From positions 1-43,097 of the forward strand of contig DASWEZ010000156.1 in assembly GCA_036394495.1 (NCBI GenBank): 43,097 nt of DNA. Reading direction: 5' to 3'. The notes beneath the pieces are model-generated. The model saw only the letters and a program-made list of their open reading frames with translations, did not search any database and had not been told where the DNA came from. Positions 1-43,097 of the stretch are shown here, in pieces. This DNA is from Burkholderiales bacterium (GTDB lineage: Bacteria > Pseudomonadota > Gammaproteobacteria > Burkholderiales > JACQAP01). The translations under genes were made by a program, and so were the position numbers. Within the stretch, counting starts at the first letter, position 1. The number at the start of each line of letters is the position of its first letter.

Positions 1-1010
1 GCCCGCTGCACCGGCCGGTCGGAGAAACTGAACAGCACGGCTTCTTCCGAAGCGTACAACGCGTAAGTCTGCCAGGACGGCACGACGAAAGTATCGCGTG
101 CCGTGAACTCGAATGTCTCGCCGCCGATCACTGCGCGGCCGCCGCCCTCGATCACCGAAAAGACGGTGCCGTCGGTGCTGCGATAAGGCCGGCCGCTGAA
201 TCCTTTCGGCAGCAACTGGACATACGCACCCATGGTCGGCATTGCCGGGCCGCCAGTGGCGGGATTGACGAATTCCATTTTGTGTCCGTGGCTGGCGTGG
301 GGTTTGTCGACCCTGGCCAGTTGCAGCAGGCTTTGGCGCGACCGCGCATACGGATAGGCGAACACCGGCGAGGTTGCGTCCTTCGGCTGAAACGCGATCG
401 GCAAAAGATTGTTGCCGTAACGCAGCCAGGCATCGCCTTCCGGACGCACGACTTCCTGCTCGTCGTGCGGATAGTCCTCGGCGAAGCCCGCATCGAAGAA
501 CCGCACCAGCGGAATATCCAGGCCATCGAGCCAGATCACCGGTTCGTCCGCGGCATTGCCGTGGTCGTGCCACGTCCACGACGGTGTGATGATGAAATCT
601 CCCGGATGCATGGTCACGCGCTCGCCATCCACCGCGGTGTATGCCCCCGCGCCTTCGACGATCAACCGCAACGCCGTTTGCGTATGACGGTGGCTCGGCG
701 CCACTTCGCCGGGGAGGATCAGCTGCCAGCCGGCATACAGCGAATTCGTGATGGCCGATTGCCCGGGAATGCCCGGGTTCTCCAGGATCAGCACCCGACG
801 CACCGCTTCCTTCGCCGTGATCAGGCCGCCGGATTCCATCAGCCAGGGCCGCACCTGCGCGTATTTCCACAGTGCGGGCACACAGGGGGAATTCGGCTGG
901 CGCGGCACCAGCGCGCTCATCATTTCCCACAGCGGCGTGAGGTGCGCCGGCGCGATGCGGCGGTAATAAGCTTCCCGCTCCGCGCGGGGATCTTTCAACG
1001 GCTGTCCCAT
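1..1010 (-). CDS. Gentisate 1,2-dioxygenase (bicupin); N-terminal ~336 codons, C-terminus beyond the left window edge
   Basis: Edge-truncated, so absent from the ORF track. Reading the minus strand from ATG 1010-1008 (GGAGG 5 nt upstream) gives an open frame to position 1: MGQPLKDPRAEREAYYRRIAPAHLTPLWEMMSALVPRQP...LPGEVAPSHRHTQTALRLIVEGAGAYTAVDGERVTMHPGDFIITPSWTWHDHGN... This is the cupin His-ligand core I recognise from gentisate 1,2-dioxygenases. Confidence 0.85.
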   Translation of the reverse strand, partial: MGQPLKDPRAEREAYYRRIAPAHLTPLWEMMSALVPRQPNSPCVPALWKYAQVRPWLMESGGLITAKEAVRRVLILENPGIPGQSAITNSLYAGWQLILPGEVAPSHRHTQTALRLIVEGAGAYTAVDGERVTMHPGDFIITPSWTWHDHGNAADEPVIWLDGLDIPLVRFFDAGFAEDYPHDEQEVVRPEGDAWLRYGNNLLPIAFQPKDATSPVFAYPYARSRQSLLQLARVDKPHASHGHKMEFVNPATGGPAMPTMGAYVQLLPKGFSGRPYRSTDGTVFSVIEGGGRAVIGGETFEFTARDTFVVPSWQTYALYASEEAVLFSFSDRPVQR

Positions 1011-1060
1011 ACTCGCCTCCTTTACTGCGCCATTCCTGCACTCTGGACCGAACCGATTCA

Positions 1061-1211
1061 CCACAGAGGCACAGAGGTCACAGAGTAAAAACCAAATTCC
1101 GTGTCGTGGATCGCTCGCCACGAGCAGGCGTCCGAAGTCCCAATCTGTCCGGTCAATCTGCTCGGTCCCGGTCGTTCCTTTGCGATTCCTTCGTGCCCTC
1201 TGTGCCTCTGT
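1061..1211. repeat. Palindromic intergenic element, copy A (unit-array arms CACAGAGG / CCTCTGTG)
   Basis: Left arm 1061-1085 CCACAGAGGCACAGAGGTCACAGAG; right arm 1193-1211 GTGCCCTCTGTGCCTCTGT. Positions 1063-1077 pair perfectly (15 bp) with 1197-1211. It lies in the 214-bp spacer between the di-iron oxygenase stop (1225) and the dioxygenase start (1010). Confidence 0.8.
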
Positions 1212-1224
1212 AACGATATCAGTT

Positions 1225-1932
1225 CTAGATTTTAGGTAAAGACAATCCGAAATCCTTTTCCACCAGCTCGGTGACGCGCGCGAGGAAATCCTCGCGCATC
1301 TCGTCGTTGGTGCGGCTCTTGAGGCCCCAGCGCAGATATGTTTCGTTGTTCTTCGATTTGCTCGCGCCGAAAAATCCCGGCGTGATCGGGAAATAACGGT
1401 TGATCGCGTCCTGTACCGCGGCCCTGCCCTCCGCGGTCCGGATCAGTTCCGTGCAGAAATCCCTGCCGAACTTGGCGTGGAATTTTTCCTCGGGCATGGT
1501 GATGCGCGCCAGGTCCCGCAACGGATGAAACGAGCAATGCAGCAGGTCTTCCACTTGCAGGATCTCCGCATAGTCGGCAATGGACTTGATCACGCAGAAT
1601 TCCGGCCAGGTCTTCATTTCGAAGCTGAAGATCGTCAGCGGTTTCTTGATTTTCGGGTCCATCATTTCCACCGGCACCCCGATCTGCTCCGCCAGCCCGC
1701 GGAATCGCACATGGTGATGGTACTCCTCCATCGCCACGCGGCAGGTCAGCCATTTCGCGTAAGGCGAAGGTGCCAGCGCAATGGCGGGCTCGTCGAACAC
1801 CTGCGCGCCGTACAACTCGTTCACCGCATGGCTGATGATGATTTTCCTGACGGCAGTCTGGTATTCCTCCGGCTGTTGATCGAGTTCGGCCGCGGTTTTT
1901 ACGGCAAGGGTGGCGGTGGCGGTGGCGGTCAT
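1225..1932 (-). CDS. Ferritin-like di-iron oxygenase subunit, PaaA/PaaC (phenylacetic acid catabolic protein) family
   Basis: ORF 1225..2049 trimmed to ATG 1932 (MTATATATLAVKTAAELDQQPEEYQ...), 12 nt after the SDR stop. 235 aa, helical, with carboxylate/His motifs (NELYGAQ, AMEEYHHH, QVEDLLH) as in PaaA/PaaC/BoxB-type oxygenases. Family-level call only. Confidence 0.7.
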   Translation of the reverse strand: MTATATATLAVKTAAELDQQPEEYQTAVRKIIISHAVNELYGAQVFDEPAIALAPSPYAKWLTCRVAMEEYHHHVRFRGLAEQIGVPVEMMDPKIKKPLTIFSFEMKTWPEFCVIKSIADYAEILQVEDLLHCSFHPLRDLARITMPEEKFHAKFGRDFCTELIRTAEGRAAVQDAINRYFPITPGFFGASKSKNNETYLRWGLKSRTNDEMREDFLARVTELVEKDFGLSLPKI

Positions 1933-1943
1933 GGAGGTGCCTC

Positions 1944-2876
1944 TCAGACGATCGGTTCGGTATTGAAGAATTCCAGGTCGGTGGCAAGGTCGGTCAGTCC
2001 GGCCCCCAGTTCGGCGCCGATGGCTTGCGCAAGCGCCGCTTCGTCCCACTCGGTGCCGGCCGCCATGAGCGTGCGTGCAACCGGGCGTGGTTGGGAAAAC
2101 AACAGCAGTTCGCGCCCGCGCACCCCGAACAGCTGGCCGGTCAGCCCGTGGGCATCGGAACTCAAATAGGTCGCAAGCCTGGCGACGTAATGCGCGGGAA
2201 TCTGCAGTGCGCGCAGTTTGTAAGCGGCCTGGGCGTCGTTGGCAGGCTGGATCGAATCCGTCACCCGGGTCGCGGCGAACGGGGCAATTGCGTTACAGGT
2301 GATTTTCGAACGGGACATGTCCATTGCGACGACGCGTGTCAGCCCGACCAGCCCGGCCTTGGCGGAGGCATAGGCAGCCTGCCCGAAGTTGCCGAACAGC
2401 CCGGCGCTGGACACGATGTTGACGATGCGCCCGGGAGCGCGGCCGCTCTTCTGCTGCTCGCGCATCAGCGGCGTAGCCGCCGCCAGCAGCGCGAAAGGAG
2501 CCGTCAGATTGGTGGCGATGACCTGTTCCCAGTTTTCGCGGCTCGCCTTGAAAATGAACGAGTCCCGCAGAATCGCCGCGTTGTTGATGACGATGTCGAT
2601 CGCGCCAAACGCCTTCACGGCGCTCTGCACTGCGCGTTCCGGCGCGCCGGCCATTGCCAGGTCTTCGCAGAATGCCGCCGCGCCGGCACCGAGTTTCGCA
2701 GCGATGGATTCGGCAACAGACGGATCCGGATCGACGCCGGCAATCGAAACGCCGCTGTCGGCAATGAGGACCGAAGCGCCGCGGCGGCGCAATTCCTCGA
2801 CGATCGCCAATCCGATTCCGCGCGCGCCGCCGGTAACGATCGCCACTCTGCCCGACAACGTTGCTGCCGCGTTCAT
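1944..2876 (-). CDS. Short-chain dehydrogenase/reductase, MFE-2-like (hydroxyacyl-CoA dehydrogenase type)
   Basis: 310 aa. TGGARGIG Rossmann motif, NNAAI, catalytic region SSAGLFGNFGQAAYASAKAG. ATG 2876 overlaps the reductase stop (ATGA), implying translational coupling. Confidence 0.85.
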   Translation of the reverse strand: MNAAATLSGRVAIVTGGARGIGLAIVEELRRRGASVLIADSGVSIAGVDPDPSVAESIAAKLGAGAAAFCEDLAMAGAPERAVQSAVKAFGAIDIVINNAAILRDSFIFKASRENWEQVIATNLTAPFALLAAATPLMREQQKSGRAPGRIVNIVSSAGLFGNFGQAAYASAKAGLVGLTRVVAMDMSRSKITCNAIAPFAATRVTDSIQPANDAQAAYKLRALQIPAHYVARLATYLSSDAHGLTGQLFGVRGRELLLFSQPRPVARTLMAAGTEWDEAALAQAIGAELGAGLTDLATDLEFFNTEPIV

Positions 2877-3928
2877 CGCGCCTCCGCCATTTGTTTGGAG
2901 CTATTCGCCGCCGGAAAAAAGGCGTCGGCATGGATATCGCGGGATTCGACGCCGCGTGCACGCACCAGCGCGGTCGCCGCATCGACCATCGGAGGCGGTC
3001 CGGCGAAATAGACCTTGAACCCCGCCAAGGATGCAAAGTCCGCTGCGACCGCTTCGGTGACCAGCCCGACCCTTCTCGGCAGCAAGGTCGCCACGGACTT
3101 CCCGCCGGACTCGGACAACACGATATGCGCTCTGAACGTGGGGAATCGGTTCTGCATTTCGGCCAGCTCCGCCTCGAAATAAACGTCGCGCTCGGCGCGC
3201 ACGCCGAAATACAGATGCACCGGCTGGCCGAAGCCGCCTTGCAGCGCCGTCTCCACGATGGACTTGACCGGTGCGAGGCCGCTGCCGCCGGCGATGCCCA
3301 GCATCGCACCGGCATGTTGCTCACGCAGATAAGACGTGCCGAGCGGGCCGGAAACCCTGACCATGTCACCGGGCCGCAGCGCCGCCGCCAAGCGACCGCT
3401 CACCGAGTTTGCCGCAGGCATGACGCGGATGTGGAATTCGAGCTGTTTCTCGTCCGGACGATTGGCCATGGAATAGTCGCGCACCACGCCGGGCGCGACC
3501 GGGAATTCGAGACTGGCGAACTGTCCCGCGGAAAACGTGAACGGCCCGCCGGCGACGACGTCCATCCTGAGCCTGAGTATGTCGTGCGTGAGCCGGGTCA
3601 CGTCGGCCACTTTGCAGCGCATTACGCGCGAGGGATGCACGACGAAGTCCTCTGCGTCGAGCCGGCGCACGACCACATCGCTCCAGACCTGAGAGCGGCA
3701 CGCGAGCACGATGCCACGGCTGCGTTCCCCGGCGGACAAGGCGTGTTCGGAGTATTCGAGTTCCACGATGTCGCCCGACACCAGTTCGCACCTGCAGGTG
3801 CCACAGTTGCCGGCCTGGCAACTGTAGGCAAAGCCGACGCCGTGCGCGAGCAAGGCATCGAGCACCGTCTGGCCTTCCTCGGCGGGAGCGGACTGGTTCA
3901 GGTCTGCGACGGTGACGGTTACACTCAT
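2873..3928 (-). CDS. Ferredoxin:NAD(P)H oxidoreductase, N-terminal plant-type 2Fe-2S plus FNR-like FAD/NAD module
   Basis: ORF 2873..4051 trimmed to ATG 3928 (MSVTVTVADL...; alternative ATG 3952). CQAGNCGTC...C cluster motif, RDYSMAN (RxYS FAD motif), GIAGGSGLAP nucleotide motif. This is the domain order of BenC/XylA/phenol-hydroxylase-P5-type reductases. Confidence 0.85.
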   Translation of the reverse strand: MSVTVTVADLNQSAPAEEGQTVLDALLAHGVGFAYSCQAGNCGTCRCELVSGDIVELEYSEHALSAGERSRGIVLACRSQVWSDVVVRRLDAEDFVVHPSRVMRCKVADVTRLTHDILRLRMDVVAGGPFTFSAGQFASLEFPVAPGVVRDYSMANRPDEKQLEFHIRVMPAANSVSGRLAAALRPGDMVRVSGPLGTSYLREQHAGAMLGIAGGSGLAPVKSIVETALQGGFGQPVHLYFGVRAERDVYFEAELAEMQNRFPTFRAHIVLSESGGKSVATLLPRRVGLVTEAVAADFASLAGFKVYFAGPPPMVDAATALVRARGVESRDIHADAFFPAANSSKQMAEAR

Positions 3929-3950
3929 GGTTTGAACGGCTGGCACAGGC

Positions 3951-4478
3951 ATGGCCGATGGACTACTATCGATGACAAGTATGGAAAGTAAACTGTTGGA
4001 TGTCAAACAATCGGGCGTTGCCGCGGACGGCCGCAGGGCGCGGGCCCGCAAGGCGCCGGGGCTGGGCGTATTGCCCGGACTGATCGGCTATCAGCTGCGG
4101 CTTGCGCAGCGCGCGATCTTCGCCGATTTCGCGGACACCGTCGGCGAAAGCGGCATCTCTCCCGGGCTGTTCGGCGTCCTCGTGGTCATCGGGGAGAATC
4201 CCGGACTGACCCAGCAGGCTCTGGCCAATGCGGCGCACCTGGACCGCTCCACCGTCGTTACCGTGATCGACAAGCTCGAAGACCGCGGGCTGGTGGAACG
4301 CCGTGCGGCCGACCGGCGCAGCAACGGCCTGTTCCTGGCGGACAAAGGCGCCGTGCTGCTGCGCGGGTTGAAACGCAAAGTGGCCCAGCATGAGCGCCGG
4401 GTCGTGCAGAACCTTTCTGCACGCGAGCGTGCCCAACTGGTTGCACTGCTCCAGCGCATCCTTCCGGAACGGCGCTGA
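3951..4478 (+). CDS. MarR family transcriptional regulator
   Basis: 175 aa with the winged-helix core GLTQQALANAAHLDRSTVVTVIDKLEDRGLVERRAADRRSN. Divergent from the oxygenase operon. The start could be a later ATG (3972 or 3981). Confidence 0.85.
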   Translation: MADGLLSMTSMESKLLDVKQSGVAADGRRARARKAPGLGVLPGLIGYQLRLAQRAIFADFADTVGESGISPGLFGVLVVIGENPGLTQQALANAAHLDRSTVVTVIDKLEDRGLVERRAADRRSNGLFLADKGAVLLRGLKRKVAQHERRVVQNLSARERAQLVALLQRILPERR

Positions 4479-4491
4479 CCCGGAGACCGAC

Positions 4492-5577
4492 TTGGCTCGC
4501 AAACCCGCAAACCGCAAGAAGCTGTTCCGCTCCCGCCGCAAGACACCCGGCCTGCCCCCCGGTTCGCTGGTGTACACCGGCGATGGCAAATCGCTGACCC
4601 CCCGCGTCACCATGCTCGACTACGACGAGCACAGGGTTGTCGAGAAGGAACTCGTTCGGGTGGACGACTGCATCCCGTTCAAGGATGCCCAGACGGTCAC
4701 CTGGATCAATGTCGACAGCGCCACCCAACCCGGACTGCTGGAGAACTTCGGCCGGGTCATGGGTTTCCATGCGCTGATGCTGGAAGACATCCTCAACACC
4801 GACCAGCGGCCCAAGTTCGAGGACTACGGCAACTACATTTACATCGTCGTGAAGATGCTCGACTACGACGTGAAGAAGGGCGAGATCGAGATCGAACAGT
4901 TGTCGCTCATCCTCGGACCGAACTACGTGATTACGTTCCAGGAGCGCGCGGGGGATTTTTTCGATCCGCTGCGCGAACGCATACGCAAATCCCTTGGGCG
5001 CATACGCAAGCTGGGCACCGACTATCTCGCCTACGCGATACTCGACATCATCGTGGACCACTATTTCGTGGTGCTGGAAAAGCTGGGCGATAAAATCGAG
5101 CAACTCGAGGACATCGTGATCACCAATCCCGGGCAGGACACGGTGCGCGCCGTCCACGCTATCAAGCGCGAGATGATTTTCGTGCGCAAGTCAGTGTGGC
5201 CGCTACGCGAAGTGGTAACCAACCTGCAGCGTTCGGAGTCACCGCTCGTGCGCGAATCGAACGCGGCCTACTTCCGCGACCTGCACGATCACATCATGCA
5301 GGTCACCGACAGCGTGGACACGTTCCGGGACCTCTTGAACGGGATGCTCGATTCCTATTACTCGACCATCACCACGCGGACCAACAGCGTGGTAAAGGTC
5401 CTGACACTTTTTTCCGCGATTTTCATGCCGCTGATGTTCATAACCGGCATTTTCGGCATGAACTTCCGGAATTTTCCCGAACTGGAGTGGCACTACGGCT
5501 TCCAGGGTTCGCTGATCCTGATGGTGGTGGTCACGATCATCATGGTCGCCATTTTCAAATGGAAGAAATGGCTCTAG
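4492..5577 (+). CDS. corA: Magnesium/cobalt transporter CorA
   Basis: Frame of ORF 4390..5577. It resembles Thermotoga-type CorA end to end (GLPPGSLVYTG near the N-terminus, GMN motif as GIFGMNF, two C-terminal TM helices, KWKKWL end). There is no ATG before the conserved N-terminus, and 4390-4478 overlaps marR. I therefore place the start at in-frame TTG 4492, with GGAG 6 nt upstream. Confidence 0.9.
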   Translation: MARKPANRKKLFRSRRKTPGLPPGSLVYTGDGKSLTPRVTMLDYDEHRVVEKELVRVDDCIPFKDAQTVTWINVDSATQPGLLENFGRVMGFHALMLEDILNTDQRPKFEDYGNYIYIVVKMLDYDVKKGEIEIEQLSLILGPNYVITFQERAGDFFDPLRERIRKSLGRIRKLGTDYLAYAILDIIVDHYFVVLEKLGDKIEQLEDIVITNPGQDTVRAVHAIKREMIFVRKSVWPLREVVTNLQRSESPLVRESNAAYFRDLHDHIMQVTDSVDTFRDLLNGMLDSYYSTITTRTNSVVKVLTLFSAIFMPLMFITGIFGMNFRNFPELEWHYGFQGSLILMVVVTIIMVAIFKWKKWL

Positions 5578-5862
5578 GGAAGCTCTGATCAAGTCTTGCG
5601 ACGCGCGTTGCGTCAGGTGCGGATGGATGGGAAGCGCCGCGACGAAGCCAAGGTGGGTACCTTAGCCAGGAGCGCAACAATGCAGACGCCGCACCTGACA
5701 CAACCCGATAATCGCTCGTCTGTTTAGAAGGGACCGGGGTGATTTGGGCCGATGGCTGCTTGGGCTCCTCCTTGTGTAGACCGGCTACACGGCGTCCTCG
5801 CCCTCTTGCCCCAGGCCCAAATCACCCCGGTCGCGCACGTAAGACTTGTTCAGAGCTTCCCT
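5576..5862 (+). other. Nested palindrome / candidate structured RNA in the corA 3-prime region (class unknown)
   Basis: Outer helix 5576-5600 / 5838-5862 (25 positions, 1 mismatch, 1 G-T). Inner hairpin 1: 5607-5622 / 5689-5704 (16 bp, 1 mismatch, 66-nt loop). Inner hairpin 2: 5732-5750 / 5814-5832 (19 bp perfect, 63-nt loop). It starts inside the corA TAG stop codon. No credible ORF. Confidence 0.5.
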
Positions 5863-5892
5863 GGGGCAGTAAACCGGGAGAAAGTCTGGCTG

Positions 5893-5915
5893 CCGGGCTT
5901 CGTCCCCGGTTTTTT
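5893..5915 (+). terminator. Rho-independent terminator candidate
   Basis: CCGGG (5893-5897), loop CTTCGTC, CCCGG (5905-5909), then TTTTTT (5910-5915). Short stem. It lies between corA plus its structured region and the convergent arfB. Confidence 0.5.
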
Positions 5916-5954
5916 GTCGCCGTTTCGAGGGATGCCGGTTCCGGATCTTCCCAA

Positions 5955-6365
5955 TCACTCCGTATCGGAGACCCGTCCGCGCCCGCGTTTCAACGTCGAA
6001 CGCGTTCGTTTTCCCGCAATGCGGCGTTCCTTCGACGCCCGCGTCGGACGCGTCGCGACGCGCTTCTTCGGCTTTTCCGCCGCAGCACGCAATAATTCCG
6101 TCAGCCGTCCCAGCGCATCGCGCCGATTCGCTTCCTGCGTGCGAAAACGCCCGGCATCGATTACCAGGATGTCCTGGAGGCTGACCCGCCGGCCGCCGAG
6201 CCGGCGCAGCCGCGCCTTGACGTCCTCGGGAAGCGATGGGCTCGCACCGATGTCGAAGCGCAGTTCCACCGCGGTGGAAACCTTGTTGACGTTCTGCCCG
6301 CCCGGTCCTGAAGCACGGACATGCCGGAACTCCAATTCTGCTTCGGGTATTGGGAAATGACGCAA
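5955..6365 (-). CDS. arfB: Alternative ribosome-rescue factor ArfB (GGQ peptidyl-tRNA hydrolase)
   Basis: 136 aa: RASGPGGQNVNKVSTAVELRFD (GGQ motif) plus a basic C-terminal tail (RPTRASKERRIAGKRTRSTLKRGRGR), as in E. coli YaeJ/ArfB. The start codon is TTG 6365, with AAGGAG 7 nt upstream. Confidence 0.9.
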   Translation of the reverse strand: MRHFPIPEAELEFRHVRASGPGGQNVNKVSTAVELRFDIGASPSLPEDVKARLRRLGGRRVSLQDILVIDAGRFRTQEANRRDALGRLTELLRAAAEKPKKRVATRPTRASKERRIAGKRTRSTLKRGRGRVSDTE

Positions 6366-6664
6366 TACAGCGCTCCTTCATGGTGCGGTCTTGCCTGCCG
6401 CGACGCTGGCATTCTGCCATCGCCGGCGAACGCCGTATTATGCGGCGCCGCAGCACACGGAGATGCCCGACTGGCAAGGATTTGGAGACCTCAGGAAATT
6501 TTCCCGGCGTGCTTGCAATCGAAAATAATGAGGGCTACATTTGCCGTGGGCTCCCCTATTGAATGGCGCTTGAACAAGCACTCAACAAGCAGGCGGCATC
6601 AACGGGTCAATCAGTTCTCCACAAAGTTGCGCCCAATCCAATTAAATAATTACGGGAGAGAGTT

Positions 6665-8410
6665 ATGAAACGATGGACTTTTACAGGGGTCGCAAAGACC
6701 CTGTCCGCGGCGGCTTTCGTCGGGTTCGCTTCCCAGGCAATGGCAGCAGATGTCACCTGGGATCGCCTGCTGAATGCCGACAAGGACGCGAACAACTGGC
6801 TGATGTATCACCAGTCGTTCAAGGGCTGGCACTACAGCGGCCTGGATCAAATCAACGCCGACAACGTCAAGAACCTGCATGTGGCCTGGCTGCACACGCC
6901 GTCCGCCAGCAAGCGCGGCATCCAATCCTTCCCGCTCGTCGCTGATGGTGTGTTGTACTACACCAGCGCATCCGGTCAGGTTTGGGCGCTGGACGGTGCC
7001 AGCGGTGCGGTGATCTGGCGCTATCAGGCCAAGATCGACACCGAGCGTGCCGAAGGCACTTTCTACAATCCGTACAACCGCGGCCTGGCCATCGGCTACG
7101 GCAAGGTCTACATCGGCACCGTCGACGGCCGCATGATCGCCCTCGATGCGAAGACCGGCAAAGTGGCCTGGGACAACACCATCCTCAGCGTCGAAAAAGG
7201 CAACAAGGGCTTCACCGGCGCTCCCGTGATCGTGAAGGACAAGGTCATCATCGGTTCGAACGGCGGCGAGCTGTCCGGCTGCTGCGGTCCGATCTTCGCA
7301 GTCAATGCGCAGACCGGCGAAGTGGCATGGCAGTTCGACACCATCGGTGGCGACGAGCGTTCCCGCCAGTCCTGGGGCAACGACTCGTGGAAAATCGGCG
7401 GCGGCGGCGGCTGGATGACGGGTTCCTATGACGCCAAGACCAACACCGTGTGGTGGGGTACCGCCAATCCGGCGCCCGACTACGACTGGGCCGGCGAAAA
7501 CTGGAAGACCGACGGTCCGCGTCCGGGCGACAACCTCTACAGCTCCTCCGTGGTCGTTCTGGATGCCGACTCCGGCGAGTTGAAGTCGTACTTTTCCGAA
7601 ATGCCGCACGACGCGTGGGATTTCGACGCGGCGCCTGGCGAGTTCATGTCCCTCGAGAAGGGCGGCAAGCGTTACATGCTGCACCCGAACAAGGGCGGGA
7701 TCATTTTCGTTTACAACGCCGATCAGGTTGGCGGTGGCAATCAGCTAAAGGTGGAAAATGCCTACATGCTGGGTGAGACCTACAACTACATCAAGGGCGT
7801 CGATCCGAAGACCGGCCAACTCATCGGCCGTCGCGAACTGCCGGAAGGCAAGCACACCAACGTGTGCCCCGCCATCGACGGCGCGATCAGCTGGAACACG
7901 GGTTCTTTCAACCCGGGCACCGGCCTGTTCTACAAGATCGGTCAGGAATGGTGCTTCGACATCGAAGTCGTGAAGGCTGACAAGCCGGCCGACTTCTCGG
8001 GTCAGGCCTATTTCGGCGCTTCGTGGACCGCAACGCATCCGCAAGGCAAGAAGGCATACGGCCATGTAACCGGCCGCGATCCGTTGTCCGGCAAGATCAA
8101 GTGGCGTACCGAGTTCAAGTACCCGCCGCTGGCCTCGCTGATGTCGACCAAGGGCAACCTCGTGTTCGTGCCCGGCGCCGACGGCAACTTCCATGCGCTC
8201 GATGCCCGCACGGGCAAGGAGCTCTGGAAGCACAACAACGGTATCGGCCACCACGGCGGCGTGATCTCCTACATGGCAGGCGGCAAGCAGTATGTCGCGG
8301 TCGTGTCCGGTTGGGGCAGCCACGTGTCGGGTAACTATGGCCCGCTGTTCGGCCATCCGTTCACCGAAATGCCGACCGATGCCGGTCAGCTGATCGTGTT
8401 CAGCCTGTAA
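6665..8410 (+). CDS. PQQ-dependent dehydrogenase, methanol/ethanol family (periplasmic)
   Basis: 581 aa with a signal peptide (...GFASQAMA). Family motifs: NRGLAIGYGKVY, KVIIGSNGGE, WKIGGGGGW, NPAPDY, PHDAWDFD. SD GGGAGAG upstream of ATG 6665. Confidence 0.9.
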   Translation: MKRWTFTGVAKTLSAAAFVGFASQAMAADVTWDRLLNADKDANNWLMYHQSFKGWHYSGLDQINADNVKNLHVAWLHTPSASKRGIQSFPLVADGVLYYTSASGQVWALDGASGAVIWRYQAKIDTERAEGTFYNPYNRGLAIGYGKVYIGTVDGRMIALDAKTGKVAWDNTILSVEKGNKGFTGAPVIVKDKVIIGSNGGELSGCCGPIFAVNAQTGEVAWQFDTIGGDERSRQSWGNDSWKIGGGGGWMTGSYDAKTNTVWWGTANPAPDYDWAGENWKTDGPRPGDNLYSSSVVVLDADSGELKSYFSEMPHDAWDFDAAPGEFMSLEKGGKRYMLHPNKGGIIFVYNADQVGGGNQLKVENAYMLGETYNYIKGVDPKTGQLIGRRELPEGKHTNVCPAIDGAISWNTGSFNPGTGLFYKIGQEWCFDIEVVKADKPADFSGQAYFGASWTATHPQGKKAYGHVTGRDPLSGKIKWRTEFKYPPLASLMSTKGNLVFVPGADGNFHALDARTGKELWKHNNGIGHHGGVISYMAGGKQYVAVVSGWGSHVSGNYGPLFGHPFTEMPTDAGQLIVFSL

Positions 8411-8437
8411 TCGAACTGCTGAAGTCAAAGCGTTGTG

Positions 8438-8467
8438 CGGGCGGGGGAGCGATCCCTCGCCCGTTTT
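8438..8467 (+). terminator. Intra-operon hairpin with T4 (attenuating terminator candidate)
   Basis: CGGGCGGGGG (8438-8447) pairs with CCCTCGCCCG (8454-8463): 10 bp including one G-T, 6-nt loop, followed by TTTT. It sits between the dehydrogenase and its cytochrome c. Confidence 0.45.
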
Positions 8468-8501
8468 ATTACCCGAACTCACCGCCTTCGCGGAGTAAAA
8501 A

Positions 8502-8852
8502 ATGAGAGCTTCACGCAGTACGCATGCCGTCCTCGCCGTTGCGCTGATCGCCGGCCTGTTTTCCATGCCCGGCTTTGCCCAGGACCCTACCGATGAGGCC
8601 GCTGCCAAGGTCAACGAAAAATTCGGTGGCAACATCAAGAAACTTTTTGCCACCAAATGCAGCTGGTGCCACCAGGGTTACGGCATGAAACAGGCCGACG
8701 GCCCCAAACTCGCCGGAACGAGCAAGTCGCTCGCGGGGGTCATGGCGCAGATCATGAATGGCAAGACGCCGATGCCAGGCTTCAAGAACCAGCTCAAGTT
8801 CGAGGAAGTCCAGGCGCTTGCCGAGTACATCAAGGCGCTCCCGGAGAATTAG
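8502..8852 (+). CDS. Monohaem c-type cytochrome (probable electron acceptor of the PQQ dehydrogenase)
   Basis: 116 aa with a signal peptide, a single CSWCH (CxxCH) haem motif and a distal Met region (NGKTPMPGF). SD GGAG upstream of ATG 8502. Confidence 0.85.
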   Translation: MRASRSTHAVLAVALIAGLFSMPGFAQDPTDEAAAKVNEKFGGNIKKLFATKCSWCHQGYGMKQADGPKLAGTSKSLAGVMAQIMNGKTPMPGFKNQLKFEEVQALAEYIKALPEN

Positions 8853-8870
8853 CACTCGATCGAATCCAGC

Positions 8871-8904
8871 AACGAAAAGGACGGCCGCAGCCGCCCTTTT
8901 CGTT
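8871..8904. terminator. Bidirectional terminator hairpin between convergent genes
   Basis: AACGAAAAGGACGGC (8871-8885), loop CGCA, GCCGCCCTTTTCGTT (8890-8904); 14 of 15 positions paired. The A/T runs lie inside the stem ends. Confidence 0.6.
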
Positions 8905-8918
8905 GTCCGGCAGACCAT

Positions 8919-9293
8919 TCAGTCAGCGCGCTGAAGTTCCATCCTCGCGCCGAATCCGGCGTGCTTGCCGTTGCCGCGCAGCTGCTTGCCGCCTTCGCCC
9001 AGTTGCAGACTCATGACCAGCGCCGCGCCACTGGCGCCGGTGGCACTGAAGGTAAACAACTTGCCGTCGAACGACTGCTTGGCCAGTGGAATCGGTTGCG
9101 ATCCGAACTCGTCCAGATTCGTCAGGGCGATTTTCCCGGTTCCGTCTTCAGCAATTTCCATTGTCACCAATCCGCTGCTCATGCCGATATACCATGGCCC
9201 CTTCCACGATCCATGCAACGCGCCGGCATCGGCAACGGCCGCGCCAGCGAAGAACGTCGCCACCGTCATTGCGGCAAGCCATAGTGCTTTCAT
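8919..9293 (-). CDS. Hypothetical small secreted protein
   Basis: 124 aa with a clear signal peptide (MKALWLAAMTVATFFAGAAVADA) and normal composition. No family recognised. Confidence 0.6.
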   Translation of the reverse strand: MKALWLAAMTVATFFAGAAVADAGALHGSWKGPWYIGMSSGLVTMEIAEDGTGKIALTNLDEFGSQPIPLAKQSFDGKLFTFSATGASGAALVMSLQLGEGGKQLRGNGKHAGFGARMELQRAD

Positions 9294-9436
9294 CCTGTCC
9301 TCCGGCAGTTGGATCCGGCCGGGCGCCGGACCATGCGCAATTCTAACTGCAGGCCGGGCCCTCCATACAGAGGCACCAGAGACATGACTGGTCCGCCTTA
9401 ATATAATGACCCCTCAACCGCGCAGACAACCCATCG

Positions 9437-9988
9437 ATGAACTATTGCAGCGCCTGCGGCGCACGCGTCGAACACCGCGTGCCGCCCGGCGACACCCTTC
9501 CCCGCTACGTTTGCACCAATTGCGGGACCATCCACTACGAAAACCCGAAAATGGTTGTGGGCTGCATTCCCGAATGGGAAAACCGCATTCTGTTGTGCCG
9601 CCGCGCCATCGAACCCCGCCACGGCTTGTGGACCGTGCCTGCGGGCTTCATGGAAAACGCGGAAACCACCGCCGAAGGCGCCATGCGCGAGACGCTCGAG
9701 GAGGCCAACGCGAGGGTCGAGCTCCTGGGACTGTACGCACTGTTCAACATTCCGCACATCAACCAGGTGTACATGCTGTTTCGCGCCCGGCTTCTCGATC
9801 TCGATTTCAGCGCGGGCGCGGAGACGCTGGAAACAAAGCTGTTCGATGAAGACCAGATCCCCTGGAATGAAATCGCTTTCGTCACGGTCCGGCGCACGCT
9901 GAAGCATTACTTCGACGACCGCCGCGCCGGCGAATTCCGCTTCCACATGGGCACCGTAGAGCCCATGCCCAAGCCTGCTACGACCTAG
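9437..9988 (+). CDS. NUDIX hydrolase with N-terminal zinc ribbon
   Basis: 183 aa. CSACG...CTNCG zinc ribbon, then the Nudix box GFMENAETTAEGAMRETLEEANA (G-x5-E-x7-REx2EE). Confidence 0.85.
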   Translation: MNYCSACGARVEHRVPPGDTLPRYVCTNCGTIHYENPKMVVGCIPEWENRILLCRRAIEPRHGLWTVPAGFMENAETTAEGAMRETLEEANARVELLGLYALFNIPHINQVYMLFRARLLDLDFSAGAETLETKLFDEDQIPWNEIAFVTVRRTLKHYFDDRRAGEFRFHMGTVEPMPKPATT

Positions 9989-9990
9989 AC

Positions 9991-10011
9991 CAGCCGGCCC
10001 GCGGCCGGCTG
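9991..10011. terminator. GC-rich hairpin between convergent genes (weak terminator candidate)
   Basis: CAGCCGGCC (9991-9999), loop CGC, GGCCGGCTG (10003-10011). No strong T-run. Confidence 0.35.
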
Positions 10012-10015
10012 AGAT

Positions 10016-11182
10016 TTAGGGAGCGCGGAGTGCATCGACGATGTTCAGGCGGGAGGCGCGCACTGCAGGCAGGAAGCCGCCGAGCAGTCCCATGAACAAG
10101 GCAAAGCCAATCGACTTGGCGACGATCGTGGGATTGAGCGTGAACGAGAACGCGAGTTCGGCGAAGGATTGCCAGTTCATCGTCGAGATCGTCAGGAACT
10201 GCATGAAGGAGGCGAGTATCAATCCGATGCTGCCGCCCACCAGCCCGAGCAGCAACGCTTCCAGGAGAAATACCGCGAGGATGCCGCTGCTGCGGAAGCC
10301 GAGCGCGCGCAAGGTGCCGATCTCCGCCGTCCGGCTTGCCACGGACGCATACATGGTGATCATCGCGCCGATGGTCGCGCCGATCGAGAAAATGACCGAC
10401 AGCGTCATTCCCAGATAACCGATGAAATTCGCCAGCACCTCGGATTGCTCCGCGTAAAACACCGATTCGCGTTTGGCTTCCACTGTCAGCCTCGGATCGG
10501 ATTCGAGGCGCTGCTTCAGGCCGTCGAAGCGTCCTGGATCGTTCAATTTCAGGATCAGCGAAGAAAACACCGGCCGGCGGAAAGCCTGCATGAGCTGCTC
10601 CACATCCCCCCATATTTCCGAATCGAAACCGCTCTTGTTCGCGTCGAAGGTGCCGACCACGGTCCAATCGCGCATGCCGAAGCGCAGTTGCTCGCCGACA
10701 CCCGCGCCGCGAAAACGCTCCGCAATGCTGCGGCCCGCGATGATCTCCGAAGAACCCGGCTGGAACATGCGGCCCTGCACGATGCGCACCTGGGGACGCA
10801 ATTCCCGGCCCTGCGCACCGAGGCCGCGAATGATCACGTTGGACGGTTTGGCGGAATCGCGTTTCTGCAGCGTGATCAGCACGACCATTTCCTTCGACAC
10901 GCGCACCCGGCCGTCCGGTCCGTATGCAATCTCCGGCTGGCTTTCCACGACTCCGGCCTGCGCACGGTCGATGCCGCTTTGCACTTCCGTTCCCGACGAA
11001 CGCCGCGTGACCACGACGTTGTCCGGGGATCCGGTGTCGACCAGCGTTTTCTTCAAGCCCTCCTGAAGCATGAGCACGGTGGCGAACACGAACACCACCA
11101 GCGCCATGCCTGCGGCAGTGAGCGCGGTCGTCATCTTGCGCGCACTCAGGTTCTTCGCTGTGTACGAAAACGGGATCACCAT
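10016..11182 (-). CDS. ABC transporter permease, FtsX/MacB type (permease 2 of operon)
   Basis: 388 aa. N-terminal TM, a large periplasmic domain, then three C-terminal TM helices with RALGFRSSGIL (FtsX-type motif). Confidence 0.85.
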   Translation of the reverse strand: MVIPFSYTAKNLSARKMTTALTAAGMALVVFVFATVLMLQEGLKKTLVDTGSPDNVVVTRRSSGTEVQSGIDRAQAGVVESQPEIAYGPDGRVRVSKEMVVLITLQKRDSAKPSNVIIRGLGAQGRELRPQVRIVQGRMFQPGSSEIIAGRSIAERFRGAGVGEQLRFGMRDWTVVGTFDANKSGFDSEIWGDVEQLMQAFRRPVFSSLILKLNDPGRFDGLKQRLESDPRLTVEAKRESVFYAEQSEVLANFIGYLGMTLSVIFSIGATIGAMITMYASVASRTAEIGTLRALGFRSSGILAVFLLEALLLGLVGGSIGLILASFMQFLTISTMNWQSFAELAFSFTLNPTIVAKSIGFALFMGLLGGFLPAVRASRLNIVDALRAP

Positions 11183-11194
11183 GATCTAGATCGA

Positions 11195-11332
11195 GCCACA
11201 GAGGTCACAGAGAAGGGCAAACTCGACAACATACCGAATAAACGCGGAAGGACATTTGCGTATTTTTTCCTCTGTGATCTGAAAGGGTACTCCAACGTGC
11301 CAGGCACGTAGGGTATCTGTGTCCTCTGTGGC
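11195..11332. repeat. Palindromic intergenic element, copy B
   Basis: Left arm 11195-11212 GCCACAGAGGTCACAGAG; right arm 11317-11332 CTGTGTCCTCTGTGGC; 16/17 paired, with a single T-T mismatch at arm position 11. An extra internal CCTCTGTGATCTG sits at 11269-11281. It fills the 154-bp spacer between the two permease genes. Confidence 0.8.
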
Positions 11333-11336
11333 CAAT

Positions 11337-12494
11337 TCATCCGATGTTACGAAGCCCATCGACGATGTGCAATCGGGCCGCGCGCACGCTTGGAAACAGT
11401 GCCGCGACCGTGCCGACCAGAAGCGCGGCCGCCAACTGCATGTATACGGTTTGGCGTGAGACGCCGAAGACGGGGAACAGCGTTCCCAGCTTGGCGGCAA
11501 ACCAGTTCGCGACCGGATACGTGGCCACGATGCCTGCGGCGGCGCCCGCCAGGGCGATTGCCATGGATTCGCCGAAGATCAGCGCCATCAGACGCGCCGG
11601 TCCGAAACCGAGCGCCTTCATGGTTGCGTACTCCGCGAGGCGCTCGCGCGCCGTCATTGCCATGGTGTTCGCCATGACCGCCATGATGATGAATATCACG
11701 AGGAAGGAAACGATCTGGATGGCCACCACGATGGCCTCGGTCATGGCGACGAACCCCAGCTGGAATGCCTTCTCGGTTTCCGTCAGCGTTTCGGCAAGCG
11801 AATTTCTGAACTTCAGATCGATGGCCGCACTGACCGGTGCCGCGCTGCTCGGTTGATCGATGCCCACGATATAAACGCCGACCGTGTTGGCGCGGCGCGG
11901 CACCGTCTTCTTCAGGGTTTCGTTCAGGTAGTCCCAATGGAAGAAGAACTGTGACGTATCGGTCTTGGCATCGGCGCCGTCGTAAATGGCCCTGACAACA
12001 AATTCCCAGGTTCCGGGAAAGATGGTTCCCCGCAGCGGCACCAGGTCACCCACCTGGAAACCATACTGCGATGCAAGCTTGCGGCCGACCACGCAGCCTT
12101 TGCGATCGAGCAGGAAAGCCTTCATGTTCTCGGGCGCTATCTGGTATTCCGGATAAAGCGCAAAGTAAGTGGCGGCATCCACGGCAAACTGCGGGAAGAA
12201 ATTCCTTTCCGATACGTAGATGCCGCCGAACCAGTTGGCATGGCTGATATGGCTCACTCCGTCGACCTGCCGGATGCGCTCGCTGTACGTGATCGGCAAG
12301 GGGAACACGAGGGAAATGGCATTGCGCGTGACCAGCCGCGTGGTGGAAGCGTTCTCGGCTCCGGCAAACCATGCCTCCACCACCGTGCGCAACAGCCCGA
12401 ACGCGACAATCGCGACGAACAGACCGAACACGGTCAGCCCGGTGCGCAGCTTGTGGCGCAGGGCATTGCGCAGGATCAGTTTCAGGAAGTACAT
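11337..12494 (-). CDS. ABC transporter permease, FtsX/MacB type (permease 1 of operon)
   Basis: 385 aa with the same architecture as 10016..11182 (MKALGFGPARL motif). Confidence 0.85.
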   Translation of the reverse strand: MYFLKLILRNALRHKLRTGLTVFGLFVAIVAFGLLRTVVEAWFAGAENASTTRLVTRNAISLVFPLPITYSERIRQVDGVSHISHANWFGGIYVSERNFFPQFAVDAATYFALYPEYQIAPENMKAFLLDRKGCVVGRKLASQYGFQVGDLVPLRGTIFPGTWEFVVRAIYDGADAKTDTSQFFFHWDYLNETLKKTVPRRANTVGVYIVGIDQPSSAAPVSAAIDLKFRNSLAETLTETEKAFQLGFVAMTEAIVVAIQIVSFLVIFIIMAVMANTMAMTARERLAEYATMKALGFGPARLMALIFGESMAIALAGAAAGIVATYPVANWFAAKLGTLFPVFGVSRQTVYMQLAAALLVGTVAALFPSVRAARLHIVDGLRNIG

Positions 12495-12543
12495 GGAATC
12501 ATCCCGGGGCTGGAATGCACGGACCGATTGTAGTGGCGGGAGA

Positions 12544-13245
12544 TCAGGCGACGGCGGGCGCTGCGGCCTCGACCAGCTCGCCTTTGTCCAGGTGCTTGAC
12601 GATGCGGGCCCGTTGCGCTGCGCGCTGATCGTGAGTCACCATCACGATGGTTTTTCCCATCTCGCGGTTCAACCGGTCCAGCATCCCGAGAATATCCCCG
12701 GCGGACACCCGGTCCAGGTCGCCGGTCGGCTCATCGGCGACGATGAGCACCGGATCGGTAATGATGGCCCGCGCGATGGCCACGCGTTGCTGCTGCCCAC
12801 CGGAAAGTTCGGAAGGATAATGCGCGGCGCGGTCCGCGAGGCTGACCATGTCCAGCGCAAGCTGCACACGCTCGCGCCGGTCGCGGCGGCCCAGCCCGGT
12901 GAGCAACAGCGGCAACTCGACGTTCTCGAATGCGGTCAGCACCGGCATCAGGTTATAAAACTGGAAAATGAAGCCGATGTTCGCCGCGCGCCAGTCGGCA
13001 AGTCCGGACTCGGAAAGCCGGGAAATGTCTTCCGCGCCGATGCGCAGTTCGCCGCTGTCGGGCTTGTCGATTCCGGCCATGAGATTGAGCAGCGTGCTTT
13101 TCCCCGATCCGGACGGACCCATCAGCGCCAGGAATTCGCCCTCCGCGATATCGAAGCTCAGGTCGTGAAGTACCGGGACTACCTGACCTCCCCGCCGATA
13201 GGATTTGAACAGATGGCGTATCTCGACGATCGGCGCGCCGGTCAT
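12544..13245 (-). CDS. ABC transporter ATP-binding protein (MacB/LolD-like)
   Basis: 233 aa. Walker A GPSGSGKST, signature LSGGQQQRVAIARA, Walker B LIVADEPTGDLD. ATG 13245 abuts the adaptor stop. Confidence 0.9.
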   Translation of the reverse strand: MTGAPIVEIRHLFKSYRRGGQVVPVLHDLSFDIAEGEFLALMGPSGSGKSTLLNLMAGIDKPDSGELRIGAEDISRLSESGLADWRAANIGFIFQFYNLMPVLTAFENVELPLLLTGLGRRDRRERVQLALDMVSLADRAAHYPSELSGGQQQRVAIARAIITDPVLIVADEPTGDLDRVSAGDILGMLDRLNREMGKTIVMVTHDQRAAQRARIVKHLDKGELVEAAAPAVA

Positions 13246-14475
13246 CTACTTGGCCGCGGACTTGACTGCAGCGCCATCGTGCAATTTTTCGAGCGGTCTC
13301 AGCACTACCTTGTCGCCGGGTTGCGGACCACGCCGGACCTCGACCAGATCGCCGATTTTCGCGCCGGTCTCGATCGGCACTTCGGCAAGCTTGCCCTCTT
13401 TCACCACGAAGACGACGTCGCGGCCGCCCCGGTTTGCAATCGCGGCCGGATTCACGGCCGGGCGCGCCGTACGCTCGGTGTCACCAACTTCCCTCGTCAA
13501 AAACGCGGCCTTCGCGCTCATTTCCGGCAATACGCGTTCATCCGGATCGAGAAAGCGGATCTTGGTCATCACCGTCGCCTTGGAACGATCCACCGTGGGG
13601 ACGGTGCGGCTGACCTCGCCGCGAAAGCGTTTGTCCGGCAGCGCATCCAACTGGATCTCCACGGGCTGACCGACGTGCACCTTGGAAAGGCTGGACTCGG
13701 AGACGTCGGATTCGACTTCCAGTGTCGTCATGTCGGCCATGGTAACGACCGCACCTTTGCTGTCGAGCGCGGAAGAAAATGGCGTGACGATGTCGCCGAC
13801 ATTCGCTGCTTTCGTCAATACGACGCCGTCGAAAGGCGCGCGGATGAGCGTTTGTTCGACCTCGACCTGCGCGCCGCGCAAGCTGGCTACCGCAGCGGCG
13901 ATCCCGGCTTGCAGGCTGGCAATCTGGGCCGTGGATTTGTTATACCGCGCCACGGCAATGTCGTGCGACGCCTGCGAGACGAAACCCTCCGCCAGCAGGC
14001 CCTGCGAGCGCTTCAATGCGGTTTCGGCATCTTTCTGTTCCGCCTGTCCCTGTTCAAGGTTCGCTCGCGCGACCTGCACATTGGCCGCCGCCTGCTCGCG
14101 CTTCGCCTTCACATCCATGTCTTCCAGGCGCGCAATGACGTCGTCTTTGCTTACGCGGCTGCCTTCCTGTACCGCCAGCCATACCAGACGGCCGGTCGCC
14201 TTCGATGCGACCGCCGCCTTGCGTTGTGCCACGACATAACCGGTCGCGTTCAGAACGGTGAAGCTTTGCGACGGATAGGCCATCGTCACGCTGACCGTTT
14301 CCACTTCGGAGGGCGCACCGGCAAGGCGAAAGTAAACAACCAGGGCAGCCAAAAGCGCAACGACCACCAAAGTTGCCGGCACCAGCCGCCGGCGCCAGCG
14401 GCCACCCGCATGCGCCTGCGTGTATCCGGTTTTCGTACGGTCTATCTTCAGTCTCGACAGGTCCGGCGTATCCAA
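13246..14475 (-). CDS. Periplasmic adaptor (HlyD/MacA membrane-fusion family)
   Basis: 409 aa. N-terminal TM anchor, long coiled-coil region (ANVQVARANLEQGQAEQKDAETALKRSQ) and beta-barrel C-terminus. The start codon is TTG 14475. Confidence 0.85.
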   Translation of the reverse strand: MDTPDLSRLKIDRTKTGYTQAHAGGRWRRRLVPATLVVVALLAALVVYFRLAGAPSEVETVSVTMAYPSQSFTVLNATGYVVAQRKAAVASKATGRLVWLAVQEGSRVSKDDVIARLEDMDVKAKREQAAANVQVARANLEQGQAEQKDAETALKRSQGLLAEGFVSQASHDIAVARYNKSTAQIASLQAGIAAAVASLRGAQVEVEQTLIRAPFDGVVLTKAANVGDIVTPFSSALDSKGAVVTMADMTTLEVESDVSESSLSKVHVGQPVEIQLDALPDKRFRGEVSRTVPTVDRSKATVMTKIRFLDPDERVLPEMSAKAAFLTREVGDTERTARPAVNPAAIANRGGRDVVFVVKEGKLAEVPIETGAKIGDLVEVRRGPQPGDKVVLRPLEKLHDGAAVKSAAK

Positions 14476-14835
14476 GCGTAATCACCAGTTTGATGTCGTC
14501 ATTATGGAGGAAGGCCCCGGCGTTGGACCGGGCGAAATCCGGTAAGTGCGCACAAACAGGCGCCGGGATCGGTCAACGCGAATGCGCGCGCCTGCGTCGG
14601 GACGATGATTGTTCACGGCATCAGACCCGCGACATCGCCGCCTATTTTTTGCGTAGTAACGACGCCTGGCAGGCGGCGCTCGAAAAATGCGTAAACCCAT
14701 GTCTTATCTATATTTTAATTGATCGCGCGAAGCCGGAAAATTGCAAAGGTGCTACTATCCGGAATTCATGGATCCGCCGCGATTTGGACGTGAATGGCCT
14801 CCGGTTTATAGTGCAGTCCGACATCGCTGAAAATC

Positions 14836-16710
14836 ATGCCTGCCAATACACCAGCACCGCCAACAGCGGACACGAGAAAGCCGACTCCACCGCCGAGCTC
14901 GCCGCCTGCCGGTCCGGTAAAAACGCAGAAACAGCCCGACAAGAAGCTCACGCTCGAATATCTTCTGACCGGTCTGGTCGCTGACAACCTGGTTCCGCAG
15001 GACGCCGTCGACAAATTGATCGCGCTGCGCCGCAATCTGCGCAGCGGCGACATTCATCCGCTGATGATTCTCGCGGACCAGAAATGGAAGGATCCGCGCA
15101 ATCCCAAGAAGCTGCTGACCCTTGAAGTCCTGACCGAGTGGATGGCCGGCAAGGTAGGCCTTCCCTACCTGCACATCGATCCCTTCAAGATCGACTTTGC
15201 CGCCGTCACCAAGGTCGTGTCGAACGCTTATGCCGAGCGCTTCAAGATTCTGCCGGTCAGCGTCAACTCCACTGAAGTGGTGATCGCCACTTGCGAACCT
15301 TATGTTCACGAGTGGGAAGCCGAACTCGCGCGCATCATGCGACTGGAAATCAGGCGGGTCATCGCCAACCCCCAGGACATCAACGGCTACCTGGTGGAGT
15401 TCTACAACCTCGCGCGCTCGGTCAAGAGCGCCAGCGACCTGCACGGCGCGGCACTTTCCGACATCACCAACTTCGAGCAGTTGGTCCAGCTCGGCAGCAG
15501 CGGAAAACTCGATGCCAACGACCAGCATGTCGTGCGTCTGGTGGACTGGCTGCTGCAGTATGCCTTCGACGAAGGCGCCAGCGACATTCACGTCGAGCCG
15601 CGGCGGGATGTGGCCAACGTACGCTTCCGCATCGACGGCGTGCTGCATCAGGTCTACCAGATCCCGACGCCGGTGGTTGCCGCCATGACAAGCCGCATCA
15701 AGATTCTCGGGCGCATGGACGTGGTCGAAAAACGGCGCCCGCAGGATGGCCGCATCAAGACCCGCACCTCCGAAGGCGAGGAAATCGAACTGCGCCTGTC
15801 CACCATGCCGACCGCGTTCGGCGAAAAACTGGTGATGCGGATTTTCAATCCGGACGTCATCGTCAAGGGCTACAAGGACCTGGGCTTCTCCGACGAGGAC
15901 CGGGACCGCTGGCAAAAAGCCGTGACGAATCCGCACGGCATCGTTCTGGTGACCGGACCGACCGGCTCCGGCAAGACGACCACGCTGTACTCGACGCTGA
16001 AACTGCTGGCCCAGCCCGACGTCAATGTCTGCACCATCGAAGACCCGATCGAAATGGTCGAGCCCGCGTTCAACCAGATGCAGGTGCAAAGCGGCATCGG
16101 GCTGGATTTTGCGTCCGGCATCCGCACCCTGATGCGGCAGGATCCGGACATCGTGATGGTTGGCGAAATCCGCGACCTGGAAACCGCCGACATGGCCATA
16201 CAAGCGGCGTTGACCGGACACCTGGTGCTGTCCACCCTGCACACCAACGATTCCTCGTCCGCCGTTACACGCTTGCTCGATCTCGGTGTGCCGCCGTATC
16301 TGATCCATTCGACGATTCTCGGTGTCATGGCGCAACGCCTGGTGCGCACGCTCTGCCCGCTTTGCCGCGAAGCCACCGATATCGATGCGGAAACCTGGAG
16401 CATGCTGATCGCACCCTGGCAGGCGGAGAAACCGCAGCAGATGTACCTGGCGAAAGGCTGCCTCGAATGCCGGATGACCGGGTATGCCGGCCGGATCGGC
16501 ATCTACGAGATTCTGCTCATGACGCCTGCACAACGCCCGCTGATCACGGTCGACGCCGATTTCACCCAGATACGCGACCAGGCCTACCGGGACGGCATGA
16601 AGCCACTGAGGATTTCAGGTGCCATGAAAGTCGCTGCAGGAGTCACGACCGTGGATGAAGTACTCAAAGTCGCTCCCCCGCTGGGCGGAGATCGCAGGAA
16701 GAAACCGTAA
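14836..16710 (+). CDS. GspE/PilB-family secretion ATPase (orphan)
   Basis: 624 aa. Pro/Thr-rich N-terminal tail, GSPII_E_N-like domain, Walker A GPTGSGKTT, MVGEIRD (Walker B region), STLHTN (His box), tetracysteine CPLC...CLEC. Confidence 0.85.
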   Translation: MPANTPAPPTADTRKPTPPPSSPPAGPVKTQKQPDKKLTLEYLLTGLVADNLVPQDAVDKLIALRRNLRSGDIHPLMILADQKWKDPRNPKKLLTLEVLTEWMAGKVGLPYLHIDPFKIDFAAVTKVVSNAYAERFKILPVSVNSTEVVIATCEPYVHEWEAELARIMRLEIRRVIANPQDINGYLVEFYNLARSVKSASDLHGAALSDITNFEQLVQLGSSGKLDANDQHVVRLVDWLLQYAFDEGASDIHVEPRRDVANVRFRIDGVLHQVYQIPTPVVAAMTSRIKILGRMDVVEKRRPQDGRIKTRTSEGEEIELRLSTMPTAFGEKLVMRIFNPDVIVKGYKDLGFSDEDRDRWQKAVTNPHGIVLVTGPTGSGKTTTLYSTLKLLAQPDVNVCTIEDPIEMVEPAFNQMQVQSGIGLDFASGIRTLMRQDPDIVMVGEIRDLETADMAIQAALTGHLVLSTLHTNDSSSAVTRLLDLGVPPYLIHSTILGVMAQRLVRTLCPLCREATDIDAETWSMLIAPWQAEKPQQMYLAKGCLECRMTGYAGRIGIYEILLMTPAQRPLITVDADFTQIRDQAYRDGMKPLRISGAMKVAAGVTTVDEVLKVAPPLGGDRRKKP

Positions 16711-16855
16711 CCGGCTTCTTAGGACCGCATCACGCGGTGCGCGGCGCTCCCGCCACATTGCCCGGCCCGATTGCCCGTCACGCAGATCAGGGCGCGCACA
16801 AAAAATTCTGCAATCGCCCGTTTTCGCCGTTGACCATCCAATCAGATTGAAGACC

Positions 16856-17284
16856 ATGAAGGACACCCTGAAACCCGGCCTCACCCATACATTCCAGTTC
16901 AAGATTCCGGCAAACAAGACGGTGCCTCACCTTTATCCGGAATCCGACATGTTTCGCGAAATGCCGGACGTGCTGGCTACCGGCTTCATGGTCGGCCTGC
17001 TCGAATGGGCGTGCGTCGAAACCCTGCGCCCGCATCTTGACTGGCCCGCTGAACAGACACTCGGCACCCACGTGAATTTCTCGCACGAGGCCGCCACCCC
17101 TCCCGGCCTGACCGTAACCGTCGCGGTGCGTCTGGAACGAGTCGAGGGCCGCAAGCTGGTCTTCCACGTGGAGGCGCATGACGGCATCGAACGCATCTCT
17201 TCGGGCACGCATGAACGCTTCATAATCGACGCCGCCCGCTTCCGCAGCAAAGTGGCGGAGAAGGCACGCAAGGTATCCGCTTGA
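16856..17284 (+). CDS. Hotdog-fold thioesterase, FlK (fluoroacetyl-CoA thioesterase-like) family
   Basis: ORF 16655..17284 trimmed to ATG 16856. The 142 aa closely track the FlK pattern I recall: HLYPES...ATGFMVGLLEWACVE...AATPPGLTVTV...GTHERFII. Confidence 0.8.
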   Translation: MKDTLKPGLTHTFQFKIPANKTVPHLYPESDMFREMPDVLATGFMVGLLEWACVETLRPHLDWPAEQTLGTHVNFSHEAATPPGLTVTVAVRLERVEGRKLVFHVEAHDGIERISSGTHERFIIDAARFRSKVAEKARKVSA

Positions 17285-17303
17285 CGCATCCGGTCGGGGC
17301 GAC

Positions 17304-17362
17304 GCCTTGGATTTTTCGATGCCTTGAATTTTTCGATGCCATGAATTCTTCGATGCCATGAA
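17304..17362 (+). repeat. Tandem 17-bp direct repeat, 3.5 copies, overlapping the start codon of the next gene
   Basis: GCCTTGGATTTTTCGAT (17304-17320), GCCTTGAATTTTTCGAT (17321-17337), GCCATGAATTCTTCGAT (17338-17354), GCCATGAAC (17355-17363). The ATG in the partial fourth copy is the ORF start at 17358. Confidence 0.85.
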
Positions 17363-20300
17363 CGCGAACCGGCATATGACGGGGCAGCGCAGCGTCGGCG
17401 TCATAGCGGGCTGTGCGCTGCTGGCGGCAATTTACGCTGCTGCCGGCATCGCCGGTTTGCAGTTTCCATTCTTTCATTCCGCCGTCACCACCGTCTGGCC
17501 GCCTTCGGGCATCGCCCTGGCGGCGTTGTTGCTGTTCGGCCTGCGTCTTGCCCCCGGTATCGCGCTCGGCGCTTTCGCCGTCAATCTGTGGAATTCCGGC
17601 AGCCTCATCGGCGCACTCGGCGTCGGCGTCGGCAACACGCTTGCCGCTGCGGCGGGCGCCTGGGTGCTGACCCGCTTATTCAGCTTCGATATCCGCATGG
17701 CGAGGCTGCGCGACATCCTCGCTTTGCTGCTGTTGGGTGCCACGGCAAGTCCGCTGGTCGCGGCAACGCTGGGTCCGCTGATGCTGCTGGCGGGTGGCGT
17801 GCTCGAGCCGGCCGAGTATGCCGGCGTCTGGTTCTACTGGTGGCTCGGCGATTCGCTCGGCGTCATGCTGTTCACGCCGCTGATCCTCGCCTGGTACAGC
17901 CGTCCGACCGGGATCGCGCGTCGCGACGCACAGGCGATCGCCTTGATCATCGCCCAGGCCGTGGCCGCGCTCCTGATTTTCCACGGCCTTCTCGACGAAC
18001 CGCTCGATACCCAGCGTTCAACTTACGCGCTCCTGCCGCTGGCGGTCTGGCTGGCGGTCGCCTATCCGCTACGCTATACCGCCGCGTCGAATCTGCTTTT
18101 GTTCCTGATCGCGATCGGCGCAACCGCGGCCGGGCTCGGTCCGTTCGCGGCCGGCGACCCGAACAGCAATCCGCTGCTGCTGCACCTGTTCCTCGCCGTC
18201 GTGACGTTCACCACTTATCTGGTCGCCGGCGTCAATGCAGAACGCATCGCCGCCGCTGCCGAAGCGCGCGCGAACGCCGAGCGCTTCCGCCATTTGTCGG
18301 ACCTGTCGGCGGACTGGTACTGGGAGCAGGACGAAAACCTGCGTTTCATCAAAATCGGGGAAAGCCGCAATTTCAACCGGCAAGACATTGCGCCGCAGAT
18401 CGGCCTCACGCGCTGGGAACTTCCACACGCCGGTGTCAGCGAAGAGCAAAGGGAGGAACTCGACCGCCTGACGGCGGCGCGCAAACCGTTCCGCGACTTT
18501 GTCCTGACCCGCTTCAAGGCCGGAGCCGAACCGCGGATCGTCAGCACCAGCGGCTACCCGATCTTCGACGCCAAGGGCTCCAGCACGGAGGGCCGCTTCA
18601 GGGGCTATCGCGGCATCGGCCGCGACATTACCGAACTGAAGCAAGCCGAAACCGCCCTGCGGCAAAGCGAGGAACGTTTCCGCCGCCTGACAGACCTGTC
18701 TTCCGACTGGTACTGGGAGCAGGACGAAAACTTCCGCGTCACCTACATGTCGCCGCGCTACAGCTCCCGCACCGGATTGGCGATGAAATCGACGCTCGGA
18801 CAGACCCGCTTCGAGACCGACAACATCTGGGAATCGGAGGAACAGAAAGCCGCTCACCGCGCAACGCTGGAAGCCCACCGTCCGTTCCGCGACCTGCGCC
18901 TGGCGCGCGCCGACGAATTCGGCGAGCTGCGTTATCTGGCGATTAGCGGCGAGCCGGTATTCGACCAGGAAGGCCGCTTCACCGGTTACCACGGCGTCGG
19001 CCGCGACGTCAGCGAACAGAAACGGGCGGAACGGGCCCTGCGGGAAAGCGAAGAGCGTTTCCGCAGCCTGACCCAGTTGTCCTCGGACTGGTACTGGGAG
19101 CAGGACGCCGAGCTTAAGTTTACATTCGTTTCCAGTGCGATCGACGCCATATCCGGCATCCACCAGAGTGAGCGCCTGGGCAAACGGCGTTGGGAGATTC
19201 CCGGCCTGATATTCGACCCGGCGATGCTCGCGCAACACAAGAATACCCTCGCCGGGCGCAAACCATTCCGCGACTTCACTTACACAAGACAAATGCCGGA
19301 CGGACAATTGCGCCACATTTCCGTTGCCGGCACGCCATTGTTCGATGCCGGCGGCAAGTTCAGCGGCTACCGTGGAATCGGGCGGGAAGTCACCGCCGAA
19401 GTCATCGCCGAACAGCGCATGGGCCGGTTGCGCGACTTCTACGCGGCATTGTCGAAAGTCAACGATGCCATCATCCACTCCAGCGACGAACAACGCCTGT
19501 TCAACGAGGTGTGCAGCATAGCGGTAACTTACGGGCACGCCATCTTCGCTCGCATCTGCATGATCGACCCGCGCACCGGCATGGTGGAGAACGTGGCCAT
19601 CGCCGGGAACCACCAGGGTTATGGGGCCCGGTCCTCGATCTCCATCGACCCGGAGCGGCCGGAAGGCCAGGGACCGACCGCCATCGCGCTGCGCACGAAT
19701 ACGCCCGACGTCAGCAACGACATCGAGGCTGACTCGCGCAATCTGTTCTGGCGGCCCGCCATGATGGCGACCGGGGCGCGATCCTATGTCGTCTTTCCCC
19801 TCGCCCGCGGCGGCCGGGTCGTGGGGTCATTGCACATCTATGCGGCCGAGAAGAACTGGTTCGGCGACGACCTGGTTGCGCTGATCACCGAGCTGGCTGC
19901 CAATATTTCTTTCGCACTCGACAATTTCGCGCGTGAAGAAGAGCGCAAGAATGCCGCCCTTGCGCTGCGAGCCAGCGAACAACGCTTTCGCGACGTAGCC
20001 GACGCGGCCGGCGAGTTCGTCTGGGAGAACGACCTCGACGGTCTTTTCACCTATGTATCGCCGCGGGCCGTGGACTACACGGGTTACACCGCCGAGGAAC
20101 TGGTCGGCCATACCGCCGTCGAGTTCATGCCCCCCGGAGAAGGCGAGCGGATCCGGCAATGGCTCGCCGAGAACACCAAACCGGACCGCTCCTTCCGCAG
20201 CATGGAGCACAAGTTCATGTCGAAATCCGGAGAGATTCTGTGGATGCAGGTCAGCGCCGTTTCAATCTGGGACGAAAACGGCCAACCGCTCGGCCAACGC

Positions 20301-21704
20301 GGCACCACCCGCGACATCTCGGAACTCAAGCGCTCCGAAGAACGCATCAGCTACCTCGCCACCCGCGACCCGCTGACCGAGCTTCCCAACCGGCTGCTGT
20401 TCAATGACCGCCTCGAGCAAGGCATCCTCACCGCGCGCCGCAAGCTCGACAAGCTCGGCGTGCTGTTTCTCGACCTGGACCGCTTCAAGAACATCAACGA
20501 CTCGCTGGGCCACCACATCGGCGATCTTCTGCTCAAGGAAGTCGCCGCACGCATGGCATCCTGTATCCGCAAAGGCGACACGCTCTCCCGGCTTGGCGGC
20601 GACGAATTCGTCGTGACACTCGAGGGGCTGGCACACGCCGAGGATGCCGCGCAGGTTGCCCTGAAGATCATCACCGCATTGCGCCGGCCGCTGGCCGTCG
20701 GCGGACACACGCTCAACACTTCATGCAGCATCGGTATCAGCATCTTTCCGGACGATGCCGAGGATAGCCGCGAACTCATGAAGAATGCGGACACCGCGAT
20801 GTATCACGCCAAGGAACAGGGAAGGAATAATTTCCAGTTCTTCTCCCCGGAAATGAATCTGCGCGCTGTAGAACGCCAGCGGCTGGAAACCGAGCTGCGC
20901 CTCGCACTCGATCAGGAACAATTCGTCCTGCACTACCAGCCGCAGGCCGATATTCGCAGCGGCAAACTGGTCGGCATGGAAGCCCTCATCCGCTGGCAGC
21001 ATCCGCAACGCGGGTTGGTGCCGCCGAACAGCTTCATACCGGTCGCCGAGGAATCGGGCCTGATCGGGCCGATCGGCCAGTGGGCGTTGCGCACGGCATG
21101 CGGGCAGATCCAGCGCTGGCAGGCGGCGGGCCTGCCCATCGTCAAGATCGCCGTGAATATTTCCGCGCGCCAGTTCAATGAACCCAGGGATTTCGCCGAC
21201 GACGTGACCAGGCTGCTGAATAACATCGGCCTCGATCCGCGCTACCTCGAACTGGAAATGACCGAGAGCATGCTGCTGAAGAACATCGACGAGAACGTTG
21301 CGGTCCTCAGAAAACTGGGCGTGCTGGGCACCTCGCTCGCGGTGGACGACTTCGGGACCGGCTATTCTTCACTCGCGTATCTCAAGCAATTGCCGATTGA
21401 TACGCTGAAGATCGATCGCACCTTCGTCAGGGACATCGAGAGCGATGCGGACGATGCCGCGATCATCAGGGCCATCATCGCCATGGCTCACAGCCTGGAT
21501 CTGCGCGTTACGGCCGAGGGGGTGGAGACGCAAGGCCAGCTGGCGGCGCTGCGAAAACTTCGCTGCGACCAGTTTCAGGGTTATTTTCTTTCCCCCGCAG
21601 TTCCAGCAGACGAGTTTGCCCGCCGTTTTCTGATAACCGACCCCGTGGCTTCCAGCAGGATGGCTCCAGGGGGAAAACTCCCTGGACCGCGCCGCAAAGC
21701 ATGA
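17358..21704 (+). CDS. Membrane sensor with MASE1, 3x PAS, GAF, PAS, GGDEF and EAL domains (c-di-GMP synthase/phosphodiesterase)
   Basis: 1448 aa. MASE1-like polytopic N-terminus. Three PAS modules, each opening ERFR.L..LS.DWYWEQD. A GAF region, then another PAS. RKGD-x5-GGDEF (I-site plus active site). EAL domain (MEALIRWQHP, DDFGTGYSSL). Confidence 0.9.
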   Translation: MNANRHMTGQRSVGVIAGCALLAAIYAAAGIAGLQFPFFHSAVTTVWPPSGIALAALLLFGLRLAPGIALGAFAVNLWNSGSLIGALGVGVGNTLAAAAGAWVLTRLFSFDIRMARLRDILALLLLGATASPLVAATLGPLMLLAGGVLEPAEYAGVWFYWWLGDSLGVMLFTPLILAWYSRPTGIARRDAQAIALIIAQAVAALLIFHGLLDEPLDTQRSTYALLPLAVWLAVAYPLRYTAASNLLLFLIAIGATAAGLGPFAAGDPNSNPLLLHLFLAVVTFTTYLVAGVNAERIAAAAEARANAERFRHLSDLSADWYWEQDENLRFIKIGESRNFNRQDIAPQIGLTRWELPHAGVSEEQREELDRLTAARKPFRDFVLTRFKAGAEPRIVSTSGYPIFDAKGSSTEGRFRGYRGIGRDITELKQAETALRQSEERFRRLTDLSSDWYWEQDENFRVTYMSPRYSSRTGLAMKSTLGQTRFETDNIWESEEQKAAHRATLEAHRPFRDLRLARADEFGELRYLAISGEPVFDQEGRFTGYHGVGRDVSEQKRAERALRESEERFRSLTQLSSDWYWEQDAELKFTFVSSAIDAISGIHQSERLGKRRWEIPGLIFDPAMLAQHKNTLAGRKPFRDFTYTRQMPDGQLRHISVAGTPLFDAGGKFSGYRGIGREVTAEVIAEQRMGRLRDFYAALSKVNDAIIHSSDEQRLFNEVCSIAVTYGHAIFARICMIDPRTGMVENVAIAGNHQGYGARSSISIDPERPEGQGPTAIALRTNTPDVSNDIEADSRNLFWRPAMMATGARSYVVFPLARGGRVVGSLHIYAAEKNWFGDDLVALITELAANISFALDNFAREEERKNAALALRASEQRFRDVADAAGEFVWENDLDGLFTYVSPRAVDYTGYTAEELVGHTAVEFMPPGEGERIRQWLAENTKPDRSFRSMEHKFMSKSGEILWMQVSAVSIWDENGQPLGQRGTTRDISELKRSEERISYLATRDPLTELPNRLLFNDRLEQGILTARRKLDKLGVLFLDLDRFKNINDSLGHHIGDLLLKEVAARMASCIRKGDTLSRLGGDEFVVTLEGLAHAEDAAQVALKIITALRRPLAVGGHTLNTSCSIGISIFPDDAEDSRELMKNADTAMYHAKEQGRNNFQFFSPEMNLRAVERQRLETELRLALDQEQFVLHYQPQADIRSGKLVGMEALIRWQHPQRGLVPPNSFIPVAEESGLIGPIGQWALRTACGQIQRWQAAGLPIVKIAVNISARQFNEPRDFADDVTRLLNNIGLDPRYLELEMTESMLLKNIDENVAVLRKLGVLGTSLAVDDFGTGYSSLAYLKQLPIDTLKIDRTFVRDIESDADDAAIIRAIIAMAHSLDLRVTAEGVETQGQLAALRKLRCDQFQGYFLSPAVPADEFARRFLITDPVASSRMAPGGKLPGPRRKA

Positions 21705-21750
21705 ATAACCGCACGGGACGGCGCCGGACGCAGCGATAGCCGCAAGTATT

Positions 21751-22929
21751 TCAACGGGTCAGTTCACGCATCGCGCGCCCCAGCCCCTCGATCGTCAGCG
21801 GATACATGCGACCGCCCATCAGGTTGCGGATCATGCCGATGGAATCGTAGTAGCCCCAGCGATCTTCGGGTGTCGGGTTCAGCCAGGCCGCATGCGGATA
21901 GACGTCGAGCATGCGCTGCAACCATGCCGAACCCGCCTCTTCGTTGTTGTGCTCCACGCTGCCGCCGGGATAACCCACTTCGTAAGGACTCATGGACGCA
22001 TCGCCGACGAAGATCAGCTTGTAGTCGTGCGCGTATTTGTGCAGAACCTGAAAAGTCGGCGTGCGCTCCGAATTGCGCCGGCGGTTGTCGCGCCAGACCG
22101 ATTCGTACAGGAAGTTGTGGAAGTAGAAATACTCGAGGTGCTTGAATTCGACGCGGGCGGCCGAGAACAATTCCTCGCAGATCTTCACGTACCCTTCCAT
22201 CGAGCCGCCGACATCGAGAAACAGCAGCACCTTCACCGAGTTGTGGCGCTCGGGTACCATCTTGATGTCGAGATAGCCGGCGTTCTTCGCGGTCGAGCGG
22301 ATGGTGTCGTCAAGGTCCAGTTCGTCCGCGGCGCCCTCGCGCGCGAATTTGCGCAAGCGCTTCAGCGCGACCTTGATGTTGCGCACACCCAGTTCCACCG
22401 AATCGTCCAGGTTGCGGTACTCGCGCTTGTCCCAGACTTTGACCGCGCTGCGGTTGCGCGATCCTTCCTGGCCGATGCGCACGCCTTCCGGGTTGTAACC
22501 GTAGGCGCCGAACGGCGACGTACCGCCGGTGCCTATCCATTTGGAACCGCCCTGGTGCCGGCCCTTCTGTTCCTCGAGGCGCTTGCGCAGGGTCTGCATG
22601 AGTTTTTCCCATCCGCCCAGCGATTCGACCAGCTTCTTTTCCTCTTCGGTCAGCAGCAGTTCCGCCTGCCTGCGCAGCCACTCTTCGGGTATCTCGACGA
22701 CCATGCCGTCGGGCAGCGCCGCGATGCCCTTGAAGTAGGCGCCGAATACGCGGTCGAACTTGTCGTAATTCGATTCGTCCTTGACCAGGCAGGCGCGCGA
22801 CAGGTAGTAGAACTCGTCCAGGCTGCCGGAACTGACGTGCTTCTGCAGTGCCTCCATGAGCGTCAGGTATTCCTTCACGGATGCCGGCACCCCGCCGGCA
22901 CGCAGCTTCAGGAAAAAATCAGTCAACAA
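21751..22929 (-). CDS. VWA domain protein, CoxE-like partner of MoxR ATPases
   Basis: 392 aa. N-terminus MLTDFFLKLRAGGVPASVKEYLTLMEAL as in CoxE/VWA partners; VWA core LLFLDVGGSM (MIDAS DxGxS). The start codon is TTG 22929, with GGAGAGGG 7 nt upstream. Confidence 0.85.
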   Translation of the reverse strand: MLTDFFLKLRAGGVPASVKEYLTLMEALQKHVSSGSLDEFYYLSRACLVKDESNYDKFDRVFGAYFKGIAALPDGMVVEIPEEWLRRQAELLLTEEEKKLVESLGGWEKLMQTLRKRLEEQKGRHQGGSKWIGTGGTSPFGAYGYNPEGVRIGQEGSRNRSAVKVWDKREYRNLDDSVELGVRNIKVALKRLRKFAREGAADELDLDDTIRSTAKNAGYLDIKMVPERHNSVKVLLFLDVGGSMEGYVKICEELFSAARVEFKHLEYFYFHNFLYESVWRDNRRRNSERTPTFQVLHKYAHDYKLIFVGDASMSPYEVGYPGGSVEHNNEEAGSAWLQRMLDVYPHAAWLNPTPEDRWGYYDSIGMIRNLMGGRMYPLTIEGLGRAMRELTR

Positions 22930-22945
22930 GGCGATCCCTCTCCGG

Positions 22946-23191
22946 TTAGTCCACCAGCAGCGGACTCATTGCCGGCGCAGCTCTGTCATCGTGATTACTT
23001 CCAGCCAACGCGATTCCATCGACGGCTCGCTGCCCGGCGGCAGCCGCCTGCGCAACTCCGGCCATACGTCCCGCGAGGAACAGCTCGATGTAGTGACTCC
23101 AGATCGATTCGTAGATCAGTCCGGAAAAGCCGGAAACGGTAAAAATGCAAATCGGTGCAACCGGCACGGGAATTCTGCGCATCTGCGTCAA
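22946..23191 (-). pseudogene. Possible remnant of a spermidine-synthase-like membrane protein gene (N-terminal ~40 codons only)
   Basis: 81-aa ORF. Its segment CIFTVSGFSGLIYESIWSHYIELFL resembles, from memory, the first TM helix of fused membrane/spermidine-synthase-like proteins. The rest is low-complexity Ala/Gly with no further similarity. Weak call. Confidence 0.25.
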
Positions 23192-23267
23192 CCCCTCGTC
23201 TTTGAACTGCTATTTTCGTTCCGGGCAAGCGCCGGCGGCACGCCCGCTGCGCCGGCTCCGGCAAGCA

Positions 23268-25343
23268 TCAGCCGGCGCCGATGCGCGCGTCGTGGCCGCC
23301 CACGTCATAGGTCACGACCCGGTTGCGCCCGAGCGCCTTGGCCAGGTAGAGCGCGCGATCGCCGTTGCGCAGCAAGTCTTCGGCCGAATTTCCATGGTCC
23401 GGAAAAACCGCGATTCCCACCGACAGCGTGCAGCGGAATTTACCGCCCTCACCCGTCACGTCCATTTCCGCGAACATGTGGCGCCAGCGTTCCGCCCGCG
23501 CGCGCGCCGATTCGAGATTCATTTTTGGCAGCAGCAGCACGAATTCCTCACCGCCGTAGCGGCAGGCCACGTCGCTGCGGCGCGCCTCGTTGCGCAGGAT
23601 TTCCGCGAGCATCCTGAGGACTTCGTCGCCCGTCTGGTGGCCATGGGTGTCGTTGACGCGCTTGAAATGATCGATGTCCATCATCATCAGGGCGAGCGGC
23701 GTCTGCTCGCGGATCGCCCTGGAGATCTCGCCGGGCAGCGCGTCGTCAAGGTAGCGGCGGTTGTACATCCCCGTCAACGGATCGCGCATCACCTGCTCGC
23801 GCAATTGCGCCTGCAATTCATGGATGTCATCCAGGCGCTGCTTGAGCTTGACGTTGACTTCCTGCAACGTCGCCTGCGAGCGCAGCCTTTCGGTGACGTC
23901 CTGCGCCAGGGAAAGTACGGAATCGGGCCGGCCATCGATACCCGGCACGATCGTGTTGTGCCACTCGACATCGATGGTCCGGCCATCCCTGGTCAGATTG
24001 GAATTCACCGAACGGCTTTCGATGCCACGCTCGATGGCCTGTTCGACGATCTTGCCGACCTGCGCGCTGGCATCTTCCGGAATCATGAACGTCAGGAAGT
24101 CGCGTCCCAGCACCTCGCTTTCGCTCCAGCCGAACAATTCCTGGGCCTGCCTGTTCCACCCGGTCACGCGATGCTGCTTGTCCCAGGTCACCATGGCCAG
24201 CGGGGCGCTCTCGATCAGCGTACGGAAACGCTGTTCGCTGTTGCGCAGCTCATCCTGGATCTGGCGGCGCTCCTTTACTTCACGCGACAGCCGCAGATTC
24301 AGCCTGACCAGCACGATCACTACCACGCCCGCGACCAGCAGGACGATCGCGCCCGCAATGCCGATTCTGTACAGCGGCGTCCAATCGGTGTGCTGAACCG
24401 CCCGGAACAGGAATCCGTCCAGCGTGTACGACTCCGGCAGCATGCCGAGTTGTGCATAGGTCGCGGCGACATGATTCCAGCGGCCGGGGTTCATGTAGCC
24501 GATCTCCACCAGTTGCGGCTGCATCAGCCGGCGCATTTCCGCGGCCTCGAACAGCAGGTGGTCCCGGGTCTTGCGCCGCCCGTAGCGGGCGACTATCAGG
24601 TCGGCAATCTCACCTGGATGGTCCATCGCATACTGCCAGCCGCGCATGCTTGCGCTCAGGAAGGCTGCGACGCGCTCCGGGTGGGCGCGTGCGAGTTTTT
24701 CTGTCGTGAACAGCGAATCGCCGTAGAAATCGATGCCGCTTGCCCTTGGCGAAAACAGGTTGTACGGCACGCCGGCCTTTTTCAGCAGATAGGGCTCGTC
24801 GGTCGAATAGCCCGACGCCGCGCTTACCTTGCCCGCTAGCAGATCGTTGAGATTGAAGGAATGCGGCACCACCTCGATACGATCGAGCGGCAATTGCTCC
24901 TGCTGCAGATAGGCGACCAATTCCGTCTCGTGCGGCAGCAACATGACCTTCTTGCCGGCAAGTTCGTGCACTGTTGCAACGCTACGGCCGGTTGCGATCA
25001 ACACCAGCGGCGAATGCTGAAGGATCACCGCCAGCACGACCACCGGCCGTCCCTGTCCGCGTCGAAGCGCGAGCTCGGACGCACCGACGCCATAGTCGGC
25101 CGCACCGGTGAGCACCGCATCGATCGGGTCGCGGCCTTCCTGCACCTCCTGCACGCGCACGTTGAAGCCGGCTTCGCGATAAAACCCCCGCTCGATGGCG
25201 GCGTAGTAGCCGGCAAACTGGAACTGATGTTTCCAATTGAGCTGCAGCGTGACCTGTTGCAAGTCGGCGGCAGCATTGGCCGGCGCCGGCGGCATCGCGC
25301 CGGCGAGCACCAGGATCACGAAAAACAGGCGGGGGATCCTCAA
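23268..25343 (-). CDS. Sensor diguanylate cyclase: periplasmic NMT1/solute-binding-like domain, TM, PAS, GGDEF
   Basis: 691 aa. Signal/TM, solute-binding-like domain (LQLNWKHQFQFAGYYAA), TM helix, PAS (EQRFRTLIESAPLAMV), RRSD-x5-GGEEF. TTG start 25343, 4 nt after the MoxR stop. Confidence 0.9.
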   Translation of the reverse strand: MRIPRLFFVILVLAGAMPPAPANAAADLQQVTLQLNWKHQFQFAGYYAAIERGFYREAGFNVRVQEVQEGRDPIDAVLTGAADYGVGASELALRRGQGRPVVVLAVILQHSPLVLIATGRSVATVHELAGKKVMLLPHETELVAYLQQEQLPLDRIEVVPHSFNLNDLLAGKVSAASGYSTDEPYLLKKAGVPYNLFSPRASGIDFYGDSLFTTEKLARAHPERVAAFLSASMRGWQYAMDHPGEIADLIVARYGRRKTRDHLLFEAAEMRRLMQPQLVEIGYMNPGRWNHVAATYAQLGMLPESYTLDGFLFRAVQHTDWTPLYRIGIAGAIVLLVAGVVVIVLVRLNLRLSREVKERRQIQDELRNSEQRFRTLIESAPLAMVTWDKQHRVTGWNRQAQELFGWSESEVLGRDFLTFMIPEDASAQVGKIVEQAIERGIESRSVNSNLTRDGRTIDVEWHNTIVPGIDGRPDSVLSLAQDVTERLRSQATLQEVNVKLKQRLDDIHELQAQLREQVMRDPLTGMYNRRYLDDALPGEISRAIREQTPLALMMMDIDHFKRVNDTHGHQTGDEVLRMLAEILRNEARRSDVACRYGGEEFVLLLPKMNLESARARAERWRHMFAEMDVTGEGGKFRCTLSVGIAVFPDHGNSAEDLLRNGDRALYLAKALGRNRVVTYDVGGHDARIGAG

Positions 25344-25347
25344 GCGT

Positions 25348-26196
25348 CTAGCGATTGTGTCGCGACATGAAAGCCAGCCGCTCGAACAAGTGGACGTCCT
25401 GCTCGTTCTTCAGCAGTGCGCCGGCCAGCGGTGGAATGATCTTCGACTGGTCCTTGCCGCGCAGCGTTTCCGGGGAGATGTCCTCCGCCATGAGCAGCTT
25501 CAGCCAGTCGAGCAATTCGGAGGTGGAAGGCTTCTTCTTCAGGCCCGGGACCTCGCGGATCTCGAAAAATACCTCCAGCGCTTCGCGCAGCAGCGTTTTC
25601 TTCAGGTCCGGGAAATGCACGTCGACGATGCGCTGCATGGTTTCCTTGTCGGGAAACTTGATGTAGTGGAAAAAGCAGCGGCGCAGGAAAGCGTCCGGCA
25701 GTTCCTTCTCGTTGTTGCTGGTGATGATGATCGCCGGCCGGTGCTTTGCCTTGACCAGCTTCTGCGTCTCGTAGACGTAGAACTCCATGCGATCGAGTTC
25801 CCGCAACAGGTCGTTCGGGAACTCGATGTCGGCCTTGTCCACCTCGTCGATCAGCAGCACCGCCTGGCGGTCGGAATCGAAGGCGTCCCACAGAGGGCCA
25901 CGCACGATGTAGTTGGCGATGTCGTGAACGCGGCCGTCGCCAAGCTGCGAATCGCGCAGGCGCGACACCGCATCGTATTCGTACAGCCCCTGCTGCGCTT
26001 TTGAGGTGGATTTCACGTGCCACTGCAGCAGCGGACGATCCAGCGCCCTGGCCACTTCGACCGCGAGCATGGTCTTGCCCGTGCCCGGTTCGCCCTTGAT
26101 CAGCAGCGGCCTTTCGAGGGTGACGGCGGCGTTGACCGCCATCATCAGGTCCTCGGTGGCGACATAGGACTCGGTTCCCCTGAATTTCATCGACAT
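25348..26196 (-). CDS. MoxR-like AAA+ ATPase (AAA_5 / CbbQ-NorQ-like)
   Basis: 282 aa. Walker A GEPGTGKT, Walker B LLIDEVDKA, sensor region ITSNNEKELPDAFLRRC. Confidence 0.9.
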   Translation of the reverse strand: MSMKFRGTESYVATEDLMMAVNAAVTLERPLLIKGEPGTGKTMLAVEVARALDRPLLQWHVKSTSKAQQGLYEYDAVSRLRDSQLGDGRVHDIANYIVRGPLWDAFDSDRQAVLLIDEVDKADIEFPNDLLRELDRMEFYVYETQKLVKAKHRPAIIITSNNEKELPDAFLRRCFFHYIKFPDKETMQRIVDVHFPDLKKTLLREALEVFFEIREVPGLKKKPSTSELLDWLKLLMAEDISPETLRGKDQSKIIPPLAGALLKNEQDVHLFERLAFMSRHNR

Positions 26197-26294
26197 CTGC
26201 CTTCCGGATGGATCCAGAGACCGATTATAACGGCGCGGGCAGCTATAATCGCCCCTCCGGTCAACCTGATCTCCAAAAAATCGCGGGAGGATGC

Positions 26295-27071
26295 ATGCCC
26301 AATTTCAACGCCAACCTGTCGATGATGTTCAACGAGGTCGGCTTCCTGGAGCGCTTCGGAGCCGCGGCAAAAGCCGGTTTCCGGGGTGTCGAGTTCCTGT
26401 TCCCCTATGAATTCCCCGCCGCCCGGATCAGGGAGCAACTCGACAAGCACAAGCTGCAAATGGTGCTGTTCAACATGCCGCCCGGCGACTGGGCGGCCGG
26501 CGACCGAGGATTGGCCTGCGATCCGGCCAAGGTCGTCCCGTTCCAGGAGAACATCGGCAAGGCCATCGAATATGCAAAGGCGCTGGGTTGCAGCATGATC
26601 CACTGCATGGCGGGCCTGAAGCCACGTGGCGCAAACGAAGAAAAGATGCGCGAGACCTATATCGCCAACCTGCAGTTCGCGGGCCAGGAACTGGCGAAAC
26701 ACAACATGAAGCTGCTGATCGAAGCGATCAATACGCGCGACATCCCCGGCTTCTACCTGAACTACTCGCGCCAGGCGTTCGATATCATGCACTACGCGAA
26801 CGTGCCGAATCTCCTGTTCCAGTACGACATCTACCACATGCAGATCATGGAAGGCGACCTGGCCCCGACGGTCGAGAAGAACCTGGCGAAGATCGGCCAC
26901 ATGCAACTCGCCGACACGCCCGGCCGTCACGAGCCCGGCACCGGAGAAATCAACTATCCATTCCTGTTCGAACACTTCGACAAGATCGGCTACAAGGGCT
27001 GGATCGGCTGCGAGTACCGCCCCGCCGGCAACACCGAAGCCGGCCTCGGCTGGCTTAAACCTTATCTTTAA
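26295..27071 (+). CDS. hyi: Hydroxypyruvate isomerase
   Basis: ORF 26208..27071 trimmed to ATG 26295 (GGGAGG upstream). 258 aa, collinear with E. coli Hyi as I recall it (FNANLSMMF, GFRGVEFLFPY, DIYHMQIMEGDL, GTGEINYPFLF, GCEYRP). Confidence 0.85.
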   Translation: MPNFNANLSMMFNEVGFLERFGAAAKAGFRGVEFLFPYEFPAARIREQLDKHKLQMVLFNMPPGDWAAGDRGLACDPAKVVPFQENIGKAIEYAKALGCSMIHCMAGLKPRGANEEKMRETYIANLQFAGQELAKHNMKLLIEAINTRDIPGFYLNYSRQAFDIMHYANVPNLLFQYDIYHMQIMEGDLAPTVEKNLAKIGHMQLADTPGRHEPGTGEINYPFLFEHFDKIGYKGWIGCEYRPAGNTEAGLGWLKPYL

Positions 27072-27072
27072 G

Positions 27073-27243
27073 AATTCATTTTTGCCGCCAAGACGCCAAG
27101 AACGCCAAGGGGGTCGGAAAAGAATGATTGAAATTACGAACGGTGGTTGGTAGTAAAAATGCTGCGTATATCGACCATATTGTCACCATATTTTTTGCTT
27201 TTCTTGGCGCTCTTGGCGCCTTGGCGGCGAAATCTTCTTTAAA
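27073..27243. repeat. Palindromic intergenic element, copy C1
   Basis: Left arm 27084-27109 GCCGCCAAGACGCCAAGAACGCCAAG; right arm 27203-27228 CTTGGCGCTCTTGGCGCCTTGGCGGC; 24/26 paired. It starts 2 nt after the hyi stop. Confidence 0.85.
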
Positions 27244-27407
27244 AATTCATTTTTGCCGCCAAGACGCCAAGAGCGCCAAGGGGGTCGGAAAAGGATGATT
27301 GAAATTACGAACGGTGGTTGGTAGTAAAAATGTTGCGTGTATCGACCATATCGTCACCGTATTTTTTTGTTTTTCTTGGCGCTCTTGGCGCCTTGGCGGC
27401 GAAATCT
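27244..27407. repeat. Palindromic intergenic element, copy C2 (tandem duplicate of C1)
   Basis: Left arm 27255-27280, right arm 27375-27400; 25/26 paired. Offset from C1 is 171-172 bp, with about 8 substitutions and one 1-nt indel between the copies. Confidence 0.85.
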
Positions 27408-27430
27408 GAATTGATCCAAGGGGAGAAAAA

Positions 27431-28312
27431 ATGAACGTAGGATTTATCGGGCTGGGCATCATGGGGAAACCCATGGTCGCCAACCTCATCAAGGGTGGTC
27501 ATACGCTGTTCCTGGCGAGTCGCAGCGGCGTACCACAGGAACTGACCGCCGCGGGCGGGAAAGCGTGCGCATCGGCAAAGGAAGTCGCGCAGAAAGCCGA
27601 CATAATCATCACCATGGTGCCGGACACCCCTGACGTCGAGAAGGTGTTGTTCGGCAAGGACGGCGTCGCCGAAGGGTTGTCATCGGGCAAAATCGTCGTC
27701 GACATGAGTTCGATCTCGCCGATCGAGACCAAGGCCTTCGCCGGGCGCATCAAGAAGTCCGGCGCCGATTACGTGGATGCACCCGTCTCCGGCGGCGAAG
27801 TCGGCGCCAGGAACGCGGCACTCACCATCATGGTCGGCGCTTCCGAAGCGGCATTCGCCAAAGTGAAACCCTTGTTCGAGCTGATGGGCAAGAACATCAC
27901 GCTGGTCGGAGACGTCGGCGCCGGTCAGATATGCAAGGTTTGCAACCAGATCATCGTTGCGTTGAACATCGAAGCCGTCGGCGAAGCGCTGCTGCTTGCC
28001 TCCAAGGCCGGCGTCGATCCGGGCAAGGTGCGTACGGCCCTCATGGGGGGATTTGCCTCGTCGCGCGTGCTCGAAGTGCACGGTGAACGCATGGTCAAGC
28101 GCACTTTCGATCCCGGCTTCCGCATCGAGCTGCACCAGAAGGACCTGAACCTGGCCCTGTCCTCGGCGCGCGCGCTGAAGATGAGCCTGCCAAACACCGC
28201 GACCGCGCAGGAATTGTTCAGCGCCTGCCAGGCCCAGGGCGGCGGCAAGTGGGACCACTCCGCCATGGTCAAAGCCCTCGAAGCCCTCGCCAATCACCAG
28301 GTCGCCAAGTAA
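27431..28312 (+). CDS. glxR: 2-hydroxy-3-oxopropionate (tartronate semialdehyde) reductase
   Basis: 293 aa. GFIGLGIMG NAD motif and the 3-hydroxyisobutyrate-dehydrogenase-family core (DAPVSGG, GAGQICKVCNQ). Context is downstream of hyi. Confidence 0.85.
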   Translation: MNVGFIGLGIMGKPMVANLIKGGHTLFLASRSGVPQELTAAGGKACASAKEVAQKADIIITMVPDTPDVEKVLFGKDGVAEGLSSGKIVVDMSSISPIETKAFAGRIKKSGADYVDAPVSGGEVGARNAALTIMVGASEAAFAKVKPLFELMGKNITLVGDVGAGQICKVCNQIIVALNIEAVGEALLLASKAGVDPGKVRTALMGGFASSRVLEVHGERMVKRTFDPGFRIELHQKDLNLALSSARALKMSLPNTATAQELFSACQAQGGGKWDHSAMVKALEALANHQVAK

Positions 28313-28324
28313 AAAACTGCATTT

Positions 28325-28483
28325 GCCACAGAGGACACAGAGAACTGCAAAGACCAGAACCTACATGAACGTGAACGCCACAACTTTATCGGGTATCGAT
28401 TTTTCAGCTGCTGCGAACGGAACTTCTAACTCTCGAGCAATGATTCATATCCCGCCGTGGGTTTCCTCTGTGACCTCTGTGGC
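28325..28483. repeat. Palindromic intergenic element, copy D
   Basis: Left arm 28325-28342 GCCACAGAGGACACAGAG; right arm 28466-28483 CTCTGTGACCTCTGTGGC; 17/18 paired, with a single A-A mismatch at arm position 11. Confidence 0.8.
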
Positions 28484-28498
28484 TAAAAAGGTATTTTT

Positions 28499-29761
28499 AT
28501 GAATCGGGATCCGCGCGCATTGCTGCGCGCGATGTTCGACGCGGCGATCGCCGCTGCGCTGCCGGACAAGACCTTGCCTGCTTATCTGCCCAAGCCCCCG
28601 AAAGGCCGCACGCTGGTCATCGGTTGCGGCAAGGCCGCGGGAAGCATGGCAAAGGCGGTCGAGGATCACTGGCCCGGCGAACTCTCCGGCATGGTGGTAA
28701 CACGCTACGGCTATAACGTGCCGACCAAGAGAATCGAGGTCGTCGAAGCTGCGCACCCGGTGCCCGACGAGGCCGGGCGCAAAGCGGCGGAGCGCATGCT
28801 GAAAATGGTGCACGGATTGTCCGCCGAGGATCTGGTGCTCTTCCTGGTATCCGGCGGCGGTTCCGCACTGTTGTCGCTGCCGGCGCCAGGACTGACGCTC
28901 GCGGACAAACAGGCGATCAACAAAGCTCTGTTGAGAAGCGGTGCGAACATCACCGAAATGAACTGCGTGCGCAAACATCTCTCGGCCGTAAAAGGCGGGC
29001 GGCTGGCCGCCGCCTGCGCGCCGGCGAAGGTGGTTACGCTCGCGATTTCCGACATTCCCGGCGACGATCCCGCCGTGATCGCTTCCGGCCCGACGGTCGC
29101 CGATGCGACCACGTTCGCCGATGCGGTCGCGATCCTGGAGAAATACGGCATTGCCGAACCGAAGGCCGTCGTCGATCACTTGCGCGCCGCGAAAGAGGAA
29201 ACGCCGAAACCCGGCGATCCGCGGCTCGCGAAAACCGAATTGCACATGGTGGCGGCACCGCAGATTTCGCTCGAAGCCGCCGCGGCTATCGCGCGCGCGT
29301 CCGGCGTCACGCCGGTCATCCTCAGCGACGCAATCGAGGGGGAAGCACGCGAAGTCGCGATAGTGCACGCCGGCATCGCCCGCCAGGTCAAGCGCCACAG
29401 CCAACCCGCCGGGATGCCTTGCGTGCTGCTTTCCGGCGGGGAAACTACGGTTACGGTCCGTGGCAAGGGGCGCGGCGGCCGCAACGCCGAATTTCTGCTG
29501 GCGCTGGCCGTTGCCCTCGCCGGGGAGTCGGGTATTCATGCACTCGCCGGCGATACCGACGGCGTCGACGGCACCGAGGACAACGCCGGCGCGCTAATAA
29601 CGCCCGATTCGCTCACGCGCGCCGCTGCGTGCAATCTGGACGCCAAGAAGATGCTCGCCGATAATGACGGTTATAGTTTCTTCTCCGGCCTCGGCGATCT
29701 GGTCGTTACCGGCCCTACGCTCACCAACGTCAACGATTTCCGCGCGGTTCTGATCACCTGA
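28499..29761 (+). CDS. Glycerate 2-kinase (MOFRL / TtuD-type, often annotated hydroxypyruvate reductase)
   Basis: 420 aa. GCGKAAGSMA, LVSGGGSALL, SGGETTVTVRGKGRGGRN, DTDGVDG motifs of the DUF4147/MOFRL glycerate kinase family. Confidence 0.85.
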   Translation: MNRDPRALLRAMFDAAIAAALPDKTLPAYLPKPPKGRTLVIGCGKAAGSMAKAVEDHWPGELSGMVVTRYGYNVPTKRIEVVEAAHPVPDEAGRKAAERMLKMVHGLSAEDLVLFLVSGGGSALLSLPAPGLTLADKQAINKALLRSGANITEMNCVRKHLSAVKGGRLAAACAPAKVVTLAISDIPGDDPAVIASGPTVADATTFADAVAILEKYGIAEPKAVVDHLRAAKEETPKPGDPRLAKTELHMVAAPQISLEAAAAIARASGVTPVILSDAIEGEAREVAIVHAGIARQVKRHSQPAGMPCVLLSGGETTVTVRGKGRGGRNAEFLLALAVALAGESGIHALAGDTDGVDGTEDNAGALITPDSLTRAAACNLDAKKMLADNDGYSFFSGLGDLVVTGPTLTNVNDFRAVLIT

Positions 29762-29778
29762 CCGTTACCTGTCAAATC

Positions 29779-31278
29779 ATGGGAATGCCCGAACTGCTGT
29801 CGTCGGAAACCCTGCTGCCCGAGATAGCCCATGCGGACCTCGTCGCGCAGTTGACGGCCGCGCTGCCGCCGGCGTCGCTGCTTCATCAGCGCGAGGACCT
29901 GAAGCCCTTCGAATGCGATGGCATGACCGCCTATCAGCGTGTGCCGCTGTTGGTGGCGTTACCGGAAAATGAAGACCAGGTCCGCGCGGTGCTGCGCATC
30001 TGCCACAAGGGCCGCGTGCCGGTCGTATTCCGCGGCGCCGGAACGGGACTTTCCGGAGGCGCCCTGCCGTATGCACAAGGCCTGCTGCTGGTGATGGCGA
30101 AGATGAAGCAGATCCTGCACATTGATCCGGTCGCGCGCATGGCGCGCGTGCAGCCGGGTGTGCGCAACGCGGCTATCTCGGAAGCGACCGCACCCCATGG
30201 CCTCTACTACGCGCCCGACCCGTCCAGCCAAATCGCCTGTTCGATCGGCGGCAACGTCGCCGAAAATTCCGGCGGCGTGCATTGCCTGAAGTACGGCCTG
30301 ACGGTCCACAACATCCAGAAGCTGCGCTTCGTCACCATCGAAGGTGAATTGCTCGATATCGGCTCCGAAGGGCTGGATGCGCCGGGCTACGACCTGATGG
30401 CGTTGATCACCGGTTCCGAGGGCATGCTCGGCGTAGTGACTGAAATTACGGTCAAGCTGTTGCCCAAACCGGAAAAAGCCCAGGTCGTGCTCGCGGCTTT
30501 CGACGACATCGTAAAGGCGGGCCAGGCGGTGGCGGATGTGATCGGGGCGGGCATCATTCCGGCCGGACTGGAGATGATGGACAAGAAGGCCACCGCGGCC
30601 GTCGAACAGTTCGTGCACGCCGGCTACCCGCTGGATGCCGCGGCAATCCTGCTGTGCGAATCCGACGGCACCGCAGAGGAAGTCGCCGACGAAATCGCGC
30701 GCGTCAAGGAAGTCATGAAGAAGGCCGGCGCCACCGAGATCCGTACTTCACGCGACGAAACCGAGCGGCTCAAATTCTGGGCCGGACGCAAGGCTGCCTT
30801 CCCCGCGGTCGGGCGCATCATGCCGGATTACTACTGCATGGACGGCACCATTCCGAAGAAGCATCTGCCCTACGTGCTCAAGCGCATCGACGAACTGTCG
30901 GCAAAATTCAATCTGCAATGCGCCAACGTGTTCCATGCCGGCGACGGTAATCTGCATCCGTTGATCATGTTCGATGCCAACGAGGGCGACCAGAATGAAC
31001 GGGCGGAGGCTTATGGCGCGGCGATCCTGGAACTCTGCGTCGAGGTCGGCGGCACCATCACGGGCGAGCACGGCGTCGGCATCGAAAAAATAAATCAGAT
31101 GTGTGTGCAGTTCAATACCAACGAGCTGAAAACCTTCCATGCAGTGAAAAAAGTGTTCGACGAATACGGCCTGCTGAATCCCGGCAAGGCCGTGCCGACG
31201 CTGCAACGCTGCGCCGAAGGCGGCAAGATGCACGTGCACCGCGGGCAGGAGAAATTTCCCGAGCTGCCGCGTTTTTAG
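29779..31278 (+). CDS. glcD: Glycolate oxidase FAD-binding subunit GlcD
   Basis: 499 aa. FAD-binding PCMH domain (RGAGTGLSGGALP); C-terminal ITGEHGVGIEK...LNPGK. Followed by glcE and glcF. Confidence 0.9.
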   Translation: MGMPELLSSETLLPEIAHADLVAQLTAALPPASLLHQREDLKPFECDGMTAYQRVPLLVALPENEDQVRAVLRICHKGRVPVVFRGAGTGLSGGALPYAQGLLLVMAKMKQILHIDPVARMARVQPGVRNAAISEATAPHGLYYAPDPSSQIACSIGGNVAENSGGVHCLKYGLTVHNIQKLRFVTIEGELLDIGSEGLDAPGYDLMALITGSEGMLGVVTEITVKLLPKPEKAQVVLAAFDDIVKAGQAVADVIGAGIIPAGLEMMDKKATAAVEQFVHAGYPLDAAAILLCESDGTAEEVADEIARVKEVMKKAGATEIRTSRDETERLKFWAGRKAAFPAVGRIMPDYYCMDGTIPKKHLPYVLKRIDELSAKFNLQCANVFHAGDGNLHPLIMFDANEGDQNERAEAYGAAILELCVEVGGTITGEHGVGIEKINQMCVQFNTNELKTFHAVKKVFDEYGLLNPGKAVPTLQRCAEGGKMHVHRGQEKFPELPRF

Positions 31279-31289
31279 TGCAATACCCT

Positions 31290-31485
31290 GAACCACGGAG
31301 GACACGGAGGACACGGAGGAAAAACAAAACAAGGAAAAGAAAATTTGAGTTTGGAACATGGCCTGTTTGTAAACCTGTACCTCCAATTTTCGCCGCCACG
31401 GATCATCAAGCAATGAAAGGCTTTTAACCCCGGCATTTCTATTGTACTTGCCTTTCCTCCGTGTCCTCCGTGTCCTCCGTGGTTC
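31290..31485. repeat. Palindromic intergenic element, copy E (perfect 33-bp arms)
   Basis: 31290-31322 GAACCACGGAGGACACGGAGGACACGGAGGAAA is the exact reverse complement of 31453-31485. 130-bp A/T-rich core. Confidence 0.9.
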
Positions 31486-31496
31486 ATTCTTTCCTG

Positions 31497-32549
31497 ATGC
31501 AGCAAGTCATAGAACAGTTTTCCGAAACGATCCGCAAGGCGGCCGCCGAGCAGGTGCAGCTGCGCATTCGCGGTAGCGGCAGCAAGGATTTCTACGGCCT
31601 GGTGCTGATGGGCGACGTGCTCGACACGCGATCCCTGACCGGCATCGTCGACTATGAGCCCACCGAACTGGTGATCACTGCACGCGCGGGCACGCCTTTG
31701 CGCGAAATCGACAAGGCACTGGCAGGCGGCGGCCAGATGCTGGCCTTCGAACCGCCCCACTTCGGCGCCGGGGCGACGCTCGGCGGCTGCATCGCCACGG
31801 GTTTTTCCGGACCGCGACGCGCAACTGCAGGCTCGGCACGGGATTTCGTGCTGGGCGTGCGGATCGTGAACGGCCTGGGAGAAGACCTGCGGTTCGGCGG
31901 GCAGGTCATGAAAAACGTCGCGGGCTACGACTTGTCGCGACTGCTGACCGGATCTTTCGGCACACTGGGACTCATCACCGAAGCATCGCTGAAAGTGCTG
32001 CCCGTGCCGGCGGAAGAACGTACGCTGCGTTTTGCTCTGGACGAGGCTGCGGCGATCGAGTCCATGAACAAATGGGCGGCCAGGCCAATGGCGCTATCCG
32101 CCACCTGCCATGTCGATGGCGCCCTGTACGTGCGATTGTCGGGTGCGGCTGCCGCAGTTGCGGCCTCACAAAAGAAACTCGGCGGGGATGTCGTCCAGGA
32201 TGGCGCTGCGTTCTGGCAGTCGATCAGGGAGCAGACGCATGAACTGTTGGCAGGCGCGCCCGCTCTTTGGCGTTTCTCGATTAAATCAACCACCGCGCCG
32301 CTCGGTCTGGGCAAGCAGATGATGGAATGGAACGGCAGCCTGCGCTGGATTGCCGCAGACCTCGATCCGTCGGCGGCATTCGAGACCGCGCACAAGGCCG
32401 GCGGACACGCTACCCTGTTCCGGGGTGGCAACAAGCGCCACGGCATCCAGCAATTCTCGTCGGGGCTGCTCGCCGTCCACAAGAAACTCAAGCGTGCGCT
32501 CGATCCCCACGGCATTCTCGGGCCCGGGCGCATCCATGCTGATTTCTAG
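31497..32549 (+). CDS. glcE: Glycolate oxidase subunit GlcE
   Basis: Frame of ORF 31461..32549, trimmed to the first ATG (31497, MQQVIEQFSETIRKAAAE...). The first 12 codons of the GTG-started ORF are encoded by the arm of element E. Collinear with E. coli GlcE (DYEPTELVITARAGTPL, RFGGQVMKNVAGYDLSRL, GGHATLFRGG). Confidence 0.85.
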   Translation: MQQVIEQFSETIRKAAAEQVQLRIRGSGSKDFYGLVLMGDVLDTRSLTGIVDYEPTELVITARAGTPLREIDKALAGGGQMLAFEPPHFGAGATLGGCIATGFSGPRRATAGSARDFVLGVRIVNGLGEDLRFGGQVMKNVAGYDLSRLLTGSFGTLGLITEASLKVLPVPAEERTLRFALDEAAAIESMNKWAARPMALSATCHVDGALYVRLSGAAAAVAASQKKLGGDVVQDGAAFWQSIREQTHELLAGAPALWRFSIKSTTAPLGLGKQMMEWNGSLRWIAADLDPSAAFETAHKAGGHATLFRGGNKRHGIQQFSSGLLAVHKKLKRALDPHGILGPGRIHADF

Positions 32550-32561
32550 ATCTAATTCTTC

Positions 32562-32737
32562 ACCGCAAAGGCGCAAAGACGCAAAGGGAACGCAAAGAAA
32601 ATCGGTGCCGAAGGAATGAACAAATCTCGCCAGCCCCAGATCGCACATAATTGCCCAAATGCATCGTCAAGTTTGCAATTCTCACATTTATGGTTGTTTT
32701 CCTTTGCGTTCCCTTTGCGCCTTTGCGCCTCTGCGGT
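32562..32737. repeat. Palindromic intergenic element, copy F
   Basis: Left arm 32562-32601 ACCGCAAAGGCGCAAAGACGCAAAGGGAACGCAAAGAAAA. Right arm 32697-32737 TTTTCCTTTGCGTTCCCTTTGCGCCTTTGCGCCTCTGCGGT. About 38 pairs, 2 mismatches, 1 bulge. Confidence 0.85.
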
Positions 32738-32768
32738 TAATTTTGGTTGTTTTGGTTGGTTGCCTTAG

Positions 32769-34028
32769 ATGAAAACGAATCTAGCCGAGTTCATCCGCAA
32801 CACGCCCGAGGGCCAGGAAGCCGACAGCATCCTGCGCGCCTGCGTCCATTGCGGCTTCTGCACGGCGACCTGTCCGACTTATCAGTTGCTGGGTGACGAA
32901 CTCGACAGCCCGCGTGGACGCATCTACCTGATGAAGGAAGTCCTCGAAGGCAATGCGGTCACGGCCAAGACGCAGATGCACCTCGACCGCTGCCTGACCT
33001 GCCGCGCCTGCGAAACCACCTGTCCTTCTGGGGTGCAGTACGGCCGGCTGGTGGACATCGGGCGCAACATCGTCGACCAGCACGTAAGCCGTCCCCTGCC
33101 GGAATCAATCGTGCGCAGTGTACTGCGCATCGTATTGCCGCGGCCGGTGTTGTTCAGGTCATTGCTGCGCATCGGACAGTTCGTGCGCCCGCTTCTGCCC
33201 GCTTCCCTAAGGAAGAAAATACCGAAAACCGGAACCAGCGACATCGAATGGCCGGCGCCCCGCCATACGCGCAGGATGCTGGTACTCGACGGCTGCGTGC
33301 AACCTTCGCTGGCACCCGACATCAATCCCGCGACCGCGCGCGTGCTGGATCGCCTCGGCATTTCGCTGATCAAGGCTGAAGCTGCGGGATGCTGCGGCGC
33401 CGTGACCTTCCATTTGAACCGGCAGGACGAAGCGCTCGACTACATGCGCAGGAACATCGACGCCTGGTGGCCGCATGTCGAGGCCGGCGTGGAGGCCGTG
33501 GTCATCACCGCGAGCGGTTGCGGCACCATGGTCAGGGAATACGGCCATCTTCTTGCCCGCGATCCGCAGTACGCGGCAAAAGCCGCAAGGATCAGCAAAC
33601 TGTCGAAAGACATCAGCGAAATAATCTTCGCCGAACGCGAAAAACTGGAACAGCTTTTTCCACTCAGCATGCAGCACACAGCACACAGCACTCCAGACGC
33701 CGCGCGAACGCGCGTCGCCTTTCATTCCCCCTGCTCCCTCCAGCACGGCCTGCAGATTCGCGGCACGGTGGAAGCCTTGCTGACCTTGGTCGGGTGCAAG
33801 TTGACGACGGTACCGGATTCGCATCTGTGCTGCGGATCGGCGGGCACATATTCGATACTTCAACCCGAACTGTCGCAGCGATTGCTGAACAACAAGATTG
33901 CCGCATTGGAGTCGGGCGCGCCGGCGATCGTCGCAACGGCGAATATCGGCTGCCTGAGCCATATTCAAAGCGGGACCGCCATCAAAGTGAAGCATTGGAT
34001 CAACGTACTGGACGAAAGGCTGTCATGA
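32769..34028 (+). CDS. glcF: Glycolate oxidase iron-sulfur subunit GlcF
   Basis: 419 aa. Two 4Fe-4S motifs (CVHCGFCTATCP, CLTCRACETTCP) and two CCG-type Cys-rich repeats. Confidence 0.9.
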   Translation: MKTNLAEFIRNTPEGQEADSILRACVHCGFCTATCPTYQLLGDELDSPRGRIYLMKEVLEGNAVTAKTQMHLDRCLTCRACETTCPSGVQYGRLVDIGRNIVDQHVSRPLPESIVRSVLRIVLPRPVLFRSLLRIGQFVRPLLPASLRKKIPKTGTSDIEWPAPRHTRRMLVLDGCVQPSLAPDINPATARVLDRLGISLIKAEAAGCCGAVTFHLNRQDEALDYMRRNIDAWWPHVEAGVEAVVITASGCGTMVREYGHLLARDPQYAAKAARISKLSKDISEIIFAEREKLEQLFPLSMQHTAHSTPDAARTRVAFHSPCSLQHGLQIRGTVEALLTLVGCKLTTVPDSHLCCGSAGTYSILQPELSQRLLNNKIAALESGAPAIVATANIGCLSHIQSGTAIKVKHWINVLDERLS

Positions 34029-34783
34029 ACAAAACTGCAATGATCACCGGCGCGACGTCGGGGTTCGGCGCCGCCGCCGTGCGCAAATTTGTCAAAGCGG
34101 GCTGGCGCGTCGTCGCGACGGGCCGCCGGGCCGACCGGCTCAAGAAACTGGCGGATGAATTCGGAACGGACAAGGTATTCGTTTCCGCGTTCGACATGAG
34201 GAAAGCCGACGCGATCGAAGCGGCGCTGGCGGGTTTGCCTGCAACGTTCCGGGACATCGACCTGCTGATCAACAATGCGGGCCTGGCCCTGGGAACCGCG
34301 CCGGCACAGAAAGCCAGTCTCGATCAATGGAACCAGATGATCGAAACGAACGTGATCGGCCTGGTCACGATCACGCACAAGCTGCTGGATACCCTGATTG
34401 CGCGAAAAGGTGCGATCATCAACATCAGTTCGGTGGCGGCGAGCTACCCTTATCCGGGCGGCAACGTGTACGGCGGGTCCAAGGCCTTCGTCTCGCAGTT
34501 CTCGCTTGGCCTGCGCTCGGACCTGCACGGAACGGGGGTGCGCGTGACCGCGGTGGAACCGGGGATGGCGGAGACCGAGTTCACCCTGGTACGCACCAGC
34601 GGAAACCAGGATGCGTCGGACAAGCTCTACAAAGGCGCCGATCCGATGACGGCGGAGAACGTCGCCGACGCGCTGTTCTGGATCGCCACCCTGCCACCGC
34701 ACATGAACATCAACCGCATCGAGTTGATGCCGGTCAACCAGTCGTTCGGGCCGTTCCAGGTTCATCGGGACGCAGCTACATAA
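34025..34783 (+). CDS. NADP-dependent 3-hydroxy acid dehydrogenase-like SDR (YdfG-like)
   Basis: 252 aa beginning MNKTAMITGATSGFG. NNAG; S..YGGSK catalytic motif. ATG 34025 overlaps the glcF stop (ATGA). Confidence 0.85.
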   Translation: MNKTAMITGATSGFGAAAVRKFVKAGWRVVATGRRADRLKKLADEFGTDKVFVSAFDMRKADAIEAALAGLPATFRDIDLLINNAGLALGTAPAQKASLDQWNQMIETNVIGLVTITHKLLDTLIARKGAIINISSVAASYPYPGGNVYGGSKAFVSQFSLGLRSDLHGTGVRVTAVEPGMAETEFTLVRTSGNQDASDKLYKGADPMTAENVADALFWIATLPPHMNINRIELMPVNQSFGPFQVHRDAAT

Positions 34784-34803
34784 GCCGTCGCATGCAGAAA
34801 AAG

Positions 34804-34830
34804 AAAAGGCCGGCCCAAGGCCGGCCTTTT
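34804..34830. terminator. Bidirectional rho-independent terminator
   Basis: AAAAGGCCGGCC (34804-34815), loop CAA, GGCCGGCCTTTT (34819-34830). Perfect stem with A/T runs on both sides, between convergent genes. Confidence 0.7.
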
Positions 34831-34849
34831 CATCTGGATGCCGATTCAC

Positions 34850-36499
34850 TCACTTCGGCGCGGTAACTCCCGATCGGCGTCTGCTCGCACGATAACGCCA
34901 GACGGCGATGCCGCACAGGGTAACGATCACTGCATAGGCGTACATGGCATACAGCGACGGTAGCGAACGATCGCCCGGCGCATCCGCGTCCTTCATTGCT
35001 TCCGGAAACGGACGCGGCGCAACCGGAACGATCTTCCAATTCGATTTATCATTGGGCACCCGATCGCGGTATTCATCCATGGACAGCACCGGCTCCCGGC
35101 CGAAGGCGCGCGAGGACGGGAATTGCGGTATGCGAACGAAAATGACGGCTTCGATATCTTCGCGCAGCACGGTTTCATAACGGGTATCGGCAGACCCCCC
35201 GGTCGCGATGCGCTGAAGCAAATCGCGTCCCGCGGCGTCAAACGCGGCGAACGGATAGAGATCGGTCTGCTCGGTGACGAGGTAATCGTAAGCCTGCCGC
35301 CCGCTTTCGACACTCAAATCCTTGGCCGCCATGAGAGGCAGGGCCGCGACCGCCTTTATGCGACTGGCCGGTCCCTGTTCGGGGATTTTCCATCCCAGCG
35401 AGCGCAGGGTCTGCATGCTGATGCCGGCGCAGTTCTCGATGGAATGCCGGTAGTAGAAGTCATGGCGATAGAAGTGATTGTAGACGCGGGCGATCGCCTG
35501 CTCGTAGATCGCCGCCGCTCGCTCCCGCTTCAGCACGGCGACCAGCAGATAGGACGGACGGTACCAGGACTGGCCGCTGTTCAAATCCGCAAGATAACTG
35601 TCCATCGTCAGCGTGGAGGCGATGATGCCTTTTTCGCTGACGGAATCGAGATTGTAGAAATTGTTGACCAGCCAGTCACCCCACTCGCCCGCCGGCCCGA
35701 AGGCTCCCGTGGCGACCGCGAAATGGCCGCCGTGCGACTCGTCGTCGTCACCTTGCGCTCCGTTGAGCATGAGAGCCAATACCGGCATGCCACTCCATTT
35801 TCGCGCTGCCATGGGATCGCGTTGCCAAAGCACGCGCGCTGCGAACGCGGAACGAGCACCGCCGCCGTCCGCGCGCACCAGAGCCTCCAGTGTCTCGCCC
35901 GCATCCAGCGGCCGATAAGGCAGCCGCGCAAAATCGAGATCGTAGTCCTGCGGCCAGATCGTACGTGCAACGAAGCGATCCCCCTCCATCCGTCCGCGCA
36001 GTTTCAGCCGGCGATCGGTAAAATGACGCGCGCTCGAATCGTCGAAATACGACAGGTTGGTGTCGATTTTTTTCGCCAGCGAGAATTCCAGCCGGTGCCC
36101 ATCGGCTCCGAGAAGCGTTTTCCCGCCATCAAGCAGTCGGACACCATCGACGACCTGCGGCGAGCCGAGCCACAGAAGCGGCGGCCTCGACCCATCGCCA
36201 TCGGGATGCGATTGCGCCCATTCGCGCACGTCGTCCTGCACGCGGCGATCACGTGAAAAACCGGCTTCCGCGGATCTCGGAACGGCGATCACTTCATCCG
36301 GGAAATACCAGAGCGCCTGCGGAATGGTCCGGCAATCTTTGCACGATCCGTCCGCGAGCCGGAAATCCGCACCGTCATACAGCCCGAGACGCGTTGCTTC
36401 GAGCGCGTCGCGCGCTCCGCCGGGCGCTGCCATTGCGCCCGCAGTGGAGAGAAAAACGAATGTCACGACAACCCGTCCATACAGGCGGATCGATGACAT
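34850..36499 (-). CDS. Hypothetical exported protein with C-terminal membrane anchor; possible DUF4105-like domain
   Basis: ORF 34850..36946 trimmed to ATG 36499 (MSSIRLYGRVVVTFVFLSTAGAMA, signal peptide). The longer version would overlap the upstream binding-protein gene. 549 aa, with a C-terminal TM helix (LYAMYAYAVIVTLCGIAVW). HGGHFAV ... FYRHDFYYRHSIENCAG recalls the GH..LR / YDFF..NC.T pattern of DUF4105. Unverified. Confidence 0.7.
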   Translation of the reverse strand: MSSIRLYGRVVVTFVFLSTAGAMAAPGGARDALEATRLGLYDGADFRLADGSCKDCRTIPQALWYFPDEVIAVPRSAEAGFSRDRRVQDDVREWAQSHPDGDGSRPPLLWLGSPQVVDGVRLLDGGKTLLGADGHRLEFSLAKKIDTNLSYFDDSSARHFTDRRLKLRGRMEGDRFVARTIWPQDYDLDFARLPYRPLDAGETLEALVRADGGGARSAFAARVLWQRDPMAARKWSGMPVLALMLNGAQGDDDESHGGHFAVATGAFGPAGEWGDWLVNNFYNLDSVSEKGIIASTLTMDSYLADLNSGQSWYRPSYLLVAVLKRERAAAIYEQAIARVYNHFYRHDFYYRHSIENCAGISMQTLRSLGWKIPEQGPASRIKAVAALPLMAAKDLSVESGRQAYDYLVTEQTDLYPFAAFDAAGRDLLQRIATGGSADTRYETVLREDIEAVIFVRIPQFPSSRAFGREPVLSMDEYRDRVPNDKSNWKIVPVAPRPFPEAMKDADAPGDRSLPSLYAMYAYAVIVTLCGIAVWRYRASRRRSGVTAPK

Positions 36500-36549
36500 C
36501 GATGGACTTCCGGAACCCGGGCCGACGATTGTCCGAACTGCGGATCCGA

Positions 36550-37791
36550 TCACATCGGCGGCCGTTCCATCTGGCACTTTACCGGCGGAATAATGTCCTT
36601 GGCCTCGATGAAGGTTTCGGTCTTCCATCCATAGCCGGTTTTTTCTTCGTCGTATTTGACGCCTGCCTGGCCGGCCTTGACGAGACTCAGGATGTACAGC
36701 GGCGCGATCATCTGATGATCTTCGGCGCGCATCCATGAAGCCCCGCTCGGCCCTGCGTACTTCAACCCCTCCAGGGCATACGCGACCTTGACCGGATCGG
36801 TCGTCCCCGCCTTGTCCAGCGCGCCCGCCAGCATTTCGACGACACGAAATGCCGGGAGATAGGCGGCATTCGAGACGGTCCTGTACTTGGCCTTGTAGTC
36901 GAGCAGCGTCTTCTGCCATGCCGCGTCGGCGGCGTTGATATGCCATGCGTCCAGCGTCTTTACGCGATCCGCCCCGGCGGTGCCTATCCCCGACCAGGTG
37001 CCGGGATAACCGCCGAGGATGGCGTAGAAAGTCGCCTTCAATCCGGCCTCGTTGCCCGCCTTGACGAACAATGACAAGTCATTGCCCCAATTTCCGGTCA
37101 ATACGATGTCGGCCCCGGACGCATGAATCTTGGCGACGTAGGGCGCGAAATCCTTGACCTTGCCGAGTGCTACGAAATCGTCGCCCACGATCTGGATGTC
37201 CGGCCGCTTCACCGCCAGCATTTCCTTCGCCGCCTTGCTCACCGCCTGGCCGAAGGCGTAGTCCTGGTTGAGCAGATAAACCTTGCGGATGGAAGGCTGA
37301 TTCATCATGTAGTCGGTGAGCACGCTGACCTGCGTGTCCGAATGCACTTCGAAACGGAAATGCCAGAAATTGCATTTGGCTTCGGTCAATGCGGGGTCGA
37401 GGGCATTGAAGTCGAAGAACAGCGCACGCCTGTCCGGATTGCGGGCATTGTGCTTTACCAGCGCATCGCTTATTGCATGCGCGACATTCGACGCTGACGA
37501 CACGATGAAGCGAATGTCCTGATCGAGCGCCTGCTTGAGAACGATCAGGGATTCCTGGGGGTTCGACTTGTTGTCGAAAGCGACGATCTCGATTTTCCTG
37601 CCGCCGAGCACGCCGCCCCGTGCATTGACGATATCGGCACTCGCCTGGAATATTTTCAGGCGCTCCTCGCCCAGAAGCGCGAACGGCCCGCTGATCGGCC
37701 CCAGCACGGCAAGTTTGATCGTATCTGCAGCGATCGCGCCGCCCGCACACACGGCGAGAAATACGCCCGCCACAATCCGGGAAAGCCTCAT
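36550..37791 (-). CDS. Periplasmic binding protein, type I (LivJ/LivK branched-chain amino acid family), no cognate permease nearby
   Basis: ORF trimmed to ATG 37791 (MRLSRIVAGVFLAVCAGGAIA signal). 413 aa. TIKLAVLGPISGPFALLGE ... YLLNQDYAFGQ pattern of Leu/Ile/Val-binding-type proteins. Confidence 0.85.
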   Translation of the reverse strand: MRLSRIVAGVFLAVCAGGAIAADTIKLAVLGPISGPFALLGEERLKIFQASADIVNARGGVLGGRKIEIVAFDNKSNPQESLIVLKQALDQDIRFIVSSASNVAHAISDALVKHNARNPDRRALFFDFNALDPALTEAKCNFWHFRFEVHSDTQVSVLTDYMMNQPSIRKVYLLNQDYAFGQAVSKAAKEMLAVKRPDIQIVGDDFVALGKVKDFAPYVAKIHASGADIVLTGNWGNDLSLFVKAGNEAGLKATFYAILGGYPGTWSGIGTAGADRVKTLDAWHINAADAAWQKTLLDYKAKYRTVSNAAYLPAFRVVEMLAGALDKAGTTDPVKVAYALEGLKYAGPSGASWMRAEDHQMIAPLYILSLVKAGQAGVKYDEEKTGYGWKTETFIEAKDIIPPVKCQMERPPM

Positions 37792-38201
37792 TTGTTTTCG
37801 CCCGCCTTCTGCGCTTCGAGGGCCTTTTCCACGCAAAGCTTTATCCTGGACGCCTCGCGCCCGCGGAATTCATTCCGGCATTGTTCCAGCAGGGGCCCGT
37901 GATCCCTTGCATACGCCTCGAGCACCGGTCCCGCTGCGATGTCGTCGTCGATGCACTTCTTCACGATCCCCCACCCCATTTCCTTCCGGCGTGAACAGCG
38001 CGCGACGATATCCTTCATTTCGGCGGGGTAGCGCGCGATCTCCGCGCGCGCAGCCTGATTTTCCTTGATGCAGATGCCGATCATCTCCGTGCCGAATTCG
38101 GCATTCGACATGGCACAGCCGCTGATGATGTCGGAGTCGTCGTCCGCGAGGCACGCAGAGGACGCCAATGCCAGGGTTATCGCAAAAATCAATGTCTTCA
38201 T
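37788..38201 (-). CDS. Hypothetical small Cys-rich exported protein
   Basis: ORF trimmed to ATG 38201 (MKTLIFAITLALASSAC..., signal peptide or possible lipobox; alternative ATG 38216). 137 aa with six further Cys. The stop overlaps the binding-protein start (ATGA). Confidence 0.6.
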   Translation of the reverse strand: MKTLIFAITLALASSACLADDDSDIISGCAMSNAEFGTEMIGICIKENQAARAEIARYPAEMKDIVARCSRRKEMGWGIVKKCIDDDIAAGPVLEAYARDHGPLLEQCRNEFRGREASRIKLCVEKALEAQKAGENK

Positions 38202-38365
38202 GAACGAGGCAACCATGCAATCACGATCGGTTTCGATAAAGGACCCGGAATTCGATTCGGGCGTGGCATGATCTGCCACCTGCCCGCCGTTCGCAACGAC
38301 AACGGCTGGCAAAATGCATAGTATTACAATCCTGCGCATAACCGGTCCACACTCCCTCCGACCTC

Positions 38366-40036
38366 ATGATCGCCTTCCTGGAAGCCAAACGAGCCGGCCT
38401 GCTGCGCAAGCAACACTGGCCGGGCAATATCGTTTCCGGCGTCATCGTGGGCGTGGTTGCGTTGCCGCTGGCGATGGCATTCGCCATCGCTTCCGGCGCC
38501 AAACCCGAGCAGGGACTGTATTCCGCCATCGTGGGGGGGGTCGTGGTTGCGATCCTCGGCGGCAGCCGGTTGCAGATCGCCGGCCCGACCGGCGCATTCA
38601 TCGTCATTCTGGCGGGCATCACAGCCAAGCACGGCATAGACGGCTTGCAGATCGCGACCCTGATGGCGGGCTTGATACTGCTTTTGCTTGGCATAGCCCG
38701 CATGGGTACGATCATCAAATTCATTCCGGACCCGGTAATCGTCGGCTTTACCGCCGGCATCGGCGTCATCATCTGGGTCGGGCAATGGAAGGATTTCTTC
38801 GGACTGCCGGCGGTTCAGGCCCAGCATTTTCACGAGAAGCTGTGGCAACTGGTGCACGCGCTGCCCCATCTCGACCCGATCACGACTTCGCTTTCCCTGC
38901 TGTCCCTGCTGCTGGTGATCTTCGCGCCCAGGCTACCCGGGTTCAAACGCGTGCCGGGGCCGCTGGTGGCGTTGGTGGTCGCGACACTACTGCAGGCAAT
39001 ATTCCGATTCGACGACGTGGCCACCATCGGCAGCACATTCGGCGGCATCCCGCAGGGATTGCCGGCCTTGCACTGGCCGGAAATCACGGCCGCGCGGGTC
39101 ATCGAACTGATCGGGCCGGCCTTCACCATTGCCATGCTCGGCGCCATCGAGTCGCTGCTTTCCGCCGTGGTCGCCGACGGCATGGCAGGCACGCGGCACG
39201 ACTCCAACCAGGAACTGATCGGCCAGGGCATTGCCAACATGGCCACGCCGCTGTTCGGCGGCTTCGCCGTCACCGGCGCGATTGCCCGCACGGCGACGAA
39301 CATACGCAACGGCGGCACCAGCCCGCTCGCCGGCATCGTGCACTCGATCACGCTGGTACTCATCATCCTGTTCCTGGCGCCGCTGGCCGTGCATGTGCCG
39401 CTGGCCGCGATGGCGGCCATCCTCTTCGTGGTGGCCTGGAACATGAGCGAGGTCAAACATTTTCTGAAGATGATCGAGCGTGCACCGCGCGCCGATACGG
39501 TGATCCTGCTGGTGACGTTCGGCCTGACGGTTTTCGCCGATCTGGTGGTGGCCGTGAATATCGGCGTCATCCTCGCCACCCTGCACTTCCTGCGCCGCAT
39601 GGCGTCCAGCGTGGAAGTACAACAGGTCGGCGAATTGGAACTGCGCCGGGAATTCGGACATCAGGGTTTCACCACCCTGCCGCGGGATGTGGTGGTCTAC
39701 TCCGTCGAAGGACCGTTTTTCTTCGGAGCGGTGGAGAACTTCGAACGGGCGCTGGCTGGCACGCACACCGATCCGCGCGTCGTCATCATCCGATTGCGCT
39801 GGGTGCCGTTCATCGACATCACCGGCCTGCAGACCCTGGAAGAGGCCATCAACGCCCTGCACAAGCGCGGTGTACGTGTGATGCTGACCGGGGCAAACGC
39901 CCGCGTCGAAGGCAAACTGGAGAAGGCGCAAATCATCGAGCTGGTGGGGCGCGAGAATATCTTCAAGGCTTTTCCGGAGGCAATCGAAGCCTGCCGGCAA
40001 CGGGAAAATCCGGGTCCGGCAACTGCGACAGGCTGA
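38366..40036 (+). CDS. SulP family inorganic anion transporter with C-terminal STAS domain
   Basis: 556 aa. Polytopic core (GVIVGVVALPLAMAFAIASG, GIANMATPLFGGFAVTGAIARTA) and a STAS domain (VVIIRLRWVPFIDITGLQTLEE). Confidence 0.9.
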   Translation: MIAFLEAKRAGLLRKQHWPGNIVSGVIVGVVALPLAMAFAIASGAKPEQGLYSAIVGGVVVAILGGSRLQIAGPTGAFIVILAGITAKHGIDGLQIATLMAGLILLLLGIARMGTIIKFIPDPVIVGFTAGIGVIIWVGQWKDFFGLPAVQAQHFHEKLWQLVHALPHLDPITTSLSLLSLLLVIFAPRLPGFKRVPGPLVALVVATLLQAIFRFDDVATIGSTFGGIPQGLPALHWPEITAARVIELIGPAFTIAMLGAIESLLSAVVADGMAGTRHDSNQELIGQGIANMATPLFGGFAVTGAIARTATNIRNGGTSPLAGIVHSITLVLIILFLAPLAVHVPLAAMAAILFVVAWNMSEVKHFLKMIERAPRADTVILLVTFGLTVFADLVVAVNIGVILATLHFLRRMASSVEVQQVGELELRREFGHQGFTTLPRDVVVYSVEGPFFFGAVENFERALAGTHTDPRVVIIRLRWVPFIDITGLQTLEEAINALHKRGVRVMLTGANARVEGKLEKAQIIELVGRENIFKAFPEAIEACRQRENPGPATATG

Positions 40037-40058
40037 CCTGCTCGTCCTGCAAAAGAAT

Positions 40059-40089
40059 AAGGGCTCAGGCCTTGTCGGCCCGAACCCTT
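40059..40089. terminator. Hairpin between convergent genes (terminator candidate)
   Basis: AAGGGCTCAGGCC (40059-40071), loop TTGTC, GGCCCGAACCCTT (40077-40089); 11/13 paired. Flanked by AAAAGAAT on the left and CTTTG on the right. Confidence 0.5.
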
Positions 40090-40115
40090 CTTTGTCCTAC
40101 CCTTCGCTTTTACCC

Positions 40116-40149
40116 CGTCACGATCGTTACGTCGTCACGACCGTCACGA
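40116..40149. repeat. Short octamer array CGTCACGA x3
   Basis: CGTCACGA at 40116-40123, 40133-40140 and 40142-40149. CGTCACGATCGTTACG (40116-40131) is itself a near-palindrome. It lies just downstream of the dehydratase stop. Confidence 0.6.
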
Positions 40150-40153
40150 ATTC

Positions 40154-41959
40154 TCAGTGGTTATCTCTCGGCACGCCCTTGGTCTTGTCGATTCTCTGGT
40201 ACTTGACCGCCGGCTTGAGCACCATGCCGTTGGACAGTTCGTCGACCATGCCGCGTTGGATTTCCTGCCAGGGCGTCTGACTGGCCGGGCTCTTGAAGCC
40301 GCCCTGCTTCTCCAGCGACTTCATGCGCCGCGTGTACTCGGCTTTGGAGATCAGGATGTTCGCCGTGCGCTTGTTCAGGTCGATGCGCACCCGGTCGCCC
40401 GTCTTCAGGATGGCCAGGCCGCCCATGCTGGCCGCTTCCGGCGACGCGTTCAGAATGGAAGGTGAACCCGATGTTCCGGACTGGCGGCCGTCGCCGATGC
40501 ACGGCAGCTCGGTGATGCCCTGCTTGATCAGTTTCGCCGGCGGTTGCATGTTCACCACTTCGGCCGCACCCGGGTAGCCCTTCGGTCCGGCGCCGCGCAC
40601 GAACAGCATGCAATCGTCGTCGATCTTCAGCTTCGGATCGTCGATGCGGTGATGGTAATCCTCCGGGCCGTCGAACACGATGGCACGGCCTTCCCAGGCG
40701 TTCGGATCCTTGGGATCCGAGAGGTAGCGTTTGCGGAATGCGTCCGAGATCACGCTGGTCTTCATGATCGCGCTGTCGAACAGGTTGCCCTTGAGGTTCA
40801 GGAAGCCGGCCGATTTTTTCATCGGCTGCTTGTAGGGCCAGATCACTTTCACATCGTCGACCGGCGTCTTCCTGCAATTGTCGTGCAGCGACTTGCCGTT
40901 GACGGTGATCGTGTTCTTGCGGATCTTGCCGGCCTTGATCAGTTCGTTGACCACCGCCGGTACGCCGCCGGCGCGATGATATTCCTCGCCGAGATACTCG
41001 CCGGCCGGCTGCAGGTTCACCAGCAGCGGGATGTCGTAGCCGATTTTTTCCCAGTCGTTGTTGTCGAGCTTGACGCCTATGTGGCGCGCAATCGCATTGA
41101 AGTGGATCGGCGCATTGGTCGAACCGCCGATCGCCGAATTCACGATGATGACGTTTTCGAAAGCTTCGCGCGTCATGATCTTCGAGGGACGCAGGTCTTC
41201 CCATACCATCTCGACGATGCGTTTGCCGGTTTCGTAGGCGTTCACCGCGCGATCCTTGTGCGGTGCCGGAATGGCAGCGCTGCCCGGCAGCGACATGCCC
41301 AGCGCCTCCGCCAGCGAATTCATGGTCGAAGCCGTTCCCATGGTATTGCAGTGCCCGGGCGACGGCGCCGAGGATGCGATCAGGTCGATGAACTCCTCGT
41401 CGTTGATCTCGCCTGCGGCCAGCAGTTCTCGCGCTTTCCAGACGATGGTGCCGGAGCCGGTACGCTGGCCATGGAACCAGCCGTTCAGCATCGGCCCGCC
41501 GGAGAGCACGATGGCCGGAATATCGACGGTCGCGGCGGCCATCAGTTGCGCGGGGGTGGTCTTGTCGCAGCCGGTGGTCAGCACCACGCCGTCGATGAAA
41601 TAACCATAAAGCGTCTCTACCAGCCCGAGATAGCACAGATTACGGTCGAGCGACGCGGTCGGGCGCTTGCCGGTTTCCTGGATCGGATGCACCGGAAACT
41701 CGAAGGCGATGCCGCCGGCTTCGCGGATGCCTTCGCGGATGCGATGAGCGAGCTCGAGATGATGGCGATTACAGGGAGACAGGTCCGAGCCCGATTGGGC
41801 GATGCCGATGATCGGCTTGCCGGCTTGCAGTTCCTCACGCTTCAGGCCCCAGTTCATATAGCGCTCGAGATACAGTGCCGTCATGTTGGGATTGTGCGGA
41901 TTGGCGAACCATTGGCGGGAACGCAGCTTTGCGGGATCTTTTTTGGTTTTACTTGCCAT
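40154..41959 (-). CDS. IlvD/Edd family dehydratase (sugar-acid dehydratase-like)
   Basis: 601 aa. [45 protein letters not shown] motifs of the dihydroxy-acid / xylonate-arabonate dehydratase family. GAGGAG upstream of ATG 41959. Confidence 0.9.
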
Positions 41960-42093
41960 GCTTTGCTTCTCCTCGGGGACGCCTTGGCCTCGAGGGCTTC
42001 GGCTGTCTGGTAGTTGGGGTAACGGGGGTGATTTTACCCGAGGGCAAAGACGAATGCCCGGAGCAGCGAACCGTCAGGACGCGCAGCCTCTCC

Positions 42094-42522
42094 TCAAGCA
42101 GCGGATTGCCATGCCACGAGAAACACGCCGAGAGCCAGGGCCAGGCACAGCGGCGAATACAAGGCGGAATCGAGCCAGGCGAATCGGCTTCCGCGGACCG
42201 TCTTGAAGAAGCCCACCAGGCGGAAGTCGCCGATCGCCCGCAACAAAAATAACAGCGCAAGTCCGAAGCAGCCCCATCGGATCACGACTGCCTGGACAGG
42301 CACGTCGATGAATCCGGTGGCTGCGCCGACCAGTGCCGCACAGCCGAACAACGCGCAGGCGACGAGCAGCGTCGCCATGCGGCCGGGAACGAACGAGGGC
42401 GATCCGCGCAACTCCGGAATGGCCGCCACCCTGGCAAACCGGCCGCCGAATGCCCAGTACACATGGACCGCTGCCAGGAATGCGAATATTGCGATCAATG
42501 CAATGGCCAGGATGGTGAGCAT
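42094..42522 (-). CDS. Small integral membrane protein (DUF3995-like)
   Basis: 142 aa with four predicted TM helices. AAVHVYWAFGG near the N-terminus, as in DUF3995 proteins. GAGG upstream of ATG 42522. Confidence 0.6.
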   Translation of the reverse strand: MLTILAIALIAIFAFLAAVHVYWAFGGRFARVAAIPELRGSPSFVPGRMATLLVACALFGCAALVGAATGFIDVPVQAVVIRWGCFGLALLFLLRAIGDFRLVGFFKTVRGSRFAWLDSALYSPLCLALALGVFLVAWQSAA

Positions 42523-42561
42523 GACGACCTCAGCGGATCGCGATCGGGCGATATCCAGCCC

Positions 42562-42822
42562 TCATCGCGATTTACGCAGCGCCGGATTGAGCCGGTCGAT
42601 ATCGGCCTGAACCTGATCGCGGCTGCGCTCGTAAATGAGCTCGCGCCCCATGGCGCTGCCGGCGTAACCCATGCCGTTGCGCGTCGGGGACAAGTCGCAT
42701 TTGACGCTGTGGATGCCTGCCCCGAGAACGATCTGTATGCGTTCGGCGCGCTTGTTCAGCACGACCACGTCGAGGATTTGACCGGTTTCGGTAACCCGTA
42801 CCTTGATTTTCTCGTCGATCAT
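42562..42822 (-). CDS. Hypothetical 86-aa protein
   Basis: Balanced composition. GAGAGG 7 nt upstream of ATG 42822. 39 nt upstream of the membrane protein gene on the same strand. No family recognised. Confidence 0.55.
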   Translation of the reverse strand: MIDEKIKVRVTETGQILDVVVLNKRAERIQIVLGAGIHSVKCDLSPTRNGMGYAGSAMGRELIYERSRDQVQADIDRLNPALRKSR

Positions 42823-43097
42823 GCCATCACCTCTCGGTTACGAATCATGCCTGCGTCTGCAGAACTAGCGATCGGGCATTCCCGTGCATCTTACCGGACT
42901 TCGGAGCGAAGCCTGCCCCGCCCGGATAATGCGCAGTCCCGATGAGACCAGGGACCAGGGTCCCGGATTCTCGTTTTGATCCCGTGATCCTTCCTGGACG
43001 AAAAAAATGCCGAACTGTCAGGCCCGGCATCAAGTGGAGAGGCGTGTATGAAACGCAAACCGCCAAAGTGGCTCGAACGTCACGCGGGCGGCGCGCG

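Follow-up and report, generated by a model that had tools for sequence, protein, structure and literature searches.

What are the seven hairpins that keep genes of one direction apart in the genome of a soil betaproteobacterium, and how did they come to lie between those genes? We addressed this question in a window of 43,097 nucleotides, which is the whole stretch of DNA that was analysed, and in orthologous loci and word-array hairpins of other genomes.

Seven hairpins in one window

Seven hairpins had been pointed out in an earlier note on this DNA, and an independent inverted-repeat scan of the window recovered all of them at the same positions (each recorded without strand). Copy A (1055..1211) lies between a cupin gene (start 1010, minus) and a PaaA-like gene (1225-2049, minus). 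Its left arm (1055-1088) reads GATTCACC followed by CACAGAGG CACAGAGG T CACAGAG, its right arm occupies 1186-1211 and its core is about 97-111 nt; in the scan, 85% of 26 nt paired between 1063-1088 and 1186-1211, with 18/19 in the best stretch. Copy B (11195..11332) separates two FtsX/MacB-type permease genes (10016-11182 and 11337-12494, both minus), and its arms, GCCACAGAGGTCACAGA (11195-11211) and TCTGTGTCCTCTGTGGC (11316-11332), are paired at 16/17 around a core of 104 nt. The other copies belong to the plus-strand operon hyi - glxR - glycerate 2-kinase - glcD - glcE - glcF (26208..34028), where four of the five junctions are filled (C1 with C2, D, E and F) and the glxK|glcD junction, of only 17 nt, is unfilled. 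The hyi-glxR spacer holds C1 (27080..27232; arms 27080-27109 and 27203-27232, 90% of 30 paired; core 93 nt) and then C2 (27251..27404; arms 27251-27280 and 27375-27404, 93% of 30; core 94 nt), a tandem duplication with about 95% identity; the C1 arms consist of TTTTGCCG plus CCAAGACG CCAAGAACG CCAAG and the complement. Copy D (28322..28486), in the glxR-glycerate kinase spacer, has arms TTTGCCACAGAGGACACAGAG (28325-28342) and CTCTGTGACCTCTGTGGCTAA (28466-28483), paired at 17/18, and a core of 123 nt. Between glcD and glcE, copy E (31289..31486) has arms at 31289-31322 and 31453-31486 that pair at 34/34 around a core of 130 nt, the left arm being TGAACC, three units of ACGGAGGAC and GGAAA, and the right arm its perfect complement. 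Copy F (32559..32740), between glcE and glcF, has arms at 32559-32601 and 32698-32740 (39/43) and a core of 96 nt; its left arm is composed of TTCACC and GCAAAGG CGCAAAGA CGCAAAGGGAA CGCAAAGAAAA, and the right arm is the mirror image. Loops range from 93 to 130 nt, and all seven copies, A included, are wedged between co-directional genes, as had been claimed.

The arm pattern C-R-C-N-R-A-G-R proposed earlier held up in the window, where CRCNRAGR(N)CRCNRAG gave 13 + 9 = 22 matches against 0.09 + 0.08 (about 0.17) expected from dinucleotide shuffles. No match fell outside the seven elements anywhere in the window, which indicates that it holds no eighth copy. The G+C content of the elements is 44-56% (window, 61%), and their RNA folding departs from that of shuffles by z = -2.2 to -13 on either strand. 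The note had described cores with neither mutual similarity nor a meaningful ORF, and the comparison of the seven cores likewise found no mutual similarity and no real ORF, only spurious ones of at most 56 aa. The cores have matches at orthologous sites and none elsewhere, so the copies are not related to one another as the copies of a classical mobile element are.

Orthologous glc loci

In related Burkholderiales, such hairpins stand in the same four spacers of the glc operon; the word and the core vary by genome and the arms stay complementary. Among five genomes with the whole operon (the window genome, W, and L125-L128), all 20 of the 20 spacers hold a word-array hairpin. Of the 41 distant glcE loci that could be scored, about 33 have a glcD|glcE spacer of about -4 to 68 nt, and the filled sites among distant relatives are sporadic and of differing word classes. 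Since the junction genes abut or overlap in most distant relatives, with abutting junctions taken as the ancestral state, the elements are insertions into operon junctions, in agreement with the earlier proposal. At glcE|glcF, one genome (L132) has an empty site that reads 'TTCTGATGAAAACC', another (L131) retains a collapsed remnant of F, 'TTCACC|TCTGCGGTGAA', and F-homologous elements are present in L126 and L129.

A homologue of element E occupies the same site in L131. Between W and L131 the arms of E are identical at 68/68 positions and the cores are 79% identical, whereas in the adjacent glcE only 47% of the fourfold sites agree, and the element is far more conserved than the adjacent synonymous sites. 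Element type is incongruent with the host gene tree: W and L131 share the E type with a glcE identity of 81%, while the closer L129, L126 and L127 (84-86%) carry other types. Occupied sites change by type replacement, arm loss (e.g., the decayed right arm at the copy E site of L129), collapse to the termini, tandem duplication (e.g., whole hairpins in L068, as in C1/C2), and core drift with the arms kept, and the unit number and length of the arms vary between close relatives. Cassettes of this kind enter co-directional gene junctions and persist there, yet they turn over.

Spread, cargo genes and known systems

The family is scarcely described so far and occurs in many phyla. Among the matches listed, genome contigs with CACAGAGG arrays come from more than 15 phyla, isolates such as Sorangium, Microcoleus, and Oscillochloris among them, and IMG/VR contigs carry such arrays as well; the same few arm words recur across phyla. 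A partner lies within 300 nt downstream in purine-first order in 69 of 118 arrays, against 2 in the opposite order. The outer ends of the cassettes are often TTCACC...GGTGAA, and on phage contigs the arrays lie in successive intergenic spacers.

According to the note, similar arms flank four-helix-bundle genes in other bacteria; this proved true in two of three blind look-ups, where heptamer-word hairpins enclose the gene, in L338 with an ABC ATPase gene on either side and in L342 in the sdhA-sdhB spacer. Word-array arms were also observed to flank GxxExxY genes. Seven separate GxxExxY (PD-(D/E)XK) genes lie in or adjoin word hairpins, five of them full-length within the loop, although these look-ups are not phylogenetically independent, since all are 61-77% identical relatives of the protein first found beside CACAGAGG arrays. 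CRCRRAGG-word hairpins enclose the gene in L060, L329-331, L332-336, and L337 and adjoin it in L068, a truncated remnant lies within a hairpin in L047, and the settings are unrelated (aldehyde dehydrogenase genes; SNF2 helicase/methyltransferase; cas2/cas4). In L056 (GxxExxY) and L340 (four-helix-bundle), the gene is not enclosed by a complementary pair. The cargo gene has the orientation of the host genes in 5/5 cases, and the cargo hairpins with called neighbouring genes are all inside operons. In GxxExxY (TIGR04256/PF13366), a D...ExK motif is invariant and the structure model is confident (pLDDT 92); its fold is matched best by Cas4, by nuclease domains of the lambda-exonuclease/RecB type, and by tRNA-splicing endonucleases, and the protein is predicted to have a minimal PD-(D/E)XK nuclease fold. 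Most database GxxExxY and four-helix-bundle proteins come from contigs of 0.6-2 kb, a size to be expected if assembly stops at repeats on either side of the gene. Neither gene is found in the 43,097-nt window.

Tandem words in inverted pairs are already known from Xanthomonas (GGGAATC heptamers) and Nostoc (GGGGA(C/T)T); these arrays are transcribed, 89-93% of the tandem 7-nt words are intergenic, for the most part with co-directional ORFs on the two sides, each genome has 70-75 places where two arrays converge and can form a stem-loop, and the Xanthomonas arrays vary in unit number and length between close relatives (Rehm et al. 2015, PMC4692102). The likeness lies in the tandem words, the intergenic and co-directional setting, and the inverted pairs that give stem-loops. 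However, those arrays were interpreted as G-quadruplex motifs, with a single word in a single genus, whereas the CRCNRAGR words (8-9 nt) cannot form G4, and they were not connected with cargo genes, a multi-phylum vocabulary, compact-junction insertion, or arm covariation. The STRR heptamers of cyanobacteria, which the same paper cites, are further related tandem-heptamer repeats. The Correia elements of Neisseria (CREE/NEMIS) are small, intergenic, co-transcribed inverted repeats, the RNA hairpins of which are RNase III substrates; the copies share a conserved sequence of 100-150 bp, have a TA target duplication, and belong to one genus. The elements described here are likewise small intergenic inverted repeats, but only the arms are common among copies and no duplication is shown.

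The 23S rRNA intervening sequences (IVS) known from Leptospira and Coxiella carry an S23p/four-helix-bundle ORF (PMC4990558). By their description, they resemble the word-array hairpins found here that enclose PF05635 genes within operons. An IVS has a long stem from inverted ends and a small PF05635 ORF in the loop, and lies inside a highly transcribed RNA; ORF-less IVS exist, and IVS are regarded as selfish elements removed by RNase III. Unlike IVS, which lie in rRNA, the window copies lie in mRNA spacers and lack an ORF, and to our knowledge tandem-word arms have not been described for IVS. REP/BIME elements with their RAYT transposases (REPtrons) and the GTAG/CGTC-tagged palindromes (PMC3733652) are, as here, short and extragenic, lie in transcribed spacers of co-directional or convergent genes, vary between copies, have a cognate gene between inverted copies, and are IS targets (here, the IS110-family element inserted inside an arm in L126). 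REPs are imperfect palindromes of 20-40 nt with a conserved tetranucleotide tag, tiny loops, and a Y1 HUH transposase, whereas the present elements have arms made of tandem arrays and loops of up to hundreds of bases, and they enclose genes of the GxxExxY or four-helix-bundle kind.

Arm covariation and the rival readings

Covariation was counted in 21 word-registered arm pairs from the window and the orthologous loci. Paired cells amounted to 93.3% against 72.3% in shuffles (reached in 0/500), double-sided changes to 93 against 35.5, and the covariation score to 0.649 against 0.258, and a variant unit has its exact counterpart in the opposite arm, unit by unit. This supports the earlier view that the copies form a family characterised by arms that preserve the structure, with the same variant on both sides of each copy. 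The claim that the helix, and not the words, is under selection went too far: four of the eight word positions (1, 3, 6, and 7, i.e., C, C, A, G) are invariant in the 21 pairs, the words recur across phyla, and the arms of W and L131 are identical in sequence, beyond mere complementarity. Covariation is also no proof of selection at the RNA level, as the same pattern would result if, at the DNA level, one arm served as the template for correcting the other. Sense-strand mismatches were 19 of G.U type and 21 of A.C type in a sample of 60 mismatches that includes orthologous, non-independent elements; given this lack of wobble bias, the mismatches do not demonstrate selection on the mRNA helix. 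On average the two strands fold with equal stability, and the antisense fold is the more stable for D, E, and F.

It is doubtful that the hairpins are functional RNA structures evolving in place, which the host selects as operon punctuation, with RNase III-processed stems or exonuclease barriers setting the stability and translation of each cistron and helix selection driving compensatory changes. RNase III needs stems of a length that 30-40 bp satisfies, and the longer stems reach it; phage T7 has RNase III sites between genes, which the arrays in successive spacers of phage contigs recall. The four spacers filled in all five whole-operon genomes, the position of every copy inside a transcription unit between co-directional genes, and the conservation of E, core included, beyond synonymous sites also speak for such a role. 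Against it stand the absent G.U excess (19 vs 21), the antisense folds of D, E, and F, the same operon running with abutting genes in most distant relatives, the incongruence with the host tree, and the several decayed or collapsed sites, and it leaves the cross-phylum words, outer ends, purine-first polarity, and enclosed genes unexplained. Intramolecular template switching (quasipalindrome correction) is known from E. coli mutagenesis, and a decidedly unlikely reading makes the hairpins a mutational by-product, without mobility or function, in which long-unit repeats grow by replication slippage and such switching keeps the arms complementary. Selection-free copying from arm to arm fits the exactly mirrored variants and the strand-symmetric mismatches, and the arrays of variable unit number, the differences in unit number and length among close relatives, as in Xanthomonas GGGAATC arrays (PMC4692102), and the tandem duplication of entire hairpins (C1/C2; L068) agree with it. 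Correction alone, however, allows neutral drift, yet the W and L131 arms agree at 68/68 against 47% at fourfold sites; a local origin predicts neither a shared vocabulary with a single outer end (TTCACC) and a single polarity (69 vs 2) across phyla, nor enclosed cargo genes, nor an element common to more distant rather than closer genomes. Quasipalindrome correction is a mutational mechanism and not an element family, and it leaves words, polarity, cargo, and lateral distribution unexplained.

The label 'MITE-like' of the earlier note fits only loosely. Classical MITEs are IS deletion derivatives, the terminal inverted repeats of which a transposase recognises as it duplicates the target, and the inverted termini, small size, intergenic position, CACAGAGG arms of several copies, and a CTAGAT-like motif near several copies (on both sides of the F element in L129) are in keeping with this. 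Against it, the cores are unique to each site, and four different arm words within 43 kb mean that no single terminal repeat is common to the copies, nor is any transposase-type terminal repeat evident; no consistent direct repeat abuts the arms of the window copies, no target-site duplication is proven, and no related transposase was found, the sole one seen being the IS110 member within the L126 element. With unique cores and no proven target duplication the elements are not classical MITEs; that reading is largely refuted and is very improbable. Intrinsic terminators, attenuators, or arrays of host-regulator binding sites are barely conceivable: stable hairpins do lie just 3' of stop codons and the words repeat at about one helical turn, but no T-run follows the stems, terminator- or promoter-like sites are not above chance, and words that vary between genomes at the same site do not fit one regulator. 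In Rfam, nothing reaches the gathering score for the elements.

The best explanation, to which we assign a probability of about one half, is that the seven window elements lack cargo but belong to a family of mobile or replaceable hairpin cassettes that spans many phyla and is akin to the 23S rRNA intervening sequences. What appears to link the window copies to the cargo-bearing cassettes is limited to the words of the arms, the spacing, the outer ends, the polarity, and the genomic niche. A cassette would consist of two tandem arrays of 7-9-nt words in inverted orientation, with the purine-rich one almost always 5', around a loop that ranges from a few bases up to about 600 nt; in fuller cassettes the loop would carry one small gene co-oriented with the host operon, either GxxExxY or four-helix-bundle (TIGR02436/PF05635, '23S rRNA intervening-sequence protein'). 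Arm complementarity is probably kept mainly at the DNA level, candidate keepers being purifying selection on a foldback or cruciform and/or arm-to-arm templated correction with unit slippage. Spread may proceed via a trans-acting function, for which the GxxExxY nuclease is the obvious candidate, or via homologous recombination in the genes on either side; the analysis identified neither a transposition or homing event nor a donor copy.

Co-transcription with the operon would place dsRNA stems of 17-40 bp in the polycistronic mRNA. By analogy with the ribosomal intervening sequences, cleavage of these stems by RNase III is plausible; with such cutting, the insertions would be tolerable and the cistrons on either side uncoupled. 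Equally, the occupancy of four spacers in five genomes could mean that the hairpins are useful to the host.

Word-array hairpins at operon junctions

From direct reading of the sequence, we recovered in place the seven hairpins claimed in the earlier note (A, B, C1, C2, D, E, and F), each with a left arm that is rich in purines and made of two to four 8-9-nt units in tandem, an A+T-richer core, and a reverse-complement right arm. Every copy was among the longest inverted repeats of an independent repeat scan, in which the arms matched at 34/34 positions in E, 39/43 in F, and 27-28 of 30 in C1 and C2, which are a tandem duplicate; the matches were 17/18 in D, 16/17 in B, and 18/19 in A. The degenerate pattern CRCNRAGR(N)CRCNRAG had 22 matches in the window against ∼0.17 expected, all of them inside these elements, so that the window has exactly seven copies. 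The elements have a G+C content of 44-56% (61% in the window), predicted folds 2-13 SD more stable than shuffles on either strand, and stems of 17-40 bp as predicted by RNA folding. Their words (CACAGAGG, CACGGAGG, CGCAAAGG, and CGCCAAGA) are without GGG tracts, and their outer arm ends are TTCACC, GAACC, or TTTGCC.

All the copies (7/7) were found between co-directional genes, which places them inside transcription units. Of the five junctions of the hyi-glxR-glycerate kinase-glcD-glcE-glcF operon (Pfam), four are occupied by C, D, E, and F; the minus-strand neighbours of B are two FtsX/MacB permease genes (Pfam), and A likewise lies between two minus-strand genes. A 56-aa ‘gene’ was noticed in public gene calls across C1/C2 (window 27128-27298; 692-862 in L001 and 94-264 in L002, two strain-level variants), and the arms lengthen called ORFs, as in L332 (Kallotenue), where the start of a GxxExxY gene is called within the left arm, and in the plus-strand ORF 282-1088 of the window, which enters the left arm of A and was rejected as spurious, a minus-strand cupin gene, preceded by AAGGAGG, starting at 1010. 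The 56-aa ‘gene’ and the arm-extended ORFs are annotation artefacts generated by the elements.

As the earlier note had claimed, the cores show no homology among the seven copies and hold no meaningful ORF: none exceeds 56 aa, tblastn with GxxExxY over the window found no similarity in them, and six-frame peptides of the elements gave nothing obvious as a decayed cargo gene. A surviving coding signal is unlikely, since alignable similarity is largely lost at the divergence of the cores. Compared with ∼2.4 Mb of fetched loci, the window cores showed similarity at orthologous sites alone; what looked like an inverted C core in the orthologous operon L127 relative to the window (z = 6.1) proved to be a weak alignment of ∼60% identity and was not relied on. 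The B core carries AACGTGCCAGGCACGTAGGGTATC (window 11296-11320), and a reduced hairpin in the glcD-glcE spacer of a glc-operon relative (L132, ∼255-285) carries GACGTGCTGCGCACGTAGGGTATC; the two unrelated loci may share an inner module, which is too short for BLAST significance.

Two other kinds of structure were seen in the window. The 300-nt intergenic stretch at 5571-5867 contains three nested inverted repeats without tandem words (5571-5600/5838-5867, 87% of 30 nt; 5732-5750/5814-5832, 19/19; 5604-5622/5689-5707, 89%) and has no matching Rfam family; it is a structured spacer of another kind than the word-array hairpins. The two short GC-rich perfect hairpins with 3-4-nt loops at gene ends (8870-8905 and 34803-34831) look like ordinary terminators outside the word-array family.

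Turnover at conserved sites

Matches to the window came from JGI and ENA metagenome contigs. Uncultured Betaproteobacteria and Burkholderiales have proteins with 86-93% identity to the glycerate kinase of the window, and the host is a Burkholderiales-like soil bacterium. The strain-level variants L001-L004 are 99.9-100% identical to the window and are uninformative on recent change. We then compared the operon spacers of the window with those of four fetched orthologous operons (L125-L128). A tandem-word hairpin was present in all four spacers in 5/5 genomes, with word and core varying between genomes at one site. Between glcD and glcE, the window has CACGGAGGA x3, L125 and L126 have CACAGAGG-type words, and L127 and L128 have CGCAAAGG x4 with the outer end CTCAAC. 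Between glxR and the glycerate kinase gene, the left arm of L125 reads CGCAGAGGA-CGCGGAGGA-CGCAGAGGA with the middle variant exactly mirrored in the right arm, and L128 has the unrelated word CGTGACNNT. The cores are non-homologous across the five genomes, the exception being F in the window and L126.

In 21 word-registered arm pairs, pairing was 93% (72% in shuffles), double-sided changes numbered 93 (35.5 in shuffles), and the covariation score was 0.65 (0.26 in shuffles), values reached in 0/500 shuffles. The covariation proposed in the earlier note is therefore upheld, well above shuffles; its corollary that selection acts on the helix rather than on the words is too strong, since word positions 1, 3, 6, and 7 are invariant.

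Two side observations concern these contigs. In L125 (ENA contig, 11266-15476), glcD, glcE, and glcF are called as several fragments with the spacers still readable, which look like frameshifts, perhaps from long-read assembly errors. In the hyi-glxR spacer of L126 (7741-8900, GCA_936414735.1), a frameshifted IS110-family transposase (PF01548, E = 7e-21) lies within the right arm of the hairpin and splits ...CTTTGCGCCT from the terminal unit CTCTGCGGTGA. As IS110 relatives target REP palindromes, the word-array hairpin may by analogy be a favoured target of this family.

A metagenome scan with GlcE yielded 80 loci and supplied the empty sites for which the earlier note had proposed comparing orthologues. 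In most distant loci (52-64% identity), glcD and glcE abut or overlap, and the glcE stop meets the glcF start (L132 reads ‘TTCTGATGAAAACC’). Filled junctions are sporadic and use other word classes, namely GAACGGT (L137, L153), (GGTTCAA)x10 (L153), GATCAGN (L155), and CAGGATNN (L175). Intermediate states were also found in closer glc-operon relatives: the F site of L131 holds ‘TTCACC|TCTGCGGTGAA’ alone, i.e., two termini joined; the E site of L129 keeps a left array with a decayed right arm; and at the E site of L132 there is a short hairpin without arrays that keeps the same right end as window E. Elements of this anatomy have been inserted at junctions that abut in most distant relatives, and they stay at their sites with turnover.

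The distribution of element types departs from the host gene tree. L129, L126, and L127, with GlcE 84-86% identical to that of the window, have other E-site types, and L131 (GlcE 81% identical) has the E element of the window. Between the window and L131, the arms of E are identical at 68/68 positions and the core is 79% identical; at the fourfold-degenerate sites of the adjacent glcE, identity is only 47%, and the surroundings of the element show no obvious recombination tract. The E element is either strongly constrained throughout or younger than the divergence of its flanks; its conservation together with the incongruence with the host gene leads us to favour replacement or lateral exchange.

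Cargo-bearing hairpins across phyla

Three CACAGAGG units were found at at least 120 loci (one genome per species); the matches listed include Alpha-, Beta-, Gamma-, and Deltaproteobacteria, Myxococcota, Chloroflexota, Acidobacteriota, Planctomycetota, Verrucomicrobiota, Bacteroidota, Cyanobacteria, Gemmatimonadota, Nitrospinota, and Spirochaetes, isolates among them, and one Methanocellaceae MAG. Among the matches listed, a complementary array follows within 300 nt in purine-first order for 69 of 118 arrays, and only 2 show the opposite order, so that the polarity of the element is fixed. The loops of these paired arrays have a median of 45 nt (range 4-213), the window cores of ∼100-130 nt being at the long end. 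In 1.33 Mb of fetched loci, an unbiased search for hairpins gave 92 with periodic arms and a recurring vocabulary (CACAGAGG, CGCAAAGG, CGCCAAGA, GGATGAA, GAATGAA, AGTGCGTK, CGCTCAT, CAATTGA, and others). Vocabulary and polarity are common to many phyla.

Arrays of CACAGAGG units are common in IMG/VR viral contigs (at least the number of matches listed). In L266, L244, L250, L269, L304, L215, L308, L254, and L320, all phage-like IMG/VR contigs, one word recurs in several successive intergenic spacers and single genes are bracketed by inverted arrays (e.g., CRCAGAGAA, GGATTTT, GGTTATT, GAATGAA, TGACTAT). Arm pairs 740-1000 nt apart on phage contigs were rejected as cassettes because neighbouring elements flank ordinary phage genes, and no GxxExxY relatives were confirmed in viral contigs. 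Word arrays exist also outside the hairpin arrangement: L153 has a long solo (GGTTCAA)x10 array (2350-2470) and L340 has ∼30 units of ACGTRAC and ∼35 of CACAGYT (560-800, 1170-1440), with no clean complementary partner.

Hairpins of this kind enclose genes of two families, GxxExxY (TIGR04256/PF13366) and four-helix-bundle (TIGR02436/PF05635). The loop of a CACAGAGG-hairpin in L060 (Phycisphaerales) holds a 128-aa ORF scoring 2e-44 on TIGR04256 ‘GxxExxY protein’; in L068, a GxxExxY gene follows two to three tandem hairpins, and a Prevotella loop (L047) has a truncated GxxExxY remnant. In the reverse test, three GxxExxY homologues were picked without sight of their flanks and then looked up. P0145 (L329) has aldehyde dehydrogenase genes on either side and arms GGATTCACCACAGAGGCACAGAGGTCACAGAG (31/32); P0165, of the Kallotenue papyrolyticum isolate (L332), has SNF2 helicase and MmeI-type methyltransferase genes as neighbours and arms ACCACAAAGACACAAAGGACACGAAG (25/26); and P0236 is in a cassette at 1089-1687 of L337 (Deltaproteobacteria MAG GCA_003647275.1), where cas2 and cas4 of a CRISPR-cas operon flank it, with arms GATTCACCACAGAGACACAGAG (19/22). 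Defence operons may be frequent cassette hosts, or annotation may take GxxExxY for cas4, an error that occurred in PMC8934634. The GxxExxY gene of an archaeal MAG (L056) was the sole one among the GxxExxY loci examined that is not enclosed by a hairpin.

For the four-helix-bundle genes, we used a written consensus (3e-49 on TIGR02436) as the query and looked up three matches blind. The lead given in the earlier note, that word-array arms surround such genes, proved sound in that complementary arms enclose two of the three: L338 (Syntrophobacterales, 715-1225), between two branched-chain amino-acid ABC ATPase genes with perfect (AGCAGTN)x4 arms, and L342 (Capnocytophaga, GCA_044623835.1, 760-1210), between sdhA and sdhB with (GATTAGN)x4 arms and a degenerate mirror image. 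Both host operons are highly conserved core operons. The third gene (L340) has long arrays of two different, non-complementary heptamers on either side. The cargo is co-oriented with the host genes in 5/5 operon cases. Most database members of both families are on contigs of <2 kb, as expected if the flanking repeats break assemblies.

The GxxExxY family has an invariant D...ExK motif. A PDB sequence search with GxxExxY found no match; the structure model is confident and its best fold matches, all weak, are Cas4, lambda-exonuclease/RecB-type nuclease domains, and tRNA-splicing endonucleases. PDDEXK_3 was described as a family of unknown function with multiple transfers (Steczkiewicz et al., 2012), and the papers listed by full-text literature search mention GxxExxY only in passing, without treating its biology. 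The words contain Shine-Dalgarno-like GGAGG, AGAGG, or AAGG, the opposite arm is anti-SD-like (CCUCC), and in L329 a gap of 5 nt separates the last left-arm unit (1190-1203, CACAGAGGGG) from the ATG of the GxxExxY gene; the purine-first order may, hence, provide the cargo gene with its ribosome-binding site, which the stem may mask.

The hairpin-cassette family is delineated in the present analysis and is not a curated one. In all seven window copies, the purine-rich arm is 5' in an inverted pair of tandem 7-9-nt word arrays. Cargo-bearing members have words and outer ends of the form …TTCACC-ACAGAGG…CCTCTGT-GGTGAA…, and in these copies A (GATTCACCACAGAGG) and F (TTCACCGCAAAGG) agree with the cargo-bearing L329 (GGATTCACCACAGAGG), L337, and L060; variant outer ends occur in the remaining copies (B, C, D, and E). 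The cargo-bearing cassettes of L329, L332, L337, L338, and L342 also occupy operon junctions with co-directional genes. From arms, ends, polarity, and niche, we infer that the window copies are probably cargo-less relatives of the cargo-bearing cassettes. The family would spread through a trans-acting function or through recombination, and its stems would be RNase III substrates, by analogy with ribosomal intervening sequences and Correia elements.

Known element classes, rival readings and meaning

The MITE-like label of the earlier note fits only loosely. The elements fail classical MITE tests: their cores are unrelated and match at orthologous sites only, and arms of this kind surround GxxExxY or four-helix-bundle genes and not transposases. 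No consistent direct repeats abut the arms; a CTAGAT-like motif that flanks F in L129 and is also near B, F, and A, and which overlaps stop and start codons, may mark a target-site duplication. Correia elements (CREE) of Neisseria have a conserved 100-150-bp consensus, 26-bp terminal repeats, and a TA duplication, whereas the window copies have no common consensus beyond the word arrays and a Burkholderiales-like host. REP/BIME are 20-40-nt imperfect palindromes with a conserved GTAG/CGTC tag, unlike arms of tandem 8-9-nt words, and a REP system with RAYT was rejected as the enclosed genes are TIGR04256 and TIGR02436 with no Y1 (IS200/IS605-like) transposase. The 23S rRNA intervening sequences lie in helix 25 or 45 and are excised from the precursor, whereas the window copies lie between protein-coding genes; no rRNA match was found in the window. 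Intrinsic terminators (GC-rich stem and T-run) were likewise rejected: promoter-like and terminator-like sites in or near the elements were not above chance, with one weak terminator-like match inside an arm. Rfam gave nothing at gathering score and, at relaxed thresholds, only sub-threshold plant/animal miRNA-precursor models, attributable to hairpin shape alone.

The nearest published description found is that of the GGGAATC heptamer arrays of Xanthomonas, which are mostly intergenic between co-directional ORFs, form 70-75 convergent pairs per genome able to fold into stem-loops, recur at shared positions in two species, where they vary extensively, and are transcribed with no known function (Rehm et al., 2015; PMC4692102). 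The window elements resemble these long-unit repeats in intergenic 5-11-nt units, convergent stem-loop pairs, conserved sites, and variable length; unlike them, the window words are without G-tracts for the G-quadruplex motifs by which those authors read the arrays. No paper containing our array sequences was found by literature search. The elements are a variant of a known but unexplained kind, and the cargo link is the new, testable part.

We give a probability of about 0.3 to the reading that word-array hairpins form one class of self-propagating cassettes throughout the prokaryotes, whose cargo protein is their own mobility or maintenance factor. The GxxExxY PD-(D/E)XK protein, or elsewhere the non-DGR four-helix-bundle protein, would act on the foldback or cruciform of the arms. 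The cassettes would target transcribed junctions for insertion, among them operon spacers, CRISPR-cas operons, defence operons, and 23S rRNA helices, and removal of the stem by RNase III would make the insertion harmless.

A serious rival to the cargo-less cassette reading is that the hairpins are host-beneficial operon punctuation. Were this exerted through an mRNA helix, arm mismatches should be biased towards wobble pairs on the transcribed strand. In 29 glc-operon hairpins (782 arm positions, orthologous non-independent elements included), the sense-strand arm mismatches were 19 G.U-type, 21 A.C-type, and 20 transversion-type, without such a bias, a count that is absence of evidence for mRNA-helix selection and not proof against it. 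Of the window copies, A, C1, and C2 have the more stable fold on the sense strand and D, E, and F on the antisense strand; the two strands are equal in B. The symmetry of the mismatches is the expectation for constraint on both strands (DNA foldback or cruciform) or for arm-to-arm templated correction. The latter would suit a purely mutational growth of palindromic repeat arrays, which we consider weaker than operon punctuation, since templated correction alone cannot explain the identical E arms of the window and L131; purifying selection or recent common origin is also needed.

If the self-propagating cassette reading is true, ribosomal intervening sequences, the heptamer arrays of Xanthomonas and cyanobacteria, and the window elements would be one phenomenon, and two of the largest orphan small-protein families would gain a function. 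No function is assigned to either GxxExxY or the non-DGR four-helix-bundle proteins, two very abundant families that are multi-copy and horizontally scattered, and their occurrence in one DNA architecture offers a concrete testable hypothesis for their role, for how ribosomal intervening sequences arose, and for the excess of 7-9-nt repeats in many genomes. In practice, the elements create spurious ORFs (the 56-aa C1/C2 call), extend real ones (L332), and probably break assemblies. For operon biology, the elements offer natural experiments, with tightly coupled cistrons parted by 150-360 nt of structured RNA.

Follow-up and report, generated by a model that had tools for sequence, protein, structure and literature searches.

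A palindrome fused to the corA stop codon is most probably a copy of an IS5-type MITE

The long palindrome at the 3′ end of corA in this Burkholderiales bacterium is, with a probability that we put at about 90%, one copy of a multi-copy, non-coding IS5-type MITE that inserted at a CTAG tetranucleotide, and is a selfish element rather than a corA-specific RNA. It lies in contig DASWEZ010000156.1, the 43,097 nucleotides of which are referred to here as the window. This reading is carried by the multi-copy dispersal of the sequence, its sharp ends, its target duplication, the empty sites of relatives, and an insertion sequence (IS) in a congener that combines matching TIRs with an intact transposase. 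In the mechanism we propose, an IS5-type DDE transposase acting in trans would recognise TIRs of 17–23 bp, and the element would insert at YTAR tetranucleotides, mostly CTAG, duplicating 4 bp. The copy studied here would have inserted where the last codons of corA (...CTC TAG) create a CTAG, with the left duplication restoring the stop codon and leaving CorA unchanged, and the element would now separate the corA stop from an older terminator at 5892–5915. The three-helix shape would then be of the element's own design, in which the TIRs give the outer helix and two internal modules give the inner hairpins; it does not reflect corA regulation.

The gene corA, which encodes a CorA-like Mg2+ transporter (4492–5577, plus strand; PF01544, 240.5 bits, E 3e-71), ends in a TAG at 5575–5577, and is convergent with an arfB-like gene that carries an RF-1 domain (5955–6365, minus strand; PF00472, 73.8 bits). 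Both genes are present in the ORF list. The architecture that the initial annotation had described between them was recovered. The outer helix, which starts within the corA TAG, pairs 5576–5600 with 5838–5862; it contains a single mismatch (T5589/T5849) and a single G-T pair (G5598/T5840), and a repeat finder extended this inverted repeat to 5571–5600/5838–5867 (30 nt, 87%). Inside it, the 16-bp stem of hairpin 1 (5607–5622/5689–5704) forms part of a 19-nt, 89% inverted repeat at 5604–5622/5689–5707, and the stem of hairpin 2 (5732–5750/5814–5832) is 19 nt long and 100% complementary. A terminator-like stem followed by T6 is present downstream, at 5892–5915. The two hairpin loops also contain the mutually complementary motifs that had been proposed, although the first of them, AGGAGCGCAA, sits at 5668–5677, one base away from the 5669–5678 originally given; the second, TTGGGCTCCT, lies at 5760–5769. 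When the RNA of 5565–5920 was folded, the predicted energy was −194.1 kcal/mol, compared with −138.7 ± 5.6 kcal/mol for dinucleotide shuffles (z = −9.95), and none of 100 such shuffles was as stable. A structure of −194 kcal/mol fused to a stop codon could readily pass for a riboswitch-like 3′ UTR or an sRNA, and it is of value for annotation that this one is, in all probability, a transposon copy.

The element itself spans 5578–5860 on the plus strand (283 bp), and was classed as a non-autonomous member of the IS5 group on the basis of copies in the same genome and in congeners, together with the absence of an Rfam match and of a conserved ORF. When copies were aligned with their flanks, similarity began exactly at GGAAGCTCTGATCAAGTCTTGCG and stopped exactly at the inverted complement ...GAGCTTCC, giving sharp ends of the form GGAAGC.../...GCTTCC. 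These ends are 23-bp TIRs (GGAAGCTCTGATCAAGT...), the left at 5578–5600 (plus strand, GGAAGCTCTGATCAAGTCTTGCG) and the right at 5838–5860 (minus strand, where it reads GGAAGCTCTGAACAAGTCTTACG), which are complementary at 21 of 23 positions in the corA copy. Across three subfamilies the TIRs are conserved and co-vary between the two ends, as is to be expected since both ends must fit one transposase. On the left, the target-site duplication CTAG (5574–5577) holds the corA TAG and corresponds to the empty site of relatives, GGCTCTAG followed by GGC. Its counterpart on the right (5861–5864) has decayed to CTGG through one A>G change, and downstream of it the empty site known from relatives resumes (GGCAGTAAACC...). 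That the outer helix begins within the corA TAG is explained by its composition, the TIR plus part of this palindromic CTAG duplication. Between the TIRs lie the hairpin 1 module (HP1; 5604–5707, plus strand) and the hairpin 2 module (HP2; 5732–5832, plus strand). The element is short and non-coding, overlapped only by chance ORFs of 43–48 codons. A 15-codon ORF preceded by AGGAG-N8-ATG in hairpin 1 was considered separately; its start is ACG in other subfamilies and it is not conserved, and we treat it as a chance occurrence.

A search of the assembly from which the window comes (G000; 2.96 Mb in 314 contigs, a 79.8% complete draft) with positions 5571–5867 as the query returned five full-length copies and two truncated at contig ends, the corA copy included. 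The initial annotation had held that many dispersed identical copies would mark a plain MITE. Dispersed copies are indeed numerous, but they are not identical: the five full-length copies share 92–96% identity with one another. It had also offered a nested insertion of small palindromic elements as an explanation. The mobile nature of the sequence is supported, but not the nesting, since the 283-bp unit would move as a whole, with its own TIRs and duplication, rather than as three separate insertions at this locus. Of the 24 same-genus genomes that were searched, 8 contained diverged members of the family, with up to about 21 matches in one of these (G023), and further diverged members were present in G223 and G179, which belong to different families of the order. 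CTAG joined to the TIR occurs in at least 119 stretches from many uncultured Burkholderiales, Gammaproteobacteria and Acidobacteriaceae MAGs. The inner hairpins were not found outside MITE copies in the bacterium's own genome; elsewhere in the order they were. A metagenome scan for the exact corA junction, as a filled or an empty allele, gave no matches. One match in another genome (G001), examined as a possible end of a full IS, proved to be a lone 48-bp truncated relic with no transposase nearby.

Target sites were read from the flanks of 40 family elements, made up of 25 copies of about 283 bp from five genomes and 15 size variants. Outside the copy ends, almost every copy in the G000 assembly has CTAG, or a one-base variant of it, on both sides. 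Flanking 4-mers were identical in half of the 40 elements (17 CTAG, 3 TTAA), and most of the others differed by one base. It could be argued that the family is instead an IS630/Tc1-like element that ends in GGGAAG...CTTCCC and duplicates only the TA inside CTAG, given that CTAG/CTAG flanks cannot separate a 4-bp from a TA duplication, and that differing flanks vary more at their outer positions (CTAG/CTAA, TTAG/CTAG). This seems very unlikely to us: the three TTAA/TTAA elements require that 4 bp, not only TA, were duplicated, the autonomous element with matching TIRs encodes an IS5-family rather than an IS630-family transposase, and the TIR resembles that of E. coli IS5. It may be recorded here that half of all flank pairs consist of non-identical 4-mers, with the variation mostly at the outer positions; we assume that these decayed after insertion.

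The state of the locus before insertion can be read from relatives. When the two flanks were joined, leaving out the element and one of the 4-mers, and the genus was searched with this query, the corA and arfB flanks gave one continuous match of 776–801 bp at 72–88% identity, with a single CTAG, in at least ten same-genus genomes. In the seven relatives inspected at base level, the empty site reads ...TGGCTCTAG, without the element, or ...TGGTTATAG in the case of G010. Directly before the spacer, six of these seven have ...AAATGGCTCTAG, and G010 has ...AAATGGTTATAG. The clearest juxtaposition is with G021, where CTAG runs straight into GGC..., as opposed to CTAG, element, CTGG and then GGC... 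in the genome studied here. The locus between corA and arfB is polymorphic for the insertion between species. In two element-free relatives, G041 and G021, the same hairpin and T run stand directly 3′ of the corA stop, which identifies the terminator-like hairpin with T6 at 5892–5915 (plus strand) as the native corA terminator, displaced 287 bp downstream.

These empty sites bear directly on the reading that the initial annotation had preferred, namely a structured 3′ UTR or 3′-derived sRNA of corA, which would be linked to Mg2+ homeostasis. Only two features speak for such an RNA, its location directly behind the corA stop and its strong predicted fold. It is contradicted by the absence of the sequence from the corA–arfB spacer of at least ten congeners, by the at least seven copies in the genome and the many further ones in relatives, by the fact that the same sequence adjoins stop-terminated long open frames on other contigs, and by the possession of TIRs and a target duplication. 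We consider it extremely improbable. The statement that the structure matches no known RNA class held up: a sensitive cmscan of 5300–6200 against Rfam, with E-values allowed up to 10, returned no family match, only chance-level hits to miRNA and lncRNA models, of which the best inside the element (E = 1.7) was far below threshold.

The preferred reading, insertion of an IS5-type MITE, also accounts for the position of the element at a stop codon. CTAG is about 11-fold depleted in the G000 assembly (61% GC), with 962 occurrences observed against some 10,400 expected from base composition, and at 34% of these sites the TAG is the stop of an open frame of 150 codons or more. Each of the six G000 copies whose flank could be assessed adjoins a stop of this kind. 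As the 4-bp duplication recreates CTAG, neither the stop codon nor the protein is altered, so that insertions at CTAG stop codons are tolerated; given this tolerance and the choice of target, fusion to a stop codon emerges as a property of the family. The CTAG/stop-codon target logic provides a simple rule by which to recognise this family, whose members occur widely among uncultured Burkholderiales and outside them.

A candidate partner was found in a congener. In G002, a 1,175-bp IS (G002:C52:777-1951) is flanked by CTAG on both sides, has the TIRs GGAAGCTCTGCGCAAGTG and GGAAACTCTGAACAAGTC, and encodes an intact transposase of 321 amino acids. This protein scores 329 bits against the IS5-family model NF033581, for which the cut-off is 140, and also matches PF01609 (DDE_Tnp_1; 80.5 bits) and PF05598 (DUF772; 77.8 bits). 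Annotated IS5-family transposases on plasmids share only about 54% identity with it. A second, frameshifted copy of this IS, 1,174 bp in length, is present in G013 (G013:C344:2555-3728). The first 17–18 nt of the left TIR of the MITE are common to both, and its right TIR matches the right end of the G002 IS (GGAAACTCTGAACAAGTC) at 17 of 18 bases. Scans for the TIR pattern gave 20–67 matches in four of the five congeners scanned and 11 in G002, compared with 0–1 for a reversed control; in two cases, a pair of TIRs spaced about 1.17 kb apart has a DDE_Tnp_1 match between them. In E. coli IS5A (NC_000913), the ends read GGAAGGTGCGAATAAG and GGAAGGTGCGAACAAGTCC, and the second of these agrees with the right TIR of the MITE at 13 of its first 16 positions. 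From these data we infer that the element is mobilised in trans by an IS5-type transposase. An IS5-type transposase was found neither in the 79.8% complete G000 assembly, which was searched with PF01609 and with the G002 transposase, nor in the MITE-rich G023, G011 and G005, which are fragmented or incomplete MAGs. IS copies are often lost during the assembly of fragmented MAGs. The idea that the MITE is a deletion derivative of the partner IS was discarded, as BLASTN found only the 17–18-bp TIRs to be shared, and nothing internal.

Among described elements, the closest to the corA MITE is MITEPsy1 of Pseudomonas syringae pv. phaseolicola, which has the TIR GGAAGGTCTGAAAAAGCC and a 4-nt duplication of CTAG or YTAA, and which was trapped while transposing and attributed to an IS5-family IS, ISPsy2 (PMC3189936). 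The two have in common that they are non-coding and multi-copy, with IS5-like TIRs (GGAAGGTCTGAAAAAGCC there, GGAAGCTCTGATCAAGTC here) and a 4-nt duplication of the CTAG/YTAA type. They differ in that MITEPsy1 is 100 nt long, lacks an elaborate interior and comes from P. syringae, with its transposition caught directly, whereas the element described here is 283 bp long, contains two hairpins of about 100 nt and resides in uncultured Burkholderiales, with its mobility deduced from comparison. Like E. coli IS5 and the IS5 group, it has a TIR that starts with GGAAG and a YTAR target with a 4-bp duplication; unlike IS5, it encodes no transposase, and its TIRs are all that it has in common with the TIR-matched IS. 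REP and REPIN sequences are extragenic palindromes of 20–40 bp that often lie just after stop codons, lack TIRs and target duplications, and are moved by RAYT transposases of the Y1 (HUH) type. The corA element resembles these as an extragenic palindromic repeat just after a stop codon, but differs from them in its DDE-type TIRs and 4-bp duplication. Correia elements duplicate TA. Both the Correia elements of Neisseria and the ERIC elements of enterobacteria are small palindromic repeats that are often co-transcribed and form long hairpins that RNases can cut (PMC10969869). The corA element is likewise a small palindromic repeat with long predicted hairpins, but its TIRs, targets and size are different. 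The corA element belongs to a common type of selfish repeat.

The element lacks a U-tract, and the sole terminator-like site is found downstream of it; corA transcription would thus probably run through the element and make it part of the 3′ UTR. This raises the question of whether the MITE was exapted, an idea compatible with its transposon origin: helices co-transcribed with corA might be cut by RNase III, or might alter mRNA stability or 3′-end formation, effects for which Correia and ERIC elements provide the precedent. The element is indeed placed between the stop codon and that terminator-like site, the fold predicted for its RNA is of extreme stability (−194 kcal/mol, z = −9.95), and processing by RNase III and RNase E has been documented for other MITE-containing transcripts (PMC10969869). 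Mutations in individual copies, however, just break pairs, leaving no visible selection on structure at single loci, and relatives manage corA without the element. Exaptation at corA is for these reasons unlikely in our judgement, and a selfish insertion without a dedicated role at this gene is the best-supported reading.

The interior of the element has a history of its own. A consensus fold of 24 aligned copies retained all three helices. Both partners had changed in ten pairs, of which the TIR helix and the inner hairpins contribute five each, and in HP2 the G000 subfamily is set apart from the remaining aligned copies by two compensatory pairs. Among copies of one subfamily, single mutations leave individual copies with broken pairs, which indicates neutral decay after insertion. 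Over longer distances the structure of HP1 is kept. Across five lineages, at 71–76% identity and with the conserved loop motifs GCTAGGCGTCGC and CAAGGAGCGCAACGACGC, 95.4% of its cells are paired, compared with 83.8% in shuffles and 25–42% with slid partners, and 9 of 24 pairs have changed on both sides. An interior made up of junk alone would have no use for these compensatory changes, so that some constraint or mutational bias must act on the inner hairpins. HP1 predates the TIR set of the corA copy: it also occurs in a second family (f12, in G035 and G105), where it lies between the different TIRs AGCGGATTT...AATGTACGG, flanked by YTAR.

Two explanations remain for the compensatory pairing of HP1, a constraint on the hairpin or the symmetry-restoring mutation typical of quasi-palindromes. 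The latter is supported by one copy, C191, in which clustered changes, all within about 10 nt, have turned the inner HP1 into a perfect palindrome (−68.9 kcal/mol, compared with −40 to −51 kcal/mol in its sisters); this seems a clear case of quasi-palindrome correction. Size variants in G023, ranging from 54 to 668 bp, keep their TIRs while additional structured DNA is present in two places, the HP1 loop, at the CTAG inside it, and the HP2 loop, and the interior is therefore plastic. A modular history of the element is plausible, because HP1 is found between other TIRs and longer variants hold additional DNA in their hairpin loops.

It follows a different logic to suppose that the inner hairpins, and HP1 above all, are functional modules, whether as RNA, as a DNA hairpin or as a site for a protein or host factor that aids propagation, carried as cargo by several MITE backbones. 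HP1 is recognisable in five lineages, including the f12 MITEs with their unrelated TIRs (AGCGGATTT...), and the conserved loop motifs and preserved pairing described above would fit a function. Were this so, with HP1 functional on at least two MITE backbones and in several Burkholderiales families, the interior would be functional cargo and not filler. We nevertheless think it quite improbable, as palindromic DNA can regain symmetry by template switching without selection, a case of which is seen in C191, as no Rfam family was matched, and as the interior is highly plastic among size variants. Internal hairpins are also not known to be required for DDE transposition by IS5/IS4-type transposases.

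For transposon biologists, the interest of the family may lie in the persistence of the HP1 module under different TIRs and in the quasi-palindrome case of C191. Set against otherwise familiar features, HP1 under different TIRs and the compensatory changes of the inner hairpins make up a single, mildly unusual trait of the element. In the f12 family, HP1 is accompanied by a second hairpin in which, as judged by eye, HP1-like motifs occur in the opposite orientation.

Size variants of the IS5-type MITE that adjoins the corA stop codon were found at loci L193-L207 in four genomes of the same genus (G023, G005, G011 and G013), with the terminal inverted repeats (TIRs) kept and lengths of 54, 242, 260, 407-410, 532-553 and 663-668 bp. 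The 54-bp form consists of the two TIRs only. The additional structured DNA (128-256 bp) enters at two fixed points, one being the CTAG inside the loop of hairpin 1 and the other the loop of hairpin 2. In two genomes from another family of Burkholderiales (G035 and G105; L190-L192, L223 and L232), we observed a MITE of 162-285 bp whose TIRs differ (AGCGGATTTCATATGAATGTACGGTGTC); it is likewise flanked by YTAR and contains a homologue of hairpin 1. By eye, its longer forms carry a second hairpin in which hairpin-1-like motifs lie in the opposite orientation.

One copy in the window's own draft assembly (L004, G000:C191:6164-6445) bears clustered changes in hairpin 1, GCGACGAAGCC to -CTCCTGGCC, through which the inner part of the hairpin becomes a perfect 15-bp palindrome. 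The fold energy is then -68.9 kcal/mol, compared with -40 to -51 kcal/mol in sister copies, and the cluster looks like a template-switch correction of a quasi-palindrome. Within hairpin 1, window 5668-5727 holds AGGAG, an 8-nt gap and an ATG that opens a 15-codon ORF (MQTPHLTQPDNRSSV). Since this ATG reads ACG in the G023-type subfamilies, the ORF is probably there by chance.

Across the whole G000 genome, CTAG is ~11-fold under-represented (962 observed, ~10,400 expected); CTAA, TTAG and TTAA are similarly rare at 821-1,043 each, and GATC occurs 21,897 times.

The window holds a second class of palindromic element, at 1063-1211, 27203-27404, 28311-28497, 31289-31486 and 32559-32740, with arms that are arrays of 7-9-nt units (for example, CACGGAGGA x3 or GCAAAGRC repeats). 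The IS5-type TIR is not related to these palindromes, which probably correspond to those labelled A-F in the initial annotation. Short unit arrays also lie directly 3' of the corA stop in two congeners, GCGGAAT x4 in G006 (L064) and GGGACGA-like units in G018 (L062), at the position homologous to the MITE insertion site; the corA-arfB spacer seems to be a collector of several kinds of repeat.

Follow-up and report, generated by a model that had tools for sequence, protein, structure and literature searches.

The hairpins that separate glcD, glcE and glcF in a Burkholderiales bacterium are probably gene-less members of a genome-wide repeat family

In the 43,097-nt stretch of DNA analysed here (the window), the genes for the three subunits of glycolate oxidase are held apart by two very stable hairpins, E between glcD and glcE and F between glcE and glcF, each of which nearly fills its gap. 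We put the probability at roughly 70% that both are gene-less copies of a hairpin family spread through the genome, tolerated as selfish passengers and not serving as a device of glycolate oxidase. Sequence comparison favours reading them as miniature, non-autonomous relations of cassettes that carry a GxxExxY gene. Three observations lead to this reading: copies occur genome-wide, the same junctions vary among congeners, and identical arms surround GxxExxY genes. The genome under study (G000) was assembled from a metagenome (2.96 Mb, 314 contigs, 80% complete) and is rich in repeats; the organism is a soil bacterium of the Burkholderiales.

All three genes lie on the plus strand. An ORF with its profile match places glcD (499 aa; glycolate oxidase FAD-linked subunit) at 29779–31278, with the stop codon TAG at 31276–31278. 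Its product had PRK11230 (GlcD) as full-length best match, at 829.8 bits slightly below the NCBIfam cut-off of 897. The glcE gene (31497–32549; 350 aa; PRK11282) begins with the ATG at 31497 and ends with the TAG at 32547–32549, and glcF (32769–34028; 419 aa; Fe–S subunit; PRK11274) begins with the ATG at 32769; their scores of 482 and 680.5 bits exceed the NCBIfam cut-offs. When re-derived, the glcD–glcE and glcE–glcF gaps came to 218 and 219 nt, as in the initial annotation, which had also stated correctly that glcDEF is tightly packed elsewhere. In E. coli K-12, glcD and glcE overlap by 1 nt and glcE and glcF are 10 nt apart. Like those of E. coli, the three genes abut or overlap in the majority of 80 relatives, whose median gap is 16.5 nt for glcD–glcE (n=74) and 6 nt for glcE–glcF (n=71).

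Hairpin E begins behind an unpaired spacer of 10 nt that follows the glcD stop (31279–31288, plus strand; TGCAATACCC) and has similar counterparts in orthologues (TGCAGATCCT, TGCAGAACCT). Its 5′ arm (31289–31322, plus strand) consists of TGAAC and three copies of CACGGAGGA and is followed by an A-rich tail up to 31327. The 3′ arm (31453–31486, plus strand), three copies of TCCTCCGTG plus GTTCA, is its perfect complement. Between them lies a core of 130 nt (31323–31452, plus strand) that is AT-richer than the genome, and a pyrimidine-rich spacer of 10 nt (31487–31496, plus strand; TTCTTTCCTG) leads to the ATG of glcE. An inverted-repeat search returned arms of 39 nt with 95% complementarity (31289–31327 and 31448–31486), and RNAfold predicted 34 unbroken pairs (31289–31322 with 31453–31486) around the core. 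The minimum free energy was −94.6 kcal/mol, compared with −52.3±4.7 for shuffled sequences (z=−9.1; none of 200 shuffles was as good). The core length given in the initial annotation therefore stands, and its arms of 33 bp and spacers of 12 and 11 nt become 34 bp and 10 nt on either side, a small difference. The terminus TGAACCACGGAGGACACGG recurs at many other loci, also around a GxxExxY gene in the congener G407. The core block CTGTTTGTAAACCTGTACCTCCAATTTTCGCC is partly conserved, being common to the orthologue in L002 and the paralogues C158:6791 and C172:8337.

For hairpin F, the inverted-repeat search returned arms of 43 nt with 91% complementarity (32559–32601 and 32698–32740), and the earlier estimate of about 40 bp holds (40–43 nt, ~91% complementary). 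Its 5′ arm (32562–32601, plus strand) is made of CACC and GCAAAGG/CGCAAAG units (CGCAAAGG class), its core (32602–32697, plus strand) of 96 nt is unique in the genome, and its 3′ arm (32698–32737, plus strand) of CCTTTGCG units is ~91% complementary to the 5′ arm. The first paired base lies 12 nt 3′ of the glcE stop. The hairpin (32562–32737) folds with a minimum free energy of −76.6 kcal/mol (z=−5.5; not matched by any of 200 shuffles). A U-rich spacer of 31 nt (32738–32768, plus strand; TAATTTTGGTTGTTTTGGTTGGTTGCCTTAG) separates it from the ATG of glcF.

The U-rich tract TTAATTTTGGTTGTTTT after stem F and the AT-richness of the cores relative to the genome would fit a reading of the hairpins as terminators or attenuators, with glcD, glcE and glcF as separate transcription units and promoters in the cores. 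We consider this very unlikely. Stems of 34–40 bp with loops of ~96–130 nt are unlike the short GC-rich stem, small loop and U run of an intrinsic terminator, and only F is U-tailed: E is followed by UUCAUUCUUUCC, which is no U run, and the orthologous F copies in L001 and L003 do not preserve the U tract. A scan of 26.9–34.2 kb for sigma-70 promoters and intrinsic terminators detected nothing in E or F beyond chance; one promoter-like site was found where 1.7 were expected, and it lay outside both hairpins.

The initial annotation had assigned the glcE start to the ATG at 31497 and pointed to a longer ORF that starts with a GTG at 31461, a codon that sits within the 3′ arm of E. The ATG is supported by the GlcE profile, which begins there, at residue 13 of the GTG ORF, by the conservation among six orthologues, which begins exactly at the ATG, and by a 2-nt indel in L002 that puts the GTG out of frame. 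The extended ORF is spurious. As also noted earlier, glcE has no recognisable Shine–Dalgarno sequence (no purine-rich motif in CATTCTTTCCTG), and such a motif was likewise not found upstream of glcF (GGTTGCCTTAG). We rejected this as a peculiarity of the two genes, since the absence is common in G000: only 31% of its strongly called genes are preceded by a Shine–Dalgarno-like 4-mer, and around half of the genes 3′ of such hairpins have none. The hairpin-free glc junctions of G407 and L005 similarly have no obvious Shine–Dalgarno sequence in the spacer.

Hairpins of this kind are abundant in G000, where at least 224 have arms made of tandem 8–9-nt units. E and F share the family form, that is, inverted arms of two to four tandem 7–10-nt units around a core of 60–250 nt. 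Arms of the family measure 30–45 nt and end in TGAACC, TTCACC, TCTCACC or TTTGCC; a dozen distinct unit sequences coexist within the genome, and the E-type 18-mer alone occurs 34 times. About one junction in ten is occupied genome-wide, whatever the function of the genes. With a strict detector, occupancy was 9% for co-directional, 13% for convergent and 5% for divergent junctions, percentages that are approximate because the census relied on a crude ORF scorer by which some genes were missed or mis-oriented. The median distance from stop codon to stem was 14.5 nt. We also recorded arm polarity relative to gene direction (purine arm left in 210 of 224) and dropped it as uninformative, since a perfect inverted repeat is the same on either strand and orientation can be taken only from the core.

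The gar–glc cluster itself holds hairpins at four of its six junctions. Sister copy D (28326–28483; GCCACAGAGG class) separates garR from the glycerate kinase gene, both of this co-directional cluster, and copies C1 and C2 (27083–27404; CGCCAAGA class), whose cores are 92% identical, form a tandem duplicate upstream of garR. Another sister copy, A, is found at 1063–1211 (CACAGAGG class); no strand is assigned to these sister copies. Compared with G000, the cores of E, F, A, C and D are unique, save one 45-nt block of E. No target-site duplication was detected at the flanks of E (CCC and TTC), at those of F or at 20 E-type copies, and no precise empty site for E or F was found. The whole window gave no Rfam match at gathering score, and the literature searched held no name for a hairpin family with tandem-unit arms.

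Within the genus, the state of the two glc junctions ranges from empty through half filled to occupation by hairpins of other arm classes. Hairpins occupy both junctions in G000 (glcD–glcE/glcE–glcF gaps of 218/219 nt), G404 (225/232 nt), G408 (194/259 nt, with a glcE–glcF hairpin of another arm class), G401 (197/206 nt, with CACAGAGG-class hairpins) and four more species (L002–L004 and L006). The gaps are 224/27 nt in G176, and 73/35 nt and 74/26 nt in the hairpin-free congeners G405 and G402. The tight state is kept by G407 (10/0 nt) and G406 (?/0 nt), in which the glcE–glcF junction reads TGAATG; these two congeners bear out the earlier proposal that hairpin elements had pried the genes apart. 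Orthologues of E are present in L002, L003, L004, G404 and G408, with the same flanking spacers and termini. The larger glc gaps of the distant relatives L038, L041, L067, L070, L073, L078 and L079 were considered as sites of GxxExxY cassettes and turned out to contain ordinary extra genes. A fragmented, incomplete and repeat-rich metagenome assembly such as G000 could in principle contain misjoined repeats, but the chance that E and F arose in this way is practically negligible: hairpins of the same classes, flanked by the same spacers, occupy these two junctions in independent assemblies of other species.

The arms of E and F are not confined to gene-less copies. At C243:7629–8095 of G000, F-type arms enclose a GxxExxY gene (TIGR04256, 136.9 bits; PF13366, 104 bits) that carries an in-frame TAG, and on C200 a GxxExxY gene is followed by a CGCCAAGA-type arm. 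In congeners, GxxExxY genes are enclosed by E-type arms (G407:C213 and G405:C35), by F-type arms (G401:C35) and by arms of other classes (CACAGAGG, CACGAAGG and CGCCAAGG). Among 16 GxxExxY loci chosen by protein alone, 11 had flanks whose mutual inversion exceeded the 95th percentile for mismatched pairs. The arm class tracked the clade of the enclosed protein. Long-range inverted pairs in G000 (300–6000 bp), considered as candidate autonomous elements, were mostly adjacent short copies, and only the C243 pair held a gene. The cores of E and F had no similarity to 18 GxxExxY cassettes in blastn and blastx searches; it is thus the arms that link E and F to the cassettes, and an origin by internal deletion is unsupported. 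GxxExxY proteins belong to the PD-(D/E)XK nuclease superfamily. The protein family is scarcely mentioned in the literature searched.

Arms built of repeated units could also be operators for a nucleoid-associated or global regulator, acting on transcription or chromosome structure at the DNA level. Units of 8–9 bp recur with a period of roughly one helical turn, constraint acts symmetrically on the two strands, and the paired octanucleotide-repeat sites of Geobacter metallireducens have been interpreted in this way (PMC2700814). However, a dozen unit sequences in one genome would need many regulators, occupancy varies across congeners, and an arm class that follows the GxxExxY clade is expected of an element with its own protein and not of a host regulator. 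We therefore regard binding sites of this type as quite unlikely.

The initial annotation had concluded that the enzyme must tolerate or exploit two long helices in its mRNA. The first half is upheld, since glcD, glcE and glcF are all intact and conserved and the operon thus tolerates the inserts; exploitation is unsupported. The junctions vary, there are at least 224 copies, the same arms bracket GxxExxY genes, and stem mismatches have no excess of G·U over A·C on the sense strand (52 versus 49 in 106 co-directional stems; P=0.84), so that nothing points to selection at the RNA level. An exapted RNA device, in which RNase III cleavage, protected ends or start occlusion would tune the stability or translation of the cistrons and the stoichiometry of the subunits, would account for hairpins at both junctions in G000, G404, G408, G401, L002–L004 and L006, and for the tight geometry of 10 nt on either side of E. 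The genome encodes RNase III (rnc), and fragments flanking rRNA intervening sequences accumulate unequally after excision by this enzyme (PMC4990558). The arms are moreover near-perfect despite saturated synonymous sites: between the window and L002, the E arms are ~96% identical and a 67-nt block of the E core 80%, whereas fourfold-degenerate sites of glcE are only 50% identical. This conservation is above the expectation of neutral drift and could mean function. But the paralogue C158:6791 is as close to the E copy of L002 as the orthologue in the window is, which points to homogenisation or constraint at the level of the family, and arm conservation is accordingly a family property. Intact glcDEF genes without one or both hairpins (G405, G402, G406, G407 and G176), different arm classes at one junction in different species, the occupancy of about a tenth of junctions irrespective of gene function and the lack of G·U bias all make a device of this kind unlikely.

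If E and F are passengers, their entry into tight, translationally coupled glc junctions would date back to an ancestor shared by several species of the soil genus. The gar–glc cluster would be co-transcribed and each element would form an RNA stem of 34–40 bp. By analogy with rRNA intervening sequences and Correia elements, RNase III would split the transcript into three pieces, one each for glcD, glcE and glcF. Termination would be impeded by stems 10–12 nt past a stop codon, an effect that E. coli REPs have when they lie within 15 nt of the stop. The ancestral stop–start coupling would be lost, so that glcE and glcF would have to start on short, unstructured, pyrimidine-rich leaders. As a guess, a GxxExxY protein may recognise the arm units and mobilise the elements in trans. 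It is possible, although doubtful, that they represent an undescribed mobile class in which a GxxExxY nuclease reads co-diverging arms of 8–9-bp units, the element inserts just past stop codons within operons, and RNase III removes the arms from the transcript as in rRNA intervening sequences; the glcDEF message would then be synthesised as a single RNA and function as three. In a bolder variant, the stem would hold the glcE start at a spatial distance of 20 nt from the glcD stop, and terminating ribosomes might re-initiate across its base.

For glycolate oxidase itself little changes: its genes remain intact, and the inserts have the look of passengers. The occurrence of zero, one or two perfect 200-nt hairpins in one three-subunit operon of close relatives nevertheless constitutes a natural experiment, a test bed for the effects of long intercistronic stems on mRNA processing, on termination at nearby stops and on translational coupling. 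The glc locus adds evidence that an abundant, almost undescribed environmental repeat is the gene-less form of GxxExxY nuclease cassettes. Such repeats break assemblies and create false ORF starts, of which the GTG at 31461 is an example; recognising them improves annotation.

Several known repeats resemble E and F in part. MITEs are non-autonomous derivatives of insertion sequences and share terminal inverted repeats with an autonomous element that encodes a transposase; E and F share their arms with gene-bearing cassettes, but GxxExxY is not a proven transposase. REP/BIME and REPIN sequences of enterobacteria and pseudomonads (PMC3116915, PMC12306157) are extragenic palindromes enriched past stops and between co-directional or convergent genes, and E. 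coli REPs within 15 nt of a stop are reported to stall ribosomes and lower the output of the upstream gene (Liang 2015, as cited in PMC12306157). REPs, however, are single palindromes of 20–40 bp with a GTAG/CGTC head, moved by RAYT Y1 transposases, whereas the present family has tandem-unit arms of 30–45 bp, a loop of ~100 nt and TGAACC/TTCACC termini without such a head. A RAYT Y1 transposase (PF01797) had no match in G000, whose 80% completeness leaves absence unproven.

The GGGNATC heptamer repeats of Xanthomonas and Nostoc (Rehm et al. 2015, PMC4692102) and cyanobacterial STRR repeats also consist of short tandem 7-nt units, mostly in about four copies; they are transcribed and enriched in the gaps separating co-directional ORFs, no more than 50 bp from stops. 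The GGGNATC repeats differ in being described as G-quadruplex-forming direct arrays, a description that includes neither a hairpin with a core nor an enclosed gene. In G. metallireducens, paired opposite-strand sites have four tandem octanucleotide repeats each, including a pair between proB and proA (Aklujkar et al. 2009, PMC2700814). Compared by description, these sites share with E and F about four tandem 8-nt units per side, variable spacing and many intergenic copies, also within operons; they differ in their consensus GTTGCTYN, their reading as IHF/HU-type sites and a description that connects them neither with an enclosed gene nor with mobility.

Correia elements (CREE) of Neisseria bind RNase III, and their hairpins are cleaved or protected (PMC2649163). 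As inverted-repeat elements with hundreds of copies they resemble the family of E and F; they measure 100–150 bp and are co-transcribed with their neighbours. In CREE, a single 26-bp terminal repeat and the core are conserved, and a TA duplication and an IHF site are present; the E/F family, in contrast, has arms of tandem units in many covarying classes, mostly unique cores and no duplication that we could see.

Intervening sequences of 23S rRNA, excised by RNase III for example in Coxiella burnetii (PMC4990558), sit in helices 25 or 45. Their typical cargo is S23p (PF05635), for which the 80% complete G000 gave no match. E and F are flanked by protein genes and hold no ORF, and their gene-bearing relatives carry GxxExxY. 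As proposed for E and F, however, an intervening sequence is a selfish insert whose inverted arms form a stem in a host transcript, and it may carry a small ORF. RNase III cuts that stem and leaves the flanking RNA in pieces, and by analogy the same is predicted for the transcript that contains E and F.

The six co-directional genes of the window's gar-glc cluster lie on the + strand: garR (27431-28312), a glycerate 2-kinase gene (28499-29761), glcD (29779-31278), glcE (31497-32549), glcF (32769-34028) and an SDR-family dehydrogenase gene. The glcD-glcE and glcE-glcF gaps measure 218 and 219 nt, and each is nearly filled by a single inverted repeat, termed E (arms 31289-31327 and 31448-31486; 39 nt, 95% complementary) and F (arms 32559-32601 and 32698-32740; 43 nt, 91% complementary), respectively. 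An E arm consists of TGAAC and three copies of CACGGAGGA, and the F arms are built of CGCAAAGG-type units. Folded as RNA, gap E forms 34 unbroken pairs that enclose a 130-nt core, with a folding energy of -94.6 kcal/mol, compared with -52.3±4.7 kcal/mol for shuffles (z = -9.1); gap F reaches -76.6 kcal/mol (z = -5.5). The distance from the preceding stop codon to the stem is 10 nt for E and 12 nt for F, and 10 nt separate the end of stem E from the glcE ATG. The initial annotation had described glcD, glcE and glcF as pried apart by two very stable hairpins. Gap lengths and folding energies far beyond chance bear this out, and its coordinates for E and F were correct within 1-2 nt. A sequence scan of E and F found no promoter-like or terminator-like sites beyond chance. 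A U-rich tail 3' of F is not kept in orthologues.

The credible start of glcE is the ATG at 31497, because the GlcE profile match has its first position there, nucleotide conservation across six glcE orthologues sets in exactly there, and the competing arm-borne GTG (31461) is shifted out of frame by a 2-nt indel in L002, the locus of a relative. These observations agree with the start favoured earlier. The reported absence of a Shine-Dalgarno sequence at glcE also holds, and glcF likewise lacks one, but this is not a special feature: an SD-like 4-mer at -18 to -4 was found in only 31% of strongly called genes of the window's genome (G000), a low figure that is probably due in part to start-codon miscalling by our crude in-house gene caller, versus 13% in a control window. 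Of the genes 3' of hairpins in G000, about half have no such 4-mer. Shine-Dalgarno use across this genome appears low.

The arm sequences place E and F in a hairpin family that extends across the genome. A conservative detector found 224 hairpins with tandem units in both arms in the whole G000 assembly (2.96 Mb, 314 contigs, 61% GC, ~80% complete). Further copies in the window, with CACAGAGG, GCCACAGAGG and CGCCAAGA units, lie at 1063-1211, 27083-27404 (a tandem pair) and 28326-28483, and the family occupies four of the six junctions of the gar-glc cluster. Genome-wide, and as judged by the crude in-house gene call, hairpins occupy 9% of co-directional, 13% of convergent and 5% of divergent junctions. 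The median distance from stop to stem is 14.5 nt and that from stem to next start ~30 nt; half of the co-directional copies lie <15 nt from the stop. The spacer left around the hairpins (~48 nt) is similar to unoccupied junctions (56-62 nt). A uniform polarity, with the purine-rich arm first, was considered as a transcription signal and discarded, as it is trivial for any inverted repeat.

Family cores are mostly single-copy within G000. One part of the E core is an exception: it is also present in the L002 orthologue and in paralogues that have E's termini (contig positions C158:6791, C172:8337 and C23:8797). The tandem pair C1/C2 (27073-27407) is a head-to-tail duplicate of a whole element with 92% identical cores, so elements can also multiply by local tandem duplication. 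The exact 18-mer CACGGAGGACACGGAGGA was patchily distributed (13 of 401 genomes in an order-level sample, including six of nine congeners) and was present 27-31 times in one genome each from two further families (G003, G310); these copy numbers suggest horizontal spread of an arm class. A separate repeat family is represented by a 287-bp nested palindrome at 5571-5867, with outer arms of 30 nt and an inner perfect 19-bp stem (5732-5750/5814-5832); copies occur at C46:28121-28415 and C191:6317-6417.

In E. coli K-12, glcD and glcE overlap by 1 base and glcE and glcF are 10 nt apart. Among 80 betaproteobacterial loci retrieved with GlcE, the glcD-glcE gap had a median of 16.5 nt (<=50 nt in 53 of 74) and the glcE-glcF gap a median of 6 nt (<=50 nt in 53 of 71), in line with the initial statement that the three genes are near-contiguous in E. 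coli and most clusters. The congener G407 has TAG-10 nt-ATG at the first junction and an overlapping TGATG at the second. These short gaps indicate that the ancestral junctions were tight and probably translationally coupled.

Both glc junctions are polymorphic within one GTDB genus. The glcD-glcE and glcE-glcF gaps are 218 and 219 nt in G000 (CACGGAGGA and CGCAAAGG units), 225 and 232 nt in G404 (same classes, with nested pieces), 194 and 259 nt in G408 (CACGGAGGA and a CACAGAGG-class element), 197 and 206 nt in G401 (CACAGAGG class at both), and 224 and 27 nt in G176 (CGCAAAGG class at the first, none at the second). Hairpins are absent from G405 (73 and 35 nt), G402 (74 and 26 nt) and G407 (10 and 0 nt); for G406 the glcE-glcF gap alone has a value (0 nt, no element). 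Gain, loss and replacement must thus be frequent. Nevertheless, the nearest loci from other species, with GlcE 86-66% identical (L001-L004, L006), carry hairpins at both junctions, with the window's arm classes and flanked by similar spacers of 10 nt, and E of L002 is alignable to the window's E through the core; the insertions are therefore older than the split of several species. Five more distant loci (L019, L020, L036, L037, L075) have hairpins of further unit types at the same junctions, and two (L025, L055) have ordinary REP-like palindromes.

The 73-74-nt gaps of G405 and G402 (loci L091 and L093) contain ACGCAACCGCTTCAGCCGG(A/G)AA(T/G)GGTCTCAACGCAA, which resembles a lone CGCAA-type arm unit bearing a small nested insertion and may have been left behind when a hairpin was deleted. 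In G404 (L001 862-889, 2153-2180), a 28-nt piece, CAGCTTCAGC(C/G)GTAAGTGTTTCACCTTA, lies within the 5' arms and splits unit 1 in each of the two glcDEF hairpins, E-type and F-type. A related ~35-nt piece (GCGCCGCAAGCGGCACAAGTGTTCCCTTGAGGCAC) splits CACGAAGG-class arms in G000 (e.g. C106:5882, C123:3952, C124:1353, C144:12175), where its 16-mer CAAGTGTTCCCTTGAG occurs 36 times. The nested piece has the appearance of a further, smaller mobile unit that targets arm units.

If the cluster is read as one transcript, each element would form 34-40 bp of double-stranded RNA, and the ancestral stop-start coupling would be lost or act across the stem base. RNase III is encoded in G000. Stem-bounded intervening sequences (IVS) of 23S rRNA are excised by RNase III, leaving flanking pieces in unequal amounts (PMC4990558), and transcribed Correia elements are bound or cut by it (PMC2649163). 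According to the summary of Liang et al. 2015 in PMC12306157, E. coli REP hairpins <16 nt past a stop stall terminating ribosomes and lower the output of the upstream gene; E and F lie inside this range. By analogy with these precedents, E and F probably affect the glcDEF mRNA. Intact glcDEF operons occur with zero, one or two inserts. Of the earlier proposal that the operon tolerates or exploits two helices, these comparative data favour tolerance; exploitation is without support, with some evidence against it.

At four-fold degenerate sites of glcE, identity to the window was 50% for L002, 60% for L001 and 47% for L003. Between the window and L002, each E arm differs at one position, the two changes being compensatory (unit 2: CACGGAGGA:TCCTCCGTG versus CACAGAGGA:TCCTCTGTG), and identity is 80% across a 67-nt block of the core. 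By this alignment, conservation of the E arms and core exceeds neutral expectation. However, the L002 copy matches the C158 paralogue (77% over 92 nt) just as closely as its orthologue in the window, which points to constraint or homogenisation acting on the family and not on the glc locus. The core of F could not be aligned even with that of the closest relative. Selection on stems in the sense transcript is expected to favour G·U pairs. No such excess was seen among 106 co-directional hairpins, whose sense-strand mismatches comprised 52 of G·U type and 49 of A·C type (p = 0.84; modest counts, with gene orientation from approximate in-house calls). The force maintaining arm complementarity is strand-symmetric; candidates are recognition of both ends at the DNA level, correction of one arm by the other, and recent copying.

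Sequence comparison confirmed that the arms of E and F are shared with cassettes encoding GxxExxY, a small PD-(D/E)XK nuclease superfamily protein. At G000:C243:7629-8095, a GxxExxY gene (TIGR04256, 136.9 bits; PF13366 PDDEXK_3, 104 bits) with one in-frame TAG lies between F-type arms (AACCGCAGAGGCGCAAAGGCGCAAAGGGAACGCAAAGG ... CCTTTGCGCCTTTGCGCCTCTGCGGTT). A second gene lies at the start of contig C200, and a CGCCAAGA-type arm, as in C1/C2, comes after it. Twelve congeners yielded 18 additional matches, flanked by E-type arms (G407:C213, TGAACCACGGAGGACACGG.../...CCGTGTCCTCCGTGGTTCA; G405:C35), F-type arms (G401:C35, G407:C36, G406:C87) or GCCACAGAG, CACAGAGG, CACGAAGG and CGCCAAGG arms. Of 16 loci selected by protein alone, 11 had flanks that matched each other in inverted orientation better than 95% of mismatched pairs (median score 21 versus 7). 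Protein clades largely track arm class (CACGGAG, CGCCAAGG, CACGAAGG, GCCACAGAG and a CGCAAAG group; L100-L117), with C200 as the one exception, in a small sample with labels common to relatives. Recognition of the arm units by the protein they enclose could explain this match, as could simple co-inheritance.

The ribF-ileS cassette is orthologous in G000 and three congeners; its arm units vary (CGCAAAGG, CGCGGAGG, CGCAAAG, CACAGAGG) yet remain complementary. At G000:C243:6631-8120 (L098 431-1920), the ribF frame continues through the cassette's 5' arm (...DAGAARDYF|RTAEAQRRKGNAKESN*). Its stop overlaps the ATG of the cassette gene (TGATG), and the nuclease gene may thus be translationally coupled to its host ribF. 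The E and F cores contain no traces of a GxxExxY gene, and their origin by deletion from cassettes is thus hypothetical. Neither a Y1/RAYT transposase nor an S23p gene was found in the incomplete G000 assembly.

In its behaviour, the E/F family resembles REP/REPIN, Correia/MITE and rRNA IVS elements. Unlike REPs, it has no head motif and, in the G000 assembly, no RAYT; unlike MITE/Correia elements, no target duplication and no conserved core; and unlike IVS elements, no rRNA location and, in that assembly, no S23p. It shares a location bias with the heptamer arrays of Xanthomonas and Nostoc, which are transcribed (PMC4692102). In the literature searched, none of the papers naming GxxExxY concerned repeats. 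The closest printed description is that of the paired global regulator binding sites of Geobacter metallireducens, in which each site has four tandem octanucleotide repeats and the sites of a pair lie on opposite strands at variable distance, one pair being located between proB and proA (PMC2700814). For the E/F family, our analysis adds within-genus polymorphism at one operon and a negative G·U test, and confirms the link to GxxExxY cassettes.
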